From positions 1-22,948 of the forward strand of contig CAYTJV010000045.1 in assembly GCA_964438165.1 (NCBI GenBank): a stretch of 22,948 nucleotides of DNA. Direction: 5' to 3'. This stretch comes from an uncultured Planctomycetaceae bacterium (GTDB taxonomy: Bacteria > Planctomycetota > Planctomycetia > Pirellulales > Thermoguttaceae). Positions 1 through 22,948 of the stretch are shown piece by piece. The position numbers were made by a program, and so were the translations under genes. Within the stretch, counting starts at the first letter, position 1. Each line of letters begins with the position of its first letter. Under the pieces are notes generated by a model. It had not been told where the DNA came from. It worked only from the letters and a program-made list of their open reading frames with translations, and did no database searches.

Positions 1-555
1 GTAGCGGAGCAACTCGCGGAAATGGTCGGGCCGGAAATGGGGCTCTTGGACCAGGAGTTGGCCAAACTCGCCCTGAGCACGGGCCCGCAAGGAGAAATCA
101 CCTCCGAGATGGTGGCACGCCTTGTGGGCGCCTGGCGTGCGAAGACCGCTTGGGACATGCTCGATGCCGCCCTGGAAGGCAGAACCCCCGAAGCCCTGCT
201 CCAATTCGACCGGTTGATCCTCGCCGGCGAGCACCCCGTGGCGATCTTGGCCCAGATTTCGGCCTCCCTGCGGCGTCTGGCCGCGGCAACGCGGCTGGTG
301 CTGGCCGCGGAGGCAGCCGGCCGCCGTTTATCGCCCCGAAGCGCGTTAGAACAGGCCGGCGTGAAGGGCTACTTCTTAGATAAGACCGAACGGCAGCTTC
401 GCCGGCTGGGACGCCATCGCGGTCAGCAGCTTTACCGCTGGCTGCTCAAGGCCGACATGGATCTTAAAGGCGACAGCCCTTCCCCGCCCCGCACGATCCT
501 GGAACGCCTGGTGGTGCAGATCTCCGCGGCTCCCGGCCCAGTGAAGATAACGTAA
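1..555 (+). CDS. holA: DNA polymerase III delta subunit-like protein, 3' part (5' end lies outside the window)
   Basis: The reading frame is open from base 1 (the window starts inside the gene) and stops at 555. The C-terminal helical region matches the HolA pattern (…LDQELAKLAL…GEITSEMVARLV…AWDMLDAALEGRTPEALLQFDRLILAGEHPVAILAQI…). The assignment rests on remembered family features, not a search. Confidence 0.55.
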   Translation, partial: VAEQLAEMVGPEMGLLDQELAKLALSTGPQGEITSEMVARLVGAWRAKTAWDMLDAALEGRTPEALLQFDRLILAGEHPVAILAQISASLRRLAAATRLVLAAEAAGRRLSPRSALEQAGVKGYFLDKTERQLRRLGRHRGQQLYRWLLKADMDLKGDSPSPPRTILERLVVQISAAPGPVKIT

Positions 556-587
556 GTCCCCGCACGGAAACAAGTTGGGCAATCCAA

Positions 588-621
588 AAAACTTCCGAAG
601 TCTCGAAGACTTCGGAAGTTT
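588..621. repeat. Copy 1 of a 33-bp perfect palindromic element (AAACTTCCGAAGTCT-CGA-AGACTTCGGAAGTTT), flanked by an A-run and a T-run. It sits 33 nt downstream of the holA-like stop, consistent with a bidirectional intrinsic-terminator-like hairpin (15-bp stem, 3-nt loop).
   Basis: Read directly from the sequence. The same 33-mer recurs in inverted orientation at 11401-11433 and 21738-21770. It is stop-free in all six frames, which is why the ORF track reads through it as TSEVFETSEVF. Confidence 0.85.
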
Positions 622-754
622 GCGATCTTGTCATGGCGGACGGATTCGAGTATGATCCGCCCCCTCGTCTGCGGGAAGTCGTCTCGTGAGCTTGCCAAGA
701 CTGATCGTCATGGGTTTGCGATCCGCGCCGTACATCGGTCCGTGCCGTCGAATC

Positions 755-817
755 GTAGGGCAAGCTGCCAGCTTGCCGCGGTGCTGCCCACGGGCAAGCT
801 GGCAGCTTGCCCTACGA
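755..817. promoter_or_regulatory. Long inverted repeat made of two ~24-bp arms (CGTAGGGCAAGCTGCCAGCTTGCC … GGGCAAGCTGGCAGCTTGCCCTACG), each arm itself a near-perfect palindrome (GGCAAGCTG-C/G-CAGCTTGCC). It lies immediately 5' of the proposed lipoprotein start and is a candidate operator or RNA switch.
   Basis: Read directly from the sequence. Both strands translate to the mirrored peptide RRASCQLA…KLAACPTI in the ORF track, which reflects the palindrome. The function is inferred. Confidence 0.4.
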
Positions 818-2371
818 TTGTCGTATGTCGCGCTCCTGGCGTTGGTTTGTGGCGGTGGGTGCACGGCTTCGCCCTGGAAAGCGGCGTCGGTTGCGGCGAG
901 TACCGCGACCGCAGCCGGAGCCACTGCGGCCAAGGGTCCGGCGGCCATCACACCGGCCGCTTCCAAGAGCGAAGCCAGCCCTCCGGCCGCTTCCCAGCCG
1001 ACGGCAGCAGGAGTGTCAGGGCGTCCGTCGGCAGTGGCCAACTCGCCGGCCCAGCCTCCAGGGCCCGATCCCCGGGCGATCGACGACCTGGTGGCCCAGG
1101 TTGGCGAGCGCTACTCGCTCGATCCGGCCGCCAAGGTCCGACTGGCCCAGGATCTTCGTCAGACCAGTCCGGCATTGTGGCCGGCCTTGGTGCAGTCTTT
1201 TCAGGCTGCCTTAGCCTATCAGCGCCAGATCAAGGAGAAGCCGACGGCATCCAGCACGGGCCAATCGCCCACCTCGCCGGAAGGTCGCTCGCTCGGATCG
1301 TCTGCGATCCCCAGCGCCCCGGCTAATCCGAATCCTTCCCTGTCGCAAAATGCCGCCCTGACACAACCGGCTGCTACTGCGGACCTTGCCGAGGTTCAAT
1401 CCGCACCGTTGCCGCCGACAGCCAGTGTGCAGCCGCCGAACCTGCTGCCGTCGTACCCACGGACGGAATTCGCCGAGACCCCTACCGCGCCGCTTGCTCG
1501 GTCCGAGCGGCCGCTTCCACCGGCACCCGAGGGCGGGTCCTTCCGCTCGAAACGCGACGGTCCGGGAGAAAAGTCCGACTCCCACCGCTCTTCGCCAGCC
1601 GCCCCCGGCGCAGCCGAGGTGGTCGCCGCCTCGTACGTGGCGCCCGCGGGCGCCGCTTCGGACCCATGGCTGGAGCGACTCGATGGGGCGATCCGATCGC
1701 TGGAATCCGAGGCGCGCCACTCGCCGCAATCGTCGGCCGAATTGGCCCGCCAGGCCCGCTTGCGCCTCTTGTACCTTGCCGCCGGTCGTCGCGAGGATGC
1801 CCTGCGCCCGATCCCGTCGGCATCGCCTGCGATGCAGGATTCCTGGTCGCAGATGGTCTACGGGCTGGCCACCTGGATGGATACGGAGCGGTTCCCCGAT
1901 TCCGGCCGCCGCGCGGCGGAAGCCCGGCAGCAGCTCGTCGCCGCCGCCAATCGATTGGGCGAGCTGTCGCCGCTGCTGGTGCGCAATGCGAGCTTCGCCA
2001 AGGAAGTCAAGAGCTACGGCGACGTCACGCCGTTCGACAAGGCCGAGTTCACCCCCGGGCAAGAGGTTCTCCTCTACGGGGAGTTGGAGAACTTCAAGAG
2101 CGAGGAGACGCCCAAGGGCTTCCACACCCAGTTTCGCGGCAGCTACGAAATCTTCGACGCCCGCGGCCAGCGCGTGATTGCCCAGGATCTCGGCAAGACC
2201 GAGGAGCACTGCCGCAACCACCGCCGCGATTTCTTTCTGGTCTACAATTTCCGCCTCCCGAAACGGATCTACGGCGGCCGGCACACCCTGCAATTGACCG
2301 TCGAAGACCTGCATGGCCAGAAGATCGGCCAGTCGTCGCTGGAATTCACCGTCAAGGCGAGCGGCGAGTGA
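818..2371 (+). CDS. Hypothetical lipoprotein with a long Ala/Pro/Ser/Thr-rich low-complexity region and a conserved-looking globular C-terminal domain
   Basis: This is the long frame of ORF 686..2371. The sequence after the proposed TTG start at 818 reads MSYVALLALVCGGGC (a lipobox-like LVCGGGC). The stretch before it is Arg/Cys-rich and overlaps the inverted repeat, so the ATG at 686 is unlikely. The C-terminal ~200 aa are non-repetitive (…FTPGQEVLLYGELENFKSEETPKGFHTQFRGSYEIFDARGQRV…). The start codon is uncertain. Confidence 0.5.
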   Translation: MSYVALLALVCGGGCTASPWKAASVAASTATAAGATAAKGPAAITPAASKSEASPPAASQPTAAGVSGRPSAVANSPAQPPGPDPRAIDDLVAQVGERYSLDPAAKVRLAQDLRQTSPALWPALVQSFQAALAYQRQIKEKPTASSTGQSPTSPEGRSLGSSAIPSAPANPNPSLSQNAALTQPAATADLAEVQSAPLPPTASVQPPNLLPSYPRTEFAETPTAPLARSERPLPPAPEGGSFRSKRDGPGEKSDSHRSSPAAPGAAEVVAASYVAPAGAASDPWLERLDGAIRSLESEARHSPQSSAELARQARLRLLYLAAGRREDALRPIPSASPAMQDSWSQMVYGLATWMDTERFPDSGRRAAEARQQLVAAANRLGELSPLLVRNASFAKEVKSYGDVTPFDKAEFTPGQEVLLYGELENFKSEETPKGFHTQFRGSYEIFDARGQRVIAQDLGKTEEHCRNHRRDFFLVYNFRLPKRIYGGRHTLQLTVEDLHGQKIGQSSLEFTVKASGE

Positions 2372-2463
2372 ACTGCCTCACGTGCGATGCCCGGTAGGCA
2401 GCACGTCGAGACCACTACCAACAATCGCCCCATCGACACATCTTGTCCAACCGCGCTTTTCTA

Positions 2464-2483
2464 ACCCCAAATGGGGGTTTTTC
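2464..2483 (+). terminator. Putative rho-independent terminator: AACCCCAAATGGGGG followed by TTTTT
   Basis: A short GC stem (CCCC/GGGG) followed by a five-T run, ~95 nt downstream of the lipoprotein stop. The stem is short, so this is weak. Confidence 0.3.
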
Positions 2484-2569
2484 GCTCCGAAAAACCGCCC
2501 TGCAGCGGCATTGCAGCCCGTTAGAATCGGGCTAAACTAAAACAACTGGAGATTCAAGAAACCACGGTA

Positions 2570-2938
2570 ATGATAAGGTGGAACGGAGCAGTGGCTAGCC
2601 CTCGTCTGCAGGTCGCCAGGCACGACGACGTTTGGGTGATACGTTTCTTGGACCGGCAGCTCGTCGGAAGCCTACCCGATGAGCTAGGCGGAGAATTGTA
2701 CGCCGTGGCGGCTCAGGAGGATTGCACGAAGCTCCTCTTGAGTTTCTCTGGGGTCGATTTCCTCGCCAGCGACATGCTCGGCAAGGTCGTGGTCCTGAAC
2801 AAGAAGATGAAACAGAAGGGGGGCAAGCTCACGTTGTGCAGACTCTGCCCCTACCTCCGTGAAATCTTGGCGACTACGAAGCTTGACCTGATCCTCGATG
2901 TCAAAGACACCGAAGCCGAAGGTCTCATGGTGTCTTGA
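2570..2938 (+). CDS. STAS-domain protein (anti-sigma-factor antagonist, SpoIIAA/RsbV-like)
   Basis: 122 aa with the STAS pattern: a hydrophobic beta-strand (VWVIRFLDRQLVGSL), …LLLSFSGVDFLASDMLGKVVVLNKKMKQKGGKLTLC, and a C-terminal …ILATTKLDLILDV. No partner RsbW-type kinase is adjacent. Confidence 0.7.
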   Translation: MIRWNGAVASPRLQVARHDDVWVIRFLDRQLVGSLPDELGGELYAVAAQEDCTKLLLSFSGVDFLASDMLGKVVVLNKKMKQKGGKLTLCRLCPYLREILATTKLDLILDVKDTEAEGLMVS

Positions 2939-2954
2939 CAGAGGAGATCGAAAC

Positions 2955-4688
2955 ATGGCTCACCAGGATTCAGTCCCGACTCGGCCACAGGGAGGCGGAA
3001 CAGGGTTGCTGTCTCAGCACGGGCGCAACCTGGCGTGGTACGCGAGCGCCTGGGTGGCGCTTTTCATCGTGACGATCTTGCTCCACAGATCGCGCCGCGA
3101 GGCTGAAGTGGCGGCGACCGTTGTTCCCTCGCCTCCCGAATCCAGCACTCTCAAAGAGACCACTGTTTCCACTCGCGGGGACGAGGCGAAAGGCGATGAA
3201 CAGACCCAGAGCGACTGGCTGGGAAGCGGGCCCGTCGTCCAGATGCCTCCTCTGACCGAGCAGCGAGCGGCCATGCCGAGCGAAAACGAGCAGAAAACGG
3301 CCACCGCGTCTCTCCAACGGGACCAGGACGATCTCTTCGGGCGCAGATTCTCGGAGACAGAGCAGGAATACCGTGCGAGAGCGGCCGGGGGCTCGTACCA
3401 ATTGGCGACGCTGCTGAACCTCGACTCGCACCGTCGGTTTGTTCTTTTGAATCTGGCATGGCAGAACGCGGCTGTCAGCGGCGACGGCGCGCTTGCCCTC
3501 CGGGCCGCGGAGGACCTGACCGTGCAGTTTCGCTGGGATCCGATGAAGGCCAAGCTTCAAACCATCGAGCTTCTGGCAAAGTCCTACCGCGGCCGCGAGA
3601 ATTCCCGCAACGAAATAATCGCGACATTAATGAGTCAGCGCGACAAAGAAGAGGCCGCATTGGAGAGGCAGCGCGACAGAGAAAAGGCCGCGGCGAGCGC
3701 CTGGCCCCTGATGGCTTTCGTGGAAGAAGTGATGGGCGAGCGCGAGTACTATAACGCTCAGCAAGTCTGCAAATTAGCGGGCGATTTCAGTTACGAATCG
3801 TGGGACCAGCAAGCCCGTGAACGCTTCGCCACCCTGTCGGCACGGGTCGAGAAGGCCGTCGCCGAGCAGGCTGCTTTCCCGGAAGCGTTGGCATCGCTGG
3901 CAGAGAAAGCCCACGATCCGGAAGCCTCTTGGGTCGCAGGGCGCCACCTTTGCCTGGTCTTGGACAAGTGGCACGAGGGCCTTCCTTACCTGGCTCACGT
4001 CGCCGACAAGGACATTCGCGGCGCGGCGCTGCTCGAACTCGACCCCGCGCCGAAGAAGCCCCAGCAGCAAATCCTCTTGGGCGAAAAGTGGCGCCGTGCA
4101 TCCCAATCCCACGAAGGGATGGAGCGGGAATGCCTGATGCTCCGCGCCATCCTCTGGCACCGACGGGCCCGGTCCCGACTCGACGAGGGCCCGGTTCGAG
4201 GCAAGCTGGACCAGCGTCTGGAGGAGATGCTCCAGGAAATCGACCGACTCGCCGCGCTCCCACGCGTCTTTCCGCTGATCTATCCGCTGAGCAGGGTCGG
4301 GTACTGGAACCCCAAATTCGTCGCGCAGGAGCCGACAGTCCTGCACTGGGACATCACTCCTTTCGTCACTCTTTCAGGAAGATACGCAGTATGGCTCCAA
4401 TGCGGCAACGGCGCTCATCCCCTGCGGGTCGAGTGGGTGGTTCTCGGGCAGGACGGGAAAGACGGGAAGGAAATCAGCCGACACGTCAATCCTTCGGTCG
4501 CGGAGGGCGGCAAAGCGTGGCCTCAGTATACGATCGCGCTGGAGACTCCTGAGCCCGGCAAGCAATACGGCCTCTACGCTCGCGTCGAGGCAACCGGCAC
4601 GGCCCCGCACGGCTGTGTGCGGATGAAATACCTGGGTCCGCAGACGCCGGCTCCGTCGGCGCCCGGAGCGAGCGACACAAAACCTTAG
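2955..4688 (+). CDS. Hypothetical membrane-anchored protein (one N-terminal TM helix, charged coiled-coil segment, C-terminal globular region)
   Basis: A GAGGAG ribosome-binding site at 2941-2946 lies 8 nt before the ATG at 2955 (MAHQDSV…). A TM helix reads LAWYASAWVALFIVTILL. The ORF-track start at 2898 would overlap the STAS gene. No family is recognised. The gene ends 2 nt before the convergent gene at 4691. Confidence 0.6.
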   Translation: MAHQDSVPTRPQGGGTGLLSQHGRNLAWYASAWVALFIVTILLHRSRREAEVAATVVPSPPESSTLKETTVSTRGDEAKGDEQTQSDWLGSGPVVQMPPLTEQRAAMPSENEQKTATASLQRDQDDLFGRRFSETEQEYRARAAGGSYQLATLLNLDSHRRFVLLNLAWQNAAVSGDGALALRAAEDLTVQFRWDPMKAKLQTIELLAKSYRGRENSRNEIIATLMSQRDKEEAALERQRDREKAAASAWPLMAFVEEVMGEREYYNAQQVCKLAGDFSYESWDQQARERFATLSARVEKAVAEQAAFPEALASLAEKAHDPEASWVAGRHLCLVLDKWHEGLPYLAHVADKDIRGAALLELDPAPKKPQQQILLGEKWRRASQSHEGMERECLMLRAILWHRRARSRLDEGPVRGKLDQRLEEMLQEIDRLAALPRVFPLIYPLSRVGYWNPKFVAQEPTVLHWDITPFVTLSGRYAVWLQCGNGAHPLRVEWVVLGQDGKDGKEISRHVNPSVAEGGKAWPQYTIALETPEPGKQYGLYARVEATGTAPHGCVRMKYLGPQTPAPSAPGASDTKP

Positions 4689-4690
4689 CG

Positions 4691-6028
4691 TCAGGCTTCG
4701 ACGACCACGAATTCGCAGCCCGCGTCGGTCCAGGTATCGGGCGGCATTCGCTCCAAGGCGAGGCCCGCGCTTCTTAGACGTTCGATGGCCTTGTCGGCGC
4801 GGCCTTGCGGATCCAACAGGGCAAAGGGCCCGACTCCGGCGAACACGTCGAGCGGCTGGAGCGTGAACAGGGCCCGAATCCGCTCGATTCCCGGCGGGCT
4901 CCCGACGACCCACTCCCGGCTCTCGTCCGGTCCGTTCAGCCCCACCGGCGCGCCGGTCCGCAGCCGGTAGTTCTCCAACAGCACGTACACCTGCCCGCTC
5001 GTGCCCAGGTCGAGCAAGGTGAGATAACAGTCGCGGTCGGTCTGGGCGTTGAGCGTGAACCGCTCGCCGATGCGAAACCAATCGCGGCTGGTCCGCGGCA
5101 CGGTGACGATGTCCCGGCTGGTGGGCCGGTTGCTGCGATCGGTCCAAATCCTGCCCGAGAAGGTAGGCCGGGGCTGCGCGACGCGGTTGATGGCGTGGAC
5201 GAGCGCCTCGGGCTGACGCGACGAGTCGACCTGCTTCGCCTTTTGCGTAAAGGCGTCCTGGCGAACCGCCTCAGCGCAGAGTTTGCAGTGCCCCGGCACA
5301 CTCTCGTCCTCGTGTTTGCGGCAGACCGTCTTGCGGCAGCGGGAGCAGGCAAGCCCCTGGTCGGCCGCGACCGGGCGCCCGCACTGGCCGAACCCGCACG
5401 CCGTGCGCTGCTCCGCACCCGCCGGACGCAGGGCAATCGGCTCCCAGCGGCACTCCGGCGCGGAAGCGGCCTCGTTCCCGAGGCCGAAACTCAACAGGTC
5501 CTTCACGTCGCTGCCGTACATCTCCTTGAGCTGCGAGAAATCGAGATGGATTCCGCCTTCGATGCGGACGCCCGCGCCCTGGCGGTGTCCCTCTTCGTCG
5601 ATCCGCACGAAGAAACTGCGGTCCGGGCACTCGAACGCCACGCCCTCTTCGGGCTTGCCGGCGGGGGTGACGACCACCCGCAGCGTCTCGACGGGCAGGT
5701 CGCCCGCGATGCCCGGCCGAAAAGGGAAGCTCAGCACCAATGGCTCGCCCCGCCGGCCCAACCGGCAGTATTGCTCCAGTTCGCTCGGCTCCTGCTCCAC
5801 GTACTTGCCGCGCCCGTGCAGCAGGAGCCGCACGGTCACGTCGCAGTCCGCGTCGGCCACGCGGGTCGCGCGCAGGCGAAGCTGGCACAGGCTGCCCCGC
5901 ACGTGAGGCCGATGCGTCTCCACCTCGAGCACGACCTCCGCCGATGCGCCGAGCGGGCGCCCGCACTCGCTGCAAAACGACGCCCCCGGTTCGGGCACGG
6001 CTCCGCAATGACCGCACGCCAGGTCCAT
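4691..6028 (-). CDS. Zinc-ribbon protein with a DUF4384-like C-terminal domain (last gene of the minus-strand ESCRT-like operon)
   Basis: An AAGGAG ribosome-binding site precedes the ATG. The N-terminus has CxxC…CxxC (MDLACGHCGA…CSECG), with a second Cys cluster mid-protein (CGFGQCG…CSRCRKTVC…HCKLC). The C-terminus (DCYLTLLDLGTSGQVYVLLENYRLRTGAPVGLNG…) resembles DUF4384, which is often fused or adjacent to kinases and caspases. The DUF4384 call is from memory. Confidence 0.6.
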   Translation of the reverse strand: MDLACGHCGAVPEPGASFCSECGRPLGASAEVVLEVETHRPHVRGSLCQLRLRATRVADADCDVTVRLLLHGRGKYVEQEPSELEQYCRLGRRGEPLVLSFPFRPGIAGDLPVETLRVVVTPAGKPEEGVAFECPDRSFFVRIDEEGHRQGAGVRIEGGIHLDFSQLKEMYGSDVKDLLSFGLGNEAASAPECRWEPIALRPAGAEQRTACGFGQCGRPVAADQGLACSRCRKTVCRKHEDESVPGHCKLCAEAVRQDAFTQKAKQVDSSRQPEALVHAINRVAQPRPTFSGRIWTDRSNRPTSRDIVTVPRTSRDWFRIGERFTLNAQTDRDCYLTLLDLGTSGQVYVLLENYRLRTGAPVGLNGPDESREWVVGSPPGIERIRALFTLQPLDVFAGVGPFALLDPQGRADKAIERLRSAGLALERMPPDTWTDAGCEFVVVEA

Positions 6029-6040
6029 TGCGACTCTCCT

Positions 6041-7942
6041 TCACTGGAAGAACCGGTGTCCGCAATTGTCGCAGAACTTCGATCCGCTGGGGATCTGACG
6101 GTGGCAGGTCGGGCAGACGACTTGCGGACCCTGTTGCACAGGGCCGGGGGCGCCGGCCTTCGCGGCCGCCACGTCGGCCAGGCGGTCCATGCTTTGCCCG
6201 GCCATGGCCTGCACATCGCGGGCGTGCTCGCGCTCCTTGGCCGCCGCGGCTCCGGCCACCCGCTCCATCGAGCCCATCGCCTTTTCCATGACCCGCTCCA
6301 GCCGGTCGGCTTCGGATTCCTTGCCGGCGAGGATTTTTTCGTACAGGGCCTTGACCTCGGCGCTTGCCCCGGCCTGGACCTGGGCCTTGGCACGCTCGGC
6401 AATCGCCGCCGCCACCTGCGGCGAGTCCTTGGCCACCAGGGCCAGGATCTGGTCCGGGCTAAGGTCCTTCATCACCTCGGTTTTCTTCAGATCCGCCGCC
6501 AGCCGAGTCTGCTCCGCCTCGGAAAGGGCATGAATCCGCTCCAGCTCCCGCTTCGCCTCACGGTCCTTGGCCTCTTGCTCGCGGGCGATCCGCTGGGACT
6601 CCTCTTCGTGATCCAGCGCGACCTTCTTCTCGCGCAACCGCATACCCAATTCTGCCTTGCGTTCGACGATACGCACGTCGGCCTCGGCCTCGGCGATTCG
6701 CTCGTCGCGGCGGCCCTCGGCAACGCGTCGCTCGTGTTGTACCTTCTCCCAGTCGGCCTCCTGCCGGGCACGGAGATCATCCCGCCCGTACCGGATGCGG
6801 TTCTCCAACTCCGCGTCGGAAAGGGCGTGACGCTGGCGGAGCACGGCCAAGTCGTGCTCCAGATCGAGCTTCTCCAGCATGTGCCTCCGCGCCACATCCG
6901 CGTCTTCCCGCTTCTCGGTGAAGGTGCGCCGCAGTTCCTCCATTTCGTCGGCGCGGACGAGGTCCTTGAGGCCCAGCTCGTGCTCGGTCTGACGCACGAA
7001 ATCTTCGAGCTCCTTCGCCGACGAGAACTGATTCATGCGGTCCGCGGTGAGCGTTTCGCGCAGCCGGCGGTTGAGCGCTGCCCGGCGATCGGCGTCGTCG
7101 GCCCCTGCCTCGGCGAGGCAGGTTTCGCCGCGGCGATCGCGAAGGGCTTCGTAGGATCGGCACGCCACGTGCAACGACCTGAGCGCCACAAGCTCCAGGC
7201 CGCTGCGCCGCAGGGCAGGCTCGATCCGCTGTCGCAGGTCGTTTTCCAGCGCGGCCTTCCACTGTGGATCGGCATTGAGATCGGCAAGCGATGCCTCTTG
7301 GACGCGGGCCCGAACCGTGTCGGCGCACGCGCTGCGCACCAGGTCGGCCACCGCGGCCTTGGGGAGGCTCTCCCGGCCGTGCACCAGGTTGGTGAAAAAG
7401 GAGAGCGGGTCGGCCACGCGCACCACGACCTCGGCCGTCAGGTCGGCAACGACCTCTTCCCGGGTGCGGAGGTCCCGGTACTCAAGCCCCAGCGCGGTGT
7501 CGCCCGCGTCGACGAGGATCGCGCTCGCCGGCGCGGCGAGGTTGAGTCGGGCCGGCAGCCGGGCCAGGTCATAGTTCCCGGCGGAGACCACCGCGGCCAG
7601 CGCGCCGCGTTGAAACACGAGGGCCTGCGTGCCCGGCTCGACCACCAGACGCCGCCGGAACAGCCCGCGAAGGTCGGCGGCTTCGATCCGGCGGGCGAAC
7701 TCGTCGCCGGAGCGACTCCAACGGTTCAGGGCGTCGACCGGCGCCGGCTCGTCGTCGCTGCGGCCCGCGGAAGCGCCGCAATGGCTACACAACTTGGCGT
7801 CGGCCTTCAAGGGCTTACCGCAGGCGGCACACGTGCCCTGGCTGGAGGGAATGGGTCGGCCGCAGTGCGGACAAAAGGCCGCGCCCCAGCGGACCTCCTT
7901 GCCGCAATCGAAATGGGGACACTGGCGGGAGAGAATGCCCAT
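6041..7942 (-). CDS. Flotillin/SPFH (band-7)-like protein with N-terminal and C-terminal zinc ribbons and a long Glu/Arg/Ala-rich coiled coil
   Basis: The start is taken at the internal Met (MGILSRQCPHFDCG…), because the upstream extension is Arg/Trp-rich junk. The N-terminus has three CxxC pairs. An SPFH-like core reads VVEPGTQALVFQRGALAAVV…AILVDAGDTALGLEYRDLRTREEVVADLTAEVVVRVADPLSFFTNLV. A flotillin-like EA-rich coiled coil follows, and the C-terminus has CPTCH…CDNCG. It is a paralogue of the protein at 17005-18933. Confidence 0.6.
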   Translation of the reverse strand: MGILSRQCPHFDCGKEVRWGAAFCPHCGRPIPSSQGTCAACGKPLKADAKLCSHCGASAGRSDDEPAPVDALNRWSRSGDEFARRIEAADLRGLFRRRLVVEPGTQALVFQRGALAAVVSAGNYDLARLPARLNLAAPASAILVDAGDTALGLEYRDLRTREEVVADLTAEVVVRVADPLSFFTNLVHGRESLPKAAVADLVRSACADTVRARVQEASLADLNADPQWKAALENDLRQRIEPALRRSGLELVALRSLHVACRSYEALRDRRGETCLAEAGADDADRRAALNRRLRETLTADRMNQFSSAKELEDFVRQTEHELGLKDLVRADEMEELRRTFTEKREDADVARRHMLEKLDLEHDLAVLRQRHALSDAELENRIRYGRDDLRARQEADWEKVQHERRVAEGRRDERIAEAEADVRIVERKAELGMRLREKKVALDHEEESQRIAREQEAKDREAKRELERIHALSEAEQTRLAADLKKTEVMKDLSPDQILALVAKDSPQVAAAIAERAKAQVQAGASAEVKALYEKILAGKESEADRLERVMEKAMGSMERVAGAAAAKEREHARDVQAMAGQSMDRLADVAAAKAGAPGPVQQGPQVVCPTCHRQIPSGSKFCDNCGHRFFQ

Positions 7943-7994
7943 AGTCTCGTGCCTTTCACTGAGAAACGCTGAAGGACGGCCTGGAAAGGCCGTC

Positions 7995-8837
7995 TTACAC
8001 GATTTCTTCCATCTTGTCGAGCACCACCCAGTTGTATGCCAAGGCCGTGACCGCAGCCGCAACCAGCAGCAGGGCCGCCCAACCACGTTCCAGTTGGAAG
8101 CCCATCATGGCGTATGCGGCCGCGGTCCCCACGAAGGCGAGTCCCAAGAGCAACCCCAAGTTCACCGCGTTCGACTGGCGAGCCAAGGCTCGATGAAGCC
8201 ACGGCGCCAGCGCCAAGGGGAGCAGCAGGACCAGCGCCAGCCACGCCACCAATCGTATCGGCCAGGCGTAACTGGTGACCCTCGCGGCCGCCTGCGATCG
8301 CCCGCGATCGTGTACGACCTCGGCAGTCAGGCTCACCGGTTGTGATGGCTCGCGGGTCTCAACCAAGATCGCCTCCAGGACGGCTTCATCCCGATCGGTT
8401 CGGGCGGCCAGGCTGCGCACGCGGCCGGCCACCAAGTACTCGCTGTCGAGCCGACTGCCGGCCGCCGTGACGGCCGCCTCGAGGGCCAGTTCGTCGTTTT
8501 CGATGCCCAGCTCGCGCTTCACGTTTTCCCAGAGGGATGCCGGACGGACCGCGTATCGACCCGCGCGATCGATCGCCCGGCGCACGGCTTCCGTCACCAC
8601 GCCCGTGGGATCGCTTTCGAACCGGGCCACGACCAACGAGGGCCTTCCCGACGGCGCCGCGGGCAATCGCTCGGCAAGCTGCCGGGCTGCGTCCTCGACC
8701 AGGGCTCGGCGGGCAGGATCGAGCGGCAACGGACGGGAGCGGACCAGCATCCACCCTTGCGCGATCACGACCAGCACCACACCCAGCCGGGCCAACCCCG
8801 TGCCGGCGCGAATCAGTCGGCCGAGCCATCTGAACAT
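7995..8837 (-). CDS. Hypothetical polytopic membrane protein (N-terminal signal-anchor helix, soluble middle domain, about three C-terminal TM helices)
   Basis: The start is taken at MFRWLGRL (GGGAG ribosome-binding site 8 nt upstream). The ORF-track N-terminal extension would overlap the upstream gene. Hydrophobic segments read LARLGVVLVVIAQGW and WPIRLVAWLALVLLLPLALAPWL…LGLLLGLAFVGTAAAYAMMGF…ALLLVAAAVTALAY. Confidence 0.55.
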   Translation of the reverse strand: MFRWLGRLIRAGTGLARLGVVLVVIAQGWMLVRSRPLPLDPARRALVEDAARQLAERLPAAPSGRPSLVVARFESDPTGVVTEAVRRAIDRAGRYAVRPASLWENVKRELGIENDELALEAAVTAAGSRLDSEYLVAGRVRSLAARTDRDEAVLEAILVETREPSQPVSLTAEVVHDRGRSQAAARVTSYAWPIRLVAWLALVLLLPLALAPWLHRALARQSNAVNLGLLLGLAFVGTAAAYAMMGFQLERGWAALLLVAAAVTALAYNWVVLDKMEEIV

Positions 8838-8850
8838 GCTGTATGCTCCC

Positions 8851-9441
8851 CTACGGCTCCCTGCGCATTTCTTCCTCGATCCGCCGCAGCCCGTCGGAGA
8901 TCTGTCCGTCGTCGCCGGAGGCCTCGTCGGCAGCGGCCTCGGTGACCATCTGGTGGGCCAGTTCGCCGAGCTTCCGCTCGTCGAGATCGCGGGCGTCGAA
9001 GAGACTGCCGGCACTGGTTTCCATGGCCACCGAGAGGACTTCTTCGAGGGCCTCCGACTTCTCCACGGCGCGGGCCATTTTGGCCTGCACGTCGGCCACT
9101 TGCTCCGGCGTGGCGCCGCGGAGGATCGAGTTGGTCATCGCCAAAATGCTCTTCAGAAAATCGCCGGTGGCGGCGACCTCGTCGCGGCGCACGCCGAGCG
9201 TCTCCAGTTGCAGCAAGTACCGCTCCCAGCGGCTGACGTGCTCGCGAGCGCGCAGGACCGCCGCGGCCAGTTGCTCGAATTGCTCGCGGTCGCCCAGGCG
9301 GAGGGCCTGCTTGCCCAGTTGCCAGTAGCGCTGCTGCACCTCGCGGGCACTGCGCATGAACCGCTGGATGCGCGTGATCCCCTGGCGGATTTGGATTTTC
9401 GCCTCCAGCTCCCGCTGCTGCCTCGATTTGAACAGTCCCAT
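8851..9441 (-). CDS. ESCRT-III/CHMP/PspA-superfamily-like coiled-coil protein
   Basis: 197 aa from the internal Met. The N-terminus MGLFKSRQQRELEAKIQ… resembles eukaryotic CHMP (MGLFGK…) and PspA (MGIFSRF…) N-termini. The protein is predicted all-helical and charged. The acidic C-terminus ends in an MIM-like stretch, SDGLRRIEEEMRR. The ORF-track upstream extension translates the intergenic hairpin and was rejected. Confidence 0.55.
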   Translation of the reverse strand: MGLFKSRQQRELEAKIQIRQGITRIQRFMRSAREVQQRYWQLGKQALRLGDREQFEQLAAAVLRAREHVSRWERYLLQLETLGVRRDEVAATGDFLKSILAMTNSILRGATPEQVADVQAKMARAVEKSEALEEVLSVAMETSAGSLFDARDLDERKLGELAHQMVTEAAADEASGDDGQISDGLRRIEEEMRREP

Positions 9442-9463
9442 GGTCCGGTCATCTCCGATCCTT

Positions 9464-9524
9464 AGTAGCAGGCACACTCCGTGTGCCGTCCGCCGGCTAC
9501 GGCACACGGAGTGTGCCTACTACT
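9464..9524. promoter_or_regulatory. Nested-palindrome hairpin. The arms AGTAGCAGGCACACTCCGTGTGCCGT / ACGGCACACGGAGTGTGCCTACTACT are separated by 9 nt, and each arm carries a 17-bp self-palindrome GGCACAC-NNN-GTGTGCC. It spans the stop codon of the AAA ATPase and the 5' leader of the ESCRT-III-like gene.
   Basis: Read directly from the sequence. The ORF track shows the mirrored peptide TAHGVCLLL on both strands. Confidence 0.5.
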
Positions 9525-10683
9525 TTGCGCACAACGACTCATACCGCTTCAAGGTCTCCGGCGGCGTATCGGGCCGCAGTTTGGCCAGCGCCGACTCGAA
9601 GTCGTCCCAGCGGAGCGGGCGCGTGGCAAGCTGGTACTTGCTCAGATCGGCGTCGCCGCGGGCGACCCGCTCGACGAGCTTCGGGTTGGCGTCGCCGATC
9701 ATCGTTTCCACGGCCACGGCGGCCAGGTGGGCGAGCTGCCGACCGCTCAGCCCCTCCGACCGCGCCACGAGGCTCTCCAAAGGGAAGCTCAGCGTGTGTC
9801 CCCTCCGCGTCAAATGAATTTCCAGGATTTGCCGTCGAGCAGCAGGATCGGGAAGGGGCACGTAAACGCGGCGTCCGAAACGGCTCAGCGCCGCCGGGTC
9901 CATGAGCCAGGGGGTGTTGGTCGCGCCCAGGGTGAACACGGGCGGGCCGTCTCCGCTGGCAGCGACCCCGCTCAGCTCGGCCAAGAGCGTGGAGAGGACC
10001 TGGCGCTCGGCAGCGCCGGAGGAAAGCTCTCGCGAAGCGAACAGGGCATCGAGCTCGTCGATGAAGACCAGCGAGGGGGCCCGCTGGCGCGCGACCGCGT
10101 AGAGCGTGGCAACCAGCCGGGCCGATTCGCCAAACCACTTGGAGAGCACGGCCGCCGCGCCGACGTTGAAGAACGTGGCGCCCAGCCCGCGGGAAGCGGC
10201 CGCCGCCAGGAGCGACTTGCCCGTCCCCGGCGGACCGAACAACAGGATGTTGCGAATCGGGTCGATCCGCACGCCGGGCGGTTTCTCGGCCACGGCCAGC
10301 CCAAAGGCCAACTGGATCTGCCGCTTCGTCTCCTCCAGGCCGCCGATGTCCTCCCATCCCACCGCGGCCCGCATGATGAGGGCCTCGACCTGGCCTCGGA
10401 GCTCCTGGTCGCCAGACGCGGGTTGTGGGATTGGGCCGGACGGCGGCGCAGGTCGTTGCTCCGAGAGGCGCTGAGCGAGGCTTTCCAGGTTGCGTACACG
10501 GGCCGTTCGCCGCGATCGTTCGGCGGGGCTGACCGCGTACTGGGCATACGCCCGTGCCAGCCCCGCCGCCTCGCGGTAGACGGAGGCGGCTCGTCCCGCC
10601 TCCCCGCCGGCGCGAAGCTCATCGGCCCGCCGGAGGGTCTTGCGAAGCGACTCGTCGATGCTGCGGCTCAAGTCAACGTTCAT
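9520..10683 (-). CDS. Vps4-like AAA+ ATPase (MIT-like N-terminal domain plus a meiotic-clade AAA domain)
   Basis: The start is taken at MNVDLSRS, with GAGAGGAG immediately upstream. The N-terminal ~75 aa form a three-helix MIT-like pattern (SIDESLRKTLRRADELRAGGEAGRAASVYREAAGLARAYAQYA…RSRRTARVRNLESLAQRL) that aligns by eye with the yeast and human Vps4 MIT domain. Walker A is GPPGTGKS and Walker B is LVFIDELD. The meiotic-clade signature ATNTPWLMDPAALSRFGRRVYVPLPD matches the Vps4 stretch ATNIPW.LD.A.RRRFE.RIYIPLPD. The C-terminal helix …DFESALAKLRPDTPPETLKRY is Vps4-like. Confidence 0.75.
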   Translation of the reverse strand: MNVDLSRSIDESLRKTLRRADELRAGGEAGRAASVYREAAGLARAYAQYAVSPAERSRRTARVRNLESLAQRLSEQRPAPPSGPIPQPASGDQELRGQVEALIMRAAVGWEDIGGLEETKRQIQLAFGLAVAEKPPGVRIDPIRNILLFGPPGTGKSLLAAAASRGLGATFFNVGAAAVLSKWFGESARLVATLYAVARQRAPSLVFIDELDALFASRELSSGAAERQVLSTLLAELSGVAASGDGPPVFTLGATNTPWLMDPAALSRFGRRVYVPLPDPAARRQILEIHLTRRGHTLSFPLESLVARSEGLSGRQLAHLAAVAVETMIGDANPKLVERVARGDADLSKYQLATRPLRWDDFESALAKLRPDTPPETLKRYESLCAK

Positions 10684-10694
10684 CGCACTCCTCT

Positions 10695-10773
10695 CGTAGC
10701 TTGGCTCTCCAGAGCCGAGCAAATACGGTCAACATCGCGGAAAAATCGCTCGGCTCTGGAGAGCCAAGCTACG
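10695..10773. promoter_or_regulatory. Nested-palindrome hairpin. The arms CGTAGCTTGGCTCTCCAGAGCCGAGC … GCTCGGCTCTGGAGAGCCAAGCTACG have a ~28-nt loop, and each arm contains the self-palindrome GGCTCT-CC-AGAGCC. It occupies the junction between the Snf7-like stop and the ATPase ribosome-binding site and start.
   Basis: Read directly from the sequence. It has the same two-level palindrome architecture as 9464-9524 and 755-817. Confidence 0.5.
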
Positions 10774-11380
10774 GAGAGAGGACCTTTTCGACGCGCTGGG
10801 CCGCCTCGGCAACGCCCTCCGGCCGGCCGGCTTCTTCGGCGGCGCGGGCGTCTTCCATGGCGGCGACGATGGCTGCCAGGTCGGCATCCGGCTCGGCCTG
10901 CTCCGCGGCCTGCACCGCACCGTCCAGGGAGCCCAGCAGGCTGGTGAACTTCTCCATCTCGAACTGGCCTGCCACGGAGGCCCGCTCGACGTAGGCCGTC
11001 AGCTCCTCGACCGACATTCGAGAGATCACCGAGCCGACTGTGAGCTGCTGCAAGAGCGACATATTCTCCTTGATCTGCAAGAGCCCGTCGACGATCCGCA
11101 GGTGCTTGTGGAAGAACGCGAGCTGCTGGCCTTTGGCGCGGGCGGCGCTATCGAGCTGCTTGATCTTCCGCGCCAGGGCCAGCCGCTGCCGCGAGCTCGG
11201 GTCGTCCTTGCCCTTCATGAATGACTCGTGTTTGCGGGCTTCCAGCTCGTCGGTCTCGCGGCTGACGCGCCGCTCCAACTGCTCCAGGCGGATCTTTTCG
11301 TGCTTCAGCTCGTCGATCGTGAGCCGGTCGATGCCCTTGGGGCTGCCCAGCAAATTCCGCAGACGGTCAAGCAGCAACAT
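10769..11380 (-). CDS. Snf7/ESCRT-III-like coiled-coil protein (first gene of the operon)
   Basis: 203 aa, with a GGAG ribosome-binding site 7 nt before the ATG. The protein is all-helical and charged, with a heptad-like …KIRLEQLERRVSRETDELEARKHESFMKGKDD…RQRLALARKIKQLDSAARAKGQQLAFFHKHLRIVDGLLQI… that resembles Snf7/CHMP4 core helices. The C-terminal tail is acidic. This is weaker than the call for the downstream MGLF protein. Confidence 0.45.
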   Translation of the reverse strand: MLLLDRLRNLLGSPKGIDRLTIDELKHEKIRLEQLERRVSRETDELEARKHESFMKGKDDPSSRQRLALARKIKQLDSAARAKGQQLAFFHKHLRIVDGLLQIKENMSLLQQLTVGSVISRMSVEELTAYVERASVAGQFEMEKFTSLLGSLDGAVQAAEQAEPDADLAAIVAAMEDARAAEEAGRPEGVAEAAQRVEKVLSP

Positions 11381-11400
11381 CGCAACGCTCCTGCATCCGC

Positions 11401-11433
11401 AAACTTCCGAAGTCTTCGAGACTTCGGAAGTTT
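11401..11433. repeat. Copy 2 of the 33-bp palindromic element (AAACTTCCGAAGTCTTCGAGACTTCGGAAGTTT), lying between the kinase stop (11436) and the Snf7-like start (11380)
   Basis: An exact core match to copy 3 and the reverse-complement orientation of copy 1. It is followed by TTTTG on the plus strand. Confidence 0.85.
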
Positions 11434-11435
11434 TG

Positions 11436-13721
11436 TTACCCCTTCTTATACAACACCGTGCCGACGTCTTTCATCGACTCGCAGACGCACAGGCCCTCGG
11501 CCGCGAGGATGCGGCAGACCTGGTCCGCTGCCTTGCGGCTGATCCCCAGTTGCTCCACGAGCGTCGCCAGGGCAATCGAAGCGTGCTCGGCGAAATGCCG
11601 CCCGATCCATTGCCGCGCCCGCTCCAGCACGGCCGCGCTGACGTCGGCAGAGAACGCCTCGCGCCATGCCGCCAGACGCTCATCCGTTTCCGCCCAGCGG
11701 AAACGCGCTCGATCGCGGTCGTAGAGCACGACGCTCACCAGCCGGTCGCGGAAGGGCCGCGGCCCCGCGCCGCTGGCCATCTGGAGGGCCTCGTCCGTCC
11801 ATCCGGTCGGGCTGGCGAGGATGACCAAACGCCACGTTTTTTCGTCGGCCGCCTGGCGCGCGATCCGATTGAGCAACGACTCCAGTTCCGTCGCGGCGAC
11901 CGGCTGATCGTCGTAACCTTCGGCGGCGAAGCGGCCGGCGTGCAGCACGCTTCGGGCCTCGACCACCACGCGGGCCGTGGTTTTCCACAGCCCGCGCTGC
12001 CGCACCTCGTACACCATTCGGTCCCCCGACGGGCCGTGAATTCCCGCACGGCGCGACGCGTCCGACACGGCCCCGGCCGCGCTCGAGTCGTCATCCGCGG
12101 CCCTTCGGGTGCGCCGCTGGGAAAAGTCGCCCACGGAAATCACGGCCTGCCGCACCGGGTCCACCACCTCGGAGACCTCCGCGAGCGCGTTCTCCACGAC
12201 ACGGAAAAACGTCTCCTCGGCCAATTCCGCATCCGCAGCGGAAACGGCGGGCAGGGTGGCGGCCTGCGCGGGGGCTGGCTTCTGCTCGACCACTTCGGCA
12301 GGATCGCGGGGCAAGTCGCGGGCAACCGGCGGCGGGCTGGCCGCTGGCGCCGCATGCGCGCGGCAGCGCCGCACCTTCCCCGCTCGCCAACAGGCAGAGC
12401 ATATCGATGCCCCGCAGACCTCGCAGGTCCCCGCACTGCTGAGCTTTGAGAGCATGGGCTTGCCGCACGCCGCGCAGCGGTCGAACGACGCATTCCCACT
12501 CGGCCGTCCCGCCTCAACGGCGCGAACTCGCTGTTCGGGCACTCCGGGAGTCTGAAGCGGCAGGGTGGCATCGTGTCCGGCCAGGTACGCGTCGATGGCC
12601 TGAATGAAGTCCTCGGCCGTCTGGTACCGCTGCTGACGCTCGCGCGCCATGGCGCGGCGGATCATGTCGCCCAGCCGGCGCGGCACCGCGGGGTTGAGCT
12701 GGCAGGCGTCGGGCGGATCCTCCTCGCGGATCCGCCGGATCACGACGTACGGATCCGATCCCGCAAACGGCACCGCCCCCACGAGCATCTCGAACAGCAT
12801 CGTCCCCACGGAGAACAAGTCGCTCCGGCCGTCGAGGTCGCGCGTCCCGGCAGCCTGCTCAGGCGACATGTAGCTCGGGCTCCCCAGGACGGTTCCCTCC
12901 ATGGTCTGTTGGCAGGCATCGGCCATGCCGCGGGCCAGCCCGAAGTCGGCCAGCTTCGCCGTCCCCGTGGCGTCTTCCAGGATCACGTTGCCCGGCTTGA
13001 CGTCGCGATGGATCACGCCTTGCGCGTGCGCGTGGCCCAGGCCGGCGAGGACCTGGCGACACAGGGCCAGCGCCGCCGGCGGGTCGAGGCGGCCCTCTTC
13101 GGCGATCCGCGAGGCCAGCGAGCGGCCCTCGACGTACTCCATGTCGATATAGGGCATATCGTTCTCGATCCCCACCGAGTGTACCGCCACCACGCTCGGG
13201 TGCTTGAGTTTGGCCGCGGCGCGGGCCTCGCGGAGAAAGCGTTCGCGGGCTTCGGGGTCGTGGAGCCGCGAGGGGGCCATGAGCTTGAGGGCCACGGTCC
13301 GCTGGAGCGTTCGGTCGACGGCCTGGAGCACGACGCCCATCGCCCCCATGCCCACCAGCGCGATCACGTCGTAGGAGCCTAAGCTGGCGATGTACTTCGG
13401 GTCTTGGGGCAAGTCCAACAACAGGCCGCCGGCCACGACAACCCGGTCGCCGCGGACCTCCACGTGCGGAAATCGTGGGAAGTGCGCGGCGCGGATGGCC
13501 TCGAAATCGGCGTCGTGGGCCGGAGCGTCCTGGCCGATCAAGGCGGCCAGCTCGTCGGTCGGCCCCATGGCCTCGTCGAAGCGCTTTCGGCAAAGGGCGC
13601 AGCCGTCGAGGTGTTTCTGCACCTGGGCCTCTTCGTAAGCCCTGGCCAGTCCGGCCGCCACGCGGGTCAGGACGTCGGGTGAGGGGCACTGCGGGGAATG
13701 AGCCGACTGGGGTTCAGACAT
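11436..13721 (-). CDS. Fusion of an anti-sigma factor (ZAS motif) with a Hanks-type Ser/Thr protein kinase, plus a C-terminal zinc-ribbon and unknown domain
   Basis: The start is taken at MSEPQS…, 2 nt after the sigma-factor stop. The N-terminus carries HLDGCALC (an H-x3-C-x2-C zinc anti-sigma motif). Kinase motifs are ALKLM, HRDVKPGNVIL, DFGLAR and SPSYMSPEQ. A later CAACG…CEVCGASICSAC forms a zinc ribbon. The C-terminal ~250 aa are of unknown family. Confidence 0.8.
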   Translation of the reverse strand: MSEPQSAHSPQCPSPDVLTRVAAGLARAYEEAQVQKHLDGCALCRKRFDEAMGPTDELAALIGQDAPAHDADFEAIRAAHFPRFPHVEVRGDRVVVAGGLLLDLPQDPKYIASLGSYDVIALVGMGAMGVVLQAVDRTLQRTVALKLMAPSRLHDPEARERFLREARAAAKLKHPSVVAVHSVGIENDMPYIDMEYVEGRSLASRIAEEGRLDPPAALALCRQVLAGLGHAHAQGVIHRDVKPGNVILEDATGTAKLADFGLARGMADACQQTMEGTVLGSPSYMSPEQAAGTRDLDGRSDLFSVGTMLFEMLVGAVPFAGSDPYVVIRRIREEDPPDACQLNPAVPRRLGDMIRRAMARERQQRYQTAEDFIQAIDAYLAGHDATLPLQTPGVPEQRVRAVEAGRPSGNASFDRCAACGKPMLSKLSSAGTCEVCGASICSACWRAGKVRRCRAHAAPAASPPPVARDLPRDPAEVVEQKPAPAQAATLPAVSAADAELAEETFFRVVENALAEVSEVVDPVRQAVISVGDFSQRRTRRAADDDSSAAGAVSDASRRAGIHGPSGDRMVYEVRQRGLWKTTARVVVEARSVLHAGRFAAEGYDDQPVAATELESLLNRIARQAADEKTWRLVILASPTGWTDEALQMASGAGPRPFRDRLVSVVLYDRDRARFRWAETDERLAAWREAFSADVSAAVLERARQWIGRHFAEHASIALATLVEQLGISRKAADQVCRILAAEGLCVCESMKDVGTVLYKKG

Positions 13722-14301
13722 CGATCTGCTCCACCGCTTCACGGAGCTTGGCCAGCACGCGCGACTTGCCCACGTACACGTTGCCGACGGTCGTCTGCAA
13801 TTGTTCCGCAACCGTTTCCGGCGGGATCCCGTTGAGCACCGAGCGGCGGAAGGCCTCCCACGTGAGCGGCTGCACGGCCGCGCGCACCCGCTTCATGGCG
13901 ATCTCCAACACCCGGCGCCGATGCTCCTCCTCCACCCACGCCTCCACGGCCTGGCCGGAATCGGCAATCCCGGCGACGATCCGAACGTTGTCCGACCCGC
14001 CCGGCGCCGACGGCTTGCGGGCCTGTCCGTGGAAGTGGCGATACGCGCGGTGGCGGGCGACCGTGCTGAGCCAAGCGCGGAACGACTTGCTCGGATCGTA
14101 CTCGAACGGCTTGCGCGCGATGCGGTTCATCACGATCTGCATCACATCCTGCTGCAAGTCGAGGGCGTCCTGGTACGCCACGCCCATCCGCAACAGGACC
14201 CGCAACACCAGCGGCCCATACAACTCCACGAACTCCTGCCAACTCGCCTGGTCGCCGAGATTCCGCACGCGCAACAAGAGACTGGGCCGAGTTCTTTCCA
14301 C
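13714..14301 (-). CDS. ECF (group IV sigma-70) RNA polymerase sigma factor
   Basis: Region 2 and region 4 motifs read …RPSLLLRVRNLGDQASWQEFVELYGPLVLRVLLRMG…DLQQDVMQIVMNRI… and …VLEIAMKRVRAAVQPLTWEAFRRSVLNGIPPETVAEQLQTTVGNVYVGKSRVLAKLRE. The start is proposed at GTG 14301 (VERTRPSLL, with GGAAGG 8 nt upstream). An in-frame ATG at 14463 would add an Arg/Cys/Gly-rich leader and is less likely. The gene is translationally coupled to the kinase gene. Confidence 0.7.
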   Translation of the reverse strand: MERTRPSLLLRVRNLGDQASWQEFVELYGPLVLRVLLRMGVAYQDALDLQQDVMQIVMNRIARKPFEYDPSKSFRAWLSTVARHRAYRHFHGQARKPSAPGGSDNVRIVAGIADSGQAVEAWVEEEHRRRVLEIAMKRVRAAVQPLTWEAFRRSVLNGIPPETVAEQLQTTVGNVYVGKSRVLAKLREAVEQIDV

Positions 14302-14684
14302 CCCGGGCGCCTTCCAGCCGTTCGGGCGAGTTGCTCTCAGAGGCTGCCCGGAAACGGGGCCGGGCCCCCTACATCGTGTGCGAGGTCGAGCCCCGACACA
14401 CAACCGGGAGCCAGTCCCCGTTTCCGAACCGTCTCTCACTTCCTTCCCGCAAAGCGCGATCATTCTAACCGACCCAGACCTGTATTTGCAGGGGGTGCGT
14501 TCACCTGCCGCTTCCGCGTCGGCACGTTCCGAAGAGCCATGCAACGATGACTAGCCCGGGAAGTGAAGAATCTTACACGAAAAACCTGGGAATGGCGTGG
14601 GAGCGGACTGCCCCCAGCGGCCGAGGAGCGGCAAGACAGGGGGGAGGCGAGACGCCGCCAAGCCAGAAGCAAGGAATCGCTCGC

Positions 14685-14963
14685 TCAGCGCTTTGATTTG
14701 CCGCGAGAAGATCGATACTTTTCGCTTAGCGCCCGGCGATTGAGGAAATGTGCGAACCAGGGGAGCGGGCCGAAGGACTTGGCTCTTTCCTTGTGGGCCG
14801 CGCCGAACAAGGGAAATGCGACCGCACCCAAAGCCCCGGCCGCGGCGCCAATCAACAGGCCCGACACCGCGCCCATGCCCGCGCTCAGGTACAACAGGAT
14901 CAGCCATCCTCCCAGAAGGATCGATCCGATCGTGATGACCACCTTGTTGTCGCTTTCGTCCAT
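14685..14963 (-). CDS. Small glycine-zipper membrane protein
   Basis: 92 aa, with GAGGAG 6 nt before the ATG, overlapping the end of the upstream kinase gene. Two TM segments are rich in GxxxG/A (ITIGSILLGGWLILLYLSAGMGAVSGLLIGAAAGALGAVAFPLFGAA), followed by a basic tail. It resembles the YeaQ/YmgE/transglycosylase-associated small-protein style, but the family is uncertain. Confidence 0.5.
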   Translation of the reverse strand: MDESDNKVVITIGSILLGGWLILLYLSAGMGAVSGLLIGAAAGALGAVAFPLFGAAHKERAKSFGPLPWFAHFLNRRALSEKYRSSRGKSKR

Positions 14964-14987
14964 CGCTTGGTCTCCTCGCGGTCCTGT

Positions 14988-16886
14988 TTACGATTGCAGG
15001 ATCGCGCCCACCGCAATCCCACCGATCGCGCCGGCGACCAGCCCGCCGATCGGGCCTGCCAGCGCGCCGACAGCCAGACCGAGCACCGCGCCGGCAACCG
15101 CGCCGCCCACAACGCCGGCGAACATCGAGACGCGTCGGGCGGTCTGTTCATCCCGCTTCAGCAGGTCGCCGTCGCGCGCCGCAAGATACTCGCCCCGGAG
15201 TGCCCGATCGTCCGGACGAGCCGTAACCAGTTCCCGCAGCGATGGACCGACTGTCGCTCGCGCCTCCGCCGCGTGCGGGCCGTTGGGATAGGAACTCAAG
15301 TAGCTCCGGTAACCCTCTGGGCTCGGGGCCTGGTGGACCGCGTTCCAGGCCAATTCTTGCTGGTGGGCCTCGTGTTTGTCAAGCTGCTGGAGGAGTTTTT
15401 CCACGGAAGGATCGTGGGGAGCCAACTGGCGGAGCCGCTCTGCCTTGGGCCGCAGTCCCTCGTAATTCTTGCTGGCGATCTGGTCCTTGATCTCCTGGCG
15501 CAACTGGGCGATCGCCTGCATCGACGTCTGCGCTTGACCGAGCACATTCTTAGCGCGGTCGAGCAAATCAGCGAGTTCGGGGTTGTGGAAGGCGTAGGGA
15601 ATCTCCTCCAGCAAGTTGACGGCCTCGGCGAACTTTCCCGCCTTCATCCATTCGTTCGCCTGCCGTATGGCCTCGTCGCGTTTCTTCTGCGCGGCGGCGT
15701 ACTCCTGTTGTACGACCGGGAGCTCCATTTCGGCCCATTTGGAAAGCCCGCGCTGGTTAGGGTCCACCGACAAGGTCATGGCGCGCAGGGTGTTGATCGC
15801 CTCCTGATACCGCGACTCGGAACGCAGAGTGGCCACCCGATCGGCAACGGCCTGGGCCTCATCGTCTGCGGCCTTCTTGCTCTGGTCGGGGGCCTCGACC
15901 GCGGGCGCTTGCTTCAACCGCGAATCCAACCCCGCAAGCGCCTGCTCGAATTCCGCGGCGGTCTGATACCGCTTCTCCCGGTCCTTGTGCAGGGCCTTGG
16001 CCAACACGGTCCGCAAGACCTCGGGGACCTCGCTCTCCCGGAAAAAACGCGGATTCTGCCCCGACAGCGCAAACCACAGCGTCCCCCCCATCCCGTAAAT
16101 GTCCGCCCGTTGGTCCACCTTCGACGCATCCACCTCCTGCTCCGGCGCCCCGTACCCAAGCGTCAACAACTGCGCCCCGGCCAGGGTGGCCCCCTCCTGC
16201 TGCGTGTTCACCTGCCGCGCCAGGCCGAAATCCGCCAGCTTCGGCTCCCAGTCCTCGTTGAAAAGGATGTTCGCCGGCTTGATGTCCCGGTGGATCACCC
16301 CACGCTTGTGCGCGTACTTCACCGCGCTGCAGAGCTTGATTCCCAGCCCCACGGTCTTGGCTAGGTCCAGCGCCCCCTTCGCCTTCACCAGCTCGTCCAG
16401 GTCCAGCGGCGGGTTGGGCGCCTCCGCAGGCCAATCGGCGCGCCCACCGGCCTCCGGACCCGCCACGTATTCCATGGCGATGTAGGGCCCCTCCGAGTCC
16501 TCGTCCATCGCGTAGACCTGCACGATGTGGAAGTGGGCTAACGATCCCACCGACTGGGCCTCAGTGTGGAACCGCTGCAAGAGCCGGCTATCCTCGGCGA
16601 ACTGTTCCGACAAGCGCTTCAAGGCCACCCAGCGATTCAGGCGGACATCCTGGGCCAGGTTCACCGTGCCCATCCCGCCCTTGCCGATCAGGTGGACCAC
16701 GCGATACTTGTCGCCGGTGCCGCCGCGCCGCTCGCCCTGGTCACCGGCGGCCGTGCTGCCGACGCCGCCATCGGCGAACGTCGCCCCGTACACGTTTTCC
16801 GGACCCGACGGCGGTTTGGCCGGCCGGGGCTGCGATCCGCTCTGGGGCGATTGTTGGCCGGCGTCGCTGATGGTGCGATCGTCCAT
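14988..16886 (-). CDS. Hanks-type Ser/Thr protein kinase with a C-terminal helical (TPR-like/coiled-coil) region and a glycine-zipper TM tail
   Basis: GGAGG ribosome-binding site. Kinase motifs are GKGGMGTV, VALKRL, HRDIKPANILF, DFGLAR and GYGAPEQ. The C-terminus is …MFAGVVGGAVAGAVLGLAVGALAGPIGGLVAGAIGGIAVGAILQS. Confidence 0.8.
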   Translation of the reverse strand: MDDRTISDAGQQSPQSGSQPRPAKPPSGPENVYGATFADGGVGSTAAGDQGERRGGTGDKYRVVHLIGKGGMGTVNLAQDVRLNRWVALKRLSEQFAEDSRLLQRFHTEAQSVGSLAHFHIVQVYAMDEDSEGPYIAMEYVAGPEAGGRADWPAEAPNPPLDLDELVKAKGALDLAKTVGLGIKLCSAVKYAHKRGVIHRDIKPANILFNEDWEPKLADFGLARQVNTQQEGATLAGAQLLTLGYGAPEQEVDASKVDQRADIYGMGGTLWFALSGQNPRFFRESEVPEVLRTVLAKALHKDREKRYQTAAEFEQALAGLDSRLKQAPAVEAPDQSKKAADDEAQAVADRVATLRSESRYQEAINTLRAMTLSVDPNQRGLSKWAEMELPVVQQEYAAAQKKRDEAIRQANEWMKAGKFAEAVNLLEEIPYAFHNPELADLLDRAKNVLGQAQTSMQAIAQLRQEIKDQIASKNYEGLRPKAERLRQLAPHDPSVEKLLQQLDKHEAHQQELAWNAVHQAPSPEGYRSYLSSYPNGPHAAEARATVGPSLRELVTARPDDRALRGEYLAARDGDLLKRDEQTARRVSMFAGVVGGAVAGAVLGLAVGALAGPIGGLVAGAIGGIAVGAILQS

Positions 16887-16924
16887 GGGGATTCCTCCAC
16901 TGGTTCTGTACTACGAACCTCAAA

Positions 16925-17002
16925 TTCAGGGTTCGGGGTTCGGGGGTCGGGATTCCCGTTCAAGCGTCTCCTCCGAGTCCTGAACCCTGAACCCCGAACC
17001 CT
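16925..17002. promoter_or_regulatory. Imperfect inverted repeat built from tandem G-tract heptamers (AGGGTTCGGGGTTCGGGGGTCGGGATTC … GAGTCCTGAACCCTGAACCCCGAACCCT). It lies between the SPFH-paralogue stop and the kinase start and is a candidate terminator, attenuator or G-quadruplex element.
   Basis: Read directly from the sequence. There are four G-runs of 3-5 on one arm and the complementary C-runs on the other, with an ~18-nt loop. Confidence 0.4.
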
Positions 17003-17004
17003 TT

Positions 17005-18933
17005 CTAGGGTTGTCCTTCCTGCGGATCCGGGGGCTGTCCCTGCGGCGCCACGTTGATGACCTGCTGCGGGCCGGTCACCTTGGCAAGCTCCTTGGCCGA
17101 CTGGTACTGTCCCCACTGCTTCACCGCTTCCTGGAGCAACGCGGTGTACTGCTCGTTGTTGCTGGCGTACGATTTGGACAGCTCGTCGCGGAATTTCTCC
17201 TGCATTTGGAACTGCTCCCGCTGGTTTCCGGCCTGCACGCTGGCGGCGTAGGCGGCGGCCAGTTGCGGATTCTCGGCCAGGGCGATGGTGAGCACGGAAT
17301 CGGGAGGGAGGTTGGCGTATTCCCTCAACATGCGGATGCGGCGATTGAGCTGCGACTCCTGCTGTTCGTCTTGCAGCCTCAACGCCTGGCCGTGCATCTC
17401 CATGGCCAACCTCATCTTTTCCTTCTGCAACTCGAACCGGGCGTGTTCCGCCGCCGTGTTCATCTCGATCTCGTGCCGGCGGGCGGCGCCGTCCATTTCC
17501 AGTCGGCGCTGCAATTGCTCCGCGCGCAACAGGTCCTTGTCGCGATCCGTTTCGCGGGCCTCCTTGATCACATGCCGGTCCAGCGCGGCCTGATCCGAAG
17601 CCATCGACATCTCGGTCTCGGTTTCCACGTGAGAGACGTCCTGGGCCTCCGCGCTGTCCATGCGCCGCTGTTCGCGGCCGATCTCCAATTCTTCTTTGCG
17701 GTCGACGAGTTGCTCGCGCTGCAAGGCATTGTCGCCGCGGCGCTTGAGAAGCTCTTCGTAACGCGGACAGATGAAGCGAAACGCCGACACCCGCTCGATC
17801 TTTAGGCCGTACGTGTTGAACGTCGTCGACATGATCCTCTGAAGGTCGCCGGCCACGCGCTCGCGAACCTCGACGGTGTTGTACAAGCGCTCGGCTTTCT
17901 CGTTGCGCACGGCCTCGATCACCGCAGCGAGGAACTCCATGCGGATTTGCTCGTAGAATTCGGCCACGGTGACGGGGACGGGCTTGGCCAGGCTGGGGCC
18001 TTTGGCCCCGGCGCCAAAGAGAACCCGGCCGACCAACTCCATGGGAAATCCAAACAGCTTCCCCACCAGCCCGCCGTGTTTGGGTTGCTGGTCTTCCGCC
18101 ATCCCCAGGGACTTCTTCTGATCCGGGCTGAGCTCCCGCAATTTCCGGTCGATGAACATCTGCAGCAGCCTCACGGGGTCGGCGCAGCGGAGAACGACCT
18201 GGGCCGTGGCCGCCCCGAGGAGGTTGTCGGCCGTGCGGATGCTCGAGCCCCGCAGCGCCGCCTCGACTTCAAAGGCCCATTTGGCCTCGTGCTCTTCGGA
18301 AAGCGTTTCAATGTCGGGGAGGAAGAACGTGGTTGCCAACGGCCCCTGTGCGACCGTGCAGAGGAACACCGGACGCATTTCCTTACCTGCCTCCAGGGCC
18401 AGCCCGAAGCTCTTGCCCAGCCCGCGCCGCGATACGTCGTACTCCCCCGCCTGCAGTACCGCCGTGCGGTGAATCTGGGACACCATGAACGTACACGTCC
18501 CGGGTTGGACCGCCAACTTCTTGATGTTCGGCAAGCTCCCATCGGGCAACTGGTCGGTGACCGTAATCAGGACCAAAGGGAGCTTCGCCATCTGCTCTTT
18601 GGAGGCCCTGGCCCGATTAAAGATGGCCCTCGCGTCAACCTCCTCGATCGGGTTATTCTGCGCGTGGAGCTCGGCGTGACAGTACATGCAGTAGCGGGCC
18701 TCGAACGTCATCTTCTGGCACTTGGGGCATTGGATCCGCTTCGATGCCGCACGGCTCGGCTTGGGATCGGTCACATCGGTGAGTGCTCCACCGCCGGACA
18801 CCGCGGAGAGCGAACCGGCGGTGATGGAATCGCGCTCTAGCCGGGCCGAAGGCAGCTCGGCCAGACAGTGCGTGCAGTACCGGGCCTCGGCCGTCATCTT
18901 GTTGCACGAAGGGCACTTGATTTGCTTGGGCAT
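17005..18933 (-). CDS. Flotillin/SPFH-like protein with an N-terminal double zinc ribbon and a long coiled coil (paralogue of 6041-7942)
   Basis: AAGGA ribosome-binding site. Two CxxC…CxxC units (MPKQIKCPSCNK…CTHC; CPKCQK…CMYC). The SPFH-like core reads …VQPGTCTFMVSQIHRTAVLQAGEYDV…VVLRCADPVRLLQMFIDRKLRELS… and has the same architecture as 6041-7942. A long E/R/Q-rich coiled coil follows. Confidence 0.6.
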   Translation of the reverse strand: MPKQIKCPSCNKMTAEARYCTHCLAELPSARLERDSITAGSLSAVSGGGALTDVTDPKPSRAASKRIQCPKCQKMTFEARYCMYCHAELHAQNNPIEEVDARAIFNRARASKEQMAKLPLVLITVTDQLPDGSLPNIKKLAVQPGTCTFMVSQIHRTAVLQAGEYDVSRRGLGKSFGLALEAGKEMRPVFLCTVAQGPLATTFFLPDIETLSEEHEAKWAFEVEAALRGSSIRTADNLLGAATAQVVLRCADPVRLLQMFIDRKLRELSPDQKKSLGMAEDQQPKHGGLVGKLFGFPMELVGRVLFGAGAKGPSLAKPVPVTVAEFYEQIRMEFLAAVIEAVRNEKAERLYNTVEVRERVAGDLQRIMSTTFNTYGLKIERVSAFRFICPRYEELLKRRGDNALQREQLVDRKEELEIGREQRRMDSAEAQDVSHVETETEMSMASDQAALDRHVIKEARETDRDKDLLRAEQLQRRLEMDGAARRHEIEMNTAAEHARFELQKEKMRLAMEMHGQALRLQDEQQESQLNRRIRMLREYANLPPDSVLTIALAENPQLAAAYAASVQAGNQREQFQMQEKFRDELSKSYASNNEQYTALLQEAVKQWGQYQSAKELAKVTGPQQVINVAPQGQPPDPQEGQP

Positions 18934-18943
18934 CGCAAAATCC

Positions 18944-20770
18944 TTAACTCGCTGCGGGAGTCGAAGTCATGTTGGGAGCCAGATATTGTGCGTCATCCAC
19001 GGGAGTGGGCAGGATCTGCCAAACGATCCGGTGGCGACCGCCGAGCACGCACGCTTGCTGCGGAGCCAAGATCTGCCAGGCCCCGTCCGATGAACACGCC
19101 AACAACTCGGGGCCGCGCTGGGGGTCCCGTTGCCAGGCTAGCCACAACACCGGCGCTTGATTTCCGGGCGGCACAAACGCCACGGGGAACCGGCCGTCGG
19201 TCAAGAGGTAACTGAGTTGTTCCGCGAGCGTATCGTTTCGGTACAGCCATAAGGTGTGTACGTGGCCGTCACACGCCTGGAGCCGCACCTGAAAGGGCAC
19301 CACCTGGGCCGGCTCCAGCCGGTCGTCATCGGCCAGCAGGCACGGCGCCGCTCTGGGCAGTCGCTCCCCGTTCACCCAGGTGCCGTTCGTGCTCCGGTCG
19401 GCGGCCCAGGCGCGGTCATCGCGCAGCTCCAGCGAGGCGTGACACCGCGACAAGCGGCCGTGTTGATGGGCGTCATAGGGCGAGGGGCGAAGCCACCAGG
19501 CGACGGCCGGATCTCCGCCCCGGCCGAGACTTGCCGACGCTCCGCACACTGCCGAGATTGCATGCCGCAGGCCCGTGTGCTGATCGTATACCCATACCGC
19601 CGCTTGCGCGCGGGCCCCGGCGGGCCAGCCGTGCTCCGACGCAGAGGCCGGCACGTTCCAACCGGCGGGCTCAGGACACGCGCCGGCCAGGCGACGGATG
19701 AAGGCATGGTCGGGTTGCAGCTCCAGGGGCTGCCAGCCGCCCGCACTGCCCAATCCACCGAGGCCCAGGTCAAACCCCTGGGGGCCCGACATCGGCGGAG
19801 CGCCCCCCACGATAAACACGTCGCCGCCCGCGTGAATCTCCTTCTTCTCCTCGTCCTCGATATTGATCACCCAAGAGGCGGTCCAGCGTCCCAGCGGCAA
19901 ATTGGCAGGCGTCTTGACCGTCAGGACGAACCGCAGGGAATCGGCCCCCGCCCATTTCGGCACGAACCGCAGGGCCTGGAACTCCTGCATCTGGCCGGAG
20001 ATCAGCCTGGTTTGAAACGCCCCAGGCGCAGACAACAACTCGGAGCCGACGTTCAACTCCACCACCGATTCCGACGAAAGATGCTCGCCGCGCACGCGAA
20101 CACGAAGCAGGCTTTGCTGGTTCTTCCGGTATTTGCCGGATGCTTCGACTTCCACGCACACCGGTCCGCCGCCAACGCCGAGGGTGGGGATCGTCAGCGG
20201 GCCGGCAAACCCGCCGGGGATCGACGGCATGGCGGGCATCGGCGGCATGGTCGGCATCGTCCCTGGGCCAGCGCCCGGTTGCACGACCGGGCGCCCGGCG
20301 GATTGCACAGGCAGACGATTCGCCGCTGCCGACGCCTCGCTCGTGGACTGGGGGGCGTCTCCGGCTTGGAATAGGGTAAGCATCTCCTCGTACTTGCCGG
20401 TCGACTGAGGCGATTGAGGCAACTGGGGCGTCGTCTTCCGCGGTGGGGCCGCCGCCGTGGCCGAGTCCCCGGAAAACAGGGACAGCATCTGATCGAAAAC
20501 CTTGCTCTGGCCGGCTCCCTGGGATAGCCCTTCGGATGGTCCCGCGGCGGCAGGTTGCGGATCGGCGGCCGCCGGCTTAGAGAGCGCATCCCGCGACGGC
20601 CCTTCGACCGCGTCTCCGCAAGAGGGGCAGAAGCTGACGTCAGGGGGGAAGGTGAGCGTGCATTCCGCTTTCCGACAGAACGCGACCCCTTCGCCACAGG
20701 CCGGACATTGCCCCGCACCGAAGGGGACGGGACTGCCGCAAGCATAACATTCGTACTCTTGTCCGCTCAC
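18944..20770 (-). CDS. Zinc-ribbon / FHA-domain protein
   Basis: The N-terminus is YECYACGSPV…CPACGEG…CPSCGD. A long Pro/Ala/Gly-rich linker with MPxMP repeats follows. The C-terminal FHA pattern reads LGRGGDPAVAWWLRP…SRCHASLELRDDRAWAADRSTNGTWVNGERLP. The start overlaps the stop of the upstream gene by 4 nt (ATGA). Confidence 0.7.
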   Translation of the reverse strand: MSGQEYECYACGSPVPFGAGQCPACGEGVAFCRKAECTLTFPPDVSFCPSCGDAVEGPSRDALSKPAAADPQPAAAGPSEGLSQGAGQSKVFDQMLSLFSGDSATAAAPPRKTTPQLPQSPQSTGKYEEMLTLFQAGDAPQSTSEASAAANRLPVQSAGRPVVQPGAGPGTMPTMPPMPAMPSIPGGFAGPLTIPTLGVGGGPVCVEVEASGKYRKNQQSLLRVRVRGEHLSSESVVELNVGSELLSAPGAFQTRLISGQMQEFQALRFVPKWAGADSLRFVLTVKTPANLPLGRWTASWVINIEDEEKKEIHAGGDVFIVGGAPPMSGPQGFDLGLGGLGSAGGWQPLELQPDHAFIRRLAGACPEPAGWNVPASASEHGWPAGARAQAAVWVYDQHTGLRHAISAVCGASASLGRGGDPAVAWWLRPSPYDAHQHGRLSRCHASLELRDDRAWAADRSTNGTWVNGERLPRAAPCLLADDDRLEPAQVVPFQVRLQACDGHVHTLWLYRNDTLAEQLSYLLTDGRFPVAFVPPGNQAPVLWLAWQRDPQRGPELLACSSDGAWQILAPQQACVLGGRHRIVWQILPTPVDDAQYLAPNMTSTPAAS

Positions 20771-22623
20771 TGCGACCGCTCCTCCACGTCACAGATCAGC
20801 CGCACGCCCAGGTCCCCGGCCCGGGTGCGCTTGCACATCGACAGCCTCGCAGAGACCCGCAATTCCGCGGGCGACCGGGATCGCCAACTCCCGCCTCGCA
20901 CCGTGCGGGCCTCTCCGCTCAAAACGCCACCGGCGCTCATGACTGTCCCGGGGGCGATCGGCCCATAGGCGCTGCTCGTCCACTCCCAGACATTGCCCAA
21001 CACGTCGATCAGCCCCCACGGATTGGCCCGCGATGGATCGGCGGGCCGGGGCCCGTCGCCAGCGAACACAGCGGGAGGACACGGGCCGAGCGGCTTCGCG
21101 GGGCCTGCTTCGGCCGCGGACGGGTCGCGGTCCGAGCCAACGGGTCGAGAACCGGCGCCGGTCGCCCACCAGGACGAACCGCTCGTCCCGGCACGCGCCA
21201 TGTACTCCCATTCGGCCTCGGTGGGCAATCGGTACCGGCGACCGTCCAGACTGTGCATCCAGGCGCAAAGCACCTCGGCATCGGCGAGGCTGAGGTCGAC
21301 GGCCGGCAGGCCGTCCGCGGCCACTGTCCCCCGGCACTGCGACGCAAACGAGCGGTCGCGCCTCAGCGCGTCCTCGGCCGGGTCGCAATCCACCGACAAG
21401 GAGTCGAGGAAACGCCGCACCACGGCGACGGTCAGCGGAAACTCCGCGGCCCAGAGATCTTGCTCGATGGCCATCTTCAGCCGCGGCAGCTCGTCGGCCC
21501 GCGCACTCCCGTCCCCGGGCGATGCTCCGAACACGAACGCCCCGCGACGAATGAGGTGAAATCGAATCCCCAGCGCATTGGTCCATGGCGACTTGACCGC
21601 CTCAACCTGCTCGCGCTGGCTCGGCCGGGACCGCTGCTCAGTGGCAATCGCTCCTGAGGGCGCCGCCACGGAATCCGAAGCCGGTGAACGAAGTGGAACC
21701 GTACCGACACGTAGGTCAGGCTTTCCATGACGAACGTAAACTTCCGAAGTCTTCGAGACTTCGGAAGTTTGTGGATGGGCTCCAAGTGGAACCGCACCTA
21801 CGTGCTTGAACCGCAGGCGCACGGGCTGACCGTGGACTTCCACGTAGGGGCGTTGCGCTTCGGCCTCAGGTAGCTCGCGCCACGCGCTACTGTGCATCCG
21901 CTCCCCCACTGCCTCGCTGAGGTCGGTGACGGCCAACTCGCCCCCCTGGAATTCGCGCAAGTATCCGAGAAGGTGATAACAGAACCAACCGTGACCGGCG
22001 ACGGGGTATTCGTACGACCGCTGCCCTTCCCAACAGGCACTGATCACCGAGCGAAGCTGGCGCCGATGGCCACCGACATCCGCCCGCGCGCGATCGTCCT
22101 TGGCCAAGGCGCGAATGTCGCGAGCCATGGCCGCATTCAGCGCGTCGCTCTCAACGCTCCGCGCCAGCGCGCGGGCATCGTTTCGACATGCATCCAGAAT
22201 CACCAGTTGTTGTCCCGCGCTCAGATGGCGCGTGTAATCGCGGAGGATTTCCAGCGAAATGGCGGTGTCGCGCAAGAGCAACTCGGAGGCCGGCTCCGAG
22301 TCTGCGGTCAGCAGGTAGGTTCCCTCACCCAGCGAAAATCCATGGCCGGCAAAATAGAGAAGGAAGGTATCTTCGGGGCCCATGGGCGCCTTCGAGAACT
22401 TGTCGAGGGTGCGAAGCACCTCGGGCCTCCGCGGGACTTCGGCGCCGGGACGTGCCGGCGACGTGAGCATCAAGCACCGATCGTCGTCGAGGTCCATTCG
22501 CTGGCTCAACAACTCCCGCACCGCGAGCACGTCGGCCACAGCGAACTTGAGGGGCTGGACTGCTCGGCTCGCGTACTCGTTGACTCCGATCAACAGCACG
22601 TACAAGCGGCCACCAGTGCTCAT
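20767..22623 (-). CDS. Caspase (peptidase C14)-like domain fused to an FGE/SUMF1-type (formylglycine-generating-enzyme-like) domain
   Basis: AGGGAG ribosome-binding site 5 nt before the ATG. The N-terminal caspase-like His/Cys dyad is LYVLLIGVNEY…YFAGHGF…LVILDACRND. The C-terminal FGE-domain motifs are RLPTEAEWEYMARAG, GNVWEWTSS and VRGGSWRS. The 33-bp palindrome copy 3 lies in-frame in the linker, so a two-gene interpretation cannot be excluded. Confidence 0.65.
   Translation of the reverse strand: MSTGGRLYVLLIGVNEYASRAVQPLKFAVADVLAVRELLSQRMDLDDDRCLMLTSPARPGAEVPRRPEVLRTLDKFSKAPMGPEDTFLLYFAGHGFSLGEGTYLLTADSEPASELLLRDTAISLEILRDYTRHLSAGQQLVILDACRNDARALARSVESDALNAAMARDIRALAKDDRARADVGGHRRQLRSVISACWEGQRSYEYPVAGHGWFCYHLLGYLREFQGGELAVTDLSEAVGERMHSSAWRELPEAEAQRPYVEVHGQPVRLRFKHVGAVPLGAHPQTSEVSKTSEVYVRHGKPDLRVGTVPLRSPASDSVAAPSGAIATEQRSRPSQREQVEAVKSPWTNALGIRFHLIRRGAFVFGASPGDGSARADELPRLKMAIEQDLWAAEFPLTVAVVRRFLDSLSVDCDPAEDALRRDRSFASQCRGTVAADGLPAVDLSLADAEVLCAWMHSLDGRRYRLPTEAEWEYMARAGTSGSSWWATGAGSRPVGSDRDPSAAEAGPAKPLGPCPPAVFAGDGPRPADPSRANPWGLIDVLGNVWEWTSSAYGPIAPGTVMSAGGVLSGEARTVRGGSWRSRSPAELRVSARLSMCKRTRAGDLGVRLICDVEERSQ
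21738..21770. repeat. Copy 3 of the 33-bp palindromic element, located inside the caspase-FGE ORF (in-frame, 11 codons, translated as TSEVSKTSEV)
   Basis: An exact core match to copy 2. It sits between the caspase-like and FGE-like domains. Confidence 0.85.
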
Positions 22624-22948
22624 CGGGGCTCCCTAGGGATGACGCGAGTCCGAACAACCTAATCCACGGAGCAATAAATGCCCCCCAATGGGCATAGGTA
22701 CACTTGGTGGACCCCTTAGATGGGGCTCTTTGTATTATCTCCTCATCCAAAGTGTACTGCAATGCCCCGGCCATGCGGATCGAAATGCCTGTTGCCCGGT
22801 TTACTCCGCCGGTCGGATGCCGTTCATCCAATTAACAGGCTTGCGGACATCCCTTCGGAGTTAGCATAGCCACCCTCGCCGGCGTCCCTAACACAGGCGG
22901 GTCAAAGGGATTACACGGGTAAGACCCCTTCCCAAATCTTTACCAAGA

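Follow-up and report, generated by a model that had tools for sequence, protein, structure and literature searches.

Background

The closest described relatives of the repeat reported here are the REP and REPIN sequences with their RAYT genes (REPtrons; e.g., the E. coli REP/BIME sequences with TnpA-REP, PDB 4ER8, and the Pseudomonas REPINs; PMC3116915, PMC6006769). REPs are short hairpin repeats, dispersed in numerous copies that are mostly extragenic and tend to lie on the 3' sides of genes; in REPtrons, a Y1/HUH gene (RAYT) is flanked by the repeat and related RAYTs go with repeats of their own spelling; and REPINs are inverted doublets that form a hairpin, with rare singlets and no target-site duplication. 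The palindrome family described below shares these features, with the numerous dispersed copies and the flanked RAYT gene seen in other genomes. A published survey calls REPs species-specific and mentions as background that E. coli REPs stabilise upstream mRNA (PMC6006769). A second related group are the TIRtrons, i.e., RAYT-like genes (TIRYTs) flanked by terminal inverted repeats, some of them self-complementary, which form moderate repeat families (Di Nocera 2013, PMC3733652). TIRtrons/TIRYTs have been equated with TnpA-Y1 subclass 2.1, for which no REP-like sequences are reported (PMC6006769).

Results and discussion

A 33-nt perfect palindrome occurs three times in the window

A pattern search of the window (the whole 22.9-kb stretch of DNA analysed here) found three perfect matches to AAACTTCCGAAGTCT-NNN-AGACTTCGGAAGTTT, at 589-621, 11401-11433 and 21738-21770. 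None of 100 dinucleotide-preserving shuffles contained a match, even when as many as 3 mismatches were tolerated, so that the chance expectation is zero copies. A previous description made from the DNA letters (hereafter, the sequence-only reading) had likewise counted three copies in 23 kb; its coordinates were correct for copies 2 and 3, while copy 1 begins at 589 rather than at 588. The copies and their neighbouring genes are as follows.

22..555, plus strand: ORF like the C-terminal domain of DNA polymerase III delta (holA-like); its stop is 33 nt before copy 1
589..621, no strand: copy 1 (AAACTTCCGAAGTCT-CGA-AGACTTCGGAAGTTT), intergenic, past the stop of the holA-like ORF
10769..11380, minus strand: 203-aa ORF with no Pfam match; its start is 20 nt downstream (minus strand) of copy 2
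11401..11433, no strand: copy 2 (loop TCG), intergenic, inside a row of minus-strand genes
11436..13811, minus strand: Ser/Thr protein kinase ORF; its stop codon abuts copy 2
20767..22623, minus strand: gene of a 618-aa caspase-FGE fusion protein, in which copy 3 lies; the protein is identical to database entry P0121
21738..21770, no strand: copy 3 (loop TCG), intragenic and in frame; minus-strand reading QTSEVSKTSEVY, about aa 285-296

The 33 nt form a 15-bp stem with a 3-nt loop, and the cores are identical; as the loops (CGA in copy 1, TCG in copies 2 and 3) are mutual reverse complements, the copies differ in orientation alone. The 33-mer contains no stop codon in any of the six frames, and one frame per strand reads TSEV(S/F)(K/E)TSEV. 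All this agrees with the sequence-only reading, as does the absence of a target-site duplication: none was found at the flanks of the copies, and no mutual similarity was found among the flanks of the three window copies. The "A/T-run flanks" that it had described, on the other hand, are mostly the outer three stem pairs, which are AAA/TTT in the window copies; extra A's lie beside copy 1 only. The predicted hairpins are stable, with -21.6 to -23.6 kcal/mol as RNA (z of -5 to -7) and -15.2 kcal/mol as DNA. Downstream of copy 1 are also a GTAG REPIN (755-815) and the next plus-strand ORF.

We conclude that the three palindromes are probably REP-type copies, more exactly a minimal 33-nt REPIN, which a RAYT encoded elsewhere in the genome would spread.

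The palindrome is a nested inverted doublet

The commonest form of the family is AGACTTCCGAAGTCT-NNN-AGACTTCGGAAGTCT. Each 15-nt arm (AGACTTC-C/G-GAAGTCT, with the AAA/TTT outer variant in the source genome) is by itself a 7-N-7 palindrome, so that the 33-mer consists of two 15-nt REP units in inverted orientation with 3 nt between them, i.e., a nested perfect palindrome. Variants of the stem alter both arms together. When 13-mer half-sites were counted, 105 pairs in C..G order with a spacing of 18 and 8 solo half-sites were found, in a sample that had been picked for containing doublets and is biased accordingly. Conservation ends sharply at the 33-nt boundary (322 half-flanks), and no position outside the 33-mer is informative except for about 49% C at position -4. 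The unpaired 5' GT[AG]G guide of canonical REPs was not found at the foot of the hairpin, where the conserved AGA/TCT is base-paired. The element thus differs from REPs and REPINs in lacking this guide, and from typical REPINs in being far shorter and wholly a perfect palindrome, with arms that are palindromic too.

The symmetry of the arms would also suit an operator, i.e., two 15-bp palindromic sites 18 bp apart, bound by a symmetric regulator and marking a regulon; the perfect duplex symmetry and the position of copy 2, 20 nt upstream of the ATG at 11380, point the same way. We consider this highly unlikely, as no gene family recurs as a neighbour across the 116 listed loci other than the RAYT gene, and copies lie after stop codons, between convergent genes and within coding sequence. 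Moreover, the arms always have C and then G at their centres, an order of importance to a hairpin and of none to a pair of independent dimer sites.

Copies are mostly extragenic and often lie near the 3' ends of genes

Long open frames hold 25 of 126 copies (20%), as compared to 68% of random positions (P about 1e-28), and 6 of 68 copies are located in divergent intergenic regions, as compared to a background of 19% (P = 0.017); coding and intergenic placement is based here on gene calls by ORF length only. The distance to the adjacent stop codon has a median of 29.5 nt and a lower quartile of 8 nt or less. The placement of two window copies at gene ends in the sequence-only reading is correct, as copy 2 lies 2 nt past the TAA (11436-11438) of the kinase ORF and copy 1 lies at the distance listed above, while copy 3 is intragenic. 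Overall, copies are mostly extragenic and favour tandem or convergent gene pairs and 3' ends.

One possible explanation for this placement could be selection as a bidirectional Rho-independent terminator, one of the identities offered by the sequence-only reading, or as a hairpin that stabilises mRNA 3' ends. The 33-mer and Rho-independent terminators share a stable hairpin that is often located just past stop codons: the copies counted as 2-10 nt past a stop codon include two of the three in the window (with copy 1 measured at 33 nt) and many in other genomes. The scarcity of copies between divergent genes and the T-runs after a few copies in AT-rich genomes (L030, L088) would also fit. However, no enrichment of T-runs past the stem was observed in the 322 half-flanks, where base composition is flat, and the stem sequence, unlike that of terminators, is invariant and followed by no U-tract. 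In the window, a terminator scan accepted only one of the six combinations of copy and strand (copy 1, minus strand), a strand on which no gene ends there, and the overall number of terminator-like matches equals the shuffle expectation. Copy 3 and many others are translated within genes, and termination requires neither an invariant 30-nt stem across phyla nor the flanking of RAYT genes. A terminator or stabiliser as the selected function is therefore unlikely; the element belongs to a commonplace type of bacterial "junk" repeat and is not primarily a terminator, with a possible secondary role as an mRNA 3' hairpin.

The same spelling is found in several phyla

The sequence-only reading had proposed counting the palindrome in other genomes. 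Among the matches listed, exact 27-nt cores occur in more than 116 genome pieces, and the 116 listed pieces plus the window hold at least 127 exact copies. The listed pieces represent Chloroflexota (about 77), Planctomycetota (18), Bacteroidota, Poribacteria, Moduliflexus and others, and their GC content ranges from 0.33 to 0.71. In one MAG, 19 copies are spread over 16 pieces; a Gemmataceae MAG, represented by 6 pieces, has the same AAA/TTT variant as the window; and the source genome, read as a single contig, shows 3 copies in 22.9 kb. The palindrome is present in a (pro)phage as well, at about one copy per 3 kb.

The palindrome is thus a dispersed repeat family with the same spelling across several phyla, and not a peculiarity of this contig. 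Local duplication or an assembly artefact limited to the source contig, which three identical copies about 10.3-10.8 kb apart might bring to mind, has practically no probability left: it is refuted by dispersed copies with unrelated flanks, and the palindrome is present in hundreds of independent assemblies, from both short and long reads, at sites well inside megabase contigs and at in-frame positions of conserved genes. A MITE, the other half of the "REP/MITE-like" assignment made in the sequence-only reading, was rejected as well, since the element has 33 nt with 3 nt between its arms, no internal sequence and no target-site duplication. The REP half is retained, as the copies are dispersed, depleted in coding and divergent regions and found beside RAYT genes in other genomes.

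One spelling in several phyla sets the 33-mer apart from REPs. Exact stem identity across phyla is unusual for REPs and is not accounted for by simple co-evolution with a diverging RAYT. An element of the AGAC type is also absent from the manual REP table of PMC6006769.

The palindrome flanks RAYT genes in other genomes

No RAYT gene was found in the 22.9-kb window, and the link between enzyme and repeat rests on other genomes. Among the 116 listed genome pieces, only 2 contain both the palindrome and a RAYT gene: in L038, exact copies lie on both sides of the RAYT ORF, about 20 nt away on one side and about 27 nt on the other, and in L007 a RAYT gene is flanked likewise and has one further copy within it. 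The same spelling also occurs beside a RAYT at L117, L118 and about 15 metagenome loci. The palindrome thus tightly flanks RAYT genes in other genomes, which is the REPtron arrangement. The RAYT proteins match Pfam Y1_Tnp, NCBIfam NF047646 ("REP-associated tyrosine transposase") and PDB 4ER8 (TnpA-REP), and their homologs are named RayT in the source databases; RAYTs beside the same-spelled palindrome are only 37-84% identical to one another. At 60 of 84 further RAYT loci, a perfect hairpin (stem of at least 11 bp, loop of 3-5 nt) was located in the gene or no more than 120 nt away from it. Nearly all of these hairpins have the form AG[A/C]...[T/C]CT, and alternative spellings of the same build are found at different RAYTs (AGACCTCCGAGGTCT, AGAAACCCGTTTTCT, AGAAACCAGGTTTCT, AGATCCCAGGGTTCT and AGCAGCCCGGCTGCT).

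The RAYTs contain the motifs MPNHYHVL, SLFQG and YLHLNP, with the class-2 Y...NP signature and not Y...Q. Compared by motif only, they (NHYH / FQ / Y[IL]HLNP) fit the TIRYT/subclass 2.1 consensus NH[YF]H, FQ, Y[IV]HLNP (PMC6006769, Table 1). The self-complementary, untagged flanking repeats, present elsewhere in the genome too, are likewise shared with TIRtrons; the published TIR consensus GGGGWSAS, by contrast, is unrelated to the 33-mer. Pfam searches found no C-terminal HTH or DnaA-like domain in these RAYTs, whereas an HTH-like extension at the C-terminus belongs to the definition of TIRYT/subclass 2.1 proteins.

As the flanked gene is a Y1_Tnp with hairpins on both its sides, the palindromes might also represent ends or footprints of an autonomous IS200/IS605-type insertion sequence rather than a REP mobilised in trans. 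This is very unlikely, as at least 127 exact repeats stand against a gene in only 2 of the 116 listed pieces, the RAYT equivalog model recognises the proteins, which carry the class-2 signature, and the same self-complementary unit stands on both sides of the gene, where an insertion sequence would have a distinct left and right end.

For a minimal REPIN, a mechanism can be proposed by analogy with RAYT/TnpA(REP) and the IS200/IS605 enzymes. The 33-mer would fold into a hairpin in single-stranded DNA, e.g., in the lagging-strand template; the RAYT, an HUH/Y1 endonuclease with a single gene elsewhere in the genome, would recognise, cut and rejoin this hairpin; and copies could in this way spread and be kept without target-site duplication. 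Effects on transcripts (3' hairpin, stabiliser, weak terminator), if any, would be a by-product. No true pair of a filled and an empty site was found; the polymorphisms seen were 33-mer versus 15-mer, plus inserts relative to more distant homologs. Sequence comparisons of this kind are indirect evidence that the palindrome may be mobile.

Copies inside genes are often read in frame

Copy 3 encodes TSEVSKTSEV in the linker of the caspase-FGE protein, past the Peptidase_C14 domain (aa 8-263) and ahead of the FGE-sulfatase domain (aa 358-610). Caspase-FGE homologs have both domains on one polypeptide with a variable linker between them, and TSEVxxTSEV was not found in any of these homologs. Elsewhere, in-frame copies occur in MetH (metH), GcvP (gcvP), HsdR (hsdR), Type ISP and methyltransferase genes, in each case with Pfam domains before and after the copy, as well as in RAYT genes. 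In alignments, the insert in RAYT and HsdR comprises 8-12 aa and is missing from homologs. The TSEV frame was used in 10 of 15 in-gene cases (P = 0.0085), and many database proteins contain a TSEVxxTSEV derived from the palindrome. The remark in the sequence-only reading that the palindrome is invisible to ORF finders is fair, as copy 3 is simply read through. These data show that palindromes which land in genes persist if they are in frame; the frame is mainly TSEV..TSEV, and copy 3 is an example.

Rickettsia palindromic elements (RPEs) and REPs inside ORFs (PMC3733652) are similar in that they are inserted in frame in functional genes and add a short peptide in loops or linkers. Unlike RPEs, the 33-mer is much shorter (11 codons) and clearly prefers one frame (TSEVxxTSEV), and the two have no sequence relation. 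Entry into RAYT genes, between or near the HUH and Y motifs, resembles the REP insertions in tnpA-REP genes of subclass 2.4 (PMC6006769).

RAYTs and DNA defence genes

It is tempting to speculate that the 33-nt hairpin and the RAYT are a domesticated functional pair tied to DNA defence and not merely a selfish repeat, but we regard this as improbable. If it were true, the invariance of the stem across phyla would reflect a conserved functional constraint, e.g., a single-strand DNA handle or a self/non-self mark, and not recent transfer. RAYTs of the palindrome-associated clade are located inside Type I restriction-modification operons (hsdM-hsdS-RAYT-hsdR), where they are only 42-66% identical mutually, and other RAYTs of the same clade adjoin BREX, MmeI or Type ISP methyltransferases. 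Genes for HsdR, Type ISP proteins and methyltransferases also contain insertions of the palindrome itself.

A perfect palindrome occurs three times in the window

A pattern search of the window for AAACTTCCGAAGTCT-NNN-AGACTTCGGAAGTTT identified three perfect copies of the 33-nt element (a 15-bp stem with a 3-nt loop), while none of 100 shuffled windows gave any match, even with up to three mismatches allowed. As the loops read CGA in copy 1 and TCG in copies 2 and 3, the latter each match the reverse complement of copy 1; a threefold perfect palindrome differing in orientation alone, as claimed in the sequence-only reading, is thus confirmed. The copies are located as follows:

589-621: copy 1, 33 nt past the stop of a DNA polymerase III delta-like ORF (22-555)
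11401-11433: copy 2, between a Ser/Thr kinase ORF (11436-13811, minus strand), whose stop it follows by 2 nt, and a 203-aa ORF, whose ATG it precedes by 20 nt
21738-21770: copy 3, within a 618-aa ORF (20767-22623, minus strand), between the Peptidase_C14 and FGE-sulfatase domains

Copies 1 and 2 therefore lie at gene ends, as that reading had also stated, and the flanks of the three copies show no similarity among them. Its observation that stop codons are absent from the element held as well: none of the six frames contains a stop, and TSEV(S/F)(K/E)TSEV is encoded in one frame on each strand. The predicted fold of the element is approx. -22 kcal/mol as RNA (z -5 to -7) and -15.2 kcal/mol as DNA. 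An Rfam search with the element gave only generic hairpin matches to miRNA precursors, all far under thresholds.

The palindrome belongs to a family found in several phyla

Using one genome per species, we scanned for a 27-nt core with an exact stem and a free loop, and found this core in at least 116 sequence pieces. Among the matches listed, approx. 77 pieces were from Chloroflexota (mostly Anaerolineae), 18 from Planctomycetota and 16 from one unclassified MAG, with the remainder from Saprospiraceae, Lewinella, Kapaibacterium, Poribacteria and Moduliflexus. The GC content of the pieces listed ranged from 0.33 to 0.71, indicating that these are truly different genomes. This dispersal over several phyla bears out the proposal of a REP-like genome repeat.

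The usual full form among the matches listed is AGACTTCCGAAGTCT-NNN-AGACTTCGGAAGTCT; the AAA/TTT outer variant of the window is also present in a Gemmataceae MAG. Conservation stops exactly at the 33-nt edge, beyond which the sole signal is C in approx. 49% at position -4. The stronger conservation of stem over loop is partly an ascertainment effect, as the scan required exact stems; the conserved AGA/TCT edges and the copies flanking genes for REP-associated tyrosine transposases (RAYTs) lie outside the search pattern. Loop sequences vary, most of them fitting Y-N-R, a bias which suggests an ancestral palindrome that matched right up to one central base and later decayed through transitions. 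Both arms have a 7-N-7 palindromic structure of their own and are reverse complements of one another, differing at the centre base only (C, then G). Among the matches listed, 105 C-then-G doublets at a spacing of 18 were observed vs. 8 solo units. Rare variants alter both arms jointly (e.g., AGACCTCCGAGGTCT-TTA-AGACCTCGGAGGTCT).

Copies are mostly extragenic and biased towards the 3' ends of genes

Genes were called by ORF length alone, with copies considered in-gene if the frame was open for 60 codons or more in each direction, and all placement figures are therefore approximate. Among the matches listed, 25 of 126 copies were located in an open frame, as compared to 68% of random positions in the same DNA (P ~ 1e-28). 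Both neighbours were called for 68 listed intergenic copies, of which 46 lay between tandem, 16 between convergent and 6 between divergent genes, the divergent arrangement being rarer than its background of 19% (P = 0.017). The distance to the adjacent stop codon, again among the matches listed, had a median of 29.5 nt, with a quarter of copies at 8 nt or less. The bias to 3' gene ends that the sequence-only reading had proposed to look for is thus present.

Function as a bidirectional intrinsic terminator, also proposed in that reading, was rejected, as the element has no U-tract, some copies lie inside genes and are translated, and an invariant stem is not needed for termination. A by-product effect of the repeat on mRNA 3' ends is possible. 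A role as an operator was likewise rejected, as no neighbour gene recurs and placement is inconsistent.

Copies inside genes appear as in-frame inserts

The 618-aa caspase-FGE protein hosting copy 3 is deposited in a public collection as one product, and its homologs (38-53% identity) carry both domains in a single chain with a variable linker, none of them containing TSEVxxTSEV; copy 3 thus adds 11 codons in frame and is translated. A Pfam scan of nine long ORFs that extend across the element assigned eight of them to known families. The element was located inside the matched domain span in MetH, GcvP, a Type ISP enzyme, one HsdR (locus L129) and a class-28 methyltransferase, between two domains in a second HsdR (L064), and beside the sole matched domain in a DNA methylase (L011) and an InhA-like protein (L034). 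Alignments of RAYT and HsdR proteins showed an insert of 8-12 residues that is absent from homologs. Moreover, of 15 elements whose frame stays open for 100 codons or more in both directions, 10 use the TSEV frame (P = 0.0085), the frame least often open overall. This preference suggests that the encoded peptide is under selection, and that in-gene copies are therefore truly translated. TSEVxxTSEV stretches in database proteins can now be flagged as repeat-derived.

Restriction-modification enzymes or methyltransferases represent five of the eight Pfam-supported in-frame host genes (the HsdRs of L129 and L064, the Type ISP enzyme of L045, the methylase of L011 and the methyltransferase of L104). 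In the L129 HsdR, the insert lies directly ahead of helicase motif I (TQGSGKT).

RAYT genes in other genomes are flanked by the element

No RAYT gene was found in the window. In a Planctomycetaceae MAG (L038), a 198-aa ORF with the motifs MPNHYHVL, SLFQG and YLHLNP has exact copies of the element approx. 27 nt upstream of its start and approx. 20 nt downstream of its stop. A 201-aa homolog from Anaerolineales (L007; 42% identity) is flanked likewise, and its gene also holds a variant copy internally, encoding TSEVFKTSEV directly past the HUH motif. Both proteins match Pfam Y1_Tnp and NCBIfam NF047646 ("REP-associated tyrosine transposase"), and their sole solved relative is E. coli TnpA-REP (4ER8). 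The family comprises 6080 database proteins at E <= 1e-10 and is named RayT by several sources.

We also assessed 84 further RAYT loci (four homologs traced on contigs and 80 from a metagenome scan) for perfect hairpins with a stem of at least 11 bp and a loop of 3-5 nt, located inside the gene or within 120 nt of it; 60 of these loci had one. The commonest spelling was the window's own. Others were AGACCTCCGAGGTCT, AGAAACCCGTTTTCT, AGAAACCAGGTTTCT, AGATCCCAGGGTTCT and AGCAGCCCGGCTGCT, and an AG[A/C]...[T/C]CT build is common to all. RAYTs with the window's spelling show 37-84% mutual identity (median 58%), a spread as wide as that between spelling types, indicating that the stem did not change even as the enzyme diverged strongly.

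The motifs of this clade fit the published consensus of TnpA-Y1 subclass 2.1 (NH[YF]H, FQ, Y[IV]HLNP; PMC6006769), for which published surveys found no cognate repeat (PMC6006769), while its protein length and in-gene REP inserts resemble subclass 2.4, so that any subclass placing is tentative. A large RAYT clade thus gains a cognate repeat, despite motifs resembling a subclass without a known one, and this repeat is a very simple, perfectly symmetric substrate suited to binding and cleavage assays.

In five loci (L007, 2126-7998; L122; L124, 2-6602; L129, 109-6608; and L132), the RAYT gene forms part of a Type I restriction-modification operon and is co-oriented with its neighbours; in L124, L129 and L132, the gene order is hsdM-hsdS-RAYT-hsdR. 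The mutual identity of these operon RAYTs (42-94%) shows that a single recent event does not account for them. Elsewhere in the clade, RAYTs adjoin PglX, MmeI or Type ISP methyltransferases (L118-L120, L140, L151). The density of restriction-modification-like ORFs was 3.0 per 100 kb for RAYT loci vs. 1.1 per 100 kb for loci with the repeat only.

Site polymorphism and phage copies

No clean empty site was found among all 208 loci compared. The nearest to a filled/empty pair involves one position shared by closely related RAYT genes, where L122 has a single 15-mer, i.e., one arm (AGACTTCGGAAGTCT, ~1220-1240), L121 the 33-mer, and L124 (~3143-3190) the 33-mer plus 9 nt. Such a pattern would be expected from slippage between two direct 15-nt units with a period of 18.

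Three of the four viral contigs with the element represent one phage (>=99.9% identity) and are thus not independent witnesses. This siphovirus-like (pro)phage (L201-L208, up to ~30 kb; IMG/VR UViG_3300006641_000114, 3300025872_000400 and 3300006917_000353) harbours some ten exact copies, approx. one every 3 kb, between genes for structural proteins (head-tail adaptor, tape measure), and no RAYT gene was found in it.

Relation to known REP systems

Overall, the palindrome matches a REP/REPIN family (a REPIN being two inverted REP units) that would be served in trans by a RAYT, the link to the enzyme coming from other genomes. This reading is based on the short hairpin, the dispersed copies, their extragenic and 3'-side bias, the REPtron arrangement (a RAYT gene flanked by its repeat), the enzyme-specific spellings, the doublets and the absence of any target-site duplication, this last point in agreement with the sequence-only reading. 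By analogy with TnpA-REP and IS200/IS605 enzymes (PMC6006769, PMC3479197), the hairpin would form in single-stranded DNA and would then be cleaved and rejoined by the HUH/Y1 enzyme.

An unpaired tag, GT[AG]G or CGTC, marks canonical REPs (PMC3733652, PMC6006769), whereas the 33-nt element has neither, and an AGAC-type element is absent from the manual REP table of PMC6006769. Literature searches with the element sequence gave unrelated primer matches only, and nothing relevant was found on RAYT or REPIN in Anaerolineae, Caldilinea or Gemmata. As REP/RAYT systems and in-frame REP inserts in ORFs and tnpA-REP genes are already on record (PMC3733652, PMC6006769), the kind of element is known; the searchable literature appears to hold no description of this family, of its nested perfect symmetry or of its constancy across phyla. 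A sequence very common in Chloroflexota and Planctomycetota can now be labelled as a REP/REPIN copy, rather than be taken for a terminator or silently read through. The same 30-nt stem beside RAYTs approx. 40-60% identical, in hosts of several phyla, runs contrary to the usual view of REPs as species-specific, and makes the family a test case for mutual constraint of enzyme and repeat.

Other features of the window

The window also contains the following features:

755-815: intergenic GTAG-tagged REP doublet (REPIN), unit GTAGGGCAAGCTGCCAGCTTGCC
9465-9523: intergenic GTAG-tagged REPIN, unit GTAGCAGGCACACTCCGTGTGCC
10696-10772: intergenic GTAG-tagged REPIN, unit GTAGCTTGGCTCTCCAGAGCCGAG
14339-14436: long imperfect hairpin, intergenic, -52 kcal/mol
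16928-17002: long imperfect hairpin with GGGTTCGGGG-type repeats, intergenic, -51 kcal/mol
4691-8086: zinc-ribbon/SPFH proteins, after the Snf7-like ORF
8851-9507, minus strand: weakly Snf7-like ORF, adjoining the Vps4-type ATPase
9520-10722, minus strand: AAA ATPase with a Vps4 C-terminal domain

The three canonical GTAG REPINs (RNA folds of -49 to -61 kcal/mol) differ in their unit, indicating that the source genome holds several REP families besides the 33-mer. Judged from its predicted proteins, the region 8851-10722 (minus strand) with its neighbours resembles an ESCRT-III/Vps4-like module for membrane remodelling. Upstream of the Vps4/Snf7-like pair lie Ser/Thr kinases and a gene with sigma-70 region 2.

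Follow-up and report, generated by a model that had tools for sequence, protein, structure and literature searches.

According to a recent synthesis, a Vps4-like ATPase appears to be absent in bacteria, and PspA systems come without an MIT-AAA partner (PMC7619361). Recent reviews likewise confine the pairing of Snf7 with a Vps4-type ATPase to archaea and eukaryotes, and our literature searches found no paper describing a bacterial Vps4/Snf7 system of the kind reported here. Several known systems come close. In Escherichia coli an AAA+ protein, PspF, is functionally coupled to the ESCRT-III-superfamily protein PspA, but PspF, which lacks an MIT domain, belongs to the sigma-54 enhancer-binding AAA+ proteins and works as a transcription factor under inhibition by PspA, not as a polymer-remodelling enzyme (PMC7619361). 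The Bacillus subtilis pspA-ydjGHI operon (2021, PMC8581546) stands under ECF-sigma control and combines an ESCRT-III-superfamily protein with membrane anchors and a zinc-finger SPFH protein; the anchors and the SPFH protein recruit the ESCRT-III-superfamily protein to the membrane. Ravi et al. 2024 (PMC11237479, Text S2.2) described operons in which a bacterial Vps4-like AAA+ ATPase, predicted to act near the membrane, accompanies a TPR-6TM protein; the hosts include Planctomycetes and Verrucomicrobia, and snf7 has reportedly been displaced by the TPR-6TM gene. The archaeal CdvB/CdvC systems are nearest in their "Main," "Halo_FHA," and "Meth_adaptin" neighbourhoods (Makarova et al. 2024, PMC10936438).

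Here we analysed a planctomycete DNA fragment of 22,948 nucleotides (the window), the minus strand of which carries six open reading frames, G1 to G6, running from 11380 to 4691. The original prediction read these genes as an ESCRT-III/Vps4 membrane-remodelling module, a reading that our analysis supports and whose central part came through the tests set for it beforehand. With starts placed at codons that follow Shine-Dalgarno-like sequences, all six frames lie where they had been predicted. The gaps measure 85 (G1-G2), 78 (G2-G3), 13 (G3-G4), 52 (G4-G5), and 12 nt (G5-G6); of the 2- to 85-nt range given earlier, the maximum is correct, but the smallest gap is 12 nt. The six-gene unit itself is present, but its extent was underestimated, as two more genes, for a Ser/Thr kinase and an ECF sigma factor, belong to it upstream. 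Gene order is conserved, as had been proposed as a check: it is the same in 11 independent related loci, eight of planctomycete type and three from Chloroflexi or unassigned. Because the order recurs in these loci at 23 to 84% identity, the arrangement is not due to chance. All members come from metagenome assemblies, and a contig scan with back-translated patterns, which are narrow, returned 4 loci. Wherever the flanks are present, in the window and in all 11 relatives, G2 sits between G1 and G3, and hhalign confirmed the G1-like and G3-like proteins of the relatives (2e-13 and 4e-26, respectively).

The third gene, G3 (8851..9441, minus strand), encodes a protein of 196 aa that, judged from its sequence, is a member of the Snf7 family and so a true ESCRT-III protein. 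Against Snf7 (PF03357) the window protein reaches 20.7 bits (E=3.6e-4), short of the 27.3 set as gathering score, and the family as a whole gives a stronger signal: 26 of 27 members match, with a best E of 5.2e-10. Precomputed PF03357 matches exist for most G3 homologues, one of which NCBI calls a "Snf7 family protein." When the G3 family profile was compared with helical proteins in the PDB, it matched Vps24, CHMP3, and CHMP1B only; PspA and Vipp1 were not among the matches. The alignment with Vps24 is full length (E 0.001, residues 9-195 against 20-221) and includes the C-terminal helix. G3 resembles CHMP/Vps2/Vps24 proteins in its MGLF N-terminus (MGLFKS, aligned to MGLFGK of CHMP3), in its basic-to-acidic charge split (net +7 in residues 1-60 and -10 in residues 121-196), and in its C-terminal amphipathic helix. 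The MIM1 consensus is (D/E)xxLxxRLxxL(K/R), and the conserved helix of G3, D..RI..GL..IEEEMRKEL, resembles it. PspA_IM30 (PF04012) has no match at E<=1 in either the G3 or the G1 family, and membership of PspA was rejected for both. The family is of modest size but real: 357 clusters at 50% identity represent the Snf7-like protein, and a search with the ATPase gave 487 proteins at E<=1e-40.

G2 (9520..10683, minus strand, 387 aa) is the ATPase. Its N-terminus, residues 1-76 (10456..10683, minus strand), is a three-helix bundle with an MIT fold: in a structural search against 48,164 chains, the four top matches were all MIT domains, among them archaeal Vps4 bound to ESCRT-III. The AAA core (9853..10248, minus strand; PF00004 E=1e-31) is a single classical cassette with intact Walker A (GPPGTGKS) and Walker B (FIDELD) motifs, an SK[WY]xGE-type aromatic pore loop (SKWFGES in the window, SKYFGES in the family consensus), and the SRH motif RFGRRVYVPLPDPAAR. 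We judged its clade affinity from per-domain scores together with motifs. By these measures its best AAA match appears to be Vps4, at 163.8 bits against 139.7 for Cdc48 D2 and 125.4 for Cdc48 D1, and Vps4 is also the first single-cassette protein in the PDB ranking. The core is 42% identical to that of yeast Vps4 (a reference sequence whose coordinates agree with the PDB match) and has SKW.GES..LV and RF.RR.Y.PLPD.AAR in common with it. The analysis supports the MIT + AAA Vps4-like architecture predicted for this protein. NCBIfam scores lie close together (CDC48, 161.6; PAN, 158.2; CdvC, 149.4), and G2 is not a CdvC orthologue, since its 149.4 bits compare with an equivalog cut-off of 650 for NF041006; that model aligns G2 residues 23-384 to profile positions 21-364 of 370. 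The Vps4_C helix scores 17.7 bits in the window protein, below the gathering score of 21.3, and across the family 22 of 38 proteins match it (best E 8.7e-8).

Compared with eukaryotic Vps4, then, G2 has the MIT bundle, the KW.GE-type pore loop 1, the RF.RR.Y.PLPD second region of homology, and the Vps4_C helix. It differs in that it is, at 387 aa, too short to have room for the Vta1-binding beta-domain, and in that only one arginine of RRR is retained, with an RFGR spacing like that of Cdc48 D1. Neither Vta1 nor ESCRT-0/I/II nor a link to ubiquitin is present at the locus. G2 may belong to the ATPase family of Ravi et al. 2024; the TPR-6TM operons differ from the window in that here a true Snf7 is kept beside the ATPase.

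G1 (10769..11380, minus strand, 203 aa) is all-helical. A short helix at its N-terminus precedes a long hairpin (22-58 and 63-121) and four short helices; the C-terminus is acidic, and the motif DLxAIVAAMExARAAEEAG is invariant. Its top Foldseek matches come mostly from the ESCRT-III superfamily, but none is significant, and its sequence finds only noise in the PDB. It is not a detectable paralogue of G3, as hhalign shows no similarity between them. As its helices are laid out like those of ESCRT-III but its sequence gives no signal, G1 is only probably an ESCRT-III protein. Of the two small proteins predicted to be ESCRT-III-like, G3 is the real Snf7, and G1, which had been called Snf7-like, gives no Snf7 signal.

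Both gaps that flank G2 contain the structured hairpins described earlier. One lies between G1 and G2 (10695..10773; 26-nt perfect arms; -47.6 kcal/mol, z -6.3) and the other between G2 and G3 (9464..9524; -53.5 kcal/mol, z -8.5); the arms of both are 26 nt and perfect or near-perfect. Between G1 and the upstream kinase gene lies a 33-nt perfect palindrome (11401..11433), which the window contains three times in identical form. The hairpins are not specific to the operon, since other parts of the window have similar palindromes, including one within a coding region. The G1-G2 hairpin was not found in the closest relative, L011, or in L001; the G2-G3 hairpin is kept in L011 with one compensatory change and is absent in L001. 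The inner stem and T-run of the G1-G2 hairpin make a terminator-like match, but a role as terminators was rejected, as such matches show no enrichment over chance (8 against 5.9±2.2 expected). Regulatory RNAs were rejected as well, given that Rfam reports no family in the window and that conservation ends at the closest relative. We treat the hairpins as lineage-specific, REP-like palindromes.

The remaining three genes encode a membrane protein and two zinc-ribbon proteins. G4 (7995..8837, minus strand, 280 aa) is the only membrane-integral product of the six, with four TM segments predicted by hydropathy, one N-terminal and three C-terminal; homologues occupy the same position in five relatives (L001, L003, L008, L009, and L011). 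G5 (6041..7942, minus strand, 633 aa) is a zinc-ribbon SPFH protein, in which two N-terminal zinc ribbons precede the SPFH/Band_7 domain and a long, charged helical stretch separates this domain from a third zinc ribbon at the C-terminus (Zn_Ribbon_1, 4e-16; DZR, 6e-12; Band_7, 2.6e-9; Band_7_1, 1.3e-5). Both SPFH-type matches exceed their curated cut-offs (Band_7, 37.8 bits versus 23.6; Band_7_1, 25.4 versus 24), and G5 is present in L001-L006, L009, and L012. G6 (4691..6028, minus strand, 445 aa) begins with a zinc ribbon, is rich in Cys in its middle part, and ends in a DUF4384 domain (2e-9); its position is kept in L001-L004 and L011. Pfam bore out the domain assignments of G2 (AAA and a weak Vps4_C), G3 (Snf7), G5, and G6. 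Zinc ribbons occur on many unrelated proteins of the locus.

Upstream of G1 lie the two regulators. The ECF-type sigma factor (13714..14310, minus strand; Sigma70_r2 E=3e-12; 5′ end approximate) also heads the cluster in L001-L004 and L009, at 45 to 51% identity, and its stop overlaps the start of the Ser/Thr kinase STK1 by 8 nt. STK1 (11436..13721, minus strand; Pkinase E=5e-45) keeps its position in L001-L004, L009, and L011. Beyond the kinase domain it has a Cys-rich zinc finger, then a conserved domain of ~250 aa and, at the C-terminus, a weak winged-helix signal. Stand-alone HTH_17 proteins encoded immediately upstream of the G1-like gene in L005, L006, and L013 are homologues of the C-terminal half of STK1.

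In nearly all relatives a second MIT-AAA ATPase (AAA2) follows G3; the window and its closest relative, L011, have lost it. The ancestral design consists of two dyads, G1-G2 and G3-AAA2, in each of which a small helical protein precedes an MIT-AAA ATPase. Much of this can be found in archaeal ESCRT loci (PMC10936438), which also place an ESCRT-III gene directly upstream of the MIT-AAA ATPase and also contain Ser/Thr kinases, phosphatases, FHA domains, an SPFH protein with a coiled coil and zinc ribbon, and, upstream, a gene whose product has a winged-helix-type domain. Propeller proteins (PQQ/WD40) are shared by archaeal ESCRT loci and some relatives of the window locus. The differences are that the hosts here are bacteria (Planctomycetota and Chloroflexi), that in the ancestral bacterial locus two distinct MIT-AAA paralogues each follow a small helical protein of their own, that G1 is without sequence similarity to Snf7, and that the bacterial locus adds ECF sigma factor, DUF4384, and FGE-sulfatase partners. 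CdvA, ESCRT-I/II, and adaptin-appendage proteins were not detected at the locus. The SPFH and zinc-ribbon partners had been thought to have no ESCRT precedent; pspA-ydjGHI and the archaeal Meth_adaptin loci provide it.

The likeness to pspA-ydjGHI raises the possibility of a Psp-like envelope-stress module, in which a coat of G3 and G1 would stabilise damaged membrane and the ATPase would do no more than recycle or regulate it, with no vesicles or scission. An ECF sigma factor heads the cluster, G5 also matches Band_7_1, and the set of TM anchor, zinc-finger SPFH protein, and ESCRT-III-superfamily protein mirrors that operon. But the B. subtilis protein is a PspA (PF04012) where G3 is a Snf7, and the operon has neither an ATPase nor a kinase/FHA layer; PspA systems in general are without an MIT-AAA partner (PMC7619361), whereas two dedicated MIT-AAA ATPases in the ancestral locus suggest active polymer turnover. 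We consider a purely Psp-like module unlikely, although it overlaps with a remodelling machine and does not exclude one.

Farther upstream in the window, Pfam searches identify a kinase with a C-terminal TM segment (14988-16886), a zinc-ribbon SPFH-like protein (17005-18933), a zinc-ribbon FHA protein (18944-20770), and a caspase-FGE-sulfatase fusion (20767-22623; PADLOC caspase, 7e-18), all on the minus strand. These genes (14988..22623) have themes in common with the locus but no synteny in relatives, in which the zinc-ribbon-FGE and FHA-kinase genes are found on the other side, downstream of G6. Effector-like neighbours in the relatives include Peptidase_U49/Lit, an M48 peptidase, SNase, a papain-like peptidase, VWA, and a Tle1-like lipase, and a diversity-generating retroelement adjoins kinase-FGE genes. 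Such variable enzyme genes (nuclease, peptidases, and lipase) suggest roles beyond plain membrane repair.

The locus could on these grounds be a conflict system, anti-phage or inter-bacterial, or a cargo-export system, its ESCRT-III/Vps4 core delivering, packaging, or unleashing variable effectors. FGE-sulfatase, PQQ, or WD40 domains would serve in sensing, kinase/FHA proteins in signalling, and N-terminal zinc ribbons as docking tags. The variable effector-like neighbours, including the caspase-FGE gene of the window, the retroelement, and the zinc ribbons common to so many unrelated proteins would fit. Against this, the core is conserved and the effector-like genes are not, and archaeal ESCRT loci with the same kinase, FHA, and propeller themes have been read as cargo sorting (PMC10936438). 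PADLOC models match none of G1, G3, G4, and G6, and G2 matches only as a generic AAA protein (IetA, TRIP13), so we rejected a known anti-phage system; a conflict or export function in the wider sense seems improbable, somewhat more so than the Psp-like module. Least credible is the reading of G2 as a Cdc48-like unfoldase of a generic kind whose N-domain is TPR-like, by which G1 and G3 would be unrelated coiled-coil adaptors and the ESCRT resemblance superficial, since the four best N-domain matches are MIT domains, Vps4 outscores both Cdc48 domains, Vps4_C is found in the G2 family, and 26 of 27 G3 homologues match Snf7, with a family profile that finds only ESCRT-III among helical PDB entries.

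We favour, as the likely identity of this locus, a bacterial membrane-remodelling machine of the ESCRT-III/Vps4 type that is connected to ECF-sigma and Ser/Thr-kinase signalling. In such a machine G3, probably with G1, would polymerise on the cytoplasmic face of the cytoplasmic membrane through its basic N-terminal hairpin and MGLF N-terminus, at sites that the zinc-ribbon SPFH scaffold G5 and the four-TM anchor G4 may organise by recruitment to the membrane. G2 would use its MIT domain to bind the acidic helices exposed at the C-termini of G3 and G1, and the AAA ring would pull subunits through its SKWFGES pore loops, leading to turnover or constriction of the polymer. Because AAA2 has been lost in this lineage, G2 presumably serves both substrates. 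We infer that phosphorylation and the sigma factor control the process. Its outcome could be membrane repair or scission directed away from the cytoplasm; candidate cellular roles are repair, vesicle or cargo sorting, and defence.

A broader proposal, which we put forward only tentatively and hold to be rather less probable than its opposite, is that some bacteria (Planctomycetota, Chloroflexi, and others) have a full ESCRT-like machine for sorting and scission, regulated by phosphorylation, with two ESCRT-III/Vps4 dyads, an SPFH platform, and zinc-ribbon-tagged clients, which has common ancestry with archaeal ESCRT or was acquired by ancient inter-domain transfer. If so, ATP-driven remodelling of ESCRT-III would not be an archaeal/eukaryotic innovation. 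Recent syntheses leave open how the bacterial relatives of ESCRT-III are disassembled, and a conserved bacterial locus with a true Snf7 and MIT-AAA ATPases supplies a concrete counter-example, one open to expression and testing. The locus bears on the origin of Vps4, on a possible pre-archaeal association of ESCRT, SPFH proteins, and kinases, and on membrane remodelling in PVC bacteria, to whose unusual membrane dynamics an ESCRT-like machine may, if the proposal is true, contribute.

The six minus-strand genes of the locus, whose start codons were taken as those preceded by Shine-Dalgarno-like sequences, are G1 (11380..10769, 203 aa), G2 (10683..9520, 387 aa), G3 (9441..8851, 196 aa), G4 (8837..7995, 280 aa), G5 (7942..6041, 633 aa) and G6 (6028..4691, 445 aa). 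The window is high in G+C (about 0.58-0.71). From G1 to G6 the intergenic gaps measure 85, 78, 13, 52 and 12 nt; the layout is as originally predicted, apart from the shortest gap, which is 12 nt rather than 2. The conserved unit exceeds the six genes: an ECF-type sigma factor (13714..14310) and a Ser/Thr kinase, STK1 (11436..13721), lie directly upstream on the same strand, with the kinase start overlapping the sigma stop by 8 nt. On the plus strand, two ORFs at 686-2371 (561 aa) and 2898-4688 (596 aa) each have one N-terminal TM-like segment and returned zero Pfam matches; the latter is convergent with the end of G6. At 22-555 there is a partial sequence similar to DNA polymerase III delta.

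G3 belongs to the Snf7 family of ESCRT-III proteins. On its own, the protein from the window hits Pfam Snf7 at E 3.6e-4, which is sub-threshold. Searching 5.8 billion proteins produced a family of 65 members, and Snf7 was matched by 26 of the 27 that were aligned (best E 5e-10), PspA_IM30 by none of them. Among 1.84 billion cluster representatives, 357 relatives were found at E<=1e-3. Against the PDB, the family profile retrieved Vps24 (full length, E 0.001), CHMP3 and CHMP1B, with just two weak non-ESCRT matches ranked below these. The MGLFKS N-terminus of G3 aligns with MGLFGK of CHMP3, and net charge is +7 in the first 60 residues and -10 in the last 76. At the C-terminal end the family has a conserved amphipathic helix, D.RI..GL..IEEEMRKEL, resembling the MIM1 motif.

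Two ESCRT-III-like small proteins had been predicted. This held for G3, whose family matches Snf7 and not PspA_IM30; the assignment of G1 is less certain. G1 had no Pfam, NCBIfam or PDB sequence match, and profile similarity between G1 and G3 was not found. Its AlphaFold2 model (mean pLDDT 76; >90 in the hairpin) consists of a short helix at the N-terminus, then a long hairpin (22-58, 63-121) and four shorter helices, the predicted layout being that of ESCRT-III. The top 50 Foldseek matches are mostly CHMP1B, Vipp1, PspA, CHMP2A-CHMP3, Snf7, Asgard ESCRT-IIIB and CdvB2; the alignments are full-length, yet all E-values are >=0.2. The middle of G1 is basic and its C-terminus acidic, with a near-invariant C-terminal motif, DLxAIVAAMExARAAEEAG.

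The proposal that G2 is a Vps4-type AAA ATPase with an MIT domain is supported. Residues 1-76 form a three-helix bundle in an AlphaFold2 model built with 33 homologues (pLDDT 92.6). In sequence-profile searches this domain was matched weakly, over its whole length, by MIT domains from chitin synthase, VPS4B and MITD1, and MIT is the Pfam family matched by the most N-domain members (7/33). The AAA cassette has intact Walker motifs. When all PDB sequences are ranked, no single-cassette protein comes before yeast Vps4 (163.8 bits, one domain); Cdc48/p97 entries rank above it because their totals sum two domains, which singly score 139.7 and 125.4 bits. By BLASTP, G2 and yeast Vps4 are 42% identical over 234 residues (with Vps4 coordinates that match those of the PDB search) and share the motifs SKW.GES..LV and RF.RR.Y.PLPD.AAR. 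Vps4_C is sub-threshold in the window protein, yet 22 of 38 family members match it (best E 9e-8). We also considered a CdvC orthologue. The NCBIfam CdvC model covers residues 23-384 at 149 bits, a score far under what its equivalog cut-off requires; the models for CDC48 and PAN give G2 about as many bits. For these reasons G2 is filed as Vps4-like rather than as a CdvC orthologue.

Gene order is conserved among related loci. Eight planctomycete-type relatives (Pirellulaceae, Thermoguttaceae, 'Planctomycetes SM23_32' and metagenomes) have the order sigma, kinase, G1, G2, G3, AAA2, G4, SPFH, DUF4384 and zinc-ribbon-FGE-sulfatase, followed by a PP2C phosphatase or Lit-type peptidase and then an FHA-kinase. 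All locus members derive from metagenome assemblies. In loci from Chloroflexi (Anaerolineales) and unassigned lineages, the core of HTH_17, G1-like, G2-like ATPase, G3-like and AAA2 is kept and the accessory genes differ from planctomycete-type ones; a zinc-ribbon SPFH protein is present in two of three (L005, L006). Their G1-like and G3-like proteins were identified by hhalign (2e-13 and 4e-26), and local HMM searches agree.

AAA2, a second MIT-AAA ATPase of about 365-380 aa with an RPGRFD-type SRH, lies between G3 and G4 in nearly all relatives (L001 11766-12863; L003 11770-12879; L005 9860-11005; L013 12784-13902). Its alignment to yeast Vps4 starts at the MIT domain and runs on from there (33% over 339 residues), the CdvC model is matched along its entire length, and the Vps4_C hit is strong in L013. 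All relatives have AAA2 except L006 and L011, the latter the closest relative of the window, and it is also cleanly missing from the window, where the G3-G4 gap (8838-8850) is 13 nt. In L012, a G3-like gene is directly 5' of an AAA2-like gene, and three small genes, none detected by the G1 profile, precede the G2-like gene. Because of these pairings, the design suggests two dyads, each of a small protein and an ATPase.

Variable enzyme genes adjoin the core: a zinc-ribbon Peptidase_U49 (Lit-like; L003 18039-19133), Peptidase_M48 (L005 11022-12077), SNase and Peptidase_C1 (L013 11882-12781 and 16509-17444) and a T6SS Tle1-like lipase (L012 16866-18017). In Chloroflexi-type L006 (146-5631), a diversity-generating retroelement (RVT_1 + bAvd) lies beside a pair of kinase-FGE-sulfatase genes, shortly before the HTH_17/G1-like/G2-like core.

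TM-like segments and Pfam matches agree with the domain calls predicted for the remaining genes. G4, the sole membrane protein among the six, has four TM-like segments. In G5, two N-terminal zinc ribbons precede SPFH/Band_7 (+ Band_7_1) and a long, charged helical stretch, and a further zinc ribbon is C-terminal; G6 combines a zinc ribbon with a Cys-rich stretch and DUF4384. N-terminal zinc ribbons are found on window proteins at 4691-6028, 6041-7942, 17005-18933 and 18944-20770, at L001 17286-18776 and at L003 18039-19133; the carriers are otherwise unrelated (SPFH, DUF4384, SPFH-like, FHA, FGE-sulfatase, Lit-like peptidase). This recurrence on unrelated locus proteins suggests a common docking module. 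In the C-terminal half of STK1 (11436-12611), a zinc finger is followed by a conserved domain some 250 aa long, and there are weak winged-helix matches. This half is homologous to stand-alone HTH_17 proteins (L005 6008-7219, L013 8116-9306), which take the equivalent place ahead of the G1-like gene in other phyla, Chloroflexi among them. By analogy, this region may parallel the winged-helix genes upstream of archaeal ESCRT-III.

The two long gaps (85 and 78 nt) hold near-perfect 26-nt inverted repeats, and folding confirmed the predicted hairpins: -47.6 kcal/mol (z -6.3) for G1-G2 and -53.5 kcal/mol (z -8.5) for G2-G3. The G2-G3 hairpin is kept in L011 only, with one compensatory change; in comparison with L011 and L001, the G1-G2 hairpin occurs in the window alone, and L001 is without either. 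The hairpins are outside the locus's conserved design. An Rfam scan of the window found no family, and terminator-like matches there are at chance level. The left arm of the G1-G2 palindrome (10748-10769) can form an alternative 9-bp hairpin followed by GATTTTT right after the G1 stop, a possible attenuator lowering ATPase expression relative to G1, of a kind whose matches occur at chance frequency. A 33-nt perfect palindrome, AAACTTCCGAAGTCT-nnn-AGACTTCGGAAGTTT, has three copies (589-621, 11401-11433, 21738-21770), the third in frame within a caspase-FGE-sulfatase ORF, where it reads ..PQTSEVSKTSEVY.. in the linker of two domains; it is apparently a REP-like element that the coding sequence tolerates. 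Beyond the six genes there are two more long inverted repeats (751-819 and 16925-17002), one with 27-nt perfect arms and the other with 28-nt arms that are 86% complementary. Structured palindromes thus characterise the non-coding DNA of this genome in general.

The SPFH and zinc-ribbon partners had been thought to lack ESCRT precedent. This is incorrect, because archaeal ESCRT loci and B. subtilis pspA-ydjGHI have such partners. Like our locus, archaeal ones have ESCRT-III upstream of Vps4, kinases, phosphatases, FHA domains and an upstream winged-helix gene, and the Meth_adaptin type has SPFH with a coiled coil and zinc ribbon (PMC10936438). Similarly, pspA-ydjGHI is under ECF sigma control, and its membrane proteins and zinc-finger SPFH protein bring PspA to the membrane (PMC8581546). 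According to a 2025 review, bacteria appear to lack a Vps4-like ATPase (PMC7619361). Ravi et al. 2024 (PMC11237479) describe transfer of Vps4-like ATPases to several bacterial phyla, including Planctomycetes, a TPR-6TM gene that displaces snf7 in bacterial Vps4-like operons, and AAA+ ATPases loosely associated with bacterial Snf7 and PspA. Automatic annotation calls some members 'Snf7 family protein' or 'SpoVK/Ycf46/Vps4 family'; our literature search found no paper describing the locus.

An ESCRT-III/Vps4-type machine is the best-supported reading. G3, and probably G1, would polymerise at the cytoplasmic face of the membrane on a platform of the SPFH protein G5 and the 4-TM protein G4; the MIT domain of G2 would dock onto acidic C-terminal helices, and the AAA ring would extract subunits. 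The sigma factor and kinase may regulate the system. Conservatively, its role would be membrane repair under envelope stress. We leave room for vesicle cargo sorting or a conflict system, given that nuclease, peptidase, lipase, caspase and FGE genes vary between the loci and that N-terminal zinc ribbons recur on unrelated proteins. The locus is real and conserved and, on computational evidence, a new bacterial form of the ESCRT-III/Vps4 kind.

Follow-up and report, generated by a model that had tools for sequence, protein, structure and literature searches.

A zinc-ribbon SPFH protein encoded beside Snf7-like and Vps4/CdvC-like genes in a planctomycete, and its distant paralogue in a separate conserved module

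RESULTS

Domain architecture of P1 and P2

The window analysed here, the whole 22,948-nt stretch of contig CAYTJV010000045.1 from an uncultured Planctomycetaceae bacterium, encodes two proteins, P1 (6041..7942, 633 aa) and P2 (17005..18933, 642 aa), whose boundaries are the same in the independent gene caller of the protein collection. Both genes, like all other features described below, lie on the minus strand. A first-pass annotation had claimed these two reading frames and had ascribed to each product tandem N-terminal zinc ribbons (ZnR), an SPFH core and a long helical tail, with an additional C-terminal ribbon in the first protein. Motif, Pfam, AF2 and Foldseek analyses bore out this architecture.

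P1 begins at 7942, a start supported by the 'MGxFSDKC' consensus of its orthologues and by the collection gene call, and has the order ZnR-ZnR-SPFH-long helical region-ZnR. The tandem N-terminal Cys4 ribbons (7778..7921, aa 8-27 and 38-55), in which the first half of each motif pair is CxxC or Cx4C, were matched by Pfam DZR (aa 12-56, 46.1 bits), and their cysteines were nearly invariant in an alignment of 32 P1 family sequences. The SPFH/Band 7 core (7157..7711, ~aa 78-262) was detected by Band_7 (PF01145) over aa 100-254 at 37.8 bits (Pfam cut-off 23.6) and, as a marginal pass, by Band_7_1 (25.4 bits, cut-off 24), which we take to be the model for the YdjI family. This core had a pLDDT of ~85-93 in the AF2 model, whose top Foldseek matches in the PDB were stomatin, PHB, HflK/C and flotillin (E ~2e-9). 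The following E/R/A-rich, coiled-coil-like region (6155..7156, aa 262-596) was predicted to form helices at 262-297, 331-464 and 529-596; D+E account for 23%, K+R for 20% and A for 18% of residues 265-600. Two motifs in this region, 'RQTEHELG' (aa ~317-324) and 'LSPDQILALVAKDSPQVAAAIAERAKAQ' (aa ~494-521), correspond to nearly invariant columns of the family alignment. The C-terminal Cys4 ribbon (6062..6115, aa 610-627) lies in the best stretch (aa 610-630) of the Pfam Zn_Ribbon_1 match to P1 (58.6 bits) and was present in 108 of 119 full-length family representatives. Because the maximum hydropathy in a 19-residue Kyte-Doolittle window was only 1.25, P1 was judged to have no TM segment.

P2 has the order ZnR-ZnR-divergent SPFH-long helical region; a search by motif found no C-terminal Cys4 ribbon and a hydropathy search no TM segment. 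Its N-terminal ribbons (18679..18915, aa 7-23 and 69-85; weak Pfam DZR match, E 3e-4) are separated by a linker that is disordered in the AF2 model (pLDDT <50). Among the 10 members of the P2 family alignment the second ribbon is conserved, and four have the first. The SPFH-like core (17767..18642, ~aa 98-389), delineated by Foldseek and core-only hhalign, contains an insertion (~aa 255-320) that is variable in the family. The Band_7 search was positive for P1 and not significant for P2 (11.6 bits, E 0.28), yet the weak P2 match fell at the expected position (aa 329-414). The AF2 model of P2 (pTM 0.56) matched HflK/C, flotillin, prohibitin, erlin and stomatin structures at probability 1.0, with the best scores for HflK/C (9cz2, E 2.9e-6) and flotillin (9bq2, E 5.2e-6). 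The SPFH identity of P2 therefore rests on profile-profile and predicted-fold evidence rather than on a Pfam match. The helical region (17077..17766, aa 390-619; predicted helices 390-454 and 463-540, plus shorter ones) carries the motif 'LPPDSVLTIALAENPQLAAAYAASVQA', which is conserved in the P2 family and aligns with its P1 counterpart.

Some family members bear automatic source names such as 'RPABC4/Spt4' and 'ribosomal protein L40E'. These names, and the fact that the strongest Pfam scores come from the zinc ribbons, would fit P1 and P2 being nucleic-acid- or transcription-related factors with a spurious SPFH-like similarity. However, the names come from the ribbon alone, and the ribbons make up <10% of each protein. 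A zinc-ribbon transcription factor identity is contradicted by the Band_7 match, which passes the gathering score in P1, and by Foldseek, which paired each model with dozens of SPFH structures at probability 1.0; we consider it extremely improbable.

Homology and distribution of the two families

P1 and P2 are ~20% identical. BLASTP between them produced colinear HSPs (best E 9e-7), and hhalign aligned the two family profiles at 99.7% probability over 434 colinear columns (E 2.4e-26). The SPFH core alone scored 96.1% (E 3.2e-9), while two controls, the reversed sequence (E 0.19) and SPFH against coil (E 0.38), were not significant, indicating that the similarity is real and goes beyond coiled-coil composition. 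The homology proposed in the first-pass annotation is thus upheld: judged from these alignments, P1 and P2 are true, though distant, paralogues of one SPFH-superfamily family.

The P1 family is large and without annotation (627 representatives at E<=1e-30) and is bacterial, occurring in Planctomycetota, Chloroflexota, Verrucomicrobiota and Eisenbacteria. P2-type proteins form a small clade of 10 hits in the protein collection search, whereas P1-type clusters number in the hundreds. Chloroflexota-type loci have, immediately upstream of the ZnR-SPFH gene, a second SPFH paralogue that bears a TM segment. One member of the P1-P2 family, P0034, is a natural ZnR-SPFH-ZnR-FHA fusion, and the family is therefore tied to phospho-threonine signalling.

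The gene string containing P1

P1 is part of a same-strand string with the order sigma–STK–coil–AAA–Snf7–TM–P1–ZnR_DUF4384 and gaps of 10-78 bp. The string begins with an ECF-type sigma factor (13714-14544; Pfam Sigma70_r2; the true start is probably later) and a Ser/Thr kinase with an internal Cys4 ribbon at aa 446 (11436-13811; Pfam Pkinase). They are followed by a 203-aa coiled-coil protein (10769..11380) directly upstream of the AAA ATPase gene, a placement that is conserved; orthologues were found in L002, L007, L008, L012, L017, L023, L024 and L030. No relation of this protein to Snf7 was detectable by hhalign (probability 1.6%) and no meaningful PDB sequence match was found, the sole match below E 0.01 (STI-1, 4gcn, E 7e-4) being taken as spurious.

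The 387-aa ATPase (9520..10683) is a single-domain classical AAA protein with Vps4/CdvC-like architecture (Pfam AAA 110 bits, weak Vps4_C). The NCBIfam CdvC profile covered it over positions 22-364 of 370 at 149 bits, below its cut-off; in the PDB its best match was Cdc48/p97 D2, above Vps4 (163 bits), and an MIT domain was not demonstrable. The adjacent gene encodes a 196-aa Snf7/CHMP-like protein (8851..9441), which scored 20.7 bits against Pfam Snf7, below the cut-off of 27.3. Four of its five orthologues matched Pfam Snf7 (best E 1.3e-8), and the orthologue profile matched CHMP3 (3frt) end to end (E 1.5e-5), so that by sequence this gene truly belongs to the ESCRT-III family.

Immediately upstream of P1 lies the gene of a 281-aa protein with one N-terminal and three C-terminal TM segments by hydropathy (7995..8840), a candidate membrane anchor for P1. 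Its orthologues are directly upstream of the P1 orthologue in L007, L017 and L023; in L001 two kinase genes intervene. The gene 12 bp downstream of P1 encodes a 445-aa protein with zinc ribbons and DUF4384 (4691..6028; Pfam DUF4384 37.8 bits), of which clear orthologues were found in L007 and L017 and a protein of like architecture ~6 kb downstream in L025. Altogether, five proteins of the island carry Cys4 ribbons.

Neighbourhoods of P1-family genes

The string order recurs in other planctomycetes (L007 and L017), and its first four genes, sigma–STK–coil–AAA, are kept in the same order in L007, L017, L023 and L024. AAA, coil and/or Snf7 genes were also found near P1 orthologues in L002 and L030 (Anaerolineae/Chloroflexota-type), L008 (Sedimentisphaerales) and L026 (Eisenbacteria). 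Among the 21 loci that could be assessed over 10 kb around the P1-family gene, ~9-10, from several phyla, had a Snf7-like and/or coil gene adjacent to that of a Vps4-like AAA ATPase. Because about half of the assessable loci (L010, L014-L016, L019, L025, L027 and L028) had neither a Snf7-like nor a Vps4-like gene within 10 kb, the ESCRT link is frequent but not obligatory, and a restriction of the ZnR-SPFH architecture to Vps4-like neighbourhoods, which the first-pass annotation had suggested checking, did not hold. Other neighbours were more constant: Ser/Thr kinases occurred in nearly all usable loci and FGE-sulfatase-domain proteins in most, and caspase, CHAT, vWA, WD40/TPR and FHA genes recurred.

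The P2 module

P2 is flanked downstream by a 632-aa Ser/Thr kinase (14988..16886; Pfam Pkinase 127 bits), whose C-terminal part contains a TM segment (aa 586-631), and upstream by a ZnR-FHA protein (18944-20770; Pfam FHA 39.3 bits, DZR), beyond which lies a caspase–FGE-sulfatase-domain protein (20767-22623; Peptidase_C14 61 bits, FGE-sulfatase 101.6 bits). The two placements described initially, P1 in a same-strand string with Snf7-like and Vps4/CdvC-like AAA genes and P2 next to FHA and kinase genes, were therefore both correct. L004 and L005 each have the kinase orthologue in this position and keep FHA–P2–kinase synteny, which in L004 extends to FGE–FHA–P2–kinase.

The same annotation had viewed the two proteins as a regulated scaffold pair, which would correspond to co-assembly of P1 and P2 into one hetero-oligomeric cage like those of HflK/HflC, PHB1/PHB2, flotillin-1/2 or erlin-1/2. 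Paralogue pairs are the rule among solved SPFH cages, the P1 and P2 genes lie 9 kb apart on the same strand in one island, two SPFH paralogues stand side by side in Chloroflexota-type loci, and the two families share the helical motif that is most conserved near the C-terminus. In addition, in L004 (Anammoximicrobium) the P2 orthologue has a 796-aa P1-like gene two genes upstream. However, L004 is the only examined P1-family locus with a P2-type gene, and no P1-type gene was found within 10 kb of the P2 locus L005. The P2 family is also tiny, the conserved synteny blocks of the two paralogues are distinct, and the two proteins, only ~20% identical, differ in their C-termini and in the insertion of P2. 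Co-assembly is thus improbable, and P1 and P2 belong to separate conserved modules.

The constancy of kinases and FGE-sulfatase-domain proteins, the recurrence of the other genes and the caspase–FGE fusion beside FHA–P2 raise a different alternative, in which the SPFH proteins would be the superstructure-forming scaffold or effector of a kinase/FHA/caspase/FGE-sulfatase ('FGS')/vWA conflict system, anti-invader or programmed-death-like. Snf7 and AAA would then be optional accessories, which might for instance limit or execute membrane damage, rather than core partners. In multicellular or complex bacteria, planctomycetes among them, such systems have been described as using FGS, caspase and 'Band7-like' multimerising domains as scaffolds or effectors (Kaur et al. 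2020, PMC7159879). On the other hand, PADLOC models matched only generic domains (kinase, AAA, caspase) and neither P1 nor P2; the window has no STAND, MoxR or GTPase NTPases, the types that define described conflict systems, and no mobile-element or phage hallmark by Pfam; and the viral structure matches were generic SPFH proteins. We regard this explanation as possible but unlikely. For the kinase, FGE-sulfatase, caspase and vWA neighbours, a role in conflict or signalling is no less fitting than one in housekeeping membrane repair.

DISCUSSION

A working model for P1 and P2

The reading that we put forward, with confidence about evenly balanced, is that P1 and P2 are soluble ZnR-SPFH paralogues, P1 serving as a platform for the Snf7/AAA module and P2 as the scaffold of a separate signalling module. 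All mechanistic steps of this model are drawn from analogy and gene context. Like other SPFH proteins, each paralogue would use its helical region to oligomerise as a ring or cage at the cytoplasmic face of the membrane, to which a membrane partner would recruit it. For P1 this partner may be the 4-TM protein encoded just upstream, a position that the TM-containing SPFH paralogue occupies in Chloroflexota-type loci; for P2 it may be the adjoining TM-anchored kinase. P1 could then position or nucleate the adjacent Snf7-type protein, whose filament would be remodelled by the Vps4/CdvC-like ATPase. P2 may be a lineage-specific duplicate that scaffolds the caspase–FGE-sulfatase, ZnR-FHA and Ser/Thr kinase module. 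Ser/Thr phosphorylation, read by FHA domains, would control both modules, and the Cys4 ribbons of the five island proteins may act as protein–protein docking modules.

Comparison with known SPFH and ESCRT-III systems

HflK/C, flotillin-1/2, prohibitin-1/2, stomatin, erlin-1/2 and QmcA share with P1 and P2 an SPFH α/β core followed by long helices, which are predicted in P1 and P2, and paralogue pairing is common among these cages. An N-terminal TM helix or hairpin holds the canonical proteins in the membrane; in the P1/P2 family its place is taken by the tandem Cys4 zinc ribbons. Neither P1 nor P2 matched Pfam Flot, and unlike in canonical systems no partner protease or NfeD gene is encoded nearby.

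The combination was at first not recognised from described systems, but SPFH proteins with zinc fingers beside ESCRT-III-superfamily genes are already known. Operons of PspA with Band-7/flotillin proteins recurrently link an ESCRT-III-superfamily gene to a Band-7 protein, sometimes with an AAA+ ATPase; what has been reported there is bacterial Vps4-like ATPases with Snf7 displaced rather than a Snf7 + AAA + ZnR-SPFH string (Ravi et al. 2024, PMC11237479). In archaea, a protein with SPFH, coiled-coil and zinc-ribbon parts is encoded in the 'Meth_adaptin' ESCRT-III/Vps4 loci; a cage- or lid-like role was proposed for it with YdjI–PspA as a parallel, and other archaeal ESCRT loci have been described as linked to kinases and FHA (Makarova et al. 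2024, PMC10936438). By description, this protein has the same three-part architecture and the same Vps4 and ESCRT-III neighbourhood as P1. It is archaeal whereas the P1/P2 family is bacterial, and Pfam detected in the window none of the adaptin-appendage-like, GOLD and ProX-like genes that define the Meth_adaptin loci.

In Bacillus subtilis, the pspA-ydjGHI (samGHI) operon encodes the ESCRT-III superfamily member PspA and the SPFH protein YdjI (SamI), which is soluble and carries a C-terminal zinc finger; YdjI requires the membrane proteins YdjG/H for recruitment, and PspA foci require YdjI (Scholz et al. 2021, PMC8581546; see also Baur et al. 2026, bioRxiv 10.64898/2026.02.06.704340). As described, YdjI resembles P1 in that it is an SPFH protein, is soluble, lacks a membrane anchor and has a zinc finger near its C-terminus, and its operon resembles the P1 string in placing membrane-protein and ESCRT-III-superfamily genes alongside the SPFH gene. 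YdjI is ~320 aa long, about half the length of P1 and P2, which in addition carry two N-terminal ribbons and helical regions of 230 (P2) to ~330 (P1) residues. P2 differs further in having neither a C-terminal ribbon nor an ESCRT-III neighbour. The putative partner of P1 is of the Snf7/CHMP type, with an AAA ATPase, instead of PspA, and the P1 operon adds an ECF sigma factor and Ser/Thr kinases. The scheme proposed for P1 would thus parallel both the YdjG/H -> YdjI -> PspA pathway and the Meth_adaptin ESCRT loci, and the P1 locus is a bacterial variant of the SPFH–ESCRT-III partnerships described in Bacillus and archaea.

P1 and P2 are homologous SPFH proteins lacking a membrane anchor

P1, a 633-residue protein encoded at 6041-7942 on the minus strand, carries Cys4 zinc ribbons at aa 8-27, 38-55 and 610-627 (Pfam Zn_Ribbon_1, 58.6 bits; DZR, 46.1 bits) and passes the Band_7 profile that defines the SPFH superfamily (PF01145; 37.8 bits, E = 2.6e-9, aa 100-254, gathering score 23.6). 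Its match to Band_7_1 (PF13421; 25.4 bits vs a cut-off of 24) was confined to positions 107-188 of the 211-position profile. An AlphaFold2 model computed with 32 homologues predicted the SPFH core with a pLDDT of ~85-93, followed by helices at 262-297, 331-464 and 529-596. When this model was compared with the PDB by Foldseek, stomatin, prohibitin, HflK/C and flotillin were matched at probability 1.0 (best E = 2e-9), and the top 49 matches to the predicted model were all SPFH proteins or vault shoulder domains. The helical extension beyond the core (aa 262-596 in the model) is highly charged and Ala-rich (residues 265-600: D+E 23%, K+R 20%, A 18%). The ribbon motifs, the Band_7 match and the predicted helices thus bear out the architecture assigned to P1 in the first-pass annotation, namely N-terminal ribbons, an SPFH core, a long helical region and a C-terminal ribbon.

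P2, a 642-residue protein encoded at 17005-18933 on the minus strand, contains two Cys4 ribbons (aa 7-23 and 69-85) and lacks the C-terminal one. It failed the Band_7 profile (11.6 bits, E = 0.28, cut-off 23.6), although the alignment fell at the expected position (aa 329-414), and gave no match to Band_7_1, so that the Band_7 search proposed earlier recovered P1 and missed P2. The model of P2 (pTM 0.56) matched PDB structures of HflK/C, flotillin, prohibitin, erlin and stomatin at probability 1.0 (best E = 2.9e-6). Its core is broken by a variable, low-confidence insertion at aa ~255-320 and is followed in the AlphaFold2 model by a helical extension (aa 390-619), again with a charged and Ala-rich composition.

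BLASTP of P1 against P2 gave colinear HSPs in the ribbon and SPFH-start region (best E = 9e-7). Profiles of the two families aligned by hhalign over 434 colinear columns (99.7% probability, E = 2.4e-26), and the SPFH cores alone still aligned at 96.1% (E = 3.2e-9), where a reversed sequence and an SPFH-versus-coil comparison gave E = 0.19 and 0.38, respectively. The core-only alignment and these reversed and mismatched controls rule out similarity arising from coiled-coil composition alone. The most strongly conserved helical motif near the C-terminus is common to both proteins (LSPDQILALVAKDSPQVAAA in P1, LPPDSVLTIALAENPQLAAA in P2). P2 is therefore placed in the SPFH superfamily via its core alignment to the P1-family profile and its predicted fold. 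Both an SPFH match and mutual homology were found, as the first-pass annotation had supposed, and we regard the identity and homology claims for P1 and P2 as near certain.

SPFH proteins typically, but not universally, carry an N-terminal TM helix or hairpin as an anchor. No TM segment was found in P1 or P2, whose maximum 19-residue hydropathies were 1.25 and 1.24 (threshold 1.6); the protein encoded upstream of P1 reaches 2.36. Because neither has a hydrophobic segment, P1 and P2 are classed as anchor-less; they are homologous SPFH proteins that each combine zinc ribbons with long helices. The term flotillin-like applies to their shape only, since Pfam Flot (flotillin C-terminal/EA-repeat) gave no match in either protein at E<=0.1 and Foldseek alignments of the two models to flotillin (9l3g, 9bq2), which extended over 440-520 columns, had very high rmsd. 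NCBIfam profiles returned nothing informative for P1 or P2, and among BFVD viral structures only generic SPFH proteins were matched.

Two tightly spaced gene strings carry P1 and P2

The window has a GC content of ~58-70%, and most of its real genes lie on the minus strand; gene boundaries are those recorded by an independent gene caller for the 22,948-bp NCBI contig. On this strand, one string encodes a caspase plus FGE-sulfatase-domain protein (20767-22623; Peptidase_C14 61 bits, FGE-sulfatase 101.6 bits), a Zn-ribbon plus FHA protein (18944-20770), P2, and a Ser/Thr kinase with a C-terminal TM segment (14988-16886). The caspase/FGE fusion gene overlaps the start of the Zn-ribbon–FHA gene by 4 bp. 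About 440 bp away begins a second string, which encodes an ECF-type sigma factor (13714-14544), a Ser/Thr kinase with an internal Cys4 ribbon at aa 446 (11436-13811), the 203-aa coiled-coil protein coil203 (10769-11380), a single-domain AAA ATPase (9520-10683), an Snf7-like protein (8851-9441), a 281-aa four-TM protein (7995-8840), P1, and a Zn-ribbon plus DUF4384 protein (4691-6028). Intergenic gaps in this second string are 10-78 bp, and the genes of the caspase–FHA–P2–kinase string are packed just as closely. A promoter/terminator scan of the window yielded sites no more numerous than in shuffled sequence, which leaves spacing and synteny as the sole basis for the operon boundaries. A G+C-rich hairpin of nine pairs with a T-run after it (10748-10769, minus strand) separates the stop codon of coil203 from the AAA gene. 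It may act as an attenuator or may have arisen by chance, as terminator-like sites are not more frequent than in shuffled sequence.

Several other features of the window were observed. Residues 445-790 of the ribbon-bearing kinase (11436-13811), after its Cys4 ribbon, form a conserved domain without a Pfam match, and in two other loci (L010, 6898-7818; L012, 849-1778) tblastn matched only this region, without the kinase domain. On the plus strand, a small STAS-domain gene (2570-2938) is flanked by two long ORFs, 686-2371 (561 aa) and 2898-4688 (596 aa), whose products have no Pfam match and a single hydrophobic segment each, at the N-terminus.

Cys4 ribbons occur in five proteins of the island, namely the Zn-ribbon–DUF4384 protein, P1, the kinase at 11436-13811, P2 and the Zn-ribbon–FHA protein; in related loci they are also fused to FGE-sulfatase domains and to kinases. 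Their presence in five island proteins suggests a shared adaptor or docking module rather than a nucleic-acid binder. That P1 and P2 themselves act as zinc-ribbon nucleic-acid or transcription factors is a reading we rejected as hardly credible, given that the ribbons make up <10% of each protein and that the evidence for SPFH is strong.

An Snf7-like protein and an AAA ATPase are encoded beside P1

The Snf7-like protein starts with 'MGLFKSR…' and ends with an acidic stretch and a helical tail. Searched alone, it scored 20.7 bits against Pfam Snf7, under the cut-off of 27.3. Four of its five orthologues matched Snf7 (best E = 1.3e-8), and the orthologue profile aligned end to end with human CHMP3 (3frt; E = 1.5e-5). 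Via these orthologues, the P1 neighbour at 8851-9441 can be assigned as an Snf7-family ESCRT-III subunit.

The AAA ATPase has a single classical AAA domain (110 bits) and a Vps4_C match under the cut-off (E = 0.0037). The CdvC model covered it nearly in full, but at 149 bits vs a cut-off of 650, and in the PDB search Cdc48/p97 D2 outscored Vps4. Its N-terminal 100 residues gave no Pfam MIT match and a single, non-significant PDB match to 2mpk (E = 0.084), which we take to be the MIT domain of chitin synthase 1. With CdvC under its cut-off, Cdc48 D2 ahead of Vps4 and no MIT domain demonstrated, the ATPase is Vps4/CdvC-like by architecture and context only.

The coil203 profile had no meaningful match in the PDB and aligned with the Snf7-like profile at 1.6% probability (hhalign); its classification as an ESCRT-III protein is unsupported by sequence. 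The conserved module of coil203, AAA and Snf7/CHMP3-like genes spans 8851-11380 (minus strand) in the window and is also present in L002, L007, L008, L012, L017, L024, L026 and L030, loci from elsewhere that carry P1- or P2-family genes. Its hosts are Planctomycetota, Chloroflexota-type and Eisenbacteria MAGs. According to a review from 2025, a Vps4-like ATPase 'appears absent in bacteria' (PMC7619361), and this module therefore merits a separate look.

Gene neighbourhoods of the P1 and P2 families

We compared 30 fetched loci using tblastn and precomputed gene calls. The full window order sigma–kinase–coil203–AAA–Snf7-like–TM–P1 was found in two other planctomycetes (L007 and L017), with a Zn-ribbon–DUF4384 gene directly after the P1 orthologue in L017 and beyond a gap of ~3 kb in L007. 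Coil203 and AAA genes occur in a Planctomycetaceae locus (L012), coil203, AAA and Snf7-like genes in Sedimentisphaerales (L008), and the same three with a second AAA gene in Anaerolineae (L002). An unplaced NCBI MAG with the gene block of L002 (L030) has a coil203-like gene and an AAA gene at 43% identity. In Eisenbacteria (L026), AAA (43%) and Snf7-like (39%) genes are divergent from the SPFH gene, with an FHA gene downstream, and in one metagenomic locus (L024) the module is divergent and 8 kb off. A weaker AAA match only was seen in another Planctomycetota locus (L009), and coil203-like sequence only in two metagenomes (L023, L029). No AAA/coil/Snf7 module was found within 10 kb in L010, L014, L015, L016, L019, L021, L025, L027 or L028, and the sequence of L001 is cut short just upstream. 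The AAA module thus accompanies P1-type genes in only ~9-10 of the 21 assessable loci, and zinc-ribbon SPFH proteins are not confined to neighbourhoods with the Vps4-like gene. The linkage of P1 to the module far exceeds chance for a rare bacterial gene pair and is no strict rule.

In the Chloroflexota-type loci L002, L027, L028 and L030, and partly in L029, two other genes directly precede the zinc-ribbon SPFH gene (L002, 6816-9968; L030, 7000-9977; L027, 6855-9936; L028, 6869-9924; L029, 4788-6404). The first encodes a conserved soluble protein of ~450 aa and the second an SPFH paralogue (480-566 aa) in which a two-TM hairpin lies at aa ~320-390; in L030 this paralogue scored 35 bits against Band_7 and aligned with the P1 profile at E = 4.9e-10 (hhalign). 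These loci thus hold adjacent SPFH pairs, one member anchored and the other zinc-ribbon-capped. Since a four-TM protein takes the corresponding place in the window, a membrane protein immediately upstream is a conserved theme. In L029, a 590-aa protein encoded directly downstream of the zinc-ribbon SPFH gene (8935-10707) resembles coil203 in its N-terminal region, with 34% identity over 133 aa. No AAA ATPase gene lies near it, and the tie between the coiled-coil protein and the SPFH family may therefore not depend on the ATPase.

The gene order FHA–P2–kinase is retained around the P2 orthologues of L004 and L005; in L004 a Zn-ribbon–FGE-sulfatase gene, a 796-aa P1-like gene and a gene for a 1,059-aa AAA protein come before it. 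P1 and P2 each lie in their own conserved gene block. That the two form one hetero-oligomeric cage, for which SPFH proteins offer precedent, would agree with the P1-like gene in L004 and with the adjacent pairs in Chloroflexota, but P2 is rare and the two proteins belong to different synteny blocks, which makes such a joint cage improbable.

Ser/Thr kinases were found near P1-family genes in almost every locus, and FGE-sulfatase-domain proteins in most, often fused to a zinc ribbon, kinase or caspase. FHA, caspase/CHAT, vWA, WD40/TPR and Zn-ribbon–DUF4384 genes are also recurrent neighbours. Caspase/FGE, Zn-ribbon/FGE and kinase/FGE fusions resembling the gene at 20767-22623 flank P1-family genes in most loci. 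Domains of this kind (FGE-sulfatase, caspase, vWA and 'Band7-like' multimerizing domains) have been described in conflict systems of complex bacteria including planctomycetes (PMC7159879), and the P1 family might accordingly be a scaffold or effector component of an immunity or apoptosis-like system, in which case SPFH cages and ESCRT-like modules would join the repertoire of bacterial apoptosis-like immunity. We consider this rather unlikely: the NTPases that define such systems are absent from the window, and PADLOC was uninformative for P1 and P2, returning only generic kinase, AAA and caspase matches among the neighbours.

Size and distribution of the family

A word-indexed search recovered 36 relatives of P1 and 10 of P2, and a later word-indexed search with a 79-sequence profile added nothing to them. 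An exhaustive HMMER search with the P1-family profile returned 2,158 cluster representatives at E<=1e-10, of which 627 reached E<=1e-30; for most of the best 150, the match covered the full length. A C-terminal Cys4 ribbon is present in 108 of the 119 full-length representatives listed, and 62 combine two N-terminal ribbons with one C-terminal ribbon by strict motif; a sizeable family is thus characterized by the triple-ribbon SPFH architecture. The relatives carry source names that are incorrect or say little ('hypothetical', 'zinc ribbon domain-containing protein', 'RPABC4/Spt4', 'ribosomal protein L40E').

Family members occur in Planctomycetota (Pirellulaceae, Planctomycetaceae, Brocadiaceae, Phycisphaerae, Sedimentisphaerales, Tepidisphaerales), Verrucomicrobiota, Chloroflexota/Anaerolineae and Candidatus Eisenbacteria, and in two further bins whose labels, Mollicutes and Cyanobium, are not trustworthy. 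None of the 17 genome loci found was archaeal. P2-type proteins form a small clade whose sole named member is from Candidatus Anammoximicrobium. P0034, a metagenomic P1 homologue, is a natural ZnR-ZnR-SPFH-ZnR fusion with a C-terminal FHA domain (27.7 bits vs a cut-off of 20.7), which is independent, domain-fusion evidence that the family works with phospho-threonine signalling.

A proposed mechanism

SPFH scaffolds and ESCRT-III polymers are among the most widespread membrane-organizing systems; to our knowledge, how prokaryotic ESCRT-III is targeted is largely unknown. Cages have been solved for HflK/C, flotillin, prohibitin, stomatin and erlin. By analogy with these and with YdjI of Bacillus, P1 and P2 would each form a ring or cage on the cytoplasmic side of the membrane, oligomerizing through the helical region, P1 being brought to the membrane by the four-TM protein encoded upstream and P2, plausibly, by the TM-anchored kinase. 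P1 would then serve as a platform for an Snf7-type polymer that the AAA ATPase remodels, and P2 would scaffold the caspase–FGE, FHA and kinase module, with the Cys4 ribbons as docking modules shared among the five island proteins. Control of these modules by kinase and FHA proteins is suggested by the kinases as constant neighbours and by the FHA fusion in P0034. The recruiter role of P1 is an inference by analogy. To the overall picture, in which anchor-less SPFH platforms serve Snf7/AAA in the case of P1 and the caspase/FHA/kinase module in the case of P2, we give about an even chance.

A more far-reaching version, which we put forward tentatively, is that the locus encodes a genuine phospho-regulated ESCRT-like machine present in several phyla (Planctomycetota, Chloroflexota, Eisenbacteria), in which a zinc-ribbon SPFH cage would act as the upstream recruiter, YdjI-like or functionally ESCRT-0/I-like, of an Snf7-type filament recycled by a Vps4/CdvC-like ATPase, and which would reflect an ancient cross-domain SPFH–ESCRT-III partnership. 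The partnership is seen likewise in archaeal Meth_adaptin loci and in YdjI–PspA of Bacillus. The existence of such a machine would run against the opinion that bacteria lack Vps4-driven ESCRT-III systems.

The family defined by this locus is bacterial, large and unannotated, and comprises hundreds of clusters at 50% identity. If the proposed mechanism is true, it would offer a tractable bacterial model of SPFH-dependent ESCRT-III recruitment, extend the YdjI–PspA paradigm to Snf7-type systems, and add to the evidence for Vps4-like/ESCRT-III modules in bacteria, which recent reviews deem absent (PMC7619361).

Comparison with known systems

The first-pass annotation was right that the window encodes homologous zinc-ribbon SPFH proteins. 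It did not recognize their combination with ESCRT-like genes from described systems, but YdjI/PspA, the archaeal Meth_adaptin loci (PMC10936438) and PspA–Band-7 operons are close precedents. Bacillus subtilis YdjI, a soluble SPFH protein with a C-terminal zinc finger, depends on the membrane proteins YdjG/H, and PspA foci depend in turn on YdjI (PMC8581546; bioRxiv 10.64898/2026.02.06.704340). YdjI/SamI is thus a precedent for an anchor-less SPFH protein (PMC8581546), and P1 and P2 likewise have no TM segment. P1 shares with it the further set of a C-terminal zinc finger and of membrane-protein and ESCRT-III-superfamily partners, an Snf7-type partner standing in place of PspA, whereas P2 shares only the absence of a TM segment.

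Makarova et al. drew an explicit parallel to YdjI–PspA for the archaeal ESCRT SPFH protein (PMC10936438). In Meth_adaptin loci, an SPFH, coiled-coil and Zn-ribbon protein lies beside Vps4 and ESCRT-III, and the architecture and neighbours of P1 agree with this published description; the adaptin-appendage-like (IG + TBP), GOLD and ProX-like genes of those loci have no counterpart among the window proteins by Pfam. Ravi et al. (2024) described PspA–Band-7/flotillin operons, as well as the transfer of Vps4-like ATPases to bacteria, though with Snf7 displaced (PMC11237479). Set beside these systems, what appears to be new is that the family is bacterial and large, that an N-terminal double ribbon replaces the membrane anchor, that it is coupled to Snf7-type, not PspA-type, ESCRT-III and an AAA ATPase in at least three bacterial phyla, that its links with kinase, FHA, FGE-sulfatase and caspase genes are pervasive, and that it includes the insertion-bearing P2 subfamily.

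Follow-up and report, generated by a model that had tools for sequence, protein, structure and literature searches.

Recent reviews describe the pairing of ESCRT-III with a Vps4-like ATPase as confined to archaea and eukaryotes. A Vps4-like ATPase appears to be absent from bacteria, where the relatives of ESCRT-III are PspA and Vipp1 (PMC7619361), and PspA systems have no MIT-AAA partner according to reviews (PMC7619361). PspA is reported to be associated with SPFH/Band_7 proteins and stress-type regulators (PMC11237479). VPS4-like AAA+ ATPases are reported to have been transferred to bacteria, Planctomycetes included (Ravi et al. 2024, PMC11237479), and in the bacterial VPS4-like operons snf7 is said to have been displaced by a TPR+6TM protein (PMC11237479).

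The window considered here, the whole 22,948-nucleotide stretch of DNA that was analysed, carries a minus-strand gene cluster that, unlike the operons of Ravi et al., has a Snf7-family gene adjacent to the ATPase gene and, in addition, a second ESCRT-III-like paralog. We consider it likely that the 196-aa product of 8851-9441 is an ESCRT-III protein, encoded beside a Vps4-like ATPase in a conserved planctomycetal cluster. The genes run in the order sigma factor, Ser/Thr kinase, 203-aa paralog, MIT-AAA ATPase, Snf7-like protein, membrane protein, SPFH/zinc-ribbon protein and DUF4384 protein, and this synteny recurs in over 20 loci (40-83% identity).

13714-14544, minus strand: Sigma-70 family (ECF-like) sigma factor, start uncertain (Sigma70_r2, 3.1e-12; syntenic in L003, L020 and L028)
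11436-13811, minus strand: Ser/Thr protein kinase with a conserved C-terminal module of ~350 aa, upstream of the cluster (Pkinase, 5.1e-45; syntenic)
10769-11380, minus strand: 203-aa coiled-coil protein, probable divergent ESCRT-III paralog, directly upstream of AAA-1 (hhalign, synteny)
9520-10683, minus strand: MIT-AAA ATPase (AAA-1), 387 aa, Vps4/CdvC-like architecture (Pfam, NCBIfam, AF2, Foldseek)
8851-9441, minus strand: Snf7/ESCRT-III family protein, 196 aa (translation, Pfam Snf7, PDB profile, AF2)
7995-8837, minus strand: 280-aa membrane protein, starting 13 nt past the Snf7-like stop (hydrophobic segments at both ends)
6041-7942, minus strand: SPFH (Band_7) protein with zinc ribbons at both ends (Band_7, 2.9e-9; Zn_Ribbon_1, 5.2e-16; DZR, 4.9e-12)
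4691-6028, minus strand: zinc-ribbon and DUF4384 protein, the last gene of the cluster (Pfam DUF4384, 2e-9; syntenic in L003, L006 and L028)

The 280-aa membrane protein matches no significant Pfam family and is kept after the ESCRT-III and ATPase genes in four loci (L003, L005, L006 and L028). The SPFH reading frame extends to 8086, with a probable start at 7942 and homologs that align from ORF residue 44-45; the protein also occurs in the distant loci L022, L025 and probably L027. In distant loci, the place of the kinase is taken by HTH_17 proteins, to which its C-terminal module is homologous. The arrangement of SPFH/zinc-ribbon, DUF4384, kinase and sigma-factor genes has no eukaryotic counterpart, and the cluster also differs from eukaryotic ESCRT systems in that it lacks ESCRT-I, ESCRT-II and Vta1 partners.

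The Snf7-like gene lies on the same strand as the upstream AAA ATPase gene and 78 nt downstream of it. Its reading frame ends with a TAG at 8851-8853 and, read from the ATG at 9441, encodes 196 aa (MGLFKSRQQRELEAK...DDGQISDGLRRIEEEMRREP), with MGLFKSRQQ at the N-terminus and DGLRRIEEEMRREP at the C-terminus. The C-terminal end ...EEEMRR that was quoted in the earlier note matches this tail, except that two further residues (E and P) follow it. Nearly all of 65 homologs are 195-200 aa long and begin with M[GAR]LFKS, and the public NCBI gene call yields an identical 196-aa product. Extension of the frame up to an in-frame GTG at 9507 gives GC1/2/3 values of 0.68/0.59/0.68 versus 0.72/0.42/0.87 for the gene itself, such that the extension is without the gene's coding signature; it also falls within a hairpin with a 26-bp stem. 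Together with a GGAG upstream, the homolog lengths, the NCBI call and the character of the extension support ATG 9441 as the start, and the MGLF start on which the earlier note relied is thus real.

9453-9456, minus strand: GGAG ribosome-binding site, 11 nt 5' of the Snf7-like ATG (read from sequence)
9464-9524, minus strand: intergenic RNA hairpin with a 26-bp stem and a 9-nt loop, overlapping the ATPase stop codon (inverted repeat, 96% complementary)

The hairpin is predicted to fold as RNA at -59.6 kcal/mol (z=-8.2). A search of Rfam with it returned no family and only far sub-threshold look-alikes of miRNA precursors. The hairpin is also present in L028, the closest relative, where the differences in the stem read as compensatory change.

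To place the 196-aa protein in a family, profiles were required: a single-sequence phmmer search against PDB matched nothing, and the Pfam Snf7 model (PF03357) aligns with the individual sequence (residues 14-154 versus model positions 2-143 of 171) at E=3.6e-4 and 20.7 bits, below the gathering score of 27.3. The same model is matched by 26 of 27 orthologs, with a best E of 5.2e-10. A profile built from 63 diverse family members (19-73% identity to the 196-aa protein) and searched against 177,635 PDB sequences finds CHMP2A (3.7e-6), CHMP3 (5.4e-6 to 2.3e-5) and CHMP1B (0.002), followed by CdvB (0.007), Snf7 (0.026), Vps24 (0.05) and the Heimdall ESCRT-IIIB (0.17). Its significant, interpretable matches are to ESCRT-III only, and the alignments with ESCRT-III are collinear from the N-terminus on. 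The proposal of a CHMP-like small protein is therefore borne out, with CHMP2A and CHMP3 as the best solved relatives. Homologs were found only in MAGs and metagenomes, from uncultured Planctomycetota, and one NCBI record carries the automatic annotation 'Snf7 family protein'.

The AF2 model of the protein (mean pLDDT 74) contains five helices, at residues 7-49, 52-106, 112-145, 155-176 and 179-193, which follow an ESCRT-III-like order; fold searches with the model fail to separate it from other long helical hairpins. These helices and the significant ESCRT-III profile matches agree with the helical ESCRT-III layout that the earlier note had anticipated. The two parts of the chain are oppositely charged: residues 1-106 carry a net +8, residues 107-196 a net -11.

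The eukaryotic A-type ESCRT-III subunits CHMP2A/Vps2, CHMP3/Vps24 and CHMP1B/Did2, the best profile matches, are likewise ~200 aa long, and the planctomycete protein shares with the CHMPs the MGLF register, a predicted basic N-terminal hairpin, an acidic C-terminal half and an MIT-AAA partner. It differs from them in its bacterial host and in an identity of only ~20-25%.

PspA and Vipp1 (IM30) belong to the same superfamily and share the polymer logic of the helical hairpin, and the earlier note had likened the N-terminus to that of PspA. The family proved not to be PspA-like, as PspA/Vipp1 went unmatched at any threshold used: Pfam PspA_IM30 matched none of the 27 orthologs and none of the 63 family members, and profile searches of PDB, read up to E of 1-10, brought up no PspA/Vipp1 chain. 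Membership of the PspA/Vipp1 family was rejected on these grounds. The planctomycete family is further set apart from PspA/Vipp1 by its Snf7-type sequence signature and its MIT-AAA partner.

Both ends of the protein carry conserved motifs.

9424-9441, minus strand: N-terminal MGLFKS motif, candidate membrane-insertion patch (M-[GSA]-L-F-K-S conservation, CHMP3 alignment)
8857-8910, minus strand: C-terminal amphipathic helix, residues 178-195 (DGQISDGLRRIEEEMRRE), MIM-like (moment, AF2 helix 179-193, consensus)

At the N-terminus, the MGLF of the protein and the MGLFGK of CHMP3 fall in the same register, as the earlier note had suggested for ESCRT-III, and the motif is kept across the family (M1 in 57, L3 in 47, F4 in 57, K5 in 49 and S6 in 54 of the 63 members). 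An N-terminal amphipathic helix, which that note had raised as a membrane-binding signature, did not emerge: the hydrophobic moment is low (0.17-0.29), and the N-terminus thus reads as a short hydrophobic patch with basic residues after it.

At the other end, the proposed acidic C-terminal half is present and closes with a conserved amphipathic helix whose hydrophobic moment reaches 0.89. The MIM1 consensus, as known from Vps2 and CHMP1, is (D/E)xxLxxRLxxL(K/R). The family tail follows the consensus D-x-x-[IL]-x-x-[GA]-L-x-x-[IVL]-E-x-E-[LM]-[RK]-[KR] across the 63 members, so that MIM1 positions 0, 3, 7 and 10 are kept in the 196-aa protein as D178, I181, L185 and I188 (D in 44, I/L/V in 63, L/I/M/V in 58 and I/V/L in 58 of the 63). 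As in the MIM1 of CHMPs, an acidic residue is combined with hydrophobic residues at i, i+4 and i+7 spacing in the C-terminal helix. In contrast to CHMP MIM1, the two basic positions are taken by G/A and by E: position 6 is G184 (G in 22 and A in 9 members) and position 11 is E189 (E in 42). The basic residues of the tail stand instead at 193-194, and the tail is one turn longer ([LM]-[RK]-[KR]). The suggestion of a MIM1-like tail thus stands for the acidic and the three hydrophobic positions and fails for both diagnostic basic residues, such that we describe the tail as MIM-like and not as canonical MIM1. Both end motifs are conserved across 357 clusters formed at 50% identity; judged from sequence conservation, neither is a chance feature.

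The neighboring ATPase, AAA-1, occupies an ORF that spans 9520-10722, with a conserved start at ATG 10683 (M.[VI]DLSRS). It matches Pfam AAA at 1.3e-31, while the Vps4_C match, at 17.6 bits, is under the 21.3 cut-off and the AF2 model (pLDDT 84) ends in a helix at residues 375-386. The NCBIfam CdvC model (NF041006) aligns end to end (AAA-1 residues 23-384 versus model positions 21-364 of 370) with 149 bits and does not reach its equivalog cut-off of 650. A Foldseek search with the model places katanin (3.0e-20), FIGNL1, spastin and Vps4 (5.9e-20) on top and p97 behind them, and by sequence score Cdc48 D2 and PAN are as good as CdvC/Vps4. As modeled, AAA-1 has one classical AAA cassette, which belongs to the meiotic clade (katanin/spastin/fidgetin/Vps4).

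10459-10683, minus strand: MIT-like three-helix N-domain of AAA-1, residues 1-75 (PDB profile, AF2, hhalign)

The best PDB match to a profile of this N-domain is the MIT domain of VPS4B/SKD1 (0.0025), followed by other VPS4B MIT entries (0.007-0.013) and VPS4A MIT (0.18), and some TPR entries are matched at similar E; the single N-terminal sequence of AAA-1 gave no match to Pfam MIT. AF2 predicts helices at residues 6-25, 29-47 and 53-75, with block-mean pLDDT of 86-94 through residue 70, and a disordered linker at residues 76-88. The earlier note had placed the small gene directly downstream of a Vps4-like gene, and this description is accurate as far as the adjacent AAA gene, its VPS4B-MIT-like N-domain and its katanin/FIGNL1/spastin/Vps4-like cassette are concerned. 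In most relatives the Snf7-like gene is flanked by AAA-1 and by another MIT-AAA, which follows it.

Upstream of AAA-1, the 203-aa coiled-coil protein matched neither Pfam nor PDB, whether on its own or with a profile. Comparison of narrow profiles of this protein and of the Snf7-like family by hhalign gave a probability of 0.4%, and the relationship emerged only when both profiles were broadened, at 90.6% probability, E=1.3e-6 and 173 collinear columns. Reversed and column-shuffled controls scored at most 19.4, versus 47.0 for the real comparison. The 203-aa protein is probably a second, divergent ESCRT-III paralog, as far as profile comparison can indicate.

The archaeal Cdv system is similar in layout. 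CdvB is known to use a proline-rich MIM2 and a wH domain, both of which are absent from the planctomycete Snf7-like protein. As for CdvB and CdvC, an ESCRT-III gene lies directly upstream of an MIT-AAA gene in an operon; as in CdvC, no Vps4 beta-domain is detected in the planctomycete ATPase, and a C-terminal helix is predicted. AAA-1 and AAA-2, the second ATPase of related loci, both align with the CdvC model over its whole length, at scores (149-235 bits) that fall far short of the 650-bit equivalog cut-off. Unlike the archaeal systems, most planctomycete loci have two paralogous MIT-AAAs, and CdvA, adaptin-like and ESCRT-II-type wH proteins went undetected in them. The combination of SPFH protein, coiled coil and zinc ribbons recalls the euryarchaeal 'Meth_adaptin' loci (Makarova et al. 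2024, PMC10936438).

By analogy with the described systems, the basic alpha1-alpha2 hairpin and the hydrophobic N-terminal patch would bind the cytoplasmic membrane, where the Snf7-like protein may polymerise, the 203-aa paralog probably joining it. The acidic C-terminal half would hold the monomer closed; once exposed, the C-terminal helix would dock onto the MIT domain of the AAA hexamer, which would then extract subunits from the polymer and so drive membrane remodelling or repair. The SPFH and membrane proteins may serve as a scaffold or site marker.

Contact between the tail and AAA-1 is the weakest link of this scheme, because gene order in the relatives links the Snf7-like protein to a different ATPase, one that this window lacks. 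That ATPase, AAA-2, is encoded immediately after the Snf7-like gene in most related loci; it matches an MIT domain of the chitin-synthase type (2e-5) and passes the Vps4_C cut-off (32.5 bits, 8.7e-8). On a rival reading, the tail would be read by AAA-2 while AAA-1 acts on the 203-aa paralog; in the present genome, AAA-2 would then be encoded elsewhere, or the Snf7-like protein would form an ATPase-independent, PspA-style membrane-stabilising polymer. We regard this reading as quite possible, if short of even. Where both genes are present (L001-L006, L008, L012, L014, L016, L025 and L026), the coiled-coil gene precedes AAA-1, as it always does, and the Snf7-like gene precedes AAA-2, whose start abuts or overlaps the Snf7-like stop codon. 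Three loci (L022, L023 and L027) have no Snf7-like gene, yet keep the coiled-coil gene followed by AAA-1, and the 203-aa protein has a very conserved C-terminal motif of its own, DLxAIVAAMExARAAEEAG. In most relatives, the likeliest reader of the Snf7-like tail is the AAA-2 encoded right after it.

Several observations argue that the situation differs in this lineage, from which the AAA-2 gene has been lost, its absence being judged on 23 kb of genome. The order without AAA-2 is stable and no accident of assembly, being common to the closest relative (83% ATPase identity), and the tail of the 196-aa protein is still conserved despite the absent AAA-2. The MIT domains of the two ATPases are homologous (hhalign of the AAA-1 N-domain versus the AAA-2 MIT, 87.5% probability, E=3.6e-6), which makes cross-recognition plausible. 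On the preferred reading, that of an ESCRT-III protein paired with the Vps4-like ATPase beside it, the cluster's sole MIT-AAA presumably acts on both small proteins in this lineage.

What the cluster does is a separate question. We infer, weakly, that an envelope-stress or repair role is somewhat more likely than a housekeeping role in division, given the sigma factor and kinase genes upstream. The alternative of a dedicated membrane-scission machine, acting in division or budding, vesicle release or the remodelling of invaginations, draws on the scission performed by ESCRT-III and Vps4/CdvC in archaea and eukaryotes (PMC7615534) and on the resemblance of two ESCRT-III paralogs with one or more MIT-AAAs to archaeal composite polymers. 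The hosts, moreover, are Planctomycetota, a phylum that PMC10936438 and PMC6952346 describe as including FtsZ-less lineages. We nevertheless think this role unlikely: a sigma factor and a kinase accompany the cluster, as is the case for inducible stress modules, and the family was found only in MAGs and metagenomes and in few species representatives (4 loci in a GTDB scan with narrow search patterns), so that it does not, from what is available, qualify as a core gene of the phylum.

It is very improbable that the cluster is an anti-phage or conflict system with a membrane-active polymer effector. Such a role would fit the variable neighborhoods, which in L026 include an SNase fused to a coiled-coil-like N-domain, the kinase, FHA, caspase and FGE-sulfatase genes that neighbor the cluster in the window, and a diversity-generating retroelement that adjoins one distant locus. 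Yet PADLOC returned generic matches only (the AAA to IetA/TRIP13, the kinase to PD-T4-6) and left the Snf7-like, coiled-coil, membrane, SPFH and DUF4384 proteins unmatched, viral contigs in IMG/VR hold no relatives of the cluster, and the order of the core genes has stayed the same across deeply diverged loci. That the ESCRT-III similarity is a coiled-coil artefact of an unrelated helical protein is scarcely credible, since the sub-threshold Pfam score of the lone sequence is outweighed by profile matches that are specific to ESCRT-III and collinear (E down to 3.7e-6 among the PDB sequences), by orthologs that pass Pfam Snf7 at 5e-10, and by the agreement of N-terminal register, charge polarity and MIT-AAA neighbor with ESCRT-III.

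The locus and its relatives place Snf7-type ESCRT-III genes in physical pairing with MIT-AAA ATPases in bacteria. A planctomycetal operon of Snf7 and MIT-AAA genes was undescribed in the full-text literature searched, which covered only a minority of subscription journals. More broadly, Planctomycetota and the wider bacteria that carry the coiled-coil/MIT-AAA/SPFH core may own a self-contained ESCRT-type machine, in which two ESCRT-III paralogs, one or two MIT-AAAs and an SPFH/zinc-ribbon scaffold would carry out ATP-driven scission or repair; we advance this only tentatively and, on balance, doubt it. Were it true, it would overturn the view that the ESCRT-III/Vps4 pairing is an archaeal invention limited to archaea and eukaryotes, and it would suggest what could carry out membrane fission (in budding, in division or in the dynamics of vesicles and invaginations) in a phylum with FtsZ-less members. 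It can now be tested whether the ESCRT-III/Vps4 partnership is older than archaea or was exchanged between domains, how a minimal bacterial version with a non-canonical MIM recognizes its substrate, and whether such a machine has a part in membrane fission or repair in Planctomycetota.

Inspection of the minus strand reveals an ORF that runs from an ATG at 9441 to a TAG at 8851-8853 and encodes a 196-aa Snf7-like protein (MGLFKSRQQRELEAK...DDGQISDGLRRIEEEMRREP). The GC content of the window is about 0.58-0.70 (1-kb steps) and spurious ORFs are abundant. The longest possible Snf7-like ORF starts at a GTG at 9507, an extension of 22 codons that falls within a long hairpin and lacks the coding signature of the neighboring genes (GC1/2/3 of 0.68/0.59/0.68), whereas the gene itself carries it (0.72/0.42/0.87). 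A GGAG precedes the ATG by 11 nt, 65 homologs begin with M[GAR]LFKS and almost all are 195-200 aa long, and the public NCBI gene call gives the identical product. The ATG at 9441 is therefore favored, and the MGLF N-terminus described in the earlier note is real.

The Pfam Snf7 model matches the single protein at a sub-threshold E=3.6e-4 (residues 14-154 on model positions 2-143 of 171) and 26 of 27 orthologs, with a best value of 5.2e-10; PspA_IM30 matches none of the 27. A profile of the orthologs retrieves Vps24, CHMP3 and CHMP1B from the PDB, in an alignment that begins at the N-terminus with mglfk opposite MGLFG of CHMP3. An exhaustive profile search returned 357 clusters (50% identity) with an E of at most 1e-3, almost all of them of a length of about 200 aa. 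A broad profile of 63 diverse members gives stronger PDB matches than the ortholog profile, namely CHMP2A (3.7e-6), CHMP3 (5.4e-6 to 2.3e-5), CHMP1B (0.002), CdvB (0.007), Snf7 (0.026), Vps24 (0.05) and Heimdall ESCRT-IIIB (0.17), with no PspA or Vipp1 chain among them. Net charge falls from +8 in the basic N-terminal half to -11 in the acidic C-terminal half, the classical ESCRT-III charge polarity. Judged by these profiles, the protein belongs to ESCRT-III proper, essentially as its earlier reading as CHMP-like had it; the likeness to PspA also proposed then is rejected on the Pfam and PDB profile searches. The family is known and already labelled by annotation pipelines, NCBI having given one ortholog the name 'Snf7 family protein [Pirellulales bacterium]', and this protein is a new member.

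Both termini are conserved among the 63 members, with consensus M-[GSA]-L-F-K-S-[KR] at the start and D-x-x-[IL]-x-x-[GA]-L-x-x-[IVL]-E-x-E-[LM]-[RK]-[KR] in the tail. The hydrophobic moment of the N-terminal segment is low: in place of the amphipathic alpha0 helix that the earlier note suggested looking for, the N-terminus has a short hydrophobic patch with basic residues after it, as in CHMP3 and Vps24. The tail is a predicted, strongly amphipathic helix (moment up to 0.89). The MIM1 consensus has one acidic, three hydrophobic and two basic positions. The acidic and hydrophobic positions are kept in the tail (D178, I181, L185, I188), but both basic positions are replaced (G184 and E189), so that the proposed MIM1 resemblance holds only in part and the tail, a candidate ATPase-docking helix, is MIM-like rather than a canonical MIM1.

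As first claimed, the Snf7-like gene is preceded on its strand by the gene of an AAA ATPase (AAA-1). The mechanical ORF at 9520-10722 is overlong; AAA-1 starts at the ATG at 10683, where M.[VI]DLSRS is conserved in all relatives (MNVDLSRS in the window), and its 387 aa agree with the public gene call. A profile of its first 84 residues from ten loci best matches the MIT domain of VPS4B/SKD1 in the PDB (0.0025), followed by other VPS4A/B MIT entries with TPR proteins interleaved. In the AF2 model (pLDDT 84), three helices (6-25, 29-47, 53-75) form a confidently predicted bundle; a disordered linker leads to a single AAA cassette, and the chain ends in a helix. The top Foldseek ranks go to katanin, FIGNL1, spastin and Vps4. 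NCBIfam CdvC is the sole model that aligns end to end, with a score far under its cut-off, and judged on sequence scores only, Cdc48 D2 and PAN are just as close to the cassette. AAA-1 is more widely distributed than the Snf7-like gene, with many relatives (44-47% identical) outside this family, some in Anaerolineales records.

Directly upstream of AAA-1 lies a 203-aa coiled-coil protein (cc, 10769-11380, minus strand) that alone has no Pfam or PDB match and no database family. Alignment of its broadened profile with the broadened Snf7-like profile gives an hhalign probability of 90.6% (E=1.3e-6) over 173 collinear columns. With reversed and column-shuffled profiles as controls, the score stayed at 19.4 or below, versus 47.0 for the real pair. 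On this alignment, cc is probably a divergent ESCRT-III paralog. Its N-terminal motif is M-x-L-x-D-x-I-K-x-L-L, and its very conserved C-terminal motif, DLxAIVAAMExARAAEEAGRPEG, could be an ATPase-docking element of its own. In one related locus (L025), two more coiled-coil proteins of ~200 aa (5696-6307 and 6358-6975) lie directly upstream of AAA-1; both the Snf7-like and the cc profile fail to match them, and they may be additional divergent ESCRT-III-like subunits.

We compared 28 loci drawn from GTDB genomes, metagenomes and exact-protein look-ups. The planctomycetal order is sigma factor, Ser/Thr kinase, cc (1-2 copies), AAA-1, Snf7-like gene, a second MIT-AAA ATPase (AAA-2), membrane protein, SPFH/zinc-ribbon protein and DUF4384 protein. 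AAA-2 is about 370 aa long and about 33% identical to AAA-1; its N-domain matches an MIT domain at 2e-5, and it also matches Vps4_C at 8.7e-8. It lies 3' of the Snf7-like gene, often overlapping its stop codon, in about two thirds of loci with sufficient downstream sequence (L001-L006, L008, L012, L014, L016, L025, L026). The window lacks AAA-2, with only 13 nt (8838-8850) between the Snf7-like stop and the membrane-protein start; it is also absent downstream in L010, L011, L017, L018 and L028. Because L028, the closest relative, has the same order, the loss is real. The SPFH ORF (6041-8086) is overlong, and its probable start at 7942 (MGILSRQCPHF) removes what looked like a 92-nt overlap with the gene for the membrane protein. 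The distant loci examined have a core of HTH_17 protein, cc and AAA-1 and no Snf7-like gene; L022, and probably also L023 and L027, have an SPFH/zinc-ribbon gene farther downstream. From the AAA-2 loss, the AAA-1 distribution and the cc paralogy, the ancestral unit looks like two tandem pairs of an ESCRT-III-like gene and an MIT-AAA gene; the window retains both small proteins and one ATPase.

Two relatives carry unusual forms. In L026, a 299-aa fusion protein between the Snf7-like gene and AAA-2 (8882-9781) carries a staphylococcal-nuclease domain behind an N-terminal segment that resembles cc (A2 profile E=1.2e-7). In L020, a single metagenome contig, the first ~48 MIT residues of AAA-1 are joined in frame to Snf7-like residue 44 onward (6807-7310), which reflects either a deletion or a chimeric assembly.

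The hairpin between AAA-1 and the Snf7-like gene (9464-9524) has a near-perfect 26-bp stem and a 9-nt loop. Its folding energy as RNA is -59.6 kcal/mol (z=-8.2). It overlaps the stop codon of the ATPase gene, is not followed by a T-run and belongs to no Rfam family. The same hairpin occurs in L028 (5455-5535), with a stem difference that looks compensatory (U-A to G-C); the junction is only about 20-45 nt in most other loci where it is readable. Its role may lie in processing, stability or the uncoupling of translation.

Upstream of cc, the C-terminal ~350-aa module (residues about 432-789) of the kinase at 11436-13811 (minus strand) is homologous to stand-alone HTH_17 proteins that take the kinase's place immediately 5' of cc and AAA-1 in distant loci:

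L022, 3282-4514, HTH_17 protein
L023, 4005-5219, HTH_17 protein
L026, 5116-6306, HTH_17 protein
L027, 5029-6273, HTH_17 protein

The kinase has a weak winged-helix (GntR) match at residues 728-777, and the arrangement recalls the linked winged-helix proteins of archaeal ESCRT loci. In L023/L024, a diversity-generating retroelement signature (RVT_1 and bAvd, 87-3631) sits beside a kinase/FGE-sulfatase protein just upstream of the distant cc/AAA-1 locus. Zinc ribbons occur in five proteins of the window, and a signalling-type gene run (14988-22623, minus strand) lies upstream of the cluster:

14988-16886, minus strand, second Ser/Thr kinase
17005-18933, minus strand, double-zinc-ribbon protein
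18944-20770, minus strand, zinc-ribbon and FHA protein
20767-22623, minus strand, caspase (Peptidase_C14) and FGE-sulfatase protein

Family membership, anatomy, partner architecture and synteny make up the observed part of a mechanism. The Snf7-like protein would bind membrane through its basic hairpin and MGLFKS patch and co-polymerize with the cc paralog, its C-terminal helix would recruit an MIT-AAA that extracts subunits in an ATP-driven manner, and SPFH and membrane proteins would serve as scaffold. With a sigma factor and a kinase encoded upstream, there is a hint of stress-induced use. Alternatively, the Snf7-like tail may be read by AAA-2 only; its cognate ATPase may be the one lost from this genome's locus. 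The cluster could also have a scission or division role. A conflict system is a further alternative, for which PADLOC and viral scans were negative. Very improbably, the likeness of the Snf7-like protein to ESCRT-III could be an artefact of coiled coils.

SPFH/coiled-coil/zinc-ribbon proteins are known from euryarchaeal ESCRT loci (Makarova et al., PMC10936438). According to a 2025 review (PMC7619361), bacteria appear to be without a Vps4-like ATPase, and Ravi et al. 2024 (PMC11237479) describe VPS4-like ATPases transferred to bacteria, Planctomycetes among them, in which snf7 is displaced by a TPR+6TM gene. We found no description of a planctomycetal Snf7-like/MIT-AAA operon in the full texts searched, whose coverage is incomplete. 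The Snf7-like finding is real and its first interpretation, with corrections, essentially right; taken as a system, the cluster is a bacterial form of the ESCRT-III/Vps4 machinery that had not been described.

Follow-up and report, generated by a model that had tools for sequence, protein, structure and literature searches.

The stretch analysed here, a whole contig of 22,948 nucleotides from an uncultured Planctomycetaceae bacterium (CAYTJV010000045.1; hereafter the window), carries on its minus strand an operon in which a gene for a 203-aa protein (10769-11380) is followed by an AAA+ ATPase gene (9520-10683) and a gene for a 196-aa protein (8851-9441). The ATPase (387 aa, identical to P0001) matches Pfam AAA together with a weak Vps4_C match, and the 196-aa protein gives a weak match to Snf7 (ESCRT-III-like; PF03357, E = 3.6e-4, below the gathering score) that its orthologues share. 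Searching PDB sequences with the Snf7-like protein returned nothing, and comparison of the 203-aa and 196-aa proteins found nothing. The two junctions that flank the ATPase gene are occupied by inverted repeats, referred to here as J1 (10695-10773, between the 203-aa and ATPase genes) and J2 (9464-9524, between the ATPase and Snf7-like genes).

A previous sequence-only reading had described both junctions as long inverted repeats in which each arm is itself a smaller palindrome, and this description proved correct. An inverted-repeat search gave two 26-nt arms for J1 (10695-10720 and 10748-10773; 100% complementary, 27-nt spacer) and two 26-nt arms for J2 (9464-9489 and 9499-9524; 96% complementary, 9-nt spacer), built around GGCTCT-CC-AGAGCC and GGCACAC-TCC-GTGTGCC, respectively. 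In J2, unit A (9465-9489, plus strand) reads GTAG-CA-GGCACAC-TCC-GTGTGCC-GT, matching the family consensus GTAG[C/T]A GGCACAC TCC GTGTGCC GT, and unit B (9499-9523, minus strand) reads GTAG-TA-GGCACAC-TCC-GTGTGCC-GT; each comprises GTAG plus 2 nt, a 7-bp stem and a TCC loop, and the spacer between the repetitive extragenic palindrome (REP) units of the dimer is 13 nt (gtccgccggctac). In J1, unit A (10696-10720, plus strand) reads GTAG-CTT-GGCTCT-CC-AGAGCC-GAG-C and is paired with unit B (10748-10772, minus strand). Here the CTT and GAG flanks extend the stem to 8-9 bp including one G-T pair, so that the hairpin follows GTAG directly (0 nt) when they are counted as stem, and the loop is CC or TCCA. 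As had also been claimed, one J2 arm contains the ATPase stop codon (9520-9522), which is the TAG of the GTAG tag of unit B; likewise, the 203-aa gene ends at the TAG of J1 unit B (10769-10771).

A third dimer of the same head-to-head form lies at 751-819, outside the operon and ~200 nt downstream of a holA fragment. Its 27-nt arms are 100% complementary, its unit (GTAG-G-GCAAGCTG-C-CAGCTTGC-C) has GTAG plus 0-1 nt and a stem of 7-9 bp, and the same unit is found again in an IMG/VR contig (L244). All six arms of J1, J2 and the 751-819 element start with GTAG, their tags pointing outward, and in each the tag is followed within 0-3 nt by a GC-rich stem of 6-9 bp with a short TCC- or GCC-containing loop (CC in J1). 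It is this arrangement, two inverted units with GTAG outward, that gives rise to the palindrome of palindromes. A published search rule for REPs requires GTAG or GTGG to precede, by 0-2 nt, a stem of 7-20 bp with a loop of 2-5 nt (PMC6006769), and in six of the six window arms the tag stands 0-2 nt 5′ of the hairpin. Their stems and loops also lie within the ranges typical of GTAG-REPs, namely GC-rich stems of 5-13 bp and loops of mostly 2-5 nt. The shared GTAG start, the adjacent stem and the outward tags together correspond to the published definition of a GTAG-REP head-to-head dimer. Over the whole window there are nine GTAG-tagged hairpins, compared with 0.56 expected from Markov-shuffled sequence. 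A possible degenerate single unit (GTAG-GGGGCC-C-GGCCCC; 14356-14372, minus strand) is listed tentatively; it sits within an imperfect inverted repeat upstream of a sigma-factor gene. No target-site duplication was found at J1, J2 or 751-819, the flanks being inverted complements and not direct repeats, and no gene for a REP-associated tyrosine transposase (RAYT) was found in the 23-kb window. Rfam 15 gave no match in the window at the gathering score; at a relaxed threshold, the only matches were sub-threshold ones to miRNA-precursor hairpins.

On the mRNA (minus) strand the two elements are predicted to form very stable structures, with folding energies of −53.8 kcal/mol for J2 (z = −8.7) and −68.4 kcal/mol for J1 (z = −10.2) that were equalled by none of 200 shuffles in either case. 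The idea that each could switch between one long stem-loop and two local hairpins did not survive a comparison of energies: the long hairpin is favoured by 28.5 kcal/mol in J2 and 36.8 kcal/mol in J1. The suggestion that the second hairpin overlaps the ribosome-binding site and start of the ATPase gene stands in part. A Shine-Dalgarno-like run (GAGAGGAG; 10688-10695, minus strand) adjoins J1 at its CTAC end; position 10695, the first base of that run, is also where the perfect repeat stops, and the ATG (10681-10683) is 12 nt outside. In the minimum-energy fold the run pairs with an upstream CUCUC, and it is only this extended helix that sequesters the RBS. The pairing is specific to the window, as nothing comparable occurs in L001, the closest relative (described below).

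These properties would be compatible with one reading of J1 and J2, namely an operon-specific cis-regulatory RNA that sets expression of the 203-aa, ATPase and Snf7-like genes by processing, mRNA stabilisation, attenuation or RBS occlusion. Both elements lie within an operon of co-directional genes, each overlaps a stop codon, and their RNA stems are very stable; J1 adjoins the ATPase RBS, which its extended helix covers, and there is a run of five U after the first local J1 hairpin. In E. coli, moreover, REPs stabilise upstream mRNA and modulate expression within operons (cited in PMC3733652). The same first local hairpin (unit B on the mRNA, followed by GAUUUUUCC), together with the GC-rich stems, could alternatively indicate intrinsic transcription terminators or attenuators placed between the genes. 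However, a U-tract is absent after both long hairpins and after the J2 hairpins, the spacers of other dimers in the families vary and contain no conserved T-run, and terminator-like matches in the region are at the level expected from shuffled sequence (2 found, 1.7 expected). We regard terminators as very improbable, and the same count weighs against the cis-regulatory reading, as does the placement of the elements: that two of three dimers should lie in adjacent junctions of ~16 is expected by chance in ~35% of cases by a combinatorial estimate, and the third dimer displays an identical architecture outside the operon.

Within the window J1 and J2 are represented by one copy each of their families, and it is from other genomes that their multi-copy status is established. 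A genome scan with the pattern GTAGNNGGCACACNNNGTGTGCC gave at least 118 genome stretches with the J2 unit, nearly all from Planctomycetota or Poribacteria. Positions not fixed by the pattern hardly varied: among the matches listed, they read CA or TA before the stem, TCC (129 of 171) or GCC (34 of 171) in the loop, and then GT. The 25-nt unit GTAG-YA-GGCACAC-TCC-GTGTGCC-GT is near-identical in Pirellulales, Gemmatales, Planctomycetales, Brocadiales, Phycisphaerae and Poribacteria. Among the matches listed there are 91 single units, 31 head-to-head dimers, one tail-to-tail dimer and a few tandem arrays; one 44-kb contig holds at least 14 units, and several of the loci belong to single MAGs. 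The 13-nt spacer of J2 belongs to a variant, gtccgccgg(c/t)tac, that is common to the window and to contigs L025, L067 (both Thermoguttaceae) and L072, and is present in L012 in reverse complement, while other dimers of the family have spacers of 5-121 nt. The J1 unit was found in at least 120 metagenome stretches, with 17 head-to-head dimers vs 1 among the matches listed. J1 and J2 are representatives of two different, dispersed REP families, a known class of small mobile repeats.

The two families show a preference for the 3′ ends of genes, where they overlap stop codons. In 31 of the 175 J2-family units listed, an upstream frame open for 100 codons or more ends at the TAG of GTAG, with a sharp peak at this position. 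This preference belongs to the repeat class in general and is not specific to the ATPase operon. The tag itself is not confined to the families that were searched for, since with the searched family removed GTAG is still the most enriched 4-mer beside perfect hairpins in the Planctomycete loci (65 observed, 10 expected). Tandem copies in L083, L028 and L065 were considered as CRISPR-like arrays and rejected, as they have periods of 40-48 nt and their 'spacers' are conserved; a named Poribacteria or planctomycete RNA motif was also suspected and set aside, with no Rfam match on these three arrays. Stems within the J2 family differ by compensatory changes (e.g., GGCACAT/ATGTGCC and GGCACGC/GCGTGCC). 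The earlier proposal that the shared architecture reflects selection on structure can be retained insofar as the architecture is real and the structure constrained, but the constraint acts at the level of the repeat family.

Orthologous operons allow the history of the two junctions to be followed. In the five more distant ones (AAA proteins 61-66% identical) the junctions measure 0-41 and 15-25 nt, and none contains a large hairpin. The closest (L001, 83%) has elements at both junctions, but at the J1 site the element is a 28-nt single hairpin that leaves the RBS unpaired, and a three-unit REP cluster occupies a junction that has no element in the window. Local selection on the long hairpin would account for the loop pattern of L001 as well, but its other copy of the family likewise has the GCC loop, which suggests genome-wide homogenisation instead. 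The C-terminus of the ATPase reads ...ESLCAK* in the window and L001 and ...ESW* in most other orthologues listed, and the 203-aa protein, truncated by J1, lacks 7-10 C-terminal residues relative to six of six orthologues. The comparison shows that insertion of the elements at the 3′ ends of the 203-aa and ATPase genes took place in an ancestor shared by the window and its 83% relative, and that J1 and J2 now supply both TAG stops, having altered both upstream C-termini. A composite mobile unit with J1 and J2 bracketing the ATPase gene was considered and discarded, as the gene keeps its operon position in the element-free orthologues.

An operon-specific regulator is accordingly unlikely: the large hairpins are absent from five orthologues, the 83% orthologue has a single hairpin in place of J1 and an unpaired RBS, each sequence belongs to a family with more than 100 copies elsewhere, and a third copy of the architecture lies outside the operon. 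The sequence-only reading had named, as findings that would speak against it, orthologous junctions with no conserved structure or junction sequences that are dispersed repeats with no positional preference; this is largely, although not strictly, the picture obtained, with five orthologues bare and the repeats dispersed, but with the elements kept in the 83% orthologue and a real preference for 3′ ends. The orthologues also bear on whether the palindromes arose by chance or as assembly artefacts. Metagenome assemblers can create hairpin chimeras, and L001 itself contains what resembles one, a perfect inverted repeat of 86 nt that surrounds a run of N (7093-7281), which was set aside as a probable assembly artefact. 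In the window, however, the elements are free of N, an independent metagenome has them at the orthologous site, their families are present in hundreds of independent assemblies, long-read chromosomes among them, and none of 200 shuffles folds as well. The likelihood of such an origin is negligible.

A link to a transposase was sought in ~1.5 Mb of fetched loci with a regular expression for HUH...Y motifs, a crude screen that misses divergent genes and that yielded two candidates only. The product of the first, on a metagenome contig (L193), scores above the threshold of the NCBIfam model REP_Tyr_transpos (NF047646; 83.5 bits, cut-off 80). This RAYT gene lies between J1-type REPs and takes its own stop codon from the TAG of a REP. 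The second, a RAYT-like gene in L025, lies 770 nt from a J2-type dimer and scores 76.9 bits, below the cut-off; it has no Pfam match and is flanked by different inverted repeats that are not J2-type. In the fetched loci no RAYT was found flanked on both sides by J2-type REPs.

This association also bears on the last of the roles proposed initially, in which the 17-bp inner palindromes would serve a dimeric DNA-binding protein as paired operators; candidates would be a transcription factor or a nucleoid protein that is conserved among Planctomycetes. The perfect symmetry and the length of the palindromes would suit operators, the J2 unit is near-invariant across the phylum as the site of a conserved protein would be, and the REPs and BIMEs of E. 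coli are bound by IHF, gyrase and Pol I. Nevertheless, operators fit poorly with units that occur in hundreds of copies, mostly at gene 3′ ends and not in promoter regions, with their TAG often the stop codon of the upstream gene, in tandem arrays or with spacers of 5-121 nt. Compensatory stem changes maintain the hairpin, not a duplex site read base by base; a GTAG tag that is polar and unpaired, together with an asymmetric TCC loop, points to recognition of a single-stranded hairpin; and the repeats are associated with a RAYT. We consider paired operators highly improbable.

We conclude with high confidence that J1 and J2 are head-to-head dimers of GTAG-tagged REPs (REPINs), and not regulators built for the operon. 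From published REP/RAYT biochemistry, HUH/Y1 RAYTs would recognise GTAG and the hairpin on single-stranded DNA and mobilise the elements, and such recognition of the hairpin would explain why the architecture is constant despite the varying stem sequence. In the operon transcript, each element would be expected to fold into one very stable long stem-loop, and any effect on the operon may be a by-product, either as a barrier to 3′-5′ exonucleases or as a processing site, to which partial RBS occlusion or attenuation could be added at J1. The effects on RNase processing or mRNA stability that had been proposed may plausibly exist but would be incidental, and the elements do not appear to be designed as stoichiometry switches.

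The near-invariance of J2 across classes of the phylum and in Poribacteria exceeds what is usually reported for selfish REPINs and could mean a host function. The 25-nt unit might then be an ancient element kept by the host, as a site for a conserved, domesticated RAYT or other host factor, and the copies flanking the ATPase gene might have been co-opted and tune the ESCRT-III/Vps4-like module, a scenario that we judge distinctly unlikely.

Identification of J1 and J2 as REP dimers has direct consequences for annotation: they should be labelled REP/REPIN repeats, not operon regulators, and the insertions should be seen as the source of the stop codons and C-termini that the two upstream genes now have. 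It leaves the understanding of gene regulation as it was. The two GTAG-REP families occur very widely among uncultured Planctomycetota and Poribacteria, with a REPtron for one of the two, and the data extend a class documented mostly in Proteobacteria.

The closest known systems are the GTAG-REPs (Di Nocera, De Gregorio & Rocco 2013, PMC3733652), which include SMAG of Stenotrophomonas and GTAG-20 and GTAG-21 of Rhodopirellula baltica. They share with the window elements a terminal GTAG, a 6-9-bp stem and a 2-4-nt loop, and with the J1 and J2 families the predominance of GTAG-outward dimers, tandem head-to-tail dimers being rare in the class, and the presence of several families per genome. According to that article, REP dimers can fold as two hairpins or one large stem-loop, and GTAG-REPs sit between unidirectional or convergent ORFs and supply TAG stops to those that flank them; J1 and J2 likewise lie near the upstream 3′ end between unidirectional ORFs, with the TAG stop taken from GTAG. 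GTAG-REPs are reported there from Planctomycetes, R. baltica having several families and many tyrosine transposases (PMC3733652). The strings GGCACAC-TCC and GGCTCT-CC do not occur in the supplement of that article, and the distribution of the J2 25-nt unit across several planctomycete classes and Poribacteria is wider than the breadth that could be confirmed from it.

REPIN-RAYT systems (Bertels & Rainey 2011, PMC3116915; Nunvar et al. 2010, PMC2817692; E. coli TnpA-REP, PMC3479197 and PMC8266576) are similar to J1 and J2 in that two inverted REPs and a spacer form a long hairpin with a GTAG guide beside it. The RAYT of L193, flanked by J1-type REPs, forms a 'REPtron' as in these systems, and one J2 dimer variant recurs across contigs together with its 13-nt spacer, as might be expected if the whole dimer replicates. 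Unlike the J2 family, classic REPINs are species- or genus-specific and mostly described in Gammaproteobacteria, and the spacers of the J2 family (5-121 nt) are by comparison highly variable. BIME and REP elements in E. coli operons (e.g., malEFG) resemble J1 and J2 in lying between co-transcribed genes with a stem-loop a few nt from the upstream stop. Their effects have been shown by experiment, whereas those of J1 and J2 are only inferred, and BIMEs use Y and Z REP types and bind IHF or gyrase. Finally, MITEs are likewise small, non-autonomous, dispersed, hairpin-forming and intergenic, but J1, J2 and the 751-819 element are much shorter and have neither target-site duplications nor DDE-type insertion-sequence ends; the GTAG tag and RAYT link point instead to an HUH/Y1 single-strand pathway.

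The genes around the two elements, called from GC3 and Pfam, all lie on the minus strand: an ECF-type sigma factor (13714-14544), a Ser/Thr kinase (11436-13811), a 203-aa protein (10769-11380), an AAA+ ATPase with a weak Vps4_C match (9520-10683), a 196-aa protein with a weak Snf7 match (8851-9441), a 339-aa protein (7995-9014), an SPFH/zinc-ribbon protein (6041-8086) and a DUF4384 protein (4691-6028). Element J1 (10695-10773) separates the 203-aa and ATPase genes, and J2 (9464-9524) the ATPase and Snf7-like genes. The sequence-only reading had described both as long inverted repeats, and the repeat finder bears this out, with 26-nt arms in J2 (9464-9489/9499-9524, 96% complementary, 9-nt spacer) and in J1 (10695-10720/10748-10773, 100% complementary, 27-nt spacer); the smaller palindromes described within each arm are also present. 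As it had also proposed, one hairpin covers the ATPase stop codon (9520-9522, within a J2 arm). The claim that the other covers the ATPase ribosome-binding site and start codon holds only in part: the boundary of J1 falls one base inside the GAGAGGAG ribosome-binding run (10688-10695), reaching only its first base, and overlap with the start codon is incorrect because that codon lies 12 nt away.

RNA folding of the coding (minus) strand gave −53.8 kcal/mol for J2 (z = −8.7) and −68.4 kcal/mol for J1 (z = −10.2); in neither case did any of 200 dinucleotide shuffles reach this stability. The suggestion that each transcript might be bistable, folding alternatively as two local hairpins, is contradicted by the energies for the same RNAs (−25.3 versus −53.8 kcal/mol for J2; −31.6 versus −68.4 kcal/mol for J1). 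The predicted equilibrium population is the long hairpin only; the local hairpins could exist transiently during transcription at most.

Repetitive extragenic palindromes (REPs) are defined by a GTAG tag next to a short GC-rich hairpin, and a pair of inverted units whose tags face outward is called a "head-to-head" REP dimer (REPIN). A whole-window scan revealed that 751-819 holds a third dimer built in the same way (arms of 27 nt, 100% complementary, core GGCAAGCTG-C-CAGCTTGCC), outside the operon and downstream of a holA fragment; its unit recurs in an IMG/VR contig (L244, 8475-8497), beside a related palindrome. All six arms of the three elements open with GTAG directly 5′ of the small hairpin, and each element therefore reads GTAG...CTAC. 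Across the window, GTAG with a perfect hairpin no more than 4 nt downstream occurs nine times, against 0.56 expected. We consider it very probable that J1 and J2 are head-to-head GTAG-REP dimers, and they come from two dispersed families.

A scan of the J2 pattern GTAGNNGGCACACNNNGTGTGCC over 185,579 species-representative genomes returned at least 118 stretches. Nearly all the matches listed are from Planctomycetota (Pirellulales, Gemmataceae, Thermoguttaceae, Planctomycetaceae, Kuenenia and Tepidisphaeraceae) or Poribacteria. In the 171 units of these matches, the free positions are near-invariant (CA/TA after GTAG and GT after the hairpin), which makes the unit a polar 25-mer; the loop is TCC in 129 and GCC in 34. 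Such invariance across a whole phylum and Poribacteria is the one mildly unusual point. The matches listed comprise 91 single units, 31 head-to-head dimers against one tail-to-tail, plus a few tandem arrays, with dimer spacers of 5 to 121 nt (mode 13 nt); the 13-nt spacer of J2 itself recurs in Thermoguttaceae contigs. For J1, pattern GTAGNNNGGCTCTCCAGAGCC matched at least 120 stretches in metagenomes, including 17 head-to-head dimers among the matches listed, in which the three bases flanking each side of the core covary, with some G-T pairs (GAC/GTC, CAT/GTG, CTT/GAG). Related units carry compensatory stem variants (GGCACAT/ATGTGCC, GGCACGC/GCGTGCC, GGCTCAC/GTGAGCC), and beside perfect hairpins in planctomycete loci, with the searched family removed, GTAG is the most enriched 4-mer (65 observed versus 10 expected).

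Several other arrangements were observed. J2-type REPs are dense in viral-classified contigs (L249-L266, IMGVR_UViG_3300031576_000108 and others), one 44-kb IMG/VR contig holding at least 14 units; these are either misclassified host contigs or planctomycete phages or prophages with REPs. A Pirellulales contig (L065) bears three copies of a ~165-nt composite (1410-1672, 3716-3882, 6143-6307) of a J2-type REP, a ~120-nt conserved spacer and an inverted REP, which is a long REPIN or a MITE-like derivative. Same-orientation tandem arrays of the J2-type unit occur on a Poribacteria chromosome and a Pirellulaceae contig (L028, 717-780 and 3513-3779; L083, 3930-4072); a CRISPR-like reading was rejected, as the inter-unit sequence is conserved and the periods are 40-88 nt. 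A further GTAG-REP family, GGACGGATT-nn-CAATCCGTCC, forms at L001 3425-3511 a cluster of three units with GTAG...CTAC as its bounds, and is also found at L001 9266-9292 and in a Pirellulales MAG (L006, 1133).

The window also holds other intergenic structures. An imperfect long hairpin at 16925-17002 (arms 22-28 nt, 82-86% complementary), between two minus-strand genes, consists of short repeats resembling GGGTTCG and, lacking GTAG tags, is of a different kind. The 14-bp perfect hairpin AACTTCCGAAGTCT-cga-AGACTTCGGAAGTT (590-620), after the holA fragment, with an A-run before and TTTG after, looks like a terminator. Upstream of the sigma-factor gene, an imperfect inverted repeat (14339-14436, 31-nt arms, 77% complementary) contains a possible degenerate GTAG unit (14356-14372, minus strand).

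The operon is conserved across several lineages: six loci carry orthologues of it (L001, L004 and L245-L248), in which the order of the window (4691-14544, minus strand) is conserved: ECF sigma factor, Ser/Thr kinase, ~205-aa protein, AAA+ ATPase, 196-aa Snf7/ESCRT-III-like protein (weak match), ~280-340-aa protein, SPFH/Band-7 protein with zinc ribbons, and DUF4384 protein. In some relatives a second AAA+ gene is present, likewise matching Vps4_C. In Planctomycetes the operon may represent an ESCRT-III/Vps4-like module for membrane remodelling; the Snf7 matches of the 196-aa protein and its orthologues fall under the Pfam gathering score, and a PDB sequence search with this protein gave no match.

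Measured from upstream stop codon to next start codon, the J1 and J2 gaps are 85 and 78 nt in the window, with dimers at both. In L001 (AAA 83% identical), the J1 gap is 36 nt and contains a 28-nt single GTAG...CTAC hairpin homologous to one arm of the window dimer, and the 93-nt J2 gap contains a dimer at the same site, with a spacer longer by 19 nt and a matched change in both loops (GCC/GGC versus TCC/GGA). Between its kinase gene and 208-aa gene lies a three-unit REP cluster; the same junction is empty in the window. In the other five (AAA 61-66% identical), gaps of 0-41 nt (J1) and 15-25 nt (J2) hold no large hairpin. With junction contents differing in this way, the elements are lineage-specific insertions, variable even between close relatives. 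Separately, an 86-nt perfect inverted repeat around a run of N (L001, 7093-7281) is probably an assembly artefact, not a biological hairpin.

The insertions reshaped the C-termini of both upstream proteins. Stopped by the TAG of GTAG (10769-10780 region), the 203-aa protein finishes with ...VLSP* and is 7-10 residues shorter than each of its six orthologues. The ATPase, stopped by the TAG of AAAGTAG (9520-9531 region), finishes with ...ESLCAK* both here and in L001, versus ...ESW* in most other orthologues listed. Of 175 family units among the matches listed, 31 have the TAG of GTAG as the stop of an upstream frame that is open for 100 codons or more, with a sharp peak at this offset.

Selection on structure, as the sequence-only reading had proposed, is real, but acts on the repeat family. 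By analogy with E. coli biochemistry, the structure would most plausibly be kept across the family through recognition of hairpin and GTAG tag by REP-associated tyrosine transposases (RAYTs). There is no indication of an operon-specific device: the repeats are dispersed, and the elements are absent from the L004 and L245-L248 junctions. Neither long hairpin is followed by a U-tract. Five U residues do come after the first local hairpin of J1, but terminator-like matches in this region are as frequent as shuffled sequence predicts. The spacers of other J1-family members are not conserved. That two of three dimers fall in adjacent junctions, among ~16 gene junctions, has by our own estimate a chance of ~1 in 3. 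REPs in E. coli are known to affect mRNA decay, processing and translation, and similar effects here, including on ATPase translation, would be possible by-products.

No RAYT gene was found within the window. In L193, a protein scoring 83.5 bits (cut-off 80) for the NCBIfam "REP-associated tyrosine transposase" is encoded between J1-type REPs, its own stop codon formed by the GTAG of one, an arrangement that reads as a classical "REPtron". In L025, a J2-type dimer has a RAYT-like gene (76.9 bits, just under the cut-off) 770 nt away, and the immediate flanks of this gene are inverted repeats unlike the J2 type. On this Thermoguttaceae contig, two inverted copies of Rfam Acido-Lenti-1 (4269-4313, minus; 4416-4460, plus), both above the gathering score, lie ~1-1.5 kb from the RAYT-like gene.

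Rfam has no family for the J1 and J2 repeats, and their family strings are absent from the supplement of PMC3733652. In that paper, Di Nocera et al. (2013) describe REP families tagged with GTAG in over 80 species, the PVC group included; Rhodopirellula baltica has several of them, together with "a plethora" of tyrosine transposases, and the elements sit between unidirectional or convergent ORFs, near the upstream 3′ end, and their GTAG termini often supply the TAG stop codon (PMC3733652). Quentin et al. (2018) predict REPs by the same structural rule (PMC6006769). Every feature of J1 and J2 reported here falls within the published descriptions of GTAG-REPs (PMC3733652, PMC6006769).

Follow-up and report, generated by a model that had tools for sequence, protein, structure and literature searches.

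An ECF sigma factor gene overlapping the gene of a Ser/Thr kinase with an anti-sigma-like N-terminus: a candidate regulatory pair in planctomycete ESCRT-like operons

Introduction

The closest described counterparts of the locus reported here are sigma/anti-sigma pairs such as RsrA-SigR, RslA-SigL, ChrR-SigE and RsiW-SigW, whose anti-sigma factors share with our kinase an H-x3-C-x2-C motif, an upstream cysteine and a short N-terminal domain, predicted here to be helical. Genes for ZAS/class I anti-sigma factors directly follow and overlap the sigma gene, as the kinase gene does here. Unlike these factors, which carry a membrane anchor or a cupin output domain, the protein described here is soluble and bears a Hanks kinase together with a zinc/alpha-beta/winged-helix module. 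DdvA of Myxococcus xanthus is connected with CRISPR-Cas control. It combines an anti-sigma domain with a CHAT domain (PDB 8rlz, 8rot) and is a precedent for an N-terminal ZAS-type domain on a large enzyme-bearing protein, but its enzymatic domain differs from our kinase.

ECF sigma genes beside Hanks kinase genes, the arrangement seen at our locus, are also found in ECF43 (EcfP/PknT, EcfK/PknS), ECF59-62 and ECF217. ECF43 sigma factors have lost the acidic DAED of region 2.2 and have Ser/Thr instead, and their core binding needs phosphorylation (PMC8999054); the sigma factor described here has D-A-x-D. The kinase-linked planctomycetal groups ECF59-62 and ECF217, which share the PVC taxonomy of our locus, have been reviewed as being without an anti-sigma factor and regulated by phosphorylation (PMC7826278, PMC8999054). 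Whereas the kinase-linked ECF groups are thus described without an anti-sigma factor (PMC7826278), the kinase at our locus and those of five paralogous pairs bear the anti-sigma motif.

A regulator encoded with membrane-remodelling genes has its parallel in proteobacterial PspA-PspF, in which a transcription regulator is encoded with a protein of the ESCRT-III superfamily and control by that protein has been proposed (PMC7619361). PspF is an AAA+ enhancer-binding protein, whereas the regulator here would be an unrelated sigma/anti-sigma-kinase pair whose interaction we infer. In archaea, the 'Main clade' and Halo_FHA ESCRT loci combine Vps4 and ESCRT-III with Ser/Thr kinases that end in a PCI-like winged helix, phosphatases, FHA, SPFH and zinc-ribbon proteins (Makarova et al. 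2024, PMC11188069). All of these companion genes have counterparts in our window and related loci; the archaeal kinases, unlike ours, possess a membrane anchor and Ig-like repeats but lack both an anti-sigma domain and a partner sigma. Vps4-containing ESCRT systems have been stated to be absent from bacteria by two recent surveys (PMC7619361, PMC11188069).

Results

The window, meaning the whole stretch of 22,948 nt that was analysed, comes from an uncultured Planctomycetaceae bacterium, and every gene discussed lies on its minus strand (Table 1). An ECF (group 4) sigma-70 factor is defined as a protein of about 200 aa with the sigma2 and sigma4 domains alone, and the sigma gene product is such a factor, as the initial annotation had stated. 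It matches Pfam Sigma70_r2 with an E value of 1e-12, and TIGR02937 (sigma70-ECF) covers aa 21-189 with 65 bits against a cutoff of 42.9; its orthologues also match Sigma70_r4_2. The best specific NCBIfam match, TIGR02989 (Rhodopirellula/Verrucomicrobium family), was below cutoff (42.5 bits against 124.6). Region 2.2 reads D45-A-L-D48, and D-A-x-D was invariant in the orthologue alignments; therefore the acidic RNAP-contact motif is not missing, unlike in ECF43, and the protein was not classed as a phosphorylation-dependent sigma of the ECF43 type. The flexible linker between sigma2 and sigma4 carries a conserved P-G-G-[S/T] motif, whose last residue is S103 in the window and alternates between Ser and Thr across 18/18 sigma orthologues.

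Table 1. Coordinates of the features of the sigma-kinase locus in the window.
Feature	Coordinates	Strand	Evidence
Candidate promoter -10 element, CGTGTAAGAT box, 269 nt upstream of sigma start	14570..14579	-	Sole GTAAGAW in window
ECF sigma factor gene, 195 aa, GTG start	13714..14301	-	Pfam Sigma70_r2, TIGR02937, orthologue alignments
8-nt overlap ATGTCTGA, kinase start codon to sigma stop codon	13714..13721	-	Sequence; conserved in six loci
Soluble multidomain protein, 761 aa: anti-sigma, Hanks kinase, zinc module, alpha/beta, winged helix	11436..13721	-	Domain matches, invariant columns
Predicted ZAS-type anti-sigma domain, aa 1-80	13482..13721	-	PDB profile matches, zf-HC2 in orthologues, AF2 secondary structure
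H37-L-D-G-C41-A-L-C44 motif	13590..13613	-	Invariant in 10 orthologues; also seen in the kinases of five paralogous pairs
Hanks-type Ser/Thr kinase domain, aa 117-368	12618..13373	-	Pfam Pkinase E 4.8e-45, catalytic motifs
Zinc module, eight conserved ligands, C2-C2-C2-CH, aa 416-456	12354..12476	-	Invariant columns
C-terminal winged-helix domain, S25e/PCI/GntR-like type, aa ~696-761	11439..11636	-	
Perfect palindrome, 33 bp, dispersed repeat	11401..11433	.	Sequence; copy count
ESCRT-III-like protein, 203 aa, first structural gene 3' of kinase	10769..11380	-	Same position in 8 loci
Vps4/CdvC-like classic AAA ATPase	9520..10683	-	Pfam AAA, weak Vps4_C, NCBIfam CdvC below cutoff
Snf7-family protein, 196 aa	8851..9441	-	Pfam Snf7

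The junction between the sigma and kinase genes reads GATCGATGTCTGA. The kinase ATG (13721-13719) precedes the sigma TGA (13716-13714) with 2 nt between the codons; the distance given in the initial annotation was thus right, but it belongs to an 8-nt overlap of the two genes and not to a gap. A GGAG Shine-Dalgarno sequence for the kinase sits within the final sigma codons. Overlaps of 4, 8 or 17 nt were observed at each of the six junctions that were read directly, which bears out the suggested translational coupling, and the junctions of L008-L012, taken from gene coordinates, showed overlaps of 4 or 8 nt or a 5-nt gap.

The kinase N-terminus had been read as a ZAS motif placed ahead of a complete Hanks kinase domain, and both readings held up. 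The sequence HLDGCALC corresponds to H37-x3-C41-x2-C44, with C12 as the fourth candidate zinc ligand, and all four residues are invariant among 10 full-length orthologues of 37-78% identity. On searching the PDB with a profile of the kinase N-terminus, we found anti-sigma factors in the six best places, including RsiW (E 0.0016), DdvA as second-best match (0.006), RslA (0.26) and ChrR (0.28). Pfam zf-HC2 was matched by the N-termini of 10/10 orthologues (best E 5.5e-5) and was the sole family common to all of them; on the window protein itself it scored 16 bits, below the gathering score of 22, and the anti-sigma similarity is weak when any one sequence is taken singly. An AF2 model of a sigma-kinase chimera, built with unpaired alignment rows and read out as per-residue confidence, predicts helices at aa 15-22, 28-38, 42-51 and 56-78, the first three with pLDDT of 91-94 and the long fourth with about 60. 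The candidate zinc ligands fall in this model at the start of helix I, the end of helix II and the start of helix III. Taken together, motif and sequence comparisons support homology of the kinase N-terminus to ZAS/class I anti-sigma domains.

The catalytic domain has the full set of Hanks motifs, and its Gly loop (G124/G126/G129), VAIK Lys (K146), HRD (H238-R239-D240), N245, DFG (D259-F260-G261) and the P287-E288 of APE are invariant among the same 10 orthologues, so that the kinase is predicted to be catalytically intact. No transmembrane segment was predicted in the 761-aa protein. The 'zinc ribbon' noted earlier behind the kinase domain is indeed a module of zinc-binding type, but in an eight-ligand form, with C416, C419, C433, C436, C441, C444, C453 and H456 all invariant in the orthologues; its Pfam matches are weak and FYVE/RING/B-box-like. 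The region beyond it had been given as about 250 aa without a known family, and aa 487-761 (about 275 aa) did remain without a match to Pfam, NCBIfam or PADLOC models.

Homologues of the C-terminal module form 403 clusters. Their second tier consists of fusions to an excisionase-type HTH that bear the same zinc motif. Of about 5 informative loci with such fusions, 3 have ESCRT-III-like, AAA and Snf7 neighbours (ESCRT-III-like neighbour 30% identity, E 1e-27; AAA neighbour 41% identity); at one HTH-module locus, L018, no ESCRT genes were found inside 5.5 kb. Because the module is also fused to an HTH beside ESCRT-III-like and AAA genes, we consider it the system-specific part of the protein. 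A fusion to CHAT (P0293) also exists.

The gene order sigma, kinase, ESCRT-III-like, Vps4-like AAA, Snf7 was observed to be kept in 8 independent loci (the window, L001, L002/3, L005, L006, L007 and L010, with L004 in part), across which kinase identity falls to 37% and whose sources span Pirellulales-like and Phycisphaerae-like bacteria. Kinase and ESCRT-III gene are usually separated by no more than 33 nt: three loci have 33 nt, one has about 11 nt or an overlap, and two have 52-55 nt. The initial annotation had placed the pair as a unit upstream of the ESCRT-like operon; with these short spacers, sigma and kinase are instead the operon's first two genes. The tie that it had drawn between the pair and the ESCRT-like genes was found in 8/8 loci. 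A scan of genome contigs returned one genome locus, in Planctomycetes bacterium SM23_32. Genes for FHA-domain proteins, for other kinases and for a PP2C phosphatase are also present in the neighbourhoods.

In five paralogous sigma-kinase pairs the kinases have other C-termini and the neighbours are unrelated, while the N-terminal Cys/His anti-sigma motif is again present; in total, the ZAS motif was seen in 7/7 sigma-linked kinases examined. The pairing of a sigma with an anti-sigma-kinase appears to be generic in PVC bacteria. Unrelated downstream genes, named beforehand as an argument against a regulatory link, are thus a property of the generic sigma plus ZAS-kinase module but not of the orthologous group with this C-terminal module.

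Among the downstream products, the ESCRT-III-like protein gave only a faint Snf7 match, in one orthologue (E 0.35), and no match in a PDB profile search; about 50 planctomycete homologue clusters were found for it. The AAA protein matches Pfam AAA with an E value of 1.3e-31 and Vps4_C below cutoff (E 0.0037), and NCBIfam CdvC covers its aa 37-397 with 149 bits, where the cutoff is 650; the scores of Cdc48 and PAN are similar. For the 196-aa protein, the Pfam Snf7 match in the window (20.7 bits, E 3.6e-4) stays below the gathering score of 27.3, which the L005 orthologue exceeds with 35.2 bits.

Between kinase and ESCRT-III-like gene lies the palindrome noted earlier, with 15-bp arms of 100% complementarity, which as RNA would form a 15-bp hairpin without a U-tract. 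With three copies in the window, it is not unique to this spacer; it is absent from the orthologous spacers, and at this position the closest relative carries another palindrome, in four copies. The element is real, but it is not specific to this spot: it is a dispersed REP-like repeat, which gives no evidence either way on regulation. Its copy number in the window, its absence from orthologues, the missing U-tract and the lack of a terminator call led us to reject it as an operator or terminator.

The ECF-type -35/-10 proposed as a check was not borne out, since no conserved AAC-N15-19-CGT was found upstream of the sigma or the ESCRT-III-like gene in 6-7 loci. Bipartite 4-mer enumeration of the same upstream regions revealed nothing common, a sigma-70 consensus scan nothing relevant, and generic 8-mer enrichment no excess over shuffles in the sigma upstream regions; Rfam had no match on the window. 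A candidate -10 element, the CGTGTAAGAT box, contains GTAAGAW, which precedes the sigma gene in 5/7 loci against at most 2 in 5000 shuffles, in a composition-aware test of a motif found post hoc. A second copy stands before the ESCRT-III gene in L010. The box is AT-rich and resembles a housekeeping -10 without a defined -35, and it overlaps a stop codon in L004 and L001.

Discussion

From the domains identified, the overlap of the two genes, the order of the operon and the joint conservation of pair and module with the ESCRT-like genes, we lean towards the view that the pair is a cytoplasmic sigma/anti-sigma switch, in which the anti-sigma factor is also a kinase with an ESCRT-III/Vps4-specific sensor module. 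The start/stop overlap would yield sigma and kinase proteins in matched amounts, and the N-terminal zinc anti-sigma domain would bind the ECF sigma and keep it inactive. The C-terminal zinc/alpha-beta/winged-helix module may sense the state of the downstream-encoded ESCRT-III-like/Vps4-like system, and a signal from that system would switch the kinase on. Phosphorylation, for which the kinase itself, the anti-sigma domain or the Ser/Thr of the sigma linker are candidate targets, would then release or activate the sigma. Freed sigma would transcribe its own operon, including the ESCRT-III-like, Vps4-like and Snf7 genes, from a promoter that it presumably recognises there, and the resulting feedback would resemble the hold of PspA on PspF.

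It is also conceivable, but in our opinion unlikely, that the kinase activates the sigma directly by phosphorylating it, as in ECF43 (EcfP/PknT), and that the Cys/His motif is a zinc finger for docking or structure, without an inhibitory role. The intact catalytic residues and the conserved Ser/Thr in the flexible linker would agree with this, as would the reviews that model ECF59-62 and ECF217 as phosphorylation-regulated without an anti-sigma factor (PMC7826278, PMC8999054). However, D-A-x-D, the loss of which makes ECF43 sigmas phosphorylation-dependent (PMC8999054), is kept in our sigma, and the N-terminal homology to inhibitory anti-sigma domains goes beyond CxxC and covers three helices. 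Direct activation and sequestration by an anti-sigma domain are compatible and not mutually exclusive.

Even less likely, in our estimate, is an RsrA-like redox switch, in which oxidation of the zinc-site thiols would free the sigma while kinase and C-terminal module serve elsewhere, for instance by phosphorylating ESCRT-III-like, Vps4-like or FHA-domain proteins. The ligand pattern C12...H37-x3-C41-x2-C44, which we take to be RsrA-type spacing, counts in its favour, but zinc in many ZAS domains is structural and not redox-sensing. A role elsewhere would find possible partners in the FHA-domain proteins, additional kinases and PP2C phosphatase of the neighbourhoods, and kinases and phosphatases are found in archaeal ESCRT loci too (PMC11188069). 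Against the redox reading, the operon is without thiol-stress genes, and the conserved partner is the ESCRT-like set and not redox functions.

That the pair controls distant, unrelated genes and is simply carried along with the ESCRT-like cluster appears very improbable: the unrelated neighbours of the generic sigma plus ZAS-kinase module and the lack of a proven ECF-type promoter before the structural genes would allow it, but order and tight spacing persist over 8 loci whose kinase identity falls to 37% and whose sources are Pirellulales-like and Phycisphaerae-like, and in another fusion the C-terminal module is again, and independently, associated with ESCRT-III-like and AAA genes.

Extending the sigma/anti-sigma switch to the family, we tentatively hypothesise, as a possibility that we hold with less confidence than the switch itself, that the sigma-paired kinases of PVC bacteria are the missing anti-sigma factors, a fused class now recorded as 'no anti-sigma factor', and that the new zinc/alpha-beta/winged-helix module of this member senses a bacterial ESCRT-III/Vps4 machine and feeds back on its transcription, doing so via an HTH in other bacteria.

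The locus in the window, together with about 50 related ones in planctomycetes, would contradict the absence of Vps4-containing ESCRT systems from bacteria given in the surveys. We propose the sigma-kinase pair as a built-in regulator of such ESCRT-like operons. A conserved regulator with a system-specific module gives a handle to find these operons and to ask when they are switched on, and the locus makes it possible to test whether feedback in the style of PspA/PspF has evolved independently. If the ZAS motif is general in sigma-linked kinases, the mechanism of several ECF groups would need to be revisited.

The sigma-kinase pair heads an operon of ESCRT-like genes

The gene neighbourhoods of both the kinase orthologues and the sigma orthologues were recovered, and co-conservation of the pair with the downstream genes was assessed in them. 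The order sigma factor, kinase, ~210-aa protein, AAA ATPase and ~197-aa Snf7-family protein, confirmed with profiles, was found to be kept in the window and its relatives, and partly in locus L004; many of these loci add a second AAA gene and a 280-aa membrane protein. From this kept order and the spacers between the kinase and ESCRT-III-like genes (table), it follows that the sigma-kinase pair constitutes genes 1 and 2 of the operon. The initial annotation was thus right about the association with the ESCRT-like operon, but not in treating the pair as a separate unit upstream of it.

In the 196-aa protein the Pfam Snf7 model scores 20.7 bits, and 35 bits in its L005 orthologue, which is above the gathering score. 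The 203-aa protein shows only faint similarity to Snf7 and may be a divergent relative; homologues of it with a named source come from Pirellulales, Tepidisphaeraceae and Planctomycetes SM23_32. The AAA protein belongs to the classic clade of ATPases; its match to Vps4_C is weak, and its alignment to CdvC is of nearly full length but lies under the cutoff. In the window (7995-11380, minus strand), L002, L005, L007 and L010 the operon encodes two putative ESCRT-III-family proteins and the 280-aa membrane protein, and these Planctomycetota operons carry one or two Vps4/CdvC-like AAA ATPases. Vps4-containing ESCRT systems have been stated to be absent from bacteria (PMC11188069; 2025 review PMC7619361).

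Features of the window and of loci of its relatives (L numbers); spacer, kinase to ESCRT-III-like gene
Feature	Position	Strand	Remark
ECF sigma factor	13714-14301	-	GTG start, 195 aa
Multidomain kinase protein	11436-13721	-	761 aa
N-terminal part	aa 1-80		invariant C12, H37, C41, C44
Short beta region	aa 87-116
Hanks kinase	aa 117-368		Pkinase E 4.8e-45
Zinc module	aa 416-456		eight invariant ligands
Linker	between zinc module and C-terminal region		variable, disordered
Conserved C-terminal region	aa 487-761
CGTGTAAGAT box	14570-14579		269 nt upstream of sigma start
33-bp perfect palindrome, three copies	589-621; 11401-11433; 21738-21770
Further Ser/Thr kinase	14988-16886	-	C-terminal hydrophobic tail; upstream of sigma gene
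Double-zinc-ribbon plus FHA protein	18944-20770	-	upstream of sigma gene
Double-zinc-ribbon plus SPFH/Band 7 protein	6041-7945	-	downstream
Zinc-ribbon plus DUF4384 protein	4691-6028	-	downstream
Operon, full order	window		spacer 55 nt
Operon, full order	L001		78% kinase identity; spacer 274 nt
Operon, full order	L002/L003		44% kinase identity; spacer 33 nt (L002)
Operon, order partly shown	L004		37% kinase identity; spacer 33 nt
Operon, full order	L005		Planctomycetes bacterium SM23_32; spacer about 11 nt, or overlapping
Operon, full order	L006		51% kinase identity; spacer 33 nt
Operon, full order	L007		42% kinase identity; spacer 52 nt
Operon, full order	L010		reached via sigma at 49% identity; spacer 263 nt
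SpoIIE/PP2C-type phosphatase	L006 3702-4571		directly upstream of sigma gene
HTH-module protein	L013 6001-7236
HTH-module protein	L025 7031-8506

The 33-bp palindrome, AAACTTCCGAAGTCT-NNN-AGACTTCGGAAGTTT with CGA or TCG as central triplet, had been named as all that separates pair and operon. That view needs correction: the palindrome is a dispersed repeat with three copies in the window, and it is not present in the orthologous kinase-to-ESCRT-III spacers. It can form a 15-bp hairpin (-27.8 kcal/mol for a 76-nt stretch, z = -4.4) and has no U-tract. In L001, the closest relative, the same spacer holds another palindrome, of 21 bp (GGACGGATTnnCAATCCGTCC), in four copies arranged in tandem (3428-3576). 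Both palindromes are lineage-specific REP-like insertions. The third copy in the window lies in frame in a 618-aa ORF (20767-22623, minus strand), within the linker from a caspase domain (aa 8-263) to an FGE-sulfatase domain (aa 358-610); 9 nt beyond the copy there is an ATG. Either a linker has taken up the repeat, or two genes are being read as one.

The sigma factor and its junction with the kinase gene

For the 195-aa protein the Pfam match is Sigma70_r2 (E 1e-12), and in NCBIfam the ECF superfamily model TIGR02937 is hit with 65 bits (cutoff 42.9). Among specific models the nearest is TIGR02989 (Rhodopirellula/Verrucomicrobium family), which scores well under its cutoff. The kinase ATG (13721-13719), with a GGAG 7 nt ahead of it, precedes the sigma TGA (13716-13714), the junction reading GATCGATGTCTGA. 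The 2 nt reported earlier are correct as the distance between these codons; the genes themselves overlap by 8 nt. In each of the six loci with a directly read junction the overlap is 4, 8 or 17 nt, and gene tables give the same kind of overlap, or a 5-nt gap, for five paralogous pairs.

The D-A-x-D motif of region 2.2 is kept across 18 sigma orthologues (48-91% identity). In ECF43 sigma factors loss of this motif leads to dependence on phosphorylation (PMC8999054), which sets the window sigma apart from the ECF43 kind. With the motif kept, it would be expected to bind core RNAP unaided, which would fit the need for an inhibitor. Among the orthologues, Ser/Thr is conserved at four sites (T4, S7, S20 and position 103). 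Position 103 lies in the flexible sigma2-sigma4 linker, in a P-G-G-[S/T] motif where Ser and Thr are swapped among orthologues; such alternation is the pattern expected of a phospho-acceptor, and phosphorylation at this position may be hypothesised.

The kinase N-terminus is related to ZAS anti-sigma domains

An alignment of ten full-length kinase orthologues (37-78% identity) set the boundaries of the parts. A profile of aa 1-116, run against all PDB sequences, retrieved only seven, the best six being anti-sigma factors: RsiW (the best, E 0.0016), DdvA (E 0.006) with the CHAT-fused full-length DdvA, RslA and ChrR (two entries). Pfam zf-HC2 was the only family to match all ten orthologue N-termini (best E 5.5e-5), the window protein itself scoring 16 bits, under the gathering score of 22. 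In an AF2 model of a chimera with kinase aa 1-118 appended to sigma (mean pLDDT 81; sigma4 95-98), helices span kinase aa 15-22, 28-38 and 42-51 (pLDDT 91-94), with a fourth at aa 56-78 (pLDDT ~60). The modelled ligands lie at the start of helix I, the end of helix II and the start of helix III, as in the class I layout. The profile matches and zf-HC2 support the proposed homology to ZAS domains, and the N-terminus probably binds the sigma factor.

The Gly-loop glycines, K146, HRD, N245, DFG and PE are invariant among the ten orthologues. No transmembrane segment was found in the 761-aa protein, its sole hydrophobic peak lying within the kinase core.

Sigma/anti-sigma-kinase pairs are generic, but the C-terminal module tracks ESCRT-like genes

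Five further sigma-linked kinases were considered, three reached via sigma homologues (39-49% identity) and two, P0110 (from a Verrucomicrobiae MAG) and P0082, picked from the kinase search since their records list zf-HC2, with their neighbourhoods not known at the time of choice. All five directly follow a sigma gene and carry an N-terminal H-x3-C-x2-C; four have other C-termini (WD40, DUF4097 or none) and unrelated neighbours. Unrelated downstream genes had been named as evidence against a link to the operon. The pairing is indeed generic, but unrelated neighbours were not seen for the orthologous kinases that bear this C-terminal module. No description of an anti-sigma-kinase fusion was found in the literature searched, although other papers may describe one.

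No model in Pfam, NCBIfam or PADLOC matches the C-terminal region. An AF2 model of aa 410-761 (mean pLDDT 78) shows, besides the zinc module, an alpha/beta domain and, at the C-terminal end, a winged helix; Foldseek gave no match for the alpha/beta domain at E<=0.001, and a PDB profile search pointed to S25e and the eIF3e PCI winged helix. A search of 1.84 billion cluster representatives with a profile built on aa 479-761 yielded 403 proteins at E<=0.001, with kinases as the best tier. Below these comes a second tier (E 1e-37 to 1e-17) of ~410-aa proteins, in which an excisionase-type HTH_17 (56-62 bits) and the same eight-ligand zinc motif accompany the module; in another homologue, P0293, a CHAT domain replaces the HTH. 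The family comprises ~400 clusters, with excisionase-type HTH, CHAT and coiled coils as fusion partners.

In L013 and L014 a PKD-protein gene follows the HTH-module gene; next come a gene whose ESCRT-III-like product is 30% identical to that of the window (E 1e-27) and an AAA ATPase gene (41% identity). The order in L025 is directly HTH-module, ESCRT-III-like, AAA, Snf7; in L023 the module lies 3.8 kb from AAA and Snf7 genes, and in L018 there are no ESCRT-like genes within 5.5 kb. The contexts of both fusions therefore indicate that the module tracks ESCRT-like genes in two unrelated proteins: an anti-sigma-kinase in one case, a regulator that binds DNA in the other. No other argument speaks as strongly for regulation of the operon by the kinase protein, with input from the ESCRT-like system.

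Promoter search

The proposed ECF-type -35/-10 site (AAC...CGT) was not borne out, as no AAC-N15-19-CGT site is conserved across loci. A GTAAGA[AT] box, found post hoc, stands out upstream of sigma, in five of seven loci against at most two of seven in 5000 shuffles. In the window, with a GC content of ~66%, it occurs once on both strands together, and in L010 an exact CGTGTAAGAT recurs, 66 nt ahead of the ESCRT-III-like gene. The box overlaps a stop codon in L004 and L001, has no definable -35 partner, and resembles a housekeeping -10 element as much as an ECF one. It lies in an unusually long non-coding stretch of 686 nt (14302-14987) that separates the sigma gene from the kinase gene upstream; no Rfam match was found in this stretch.

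Accessory genes and comparison with known systems

In archaeal ESCRT loci of the 'Main' and FHA clades, accessory genes code for phosphatases, for FHA proteins, for SPFH plus zinc-ribbon proteins, and for kinases that end in a PCI-like winged helix (Makarova et al., PMC11188069). The window locus parallels these archaeal ESCRT loci, counterparts of all these accessory genes being present in the window and its relatives (table); the PP2C phosphatase of L006 may be the kinase's counterpart. SPFH plus zinc-ribbon proteins are companions of both archaeal ESCRT loci and bacterial PspA loci. A 642-aa double-zinc-ribbon protein is likewise encoded upstream of sigma, within 14988-20770 (minus strand), and in L004 and L010, too, the operon is flanked by FHA and kinase genes. 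A STAS-domain protein with an anti-sigma-antagonist-like fold is encoded on the opposite strand (2570-2938, plus strand), ~8.5 kb from the pair, with nothing seen that links the two.

The pair is not a system of the ECF43 type. It probably works in the mode of ZAS anti-sigma/sigma pairs, from which it differs by the kinase built into the anti-sigma factor, and in its logic it may be seen as a parallel to PspA/PspF. The initial observation is upheld, save for the junction and the palindrome, and its interpretation in part. The regulatory role proposed initially is retained on the strength of co-conservation and the shared module, but without the recognised ECF promoter; on that basis, and with a mechanism that we infer, the ESCRT-like operon very probably has the pair as its regulator.

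Follow-up and report, generated by a model that had tools for sequence, protein, structure and literature searches.

A 33-nt palindromic repeat, best read as a REP of RAYT-like transposases, lies in frame within the linker of a caspase-FGE fusion gene

The window analyzed here, that is, the whole stretch of 22,948 nt from an uncultured Planctomycetaceae bacterium (contig CAYTJV010000045.1), carries near its end a minus-strand ORF of 618 aa (20767..22623) that has no internal stops and encodes a caspase-like domain joined to an FGE-like domain. The Peptidase_C14 (caspase) domain occupies residues 8-263 (21835..22602, minus strand; Pfam E 1.7e-16, 61.0 bits against a gathering score of 21.4) and the FGE-sulfatase domain (SUMF1/EgtB/PvdO type) residues 358-610 (20794..21552, minus strand; E 7.6e-29, 101.6 bits against 23.3), both on one chain. 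The catalytic His94 and Cys146 of the caspase domain were invariant in 30 aligned homologs. AlphaFold2 predicted both domains as confident folds and, between them, a disordered linker of 65 residues (279-343; 21595..21789, minus strand) with pLDDT < 50 and no secondary structure. The stop of the fusion gene overlaps the GTG start of the downstream gene (18944..20770), which encodes an FHA domain.

Within this linker lies a perfect palindrome of 33 nt (copy 3, 21738..21770), composed of two 15-nt arms around a 3-nt loop (AAACTTCCGAAGTCT-TCG-AGACTTCGGAAGTTT). It runs from the second base of codon 285 to codon 296 and reads Q-TSEVSKTSEV-Y, residues 286-296 being TSEVSKTSEVY; as RNA, its predicted hairpin has an energy of -21.6 kcal/mol (z -6.4). 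The in-frame location between the two domains agrees with an earlier note on this DNA, whereas the spacing given there (FGE domain about 30 aa after the element) was too short: the distance is ∼48 aa to the start in the AlphaFold2 model (residue 344) and 62 aa to the Pfam start (residue 358). The same 33-mer is present twice more in the window. Copy 1 (589..621; loop CGA on the plus strand) lies 33 nt past the stop of ORF 22..555, which encodes a DNA pol III delta C-terminal domain, and copy 2 (11401..11433) lies 2 nt past the stop of a Ser/Thr kinase gene (11436..13811, minus strand) and upstream of another minus-strand ORF (10769..11380). Three exact copies within 23 kb compare with 0.00 expected (100 shuffles); copies 3 and 2 are identical at 33/33 bases, and copy 3 also matches the intergenic copy 1. 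A longer element shared around the three copies was considered and discarded, as the likeness of their flanks (CCATGAC / TGGAT) was not significant compared with shuffles (p >= 0.1). No Rfam family reached its gathering score in the window, with only chance-level miRNA hairpin hits at the palindrome, and the only full-text literature matches to the arm sequence were unrelated PCR primers.

Two readings of the ORF had been proposed in the earlier note: a genuine fusion that tolerated an insertion in its linker, or two separate genes, one for the caspase and one for the FGE protein, whose boundary is hidden by a stop-free, terminator-like hairpin and the second of which starts at a non-ATG codon. 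It is true that the 33-mer has no stop codon in any of its six reading frames and that there is no ATG between the domains. A two-gene arrangement would also suit the usual position of the palindrome family, directly past stop codons, and the existence of caspase-only and FGE-only homologs (P0007, P0009 and P0023), and in-frame GTG codons do occur at positions 319 and 364. However, these are the only two in-frame GTGs, neither is preceded by a recognizable ribosome-binding sequence, and GTG 364 falls within the FGE domain. The hairpin did not resemble a canonical terminator either: the palindrome has no T-run behind it, the tail being only TTTG/TTTT, and a terminator scan covering 9000-22948 reported a terminator at neither copy 2 nor copy 3, so that an intrinsic (rho-independent) terminator, with its G+C-rich stem and following T-run, was rejected. 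In addition, caspase plus FGE is a very common single-chain architecture with hundreds of one-chain homologs, including most of the 120 listed. P0003 and P0004, the relatives closest to the ORF product, are one chain each with 99% query coverage, and this same pair is nearest to both the caspase half (52% identity) and the FGE half (59%). The segment TSEVSKTSEVY is absent from all aligned homologs, and the linker minus 31 codons has the same length as that of P0004. Two genes are thus very improbable; ORF 20767..22623 is one real caspase-like/FGE-like fusion gene, bearing both domains of a Peptidase_C14 and FGE-sulfatase fusion protein.

The foreign DNA in the linker is probably larger than the palindrome alone. 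A block of 93 nt (21709..21801, minus strand; codons 275-305) has a non-coding-like composition, with a GC3 of 0.32 (0.21 without the palindrome) vs 0.78 in the remaining ORF, and is the probable inserted segment. It contains a second, GTAG-tagged REP remnant (21711..21731, plus strand; GTAGGTCAGGCTTTCCA-TGAC), the 3' arm of which is short by 3 nt; positions 21708-21727 match, at 20/20 bases, a REP present three times in a Planctomycetales MAG (L048). The block is bounded by an 18-nt direct repeat, whose left copy (21691..21708, plus strand; AAGTGGAACCGTACCGAC) encodes the second VG[AT]VPL peptide and whose right copy (21784..21801, plus strand; AAGTGGAACCGCACCTAC) lies 93 nt (31 codons) from it; the exact core of 11 nt was reached by 2 of 300 shuffles. 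The mRNA of 21685-21810 was predicted to fold with -50.3 kcal/mol (z -4.9). It should be noted that an empty site is not definable for this gene, because the best homolog is only ∼50% identical.

These features also bear on two further explanations. One is that ordinary linker sequence came to resemble the repeat by coincidence, given that linkers vary and abound in S, T, E and P, and that P0003 has a loosely similar PSESAPPSAKVTA stretch. The chance of this is virtually nil, as it is excluded by the exact identity with copy 2 (0.00 chance matches expected), and both the absence of the segment from every aligned homolog and the deviating GC3 of the block speak against it. The other is that the assembly joined two loci through the shared repeat and the fusion is artificial. 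The contig belongs to a draft assembly, and an exact repeat occurring at least three times in 23 kb is short enough to mislead small k-mers. Nevertheless, a chimera is scarcely credible: the two halves have their two nearest relatives in common, at similar identity, and these relatives are themselves fused, the reading frame is preserved, and the downstream gene overlaps the stop of the ORF in the usual operon manner. Moreover, the 18-nt direct repeat and a 9-nt inverted repeat straddle copy 3, tying both sides to one locus.

Beyond the window, the core pattern of the palindrome was found in at least 116 stretches of genome contigs, mostly from Chloroflexota and Planctomycetota MAGs. We analyzed 127 exact-core copies from the matches listed (116 genome loci) plus the window. 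The arms look so perfect partly through ascertainment, since the copies in other genomes were picked by exact match to the 24 arm bases that the search core fixes. The loop triplet is free (29 different triplets in the 127 copies listed), and in variant copies changes in one arm are matched by changes in the other, so that the long hairpin is preserved. Relative to ORFs of 150 aa or longer, 24% of the copies listed were located 0-10 nt past a stop, compared with 1% of random positions, and 39% were located 0-30 nt past a stop, compared with 5%. The family is therefore a short repeat in multiple dispersed copies, mainly extragenic and near gene 3' ends. Target-site duplications adjoining the 33-mer were at chance level only across 123 copies. 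Neither the family consensus nor the neighborhood of the three window copies contains a GTAG or GTGG tetranucleotide; GTAG is present in other palindromes of the window (751-819, 9464-9524 and 10695-10773) and in the remnant at 21711. In one genome (CAZOAL), forms of ∼97 nt share the 15-nt termini of the palindrome and have a conserved interior. MAGs whose assignments span different phyla carry an identical palindrome, and it is dense in one tailed phage. A Y1 transposase of that phage was sought and not found among the ORFs checked, which were terminase, tape measure, Mu Gam-like, HNH and nuclease. Likewise, all-against-all BLAST of the ORFs from the 116 loci yielded no recurrent neighbor gene, the large clusters consisting of ordinary enzymes and regulators. 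In that comparison, the RAYT pair formed no more than a small cluster of two loci.

Because no RAYT gene is present in the 23-kb window, the partner enzyme of the palindrome was inferred from other genomes. Two RAYT-like genes, L038:4978-5571 and L007:3884-4486 (both minus strand; 42% identity to each other), have the palindrome on both sides, which is the REPtron arrangement of a Y1/HUH gene flanked by its repeat. Their products matched Y1_Tnp (29.5 bits for L038 and 18.9 bits for L007) and the NCBIfam model of REP-associated tyrosine transposases (78.9 and 54.1 bits, respectively, the top score being just under the cut-off of 80), and their sole PDB match was 4er8, the structure of Escherichia coli TnpAREP. 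The alignment of the RAYT-like proteins shows MPNHYHVL, FQG and Y[LI]H[LA]NP motifs. MAGs of Anaerolineales and Planctomycetaceae, as well as some of 80 metagenome loci, contain RAYT-like genes flanked by the palindrome or by co-varying 33-nt palindromes; under a strict definition (perfect hairpins of 12 bp or more, no further than 150 nt from the RAYT relative), flanking hairpins were detected in under half of the relatives, at 33/73 upstream and 32/72 downstream flanks. The hairpin sequence shifts along with the transposase lineage, and one RAYT relative (L184) is adjoined by exactly the AAA...TTT arm variant that the window has. In 18 of the 80 RAYT relatives, an in-frame copy of their own palindrome is retained at one homologous position. 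The palindrome is best read as a REP belonging to one clade of tyrosine transposases that are RAYT-like (HUH/Y1, IS200-like).

The copy in the caspase-FGE gene is not the only one located within a gene. The palindrome was found inside the Pfam envelopes of MetH, GcvPB, Type_ISP_C, Methyltransf_28 and DUF1349, and in-frame copies within MetH, GcvPB, HsdR and other genes nearly always read TSEV..TSEV. Relative to the solved MetH and GcvPB structures, it forms an insertion of 15-16 aa. One reading frame was used at 12 of 13 independent in-gene sites. Four MetH orthologs bear the palindrome at an identical position, and the four codons flanking it all differ among orthologs; in one of the four copies, two synonymous changes compensate each other and leave the stem intact. 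Another of the four, that of L127, has decayed and is still in frame, and many MetH orthologs are insert-free.

Such patterns might indicate that a hairpin within an ORF is kept for a function: as a site for RAYT or another protein, as an RNase III or attenuation signal giving a caspase-only product, or as an interdomain translational pause. The stem-preserving change in MetH amid flanking codons that all vary, the in-frame palindromes of the RAYT relatives, the preferred frame and the identity of window copy 3 with two intergenic copies all speak for this explanation. On the other hand, the decayed copy and the insert-free orthologs show that the element is dispensable for MetH, the compensated variant could represent an independent insertion or gene conversion from a variant subfamily elsewhere, and selection on the peptide alone could explain the frame bias. 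We thus consider it improbable that copy 3 is kept for such a function. A broader proposal, which appears rather doubtful at present, is that the 33-mer is the repeat partner of a TnpAY1 2.1-like RAYT clade, that the pair crosses phyla, possibly via phages, and that the hairpin is selected even within coding sequence. Compensated stem changes, the one preferred frame and the conserved in-frame copy in transposase genes point to the last part. If it were true, copy 3 would be a functional nucleic-acid signal inside the ORF and not a neutral passenger.

Our preferred explanation, to which we assign a probability of about 0.8, is that the linker of a caspase-FGE fusion took up REP-derived DNA of a RAYT-linked family and that the in-frame copy is translated. 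The disordered interdomain linker would have received ∼93 nt of repeat-derived DNA, namely a damaged GTAG-type REP followed by the perfect 33-nt palindrome. RAYT-like enzymes may act on single-stranded DNA hairpins and leave no target-site duplication, and a RAYT presumably mobilized copy 3 itself; the 18-nt direct repeat bounding the block does not fit well with a duplication-free mechanism. At the usual site of the family, a few bases past a stop, the RNA hairpin of 15 bp is likely to protect or shape the transcript 3' end. As the unit is 33 nt (11 codons) with stop-free arms, copies landing in tolerant loops or linkers would simply be translated, usually adding T-S-E-V-x-x-T-S-E-V, and survive selection; copy 3 appears likely to be translated rather than removed in the same way. 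Of the two readings offered in the earlier note, the results favor the fusion with its tolerated linker insertion and do not support the masked gene boundary; the note did not see the 93-nt block, the REP-RAYT link or the in-gene copies elsewhere.

With regard to annotation, the gene should be kept as a single caspase-FGE fusion in which ∼31 linker residues are flagged as repeat-derived. More generally, the results describe a compact and easily recognized REP family with a 15+3+15 layout and no GTAG tag; it is tied to RAYT-like genes of Chloroflexota and Planctomycetota, two phyla whose repeat biology has barely been described. The family supplies many natural cases of hairpin DNA turned into protein sequence, including in conserved enzymes, and could be used to study RAYT target choice, selection on coding-embedded hairpins and the seeding of linker and loop peptides by repeats.

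Several known systems resemble this family in part. Rickettsia palindromic elements (RPEs), of about 100-150 bp, are translated palindromic repeats located in frame within protein genes, including conserved enzymes, at sites compatible with the fold. To our knowledge, RPEs are restricted to Rickettsia, and we know of no partner transposase for them. The 33-nt palindrome behaves in the manner of RPEs but falls outside that group, considering its size, its other hosts and its unrelated sequence. The byp elements of yeast mitochondria and T4 gene 60 are likewise short hairpin-forming mobile inserts within coding sequences; byp elements break the frame and the ribosome skips them. In contrast, the palindrome is always 33 nt and stop-free in the frames used, and read-through translation suffices for its copies, because the decayed copy remains in frame. 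Like MITEs, the family is non-autonomous and has inverted termini; a MITE was nevertheless rejected, as no adjoining target-site duplication of fixed length was found, and no DDE transposase shares the termini of the family.

The closest likeness is to REP/REPIN-RAYT (TnpAREP) systems, such as the REPINs of Pseudomonas fluorescens (PMC3116915; surveys in PMC2817692, PMC3733652 and PMC6006769). As in those systems, a short dispersed palindrome occurs in many copies, mostly just 3' of genes, flanks a single Y1/HUH transposase gene in a REPtron-like manner and changes in step with the transposase lineage; like a REPIN, the unit forms a doublet, with two self-complementary 15-mers in inverted orientation. 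Classical REPs are defined by a GTAG/GTGG guide tetranucleotide, which is missing from the 33-mer, and unlike REPs and REPINs the 33-mer has a perfect 15-bp stem, a free 3-nt loop and a length fixed at 33 nt, and the same palindrome is shared by MAGs of different phyla and, at high density, by a tailed phage. The NHYH, FQG and Y[LI]H.NP motifs of the partner proteins resemble TnpAY1 subclass 2.1, a likeness by motifs only; TnpAY1 subclass 2.1 / TIRYT proteins have NH[YF]H, FQ or W[EQ] and Y[IV]HLNP, belong to the 2.1 subtree and carry a C-terminal HTH extension (PMC6006769, PMC3733652), and subclass 2.1 was reported without a REP-like partner (PMC6006769). RPEs are mentioned in PMC10969869 and in Di Nocera et al. 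(2013; PMC3733652), the latter describing REPs wholly within ORFs, often as dimers or clusters encoding 20-30 or more extra residues, for which shorter insert-free homologs exist. Those in-ORF REPs belong to GTAG- or CGTC-tagged families, mainly of Proteobacteria, whereas the 33-nt palindrome shows a marked preference for one frame; similar to them, the caspase-FGE linker holds a cluster of two REPs and ∼31 added residues. REPs inside ORFs are therefore already known, and the caspase-FGE copy is a further case.

The gene at 20767..22623 on the minus strand is open over 618 codons, and its product contains two domains far over the Pfam gathering scores, Peptidase_C14 (residues 8-263) and FGE-sulfatase (residues 358-610); NCBIfam agreed, giving a caspase domain and a SUMF1/EgtB/PvdO-type domain. 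Both Pfam domains were located on a single chain in most of the 120 homologues listed (of 404 with E ≤ 1e-10), and the catalytic His94 and Cys146 of the caspase domain were unchanged among the aligned homologues. The closest relatives among the matches listed, P0003 (617 aa) and P0004 (799 aa), aligned with 99% of the query, and identity to them was 52% in the caspase half, 59% in the FGE half and only 28-29% in the linker. Since both halves are nearest to the same two proteins, they share one common history, which counts against an assembly chimera and also against the possibility raised in an earlier note that two genes meet here at a hidden boundary. As that note had stated, no ATG is present between the domains; neither of the GTG codons in frame, 319 and 364, is preceded by a ribosome-binding sequence, and codon 364 is already within the FGE domain. 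Thus, the gene is a genuine caspase-FGE fusion with a repeat in its linker, as the other reading in the note had it. Interdomain linkers of the homologues vary in length, and some have zinc-ribbon-like CxxC pairs (P0003, P0012, P0016 and P0019, alignment columns ~340-390), of which the window protein has none.

The observation of a 33-nt palindrome read in frame in this linker is correct. Copy 3 (21738-21770; AAACTTCCGAAGTCT-TCG-AGACTTCGGAAGTTT) begins at the second base of codon 285, encodes Q-TSEVSKTSEV-Y (residues 285-296; linker-insert peptide HPQTSEVSKTSEVYVR) and has no stop codon in any of its six frames. The TSEVSKTSEVY segment was not found in any aligned homologue. AlphaFold2, with 30 homologues as input, predicted two confident domains, and copy 3 falls within residues 279-343, which have pLDDT < 50 and no secondary structure. 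Two details had to be revised: the ordered FGE domain begins 48-62 residues after the element according to Pfam and AlphaFold2, rather than ~30, and the element is not terminator-like by the canonical criteria, as it has no T-run and the terminator scan gave no call. As RNA, the 33-mer alone folds at -21.6 kcal/mol. The 15-bp arms recur at 589-621 and 11401-11433, and these three arm matches in the window compare with none in shuffles.

It should be noted that the insert extends beyond the palindrome. Across codons ~271-320 the GC3 of the ORF drops from ~0.8 to ~0.4; for codons 275-305 (21709-21801, 93 nt) it is 0.32 (0.21 when the codons of the palindrome are left out), and for the remaining ORF 0.78, showing that this block of the linker has a non-coding composition. 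An 18-nt direct repeat (21691-21708 and 21784-21801; 16/18 matching) bounds the block; it doubles the peptide VG[AT]VPL, and its 11-nt exact core was reached in 2 of 300 shuffles. Without these 31 codons, the linker is approximately as long as that of P0004. Positions 21708-21727 match at 20/20 a GTAG-tagged REP (short palindromic repeat), GTAG-GTCAGGCT-TTCC-AGCCTGAC, which occurs three times in one Planctomycetales MAG; the window copy is missing 3 nt of the 3' arm. Together with the palindrome, this match indicates that two different REP-type elements form a small cluster in the linker. As mRNA, positions 21685-21810 fold at -50.3 kcal/mol (z -4.9).

Intergenic GTAG-tagged REP doublets (REPIN-like) are also present in the window at 751-819, 9464-9524 and 10695-10773, with RNA folding energies of -61, -49 and -65 kcal/mol, respectively (z -10 to -12). 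Each doublet differs in sequence, so the source genome carries several REP families and is evidently rich in REPs. Another structure, at 16928-17002 between two genes of the minus strand, is an imperfect inverted repeat with G-rich pentamer runs (AGGGTTCGGGGTTCGGGGGTCGGGATTC and its complement, with 86% complementarity). With regard to neighbours, the caspase-FGE stop overlaps (GTGA, 20767-20770) the GTG start codon of the gene for an FHA-domain protein of 608 aa (18944-20770); genes for two Ser/Thr kinases, a Band7/zinc-ribbon protein and a DUF4384 protein are close by, which gives the region the appearance of a signalling neighbourhood. The 5' end of the caspase-FGE gene (22591-22622) and positions 4976-5007 inside the DUF4384 ORF 4691..6028 (minus strand) share a direct repeat of 32 nt at 75% identity, and this ORF may hold a second caspase-like N-terminus.

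We further searched for the palindrome elsewhere by an exact scan for its core, CTTCCGAAGTCT-NNN-AGACTTCGGAAG, and therefore sampled the family by exact core match. At least 116 stretches of other genomes contain the core. Judged by the labels carried by the MAGs, the hosts among the matches listed were mostly Anaerolineae or other Chloroflexota and Planctomycetota (Gemmataceae, Planctomycetaceae and Pirellulales), with few matches in other phyla. The usual form is AGACTTCCGAAGTCT-NNN-AGACTTCGGAAGTCT; the AAA...TTT ends of the window copies were found again in one Gemmataceae MAG. The loop triplet is not fixed: the 127 copies among the matches listed show 29 different ones. Because each 15-mer is palindromic by itself, the unit looks like a pair of inverted REPs; in variant copies, paired changes in both arms keep the long hairpin, whereas the half-palindromes are lost. 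Among the matches listed, 24% of the copies lay 0-10 nt past the stop of a long ORF compared with 1% of random positions, and 39% compared with 5% lay within 30 nt. Copies 1 and 2 of the window agree with this post-stop position. These results show that copy 3 belongs to a dispersed hairpin family whose default place is the 3' end of genes. No adjacent target-site duplication was found at family copies, no Rfam family matched the element, and the arm sequence had no match in the literature searched. In one genome ('uncultured bacterium' CAZOAL), forms of ~97 nt share the 15-nt termini, AGACTTCCGAAGTTT...AAACTTCGGAAGTCT, and contain a conserved interior; they are present in both orientations and without target-site duplication (L025:909-1005; L037:1759-1857 and 6023-6120; L050:1366-1462). 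Tandem duplications of 79 and 135 nt, each including a palindrome copy and its flanks, were observed at L041:7369-7474 and L071:3033-3194.

The core is also present in four viral contigs, very densely in some. A 29.9-kb contig with at least 10 copies is a tailed phage by its large terminase and tape measure matches. Most copies in the viral contigs are in short gaps between co-directional ORFs, and a few overlap a predicted ORF start. The phage stretches (L117, L119, L121, L123 and L124; IMG/VR UViG 3300006641_000114, 3300025872_000400 and 3300006917_000353) have a GC content of 0.60, approximately one perfect copy per 3 kb and gene matches to large terminase, tape measure, Mu Gam-like and HNH proteins; partial motifs GAGACTTCCG / CGGAAGTCTG adjoin some copies. 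No Y1 transposase was found among the ORFs checked there.

Conserved proteins of other genomes also contain in-frame copies, which are shown to occupy loop or linker positions. Copies lie within the S-methyl_trans envelope of MetH (L029), GDC-P of GcvPB (L009), Type_ISP_C of a Type ISP enzyme (L045), Methyltransf_28 of a Gemmataceae methyltransferase (L104) and DUF1349 of a DUF1349 protein (L076), between the domains of HsdR (L064), past the domain of a DNA methylase (L011) and ahead of the MAM domain of an InhA-like peptidase (L034). Relative to known structures, the palindrome is a 16-aa insertion in MetH (8g3h and 8ssc) and a 15-aa insertion in GcvPB (1wyt_B). In 120 Anaerolineales-type MetH orthologues (P0121-P0240), the loop after LADEY[AS] usually has 5-6 residues and accepts many different inserts, including the palindrome in P0121, P0122 and P0124 and a decayed copy, still in frame, in P0128. 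The four copies share an identical nucleotide position, all four flanking codons differ, and one copy differs by two synonymous changes that compensate each other (GAA>GAG with ACT>ACC). Other inserts in this surface loop (L125-L130, around codons 109-132) are at least one second palindrome, GTTGAACGTTTA-ACGT-TAAACGTTCAAC, read as NVERLTLNV, an A-rich 7-mer repeat (IKNQKSEIQN) and ESRIS-type and PSP...GRGDRGEG-type sequences. In P0124 and P0217, another TSEV copy lies near residues 672-683. The frame T-S-E-V-x-x-T-S-E-V was used at 12 of 13 independent in-gene sites (binomial p ~2e-5, assuming equal frames).

No RAYT (REP-associated tyrosine transposase) gene was found in the window; in other genomes the palindrome family was shown to flank RAYT-like genes. 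ORFs of ~200 aa with the palindrome on both sides were identified in a Planctomycetaceae MAG (L038:4978-5571, minus strand) and an Anaerolineales MAG (L007:3884-4486, minus strand). Their products are homologous (42% identical), with the HUH (MPNHYHVL) and tyrosine (Y[LI]H.NP) motifs, and scored 29.5 and 18.9 bits, respectively, with Pfam Y1_Tnp (cut-off 23 bits) and 78.9 and 54.1 bits with the NCBIfam REP-associated tyrosine transposase model (cut-off 80 bits). The sole match of the L038 protein in a PDB sequence search was TnpArep (4er8). A metagenome scan with the alignment of both gave 533 confirmed relatives, and 80 of these were retained. Where the flank was available, a perfect hairpin (≥12 bp) occurred within 150 nt upstream in 33/73 and downstream in 32/72; at 17 of the 65 loci for which both flanks were available, there was one on each side. 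Nearly all are 15+3+15, and the sequence varies by transposase lineage (for example, AGACTTCCGAAGTCT, AGACCTCCGAGGTCT, AGAACTCCGAGTTCT, ACAAACCCGTTTTCT, AGGTGGGACGCACTT, AGCTTCCCGGAAGCT and AACCTTGCGAAGGTT); the exact window variant lies ~120 nt upstream of the RAYT-like gene of L184. In addition, 20 of the 80 relatives carry their own palindrome in frame inside the RAYT ORF, 18 of them ~200-230 nt past the start, just after the HUH motif. A copy occupies this homologous position in L160, L161, L163, L165, L169, L170, L173, L174, L177, L148, L149, L157, L178, L179, L206 and others, and in L007 (4249-4281). These copies have the sequence of the gene's flanking copies and always read TSEV..TSEV, or NSEF..NSEF in a variant family.

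Copy 3 was probably placed by a RAYT acting on single-stranded hairpins and is probably translated; its persistence is probably due to the disordered linker and to the small, hydrophilic nature of the encoded peptide. Intergenic copies probably serve as 3' RNA hairpins. Read-through of a REP-type repeat located in a coding linker is a known kind of event. Rickettsia palindromic elements have already been described. Likewise, REPs within ORFs have been reported, frequently in dimers or clusters that encode 20-30 or more residues (PMC3733652). Neither the palindrome family nor its RAYT-like partner appears to have been described in the literature searched. By their motifs, the L038/L007-type proteins resemble TnpAY1 subclass 2.1, for which REP-like sequences were not found (PMC6006769). 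The arrangement of a transposase gene with flanking repeat copies is like that of RAYT REPtrons, RAYT genes flanked by REPs (PMC2817692, PMC3733652, PMC6006769).
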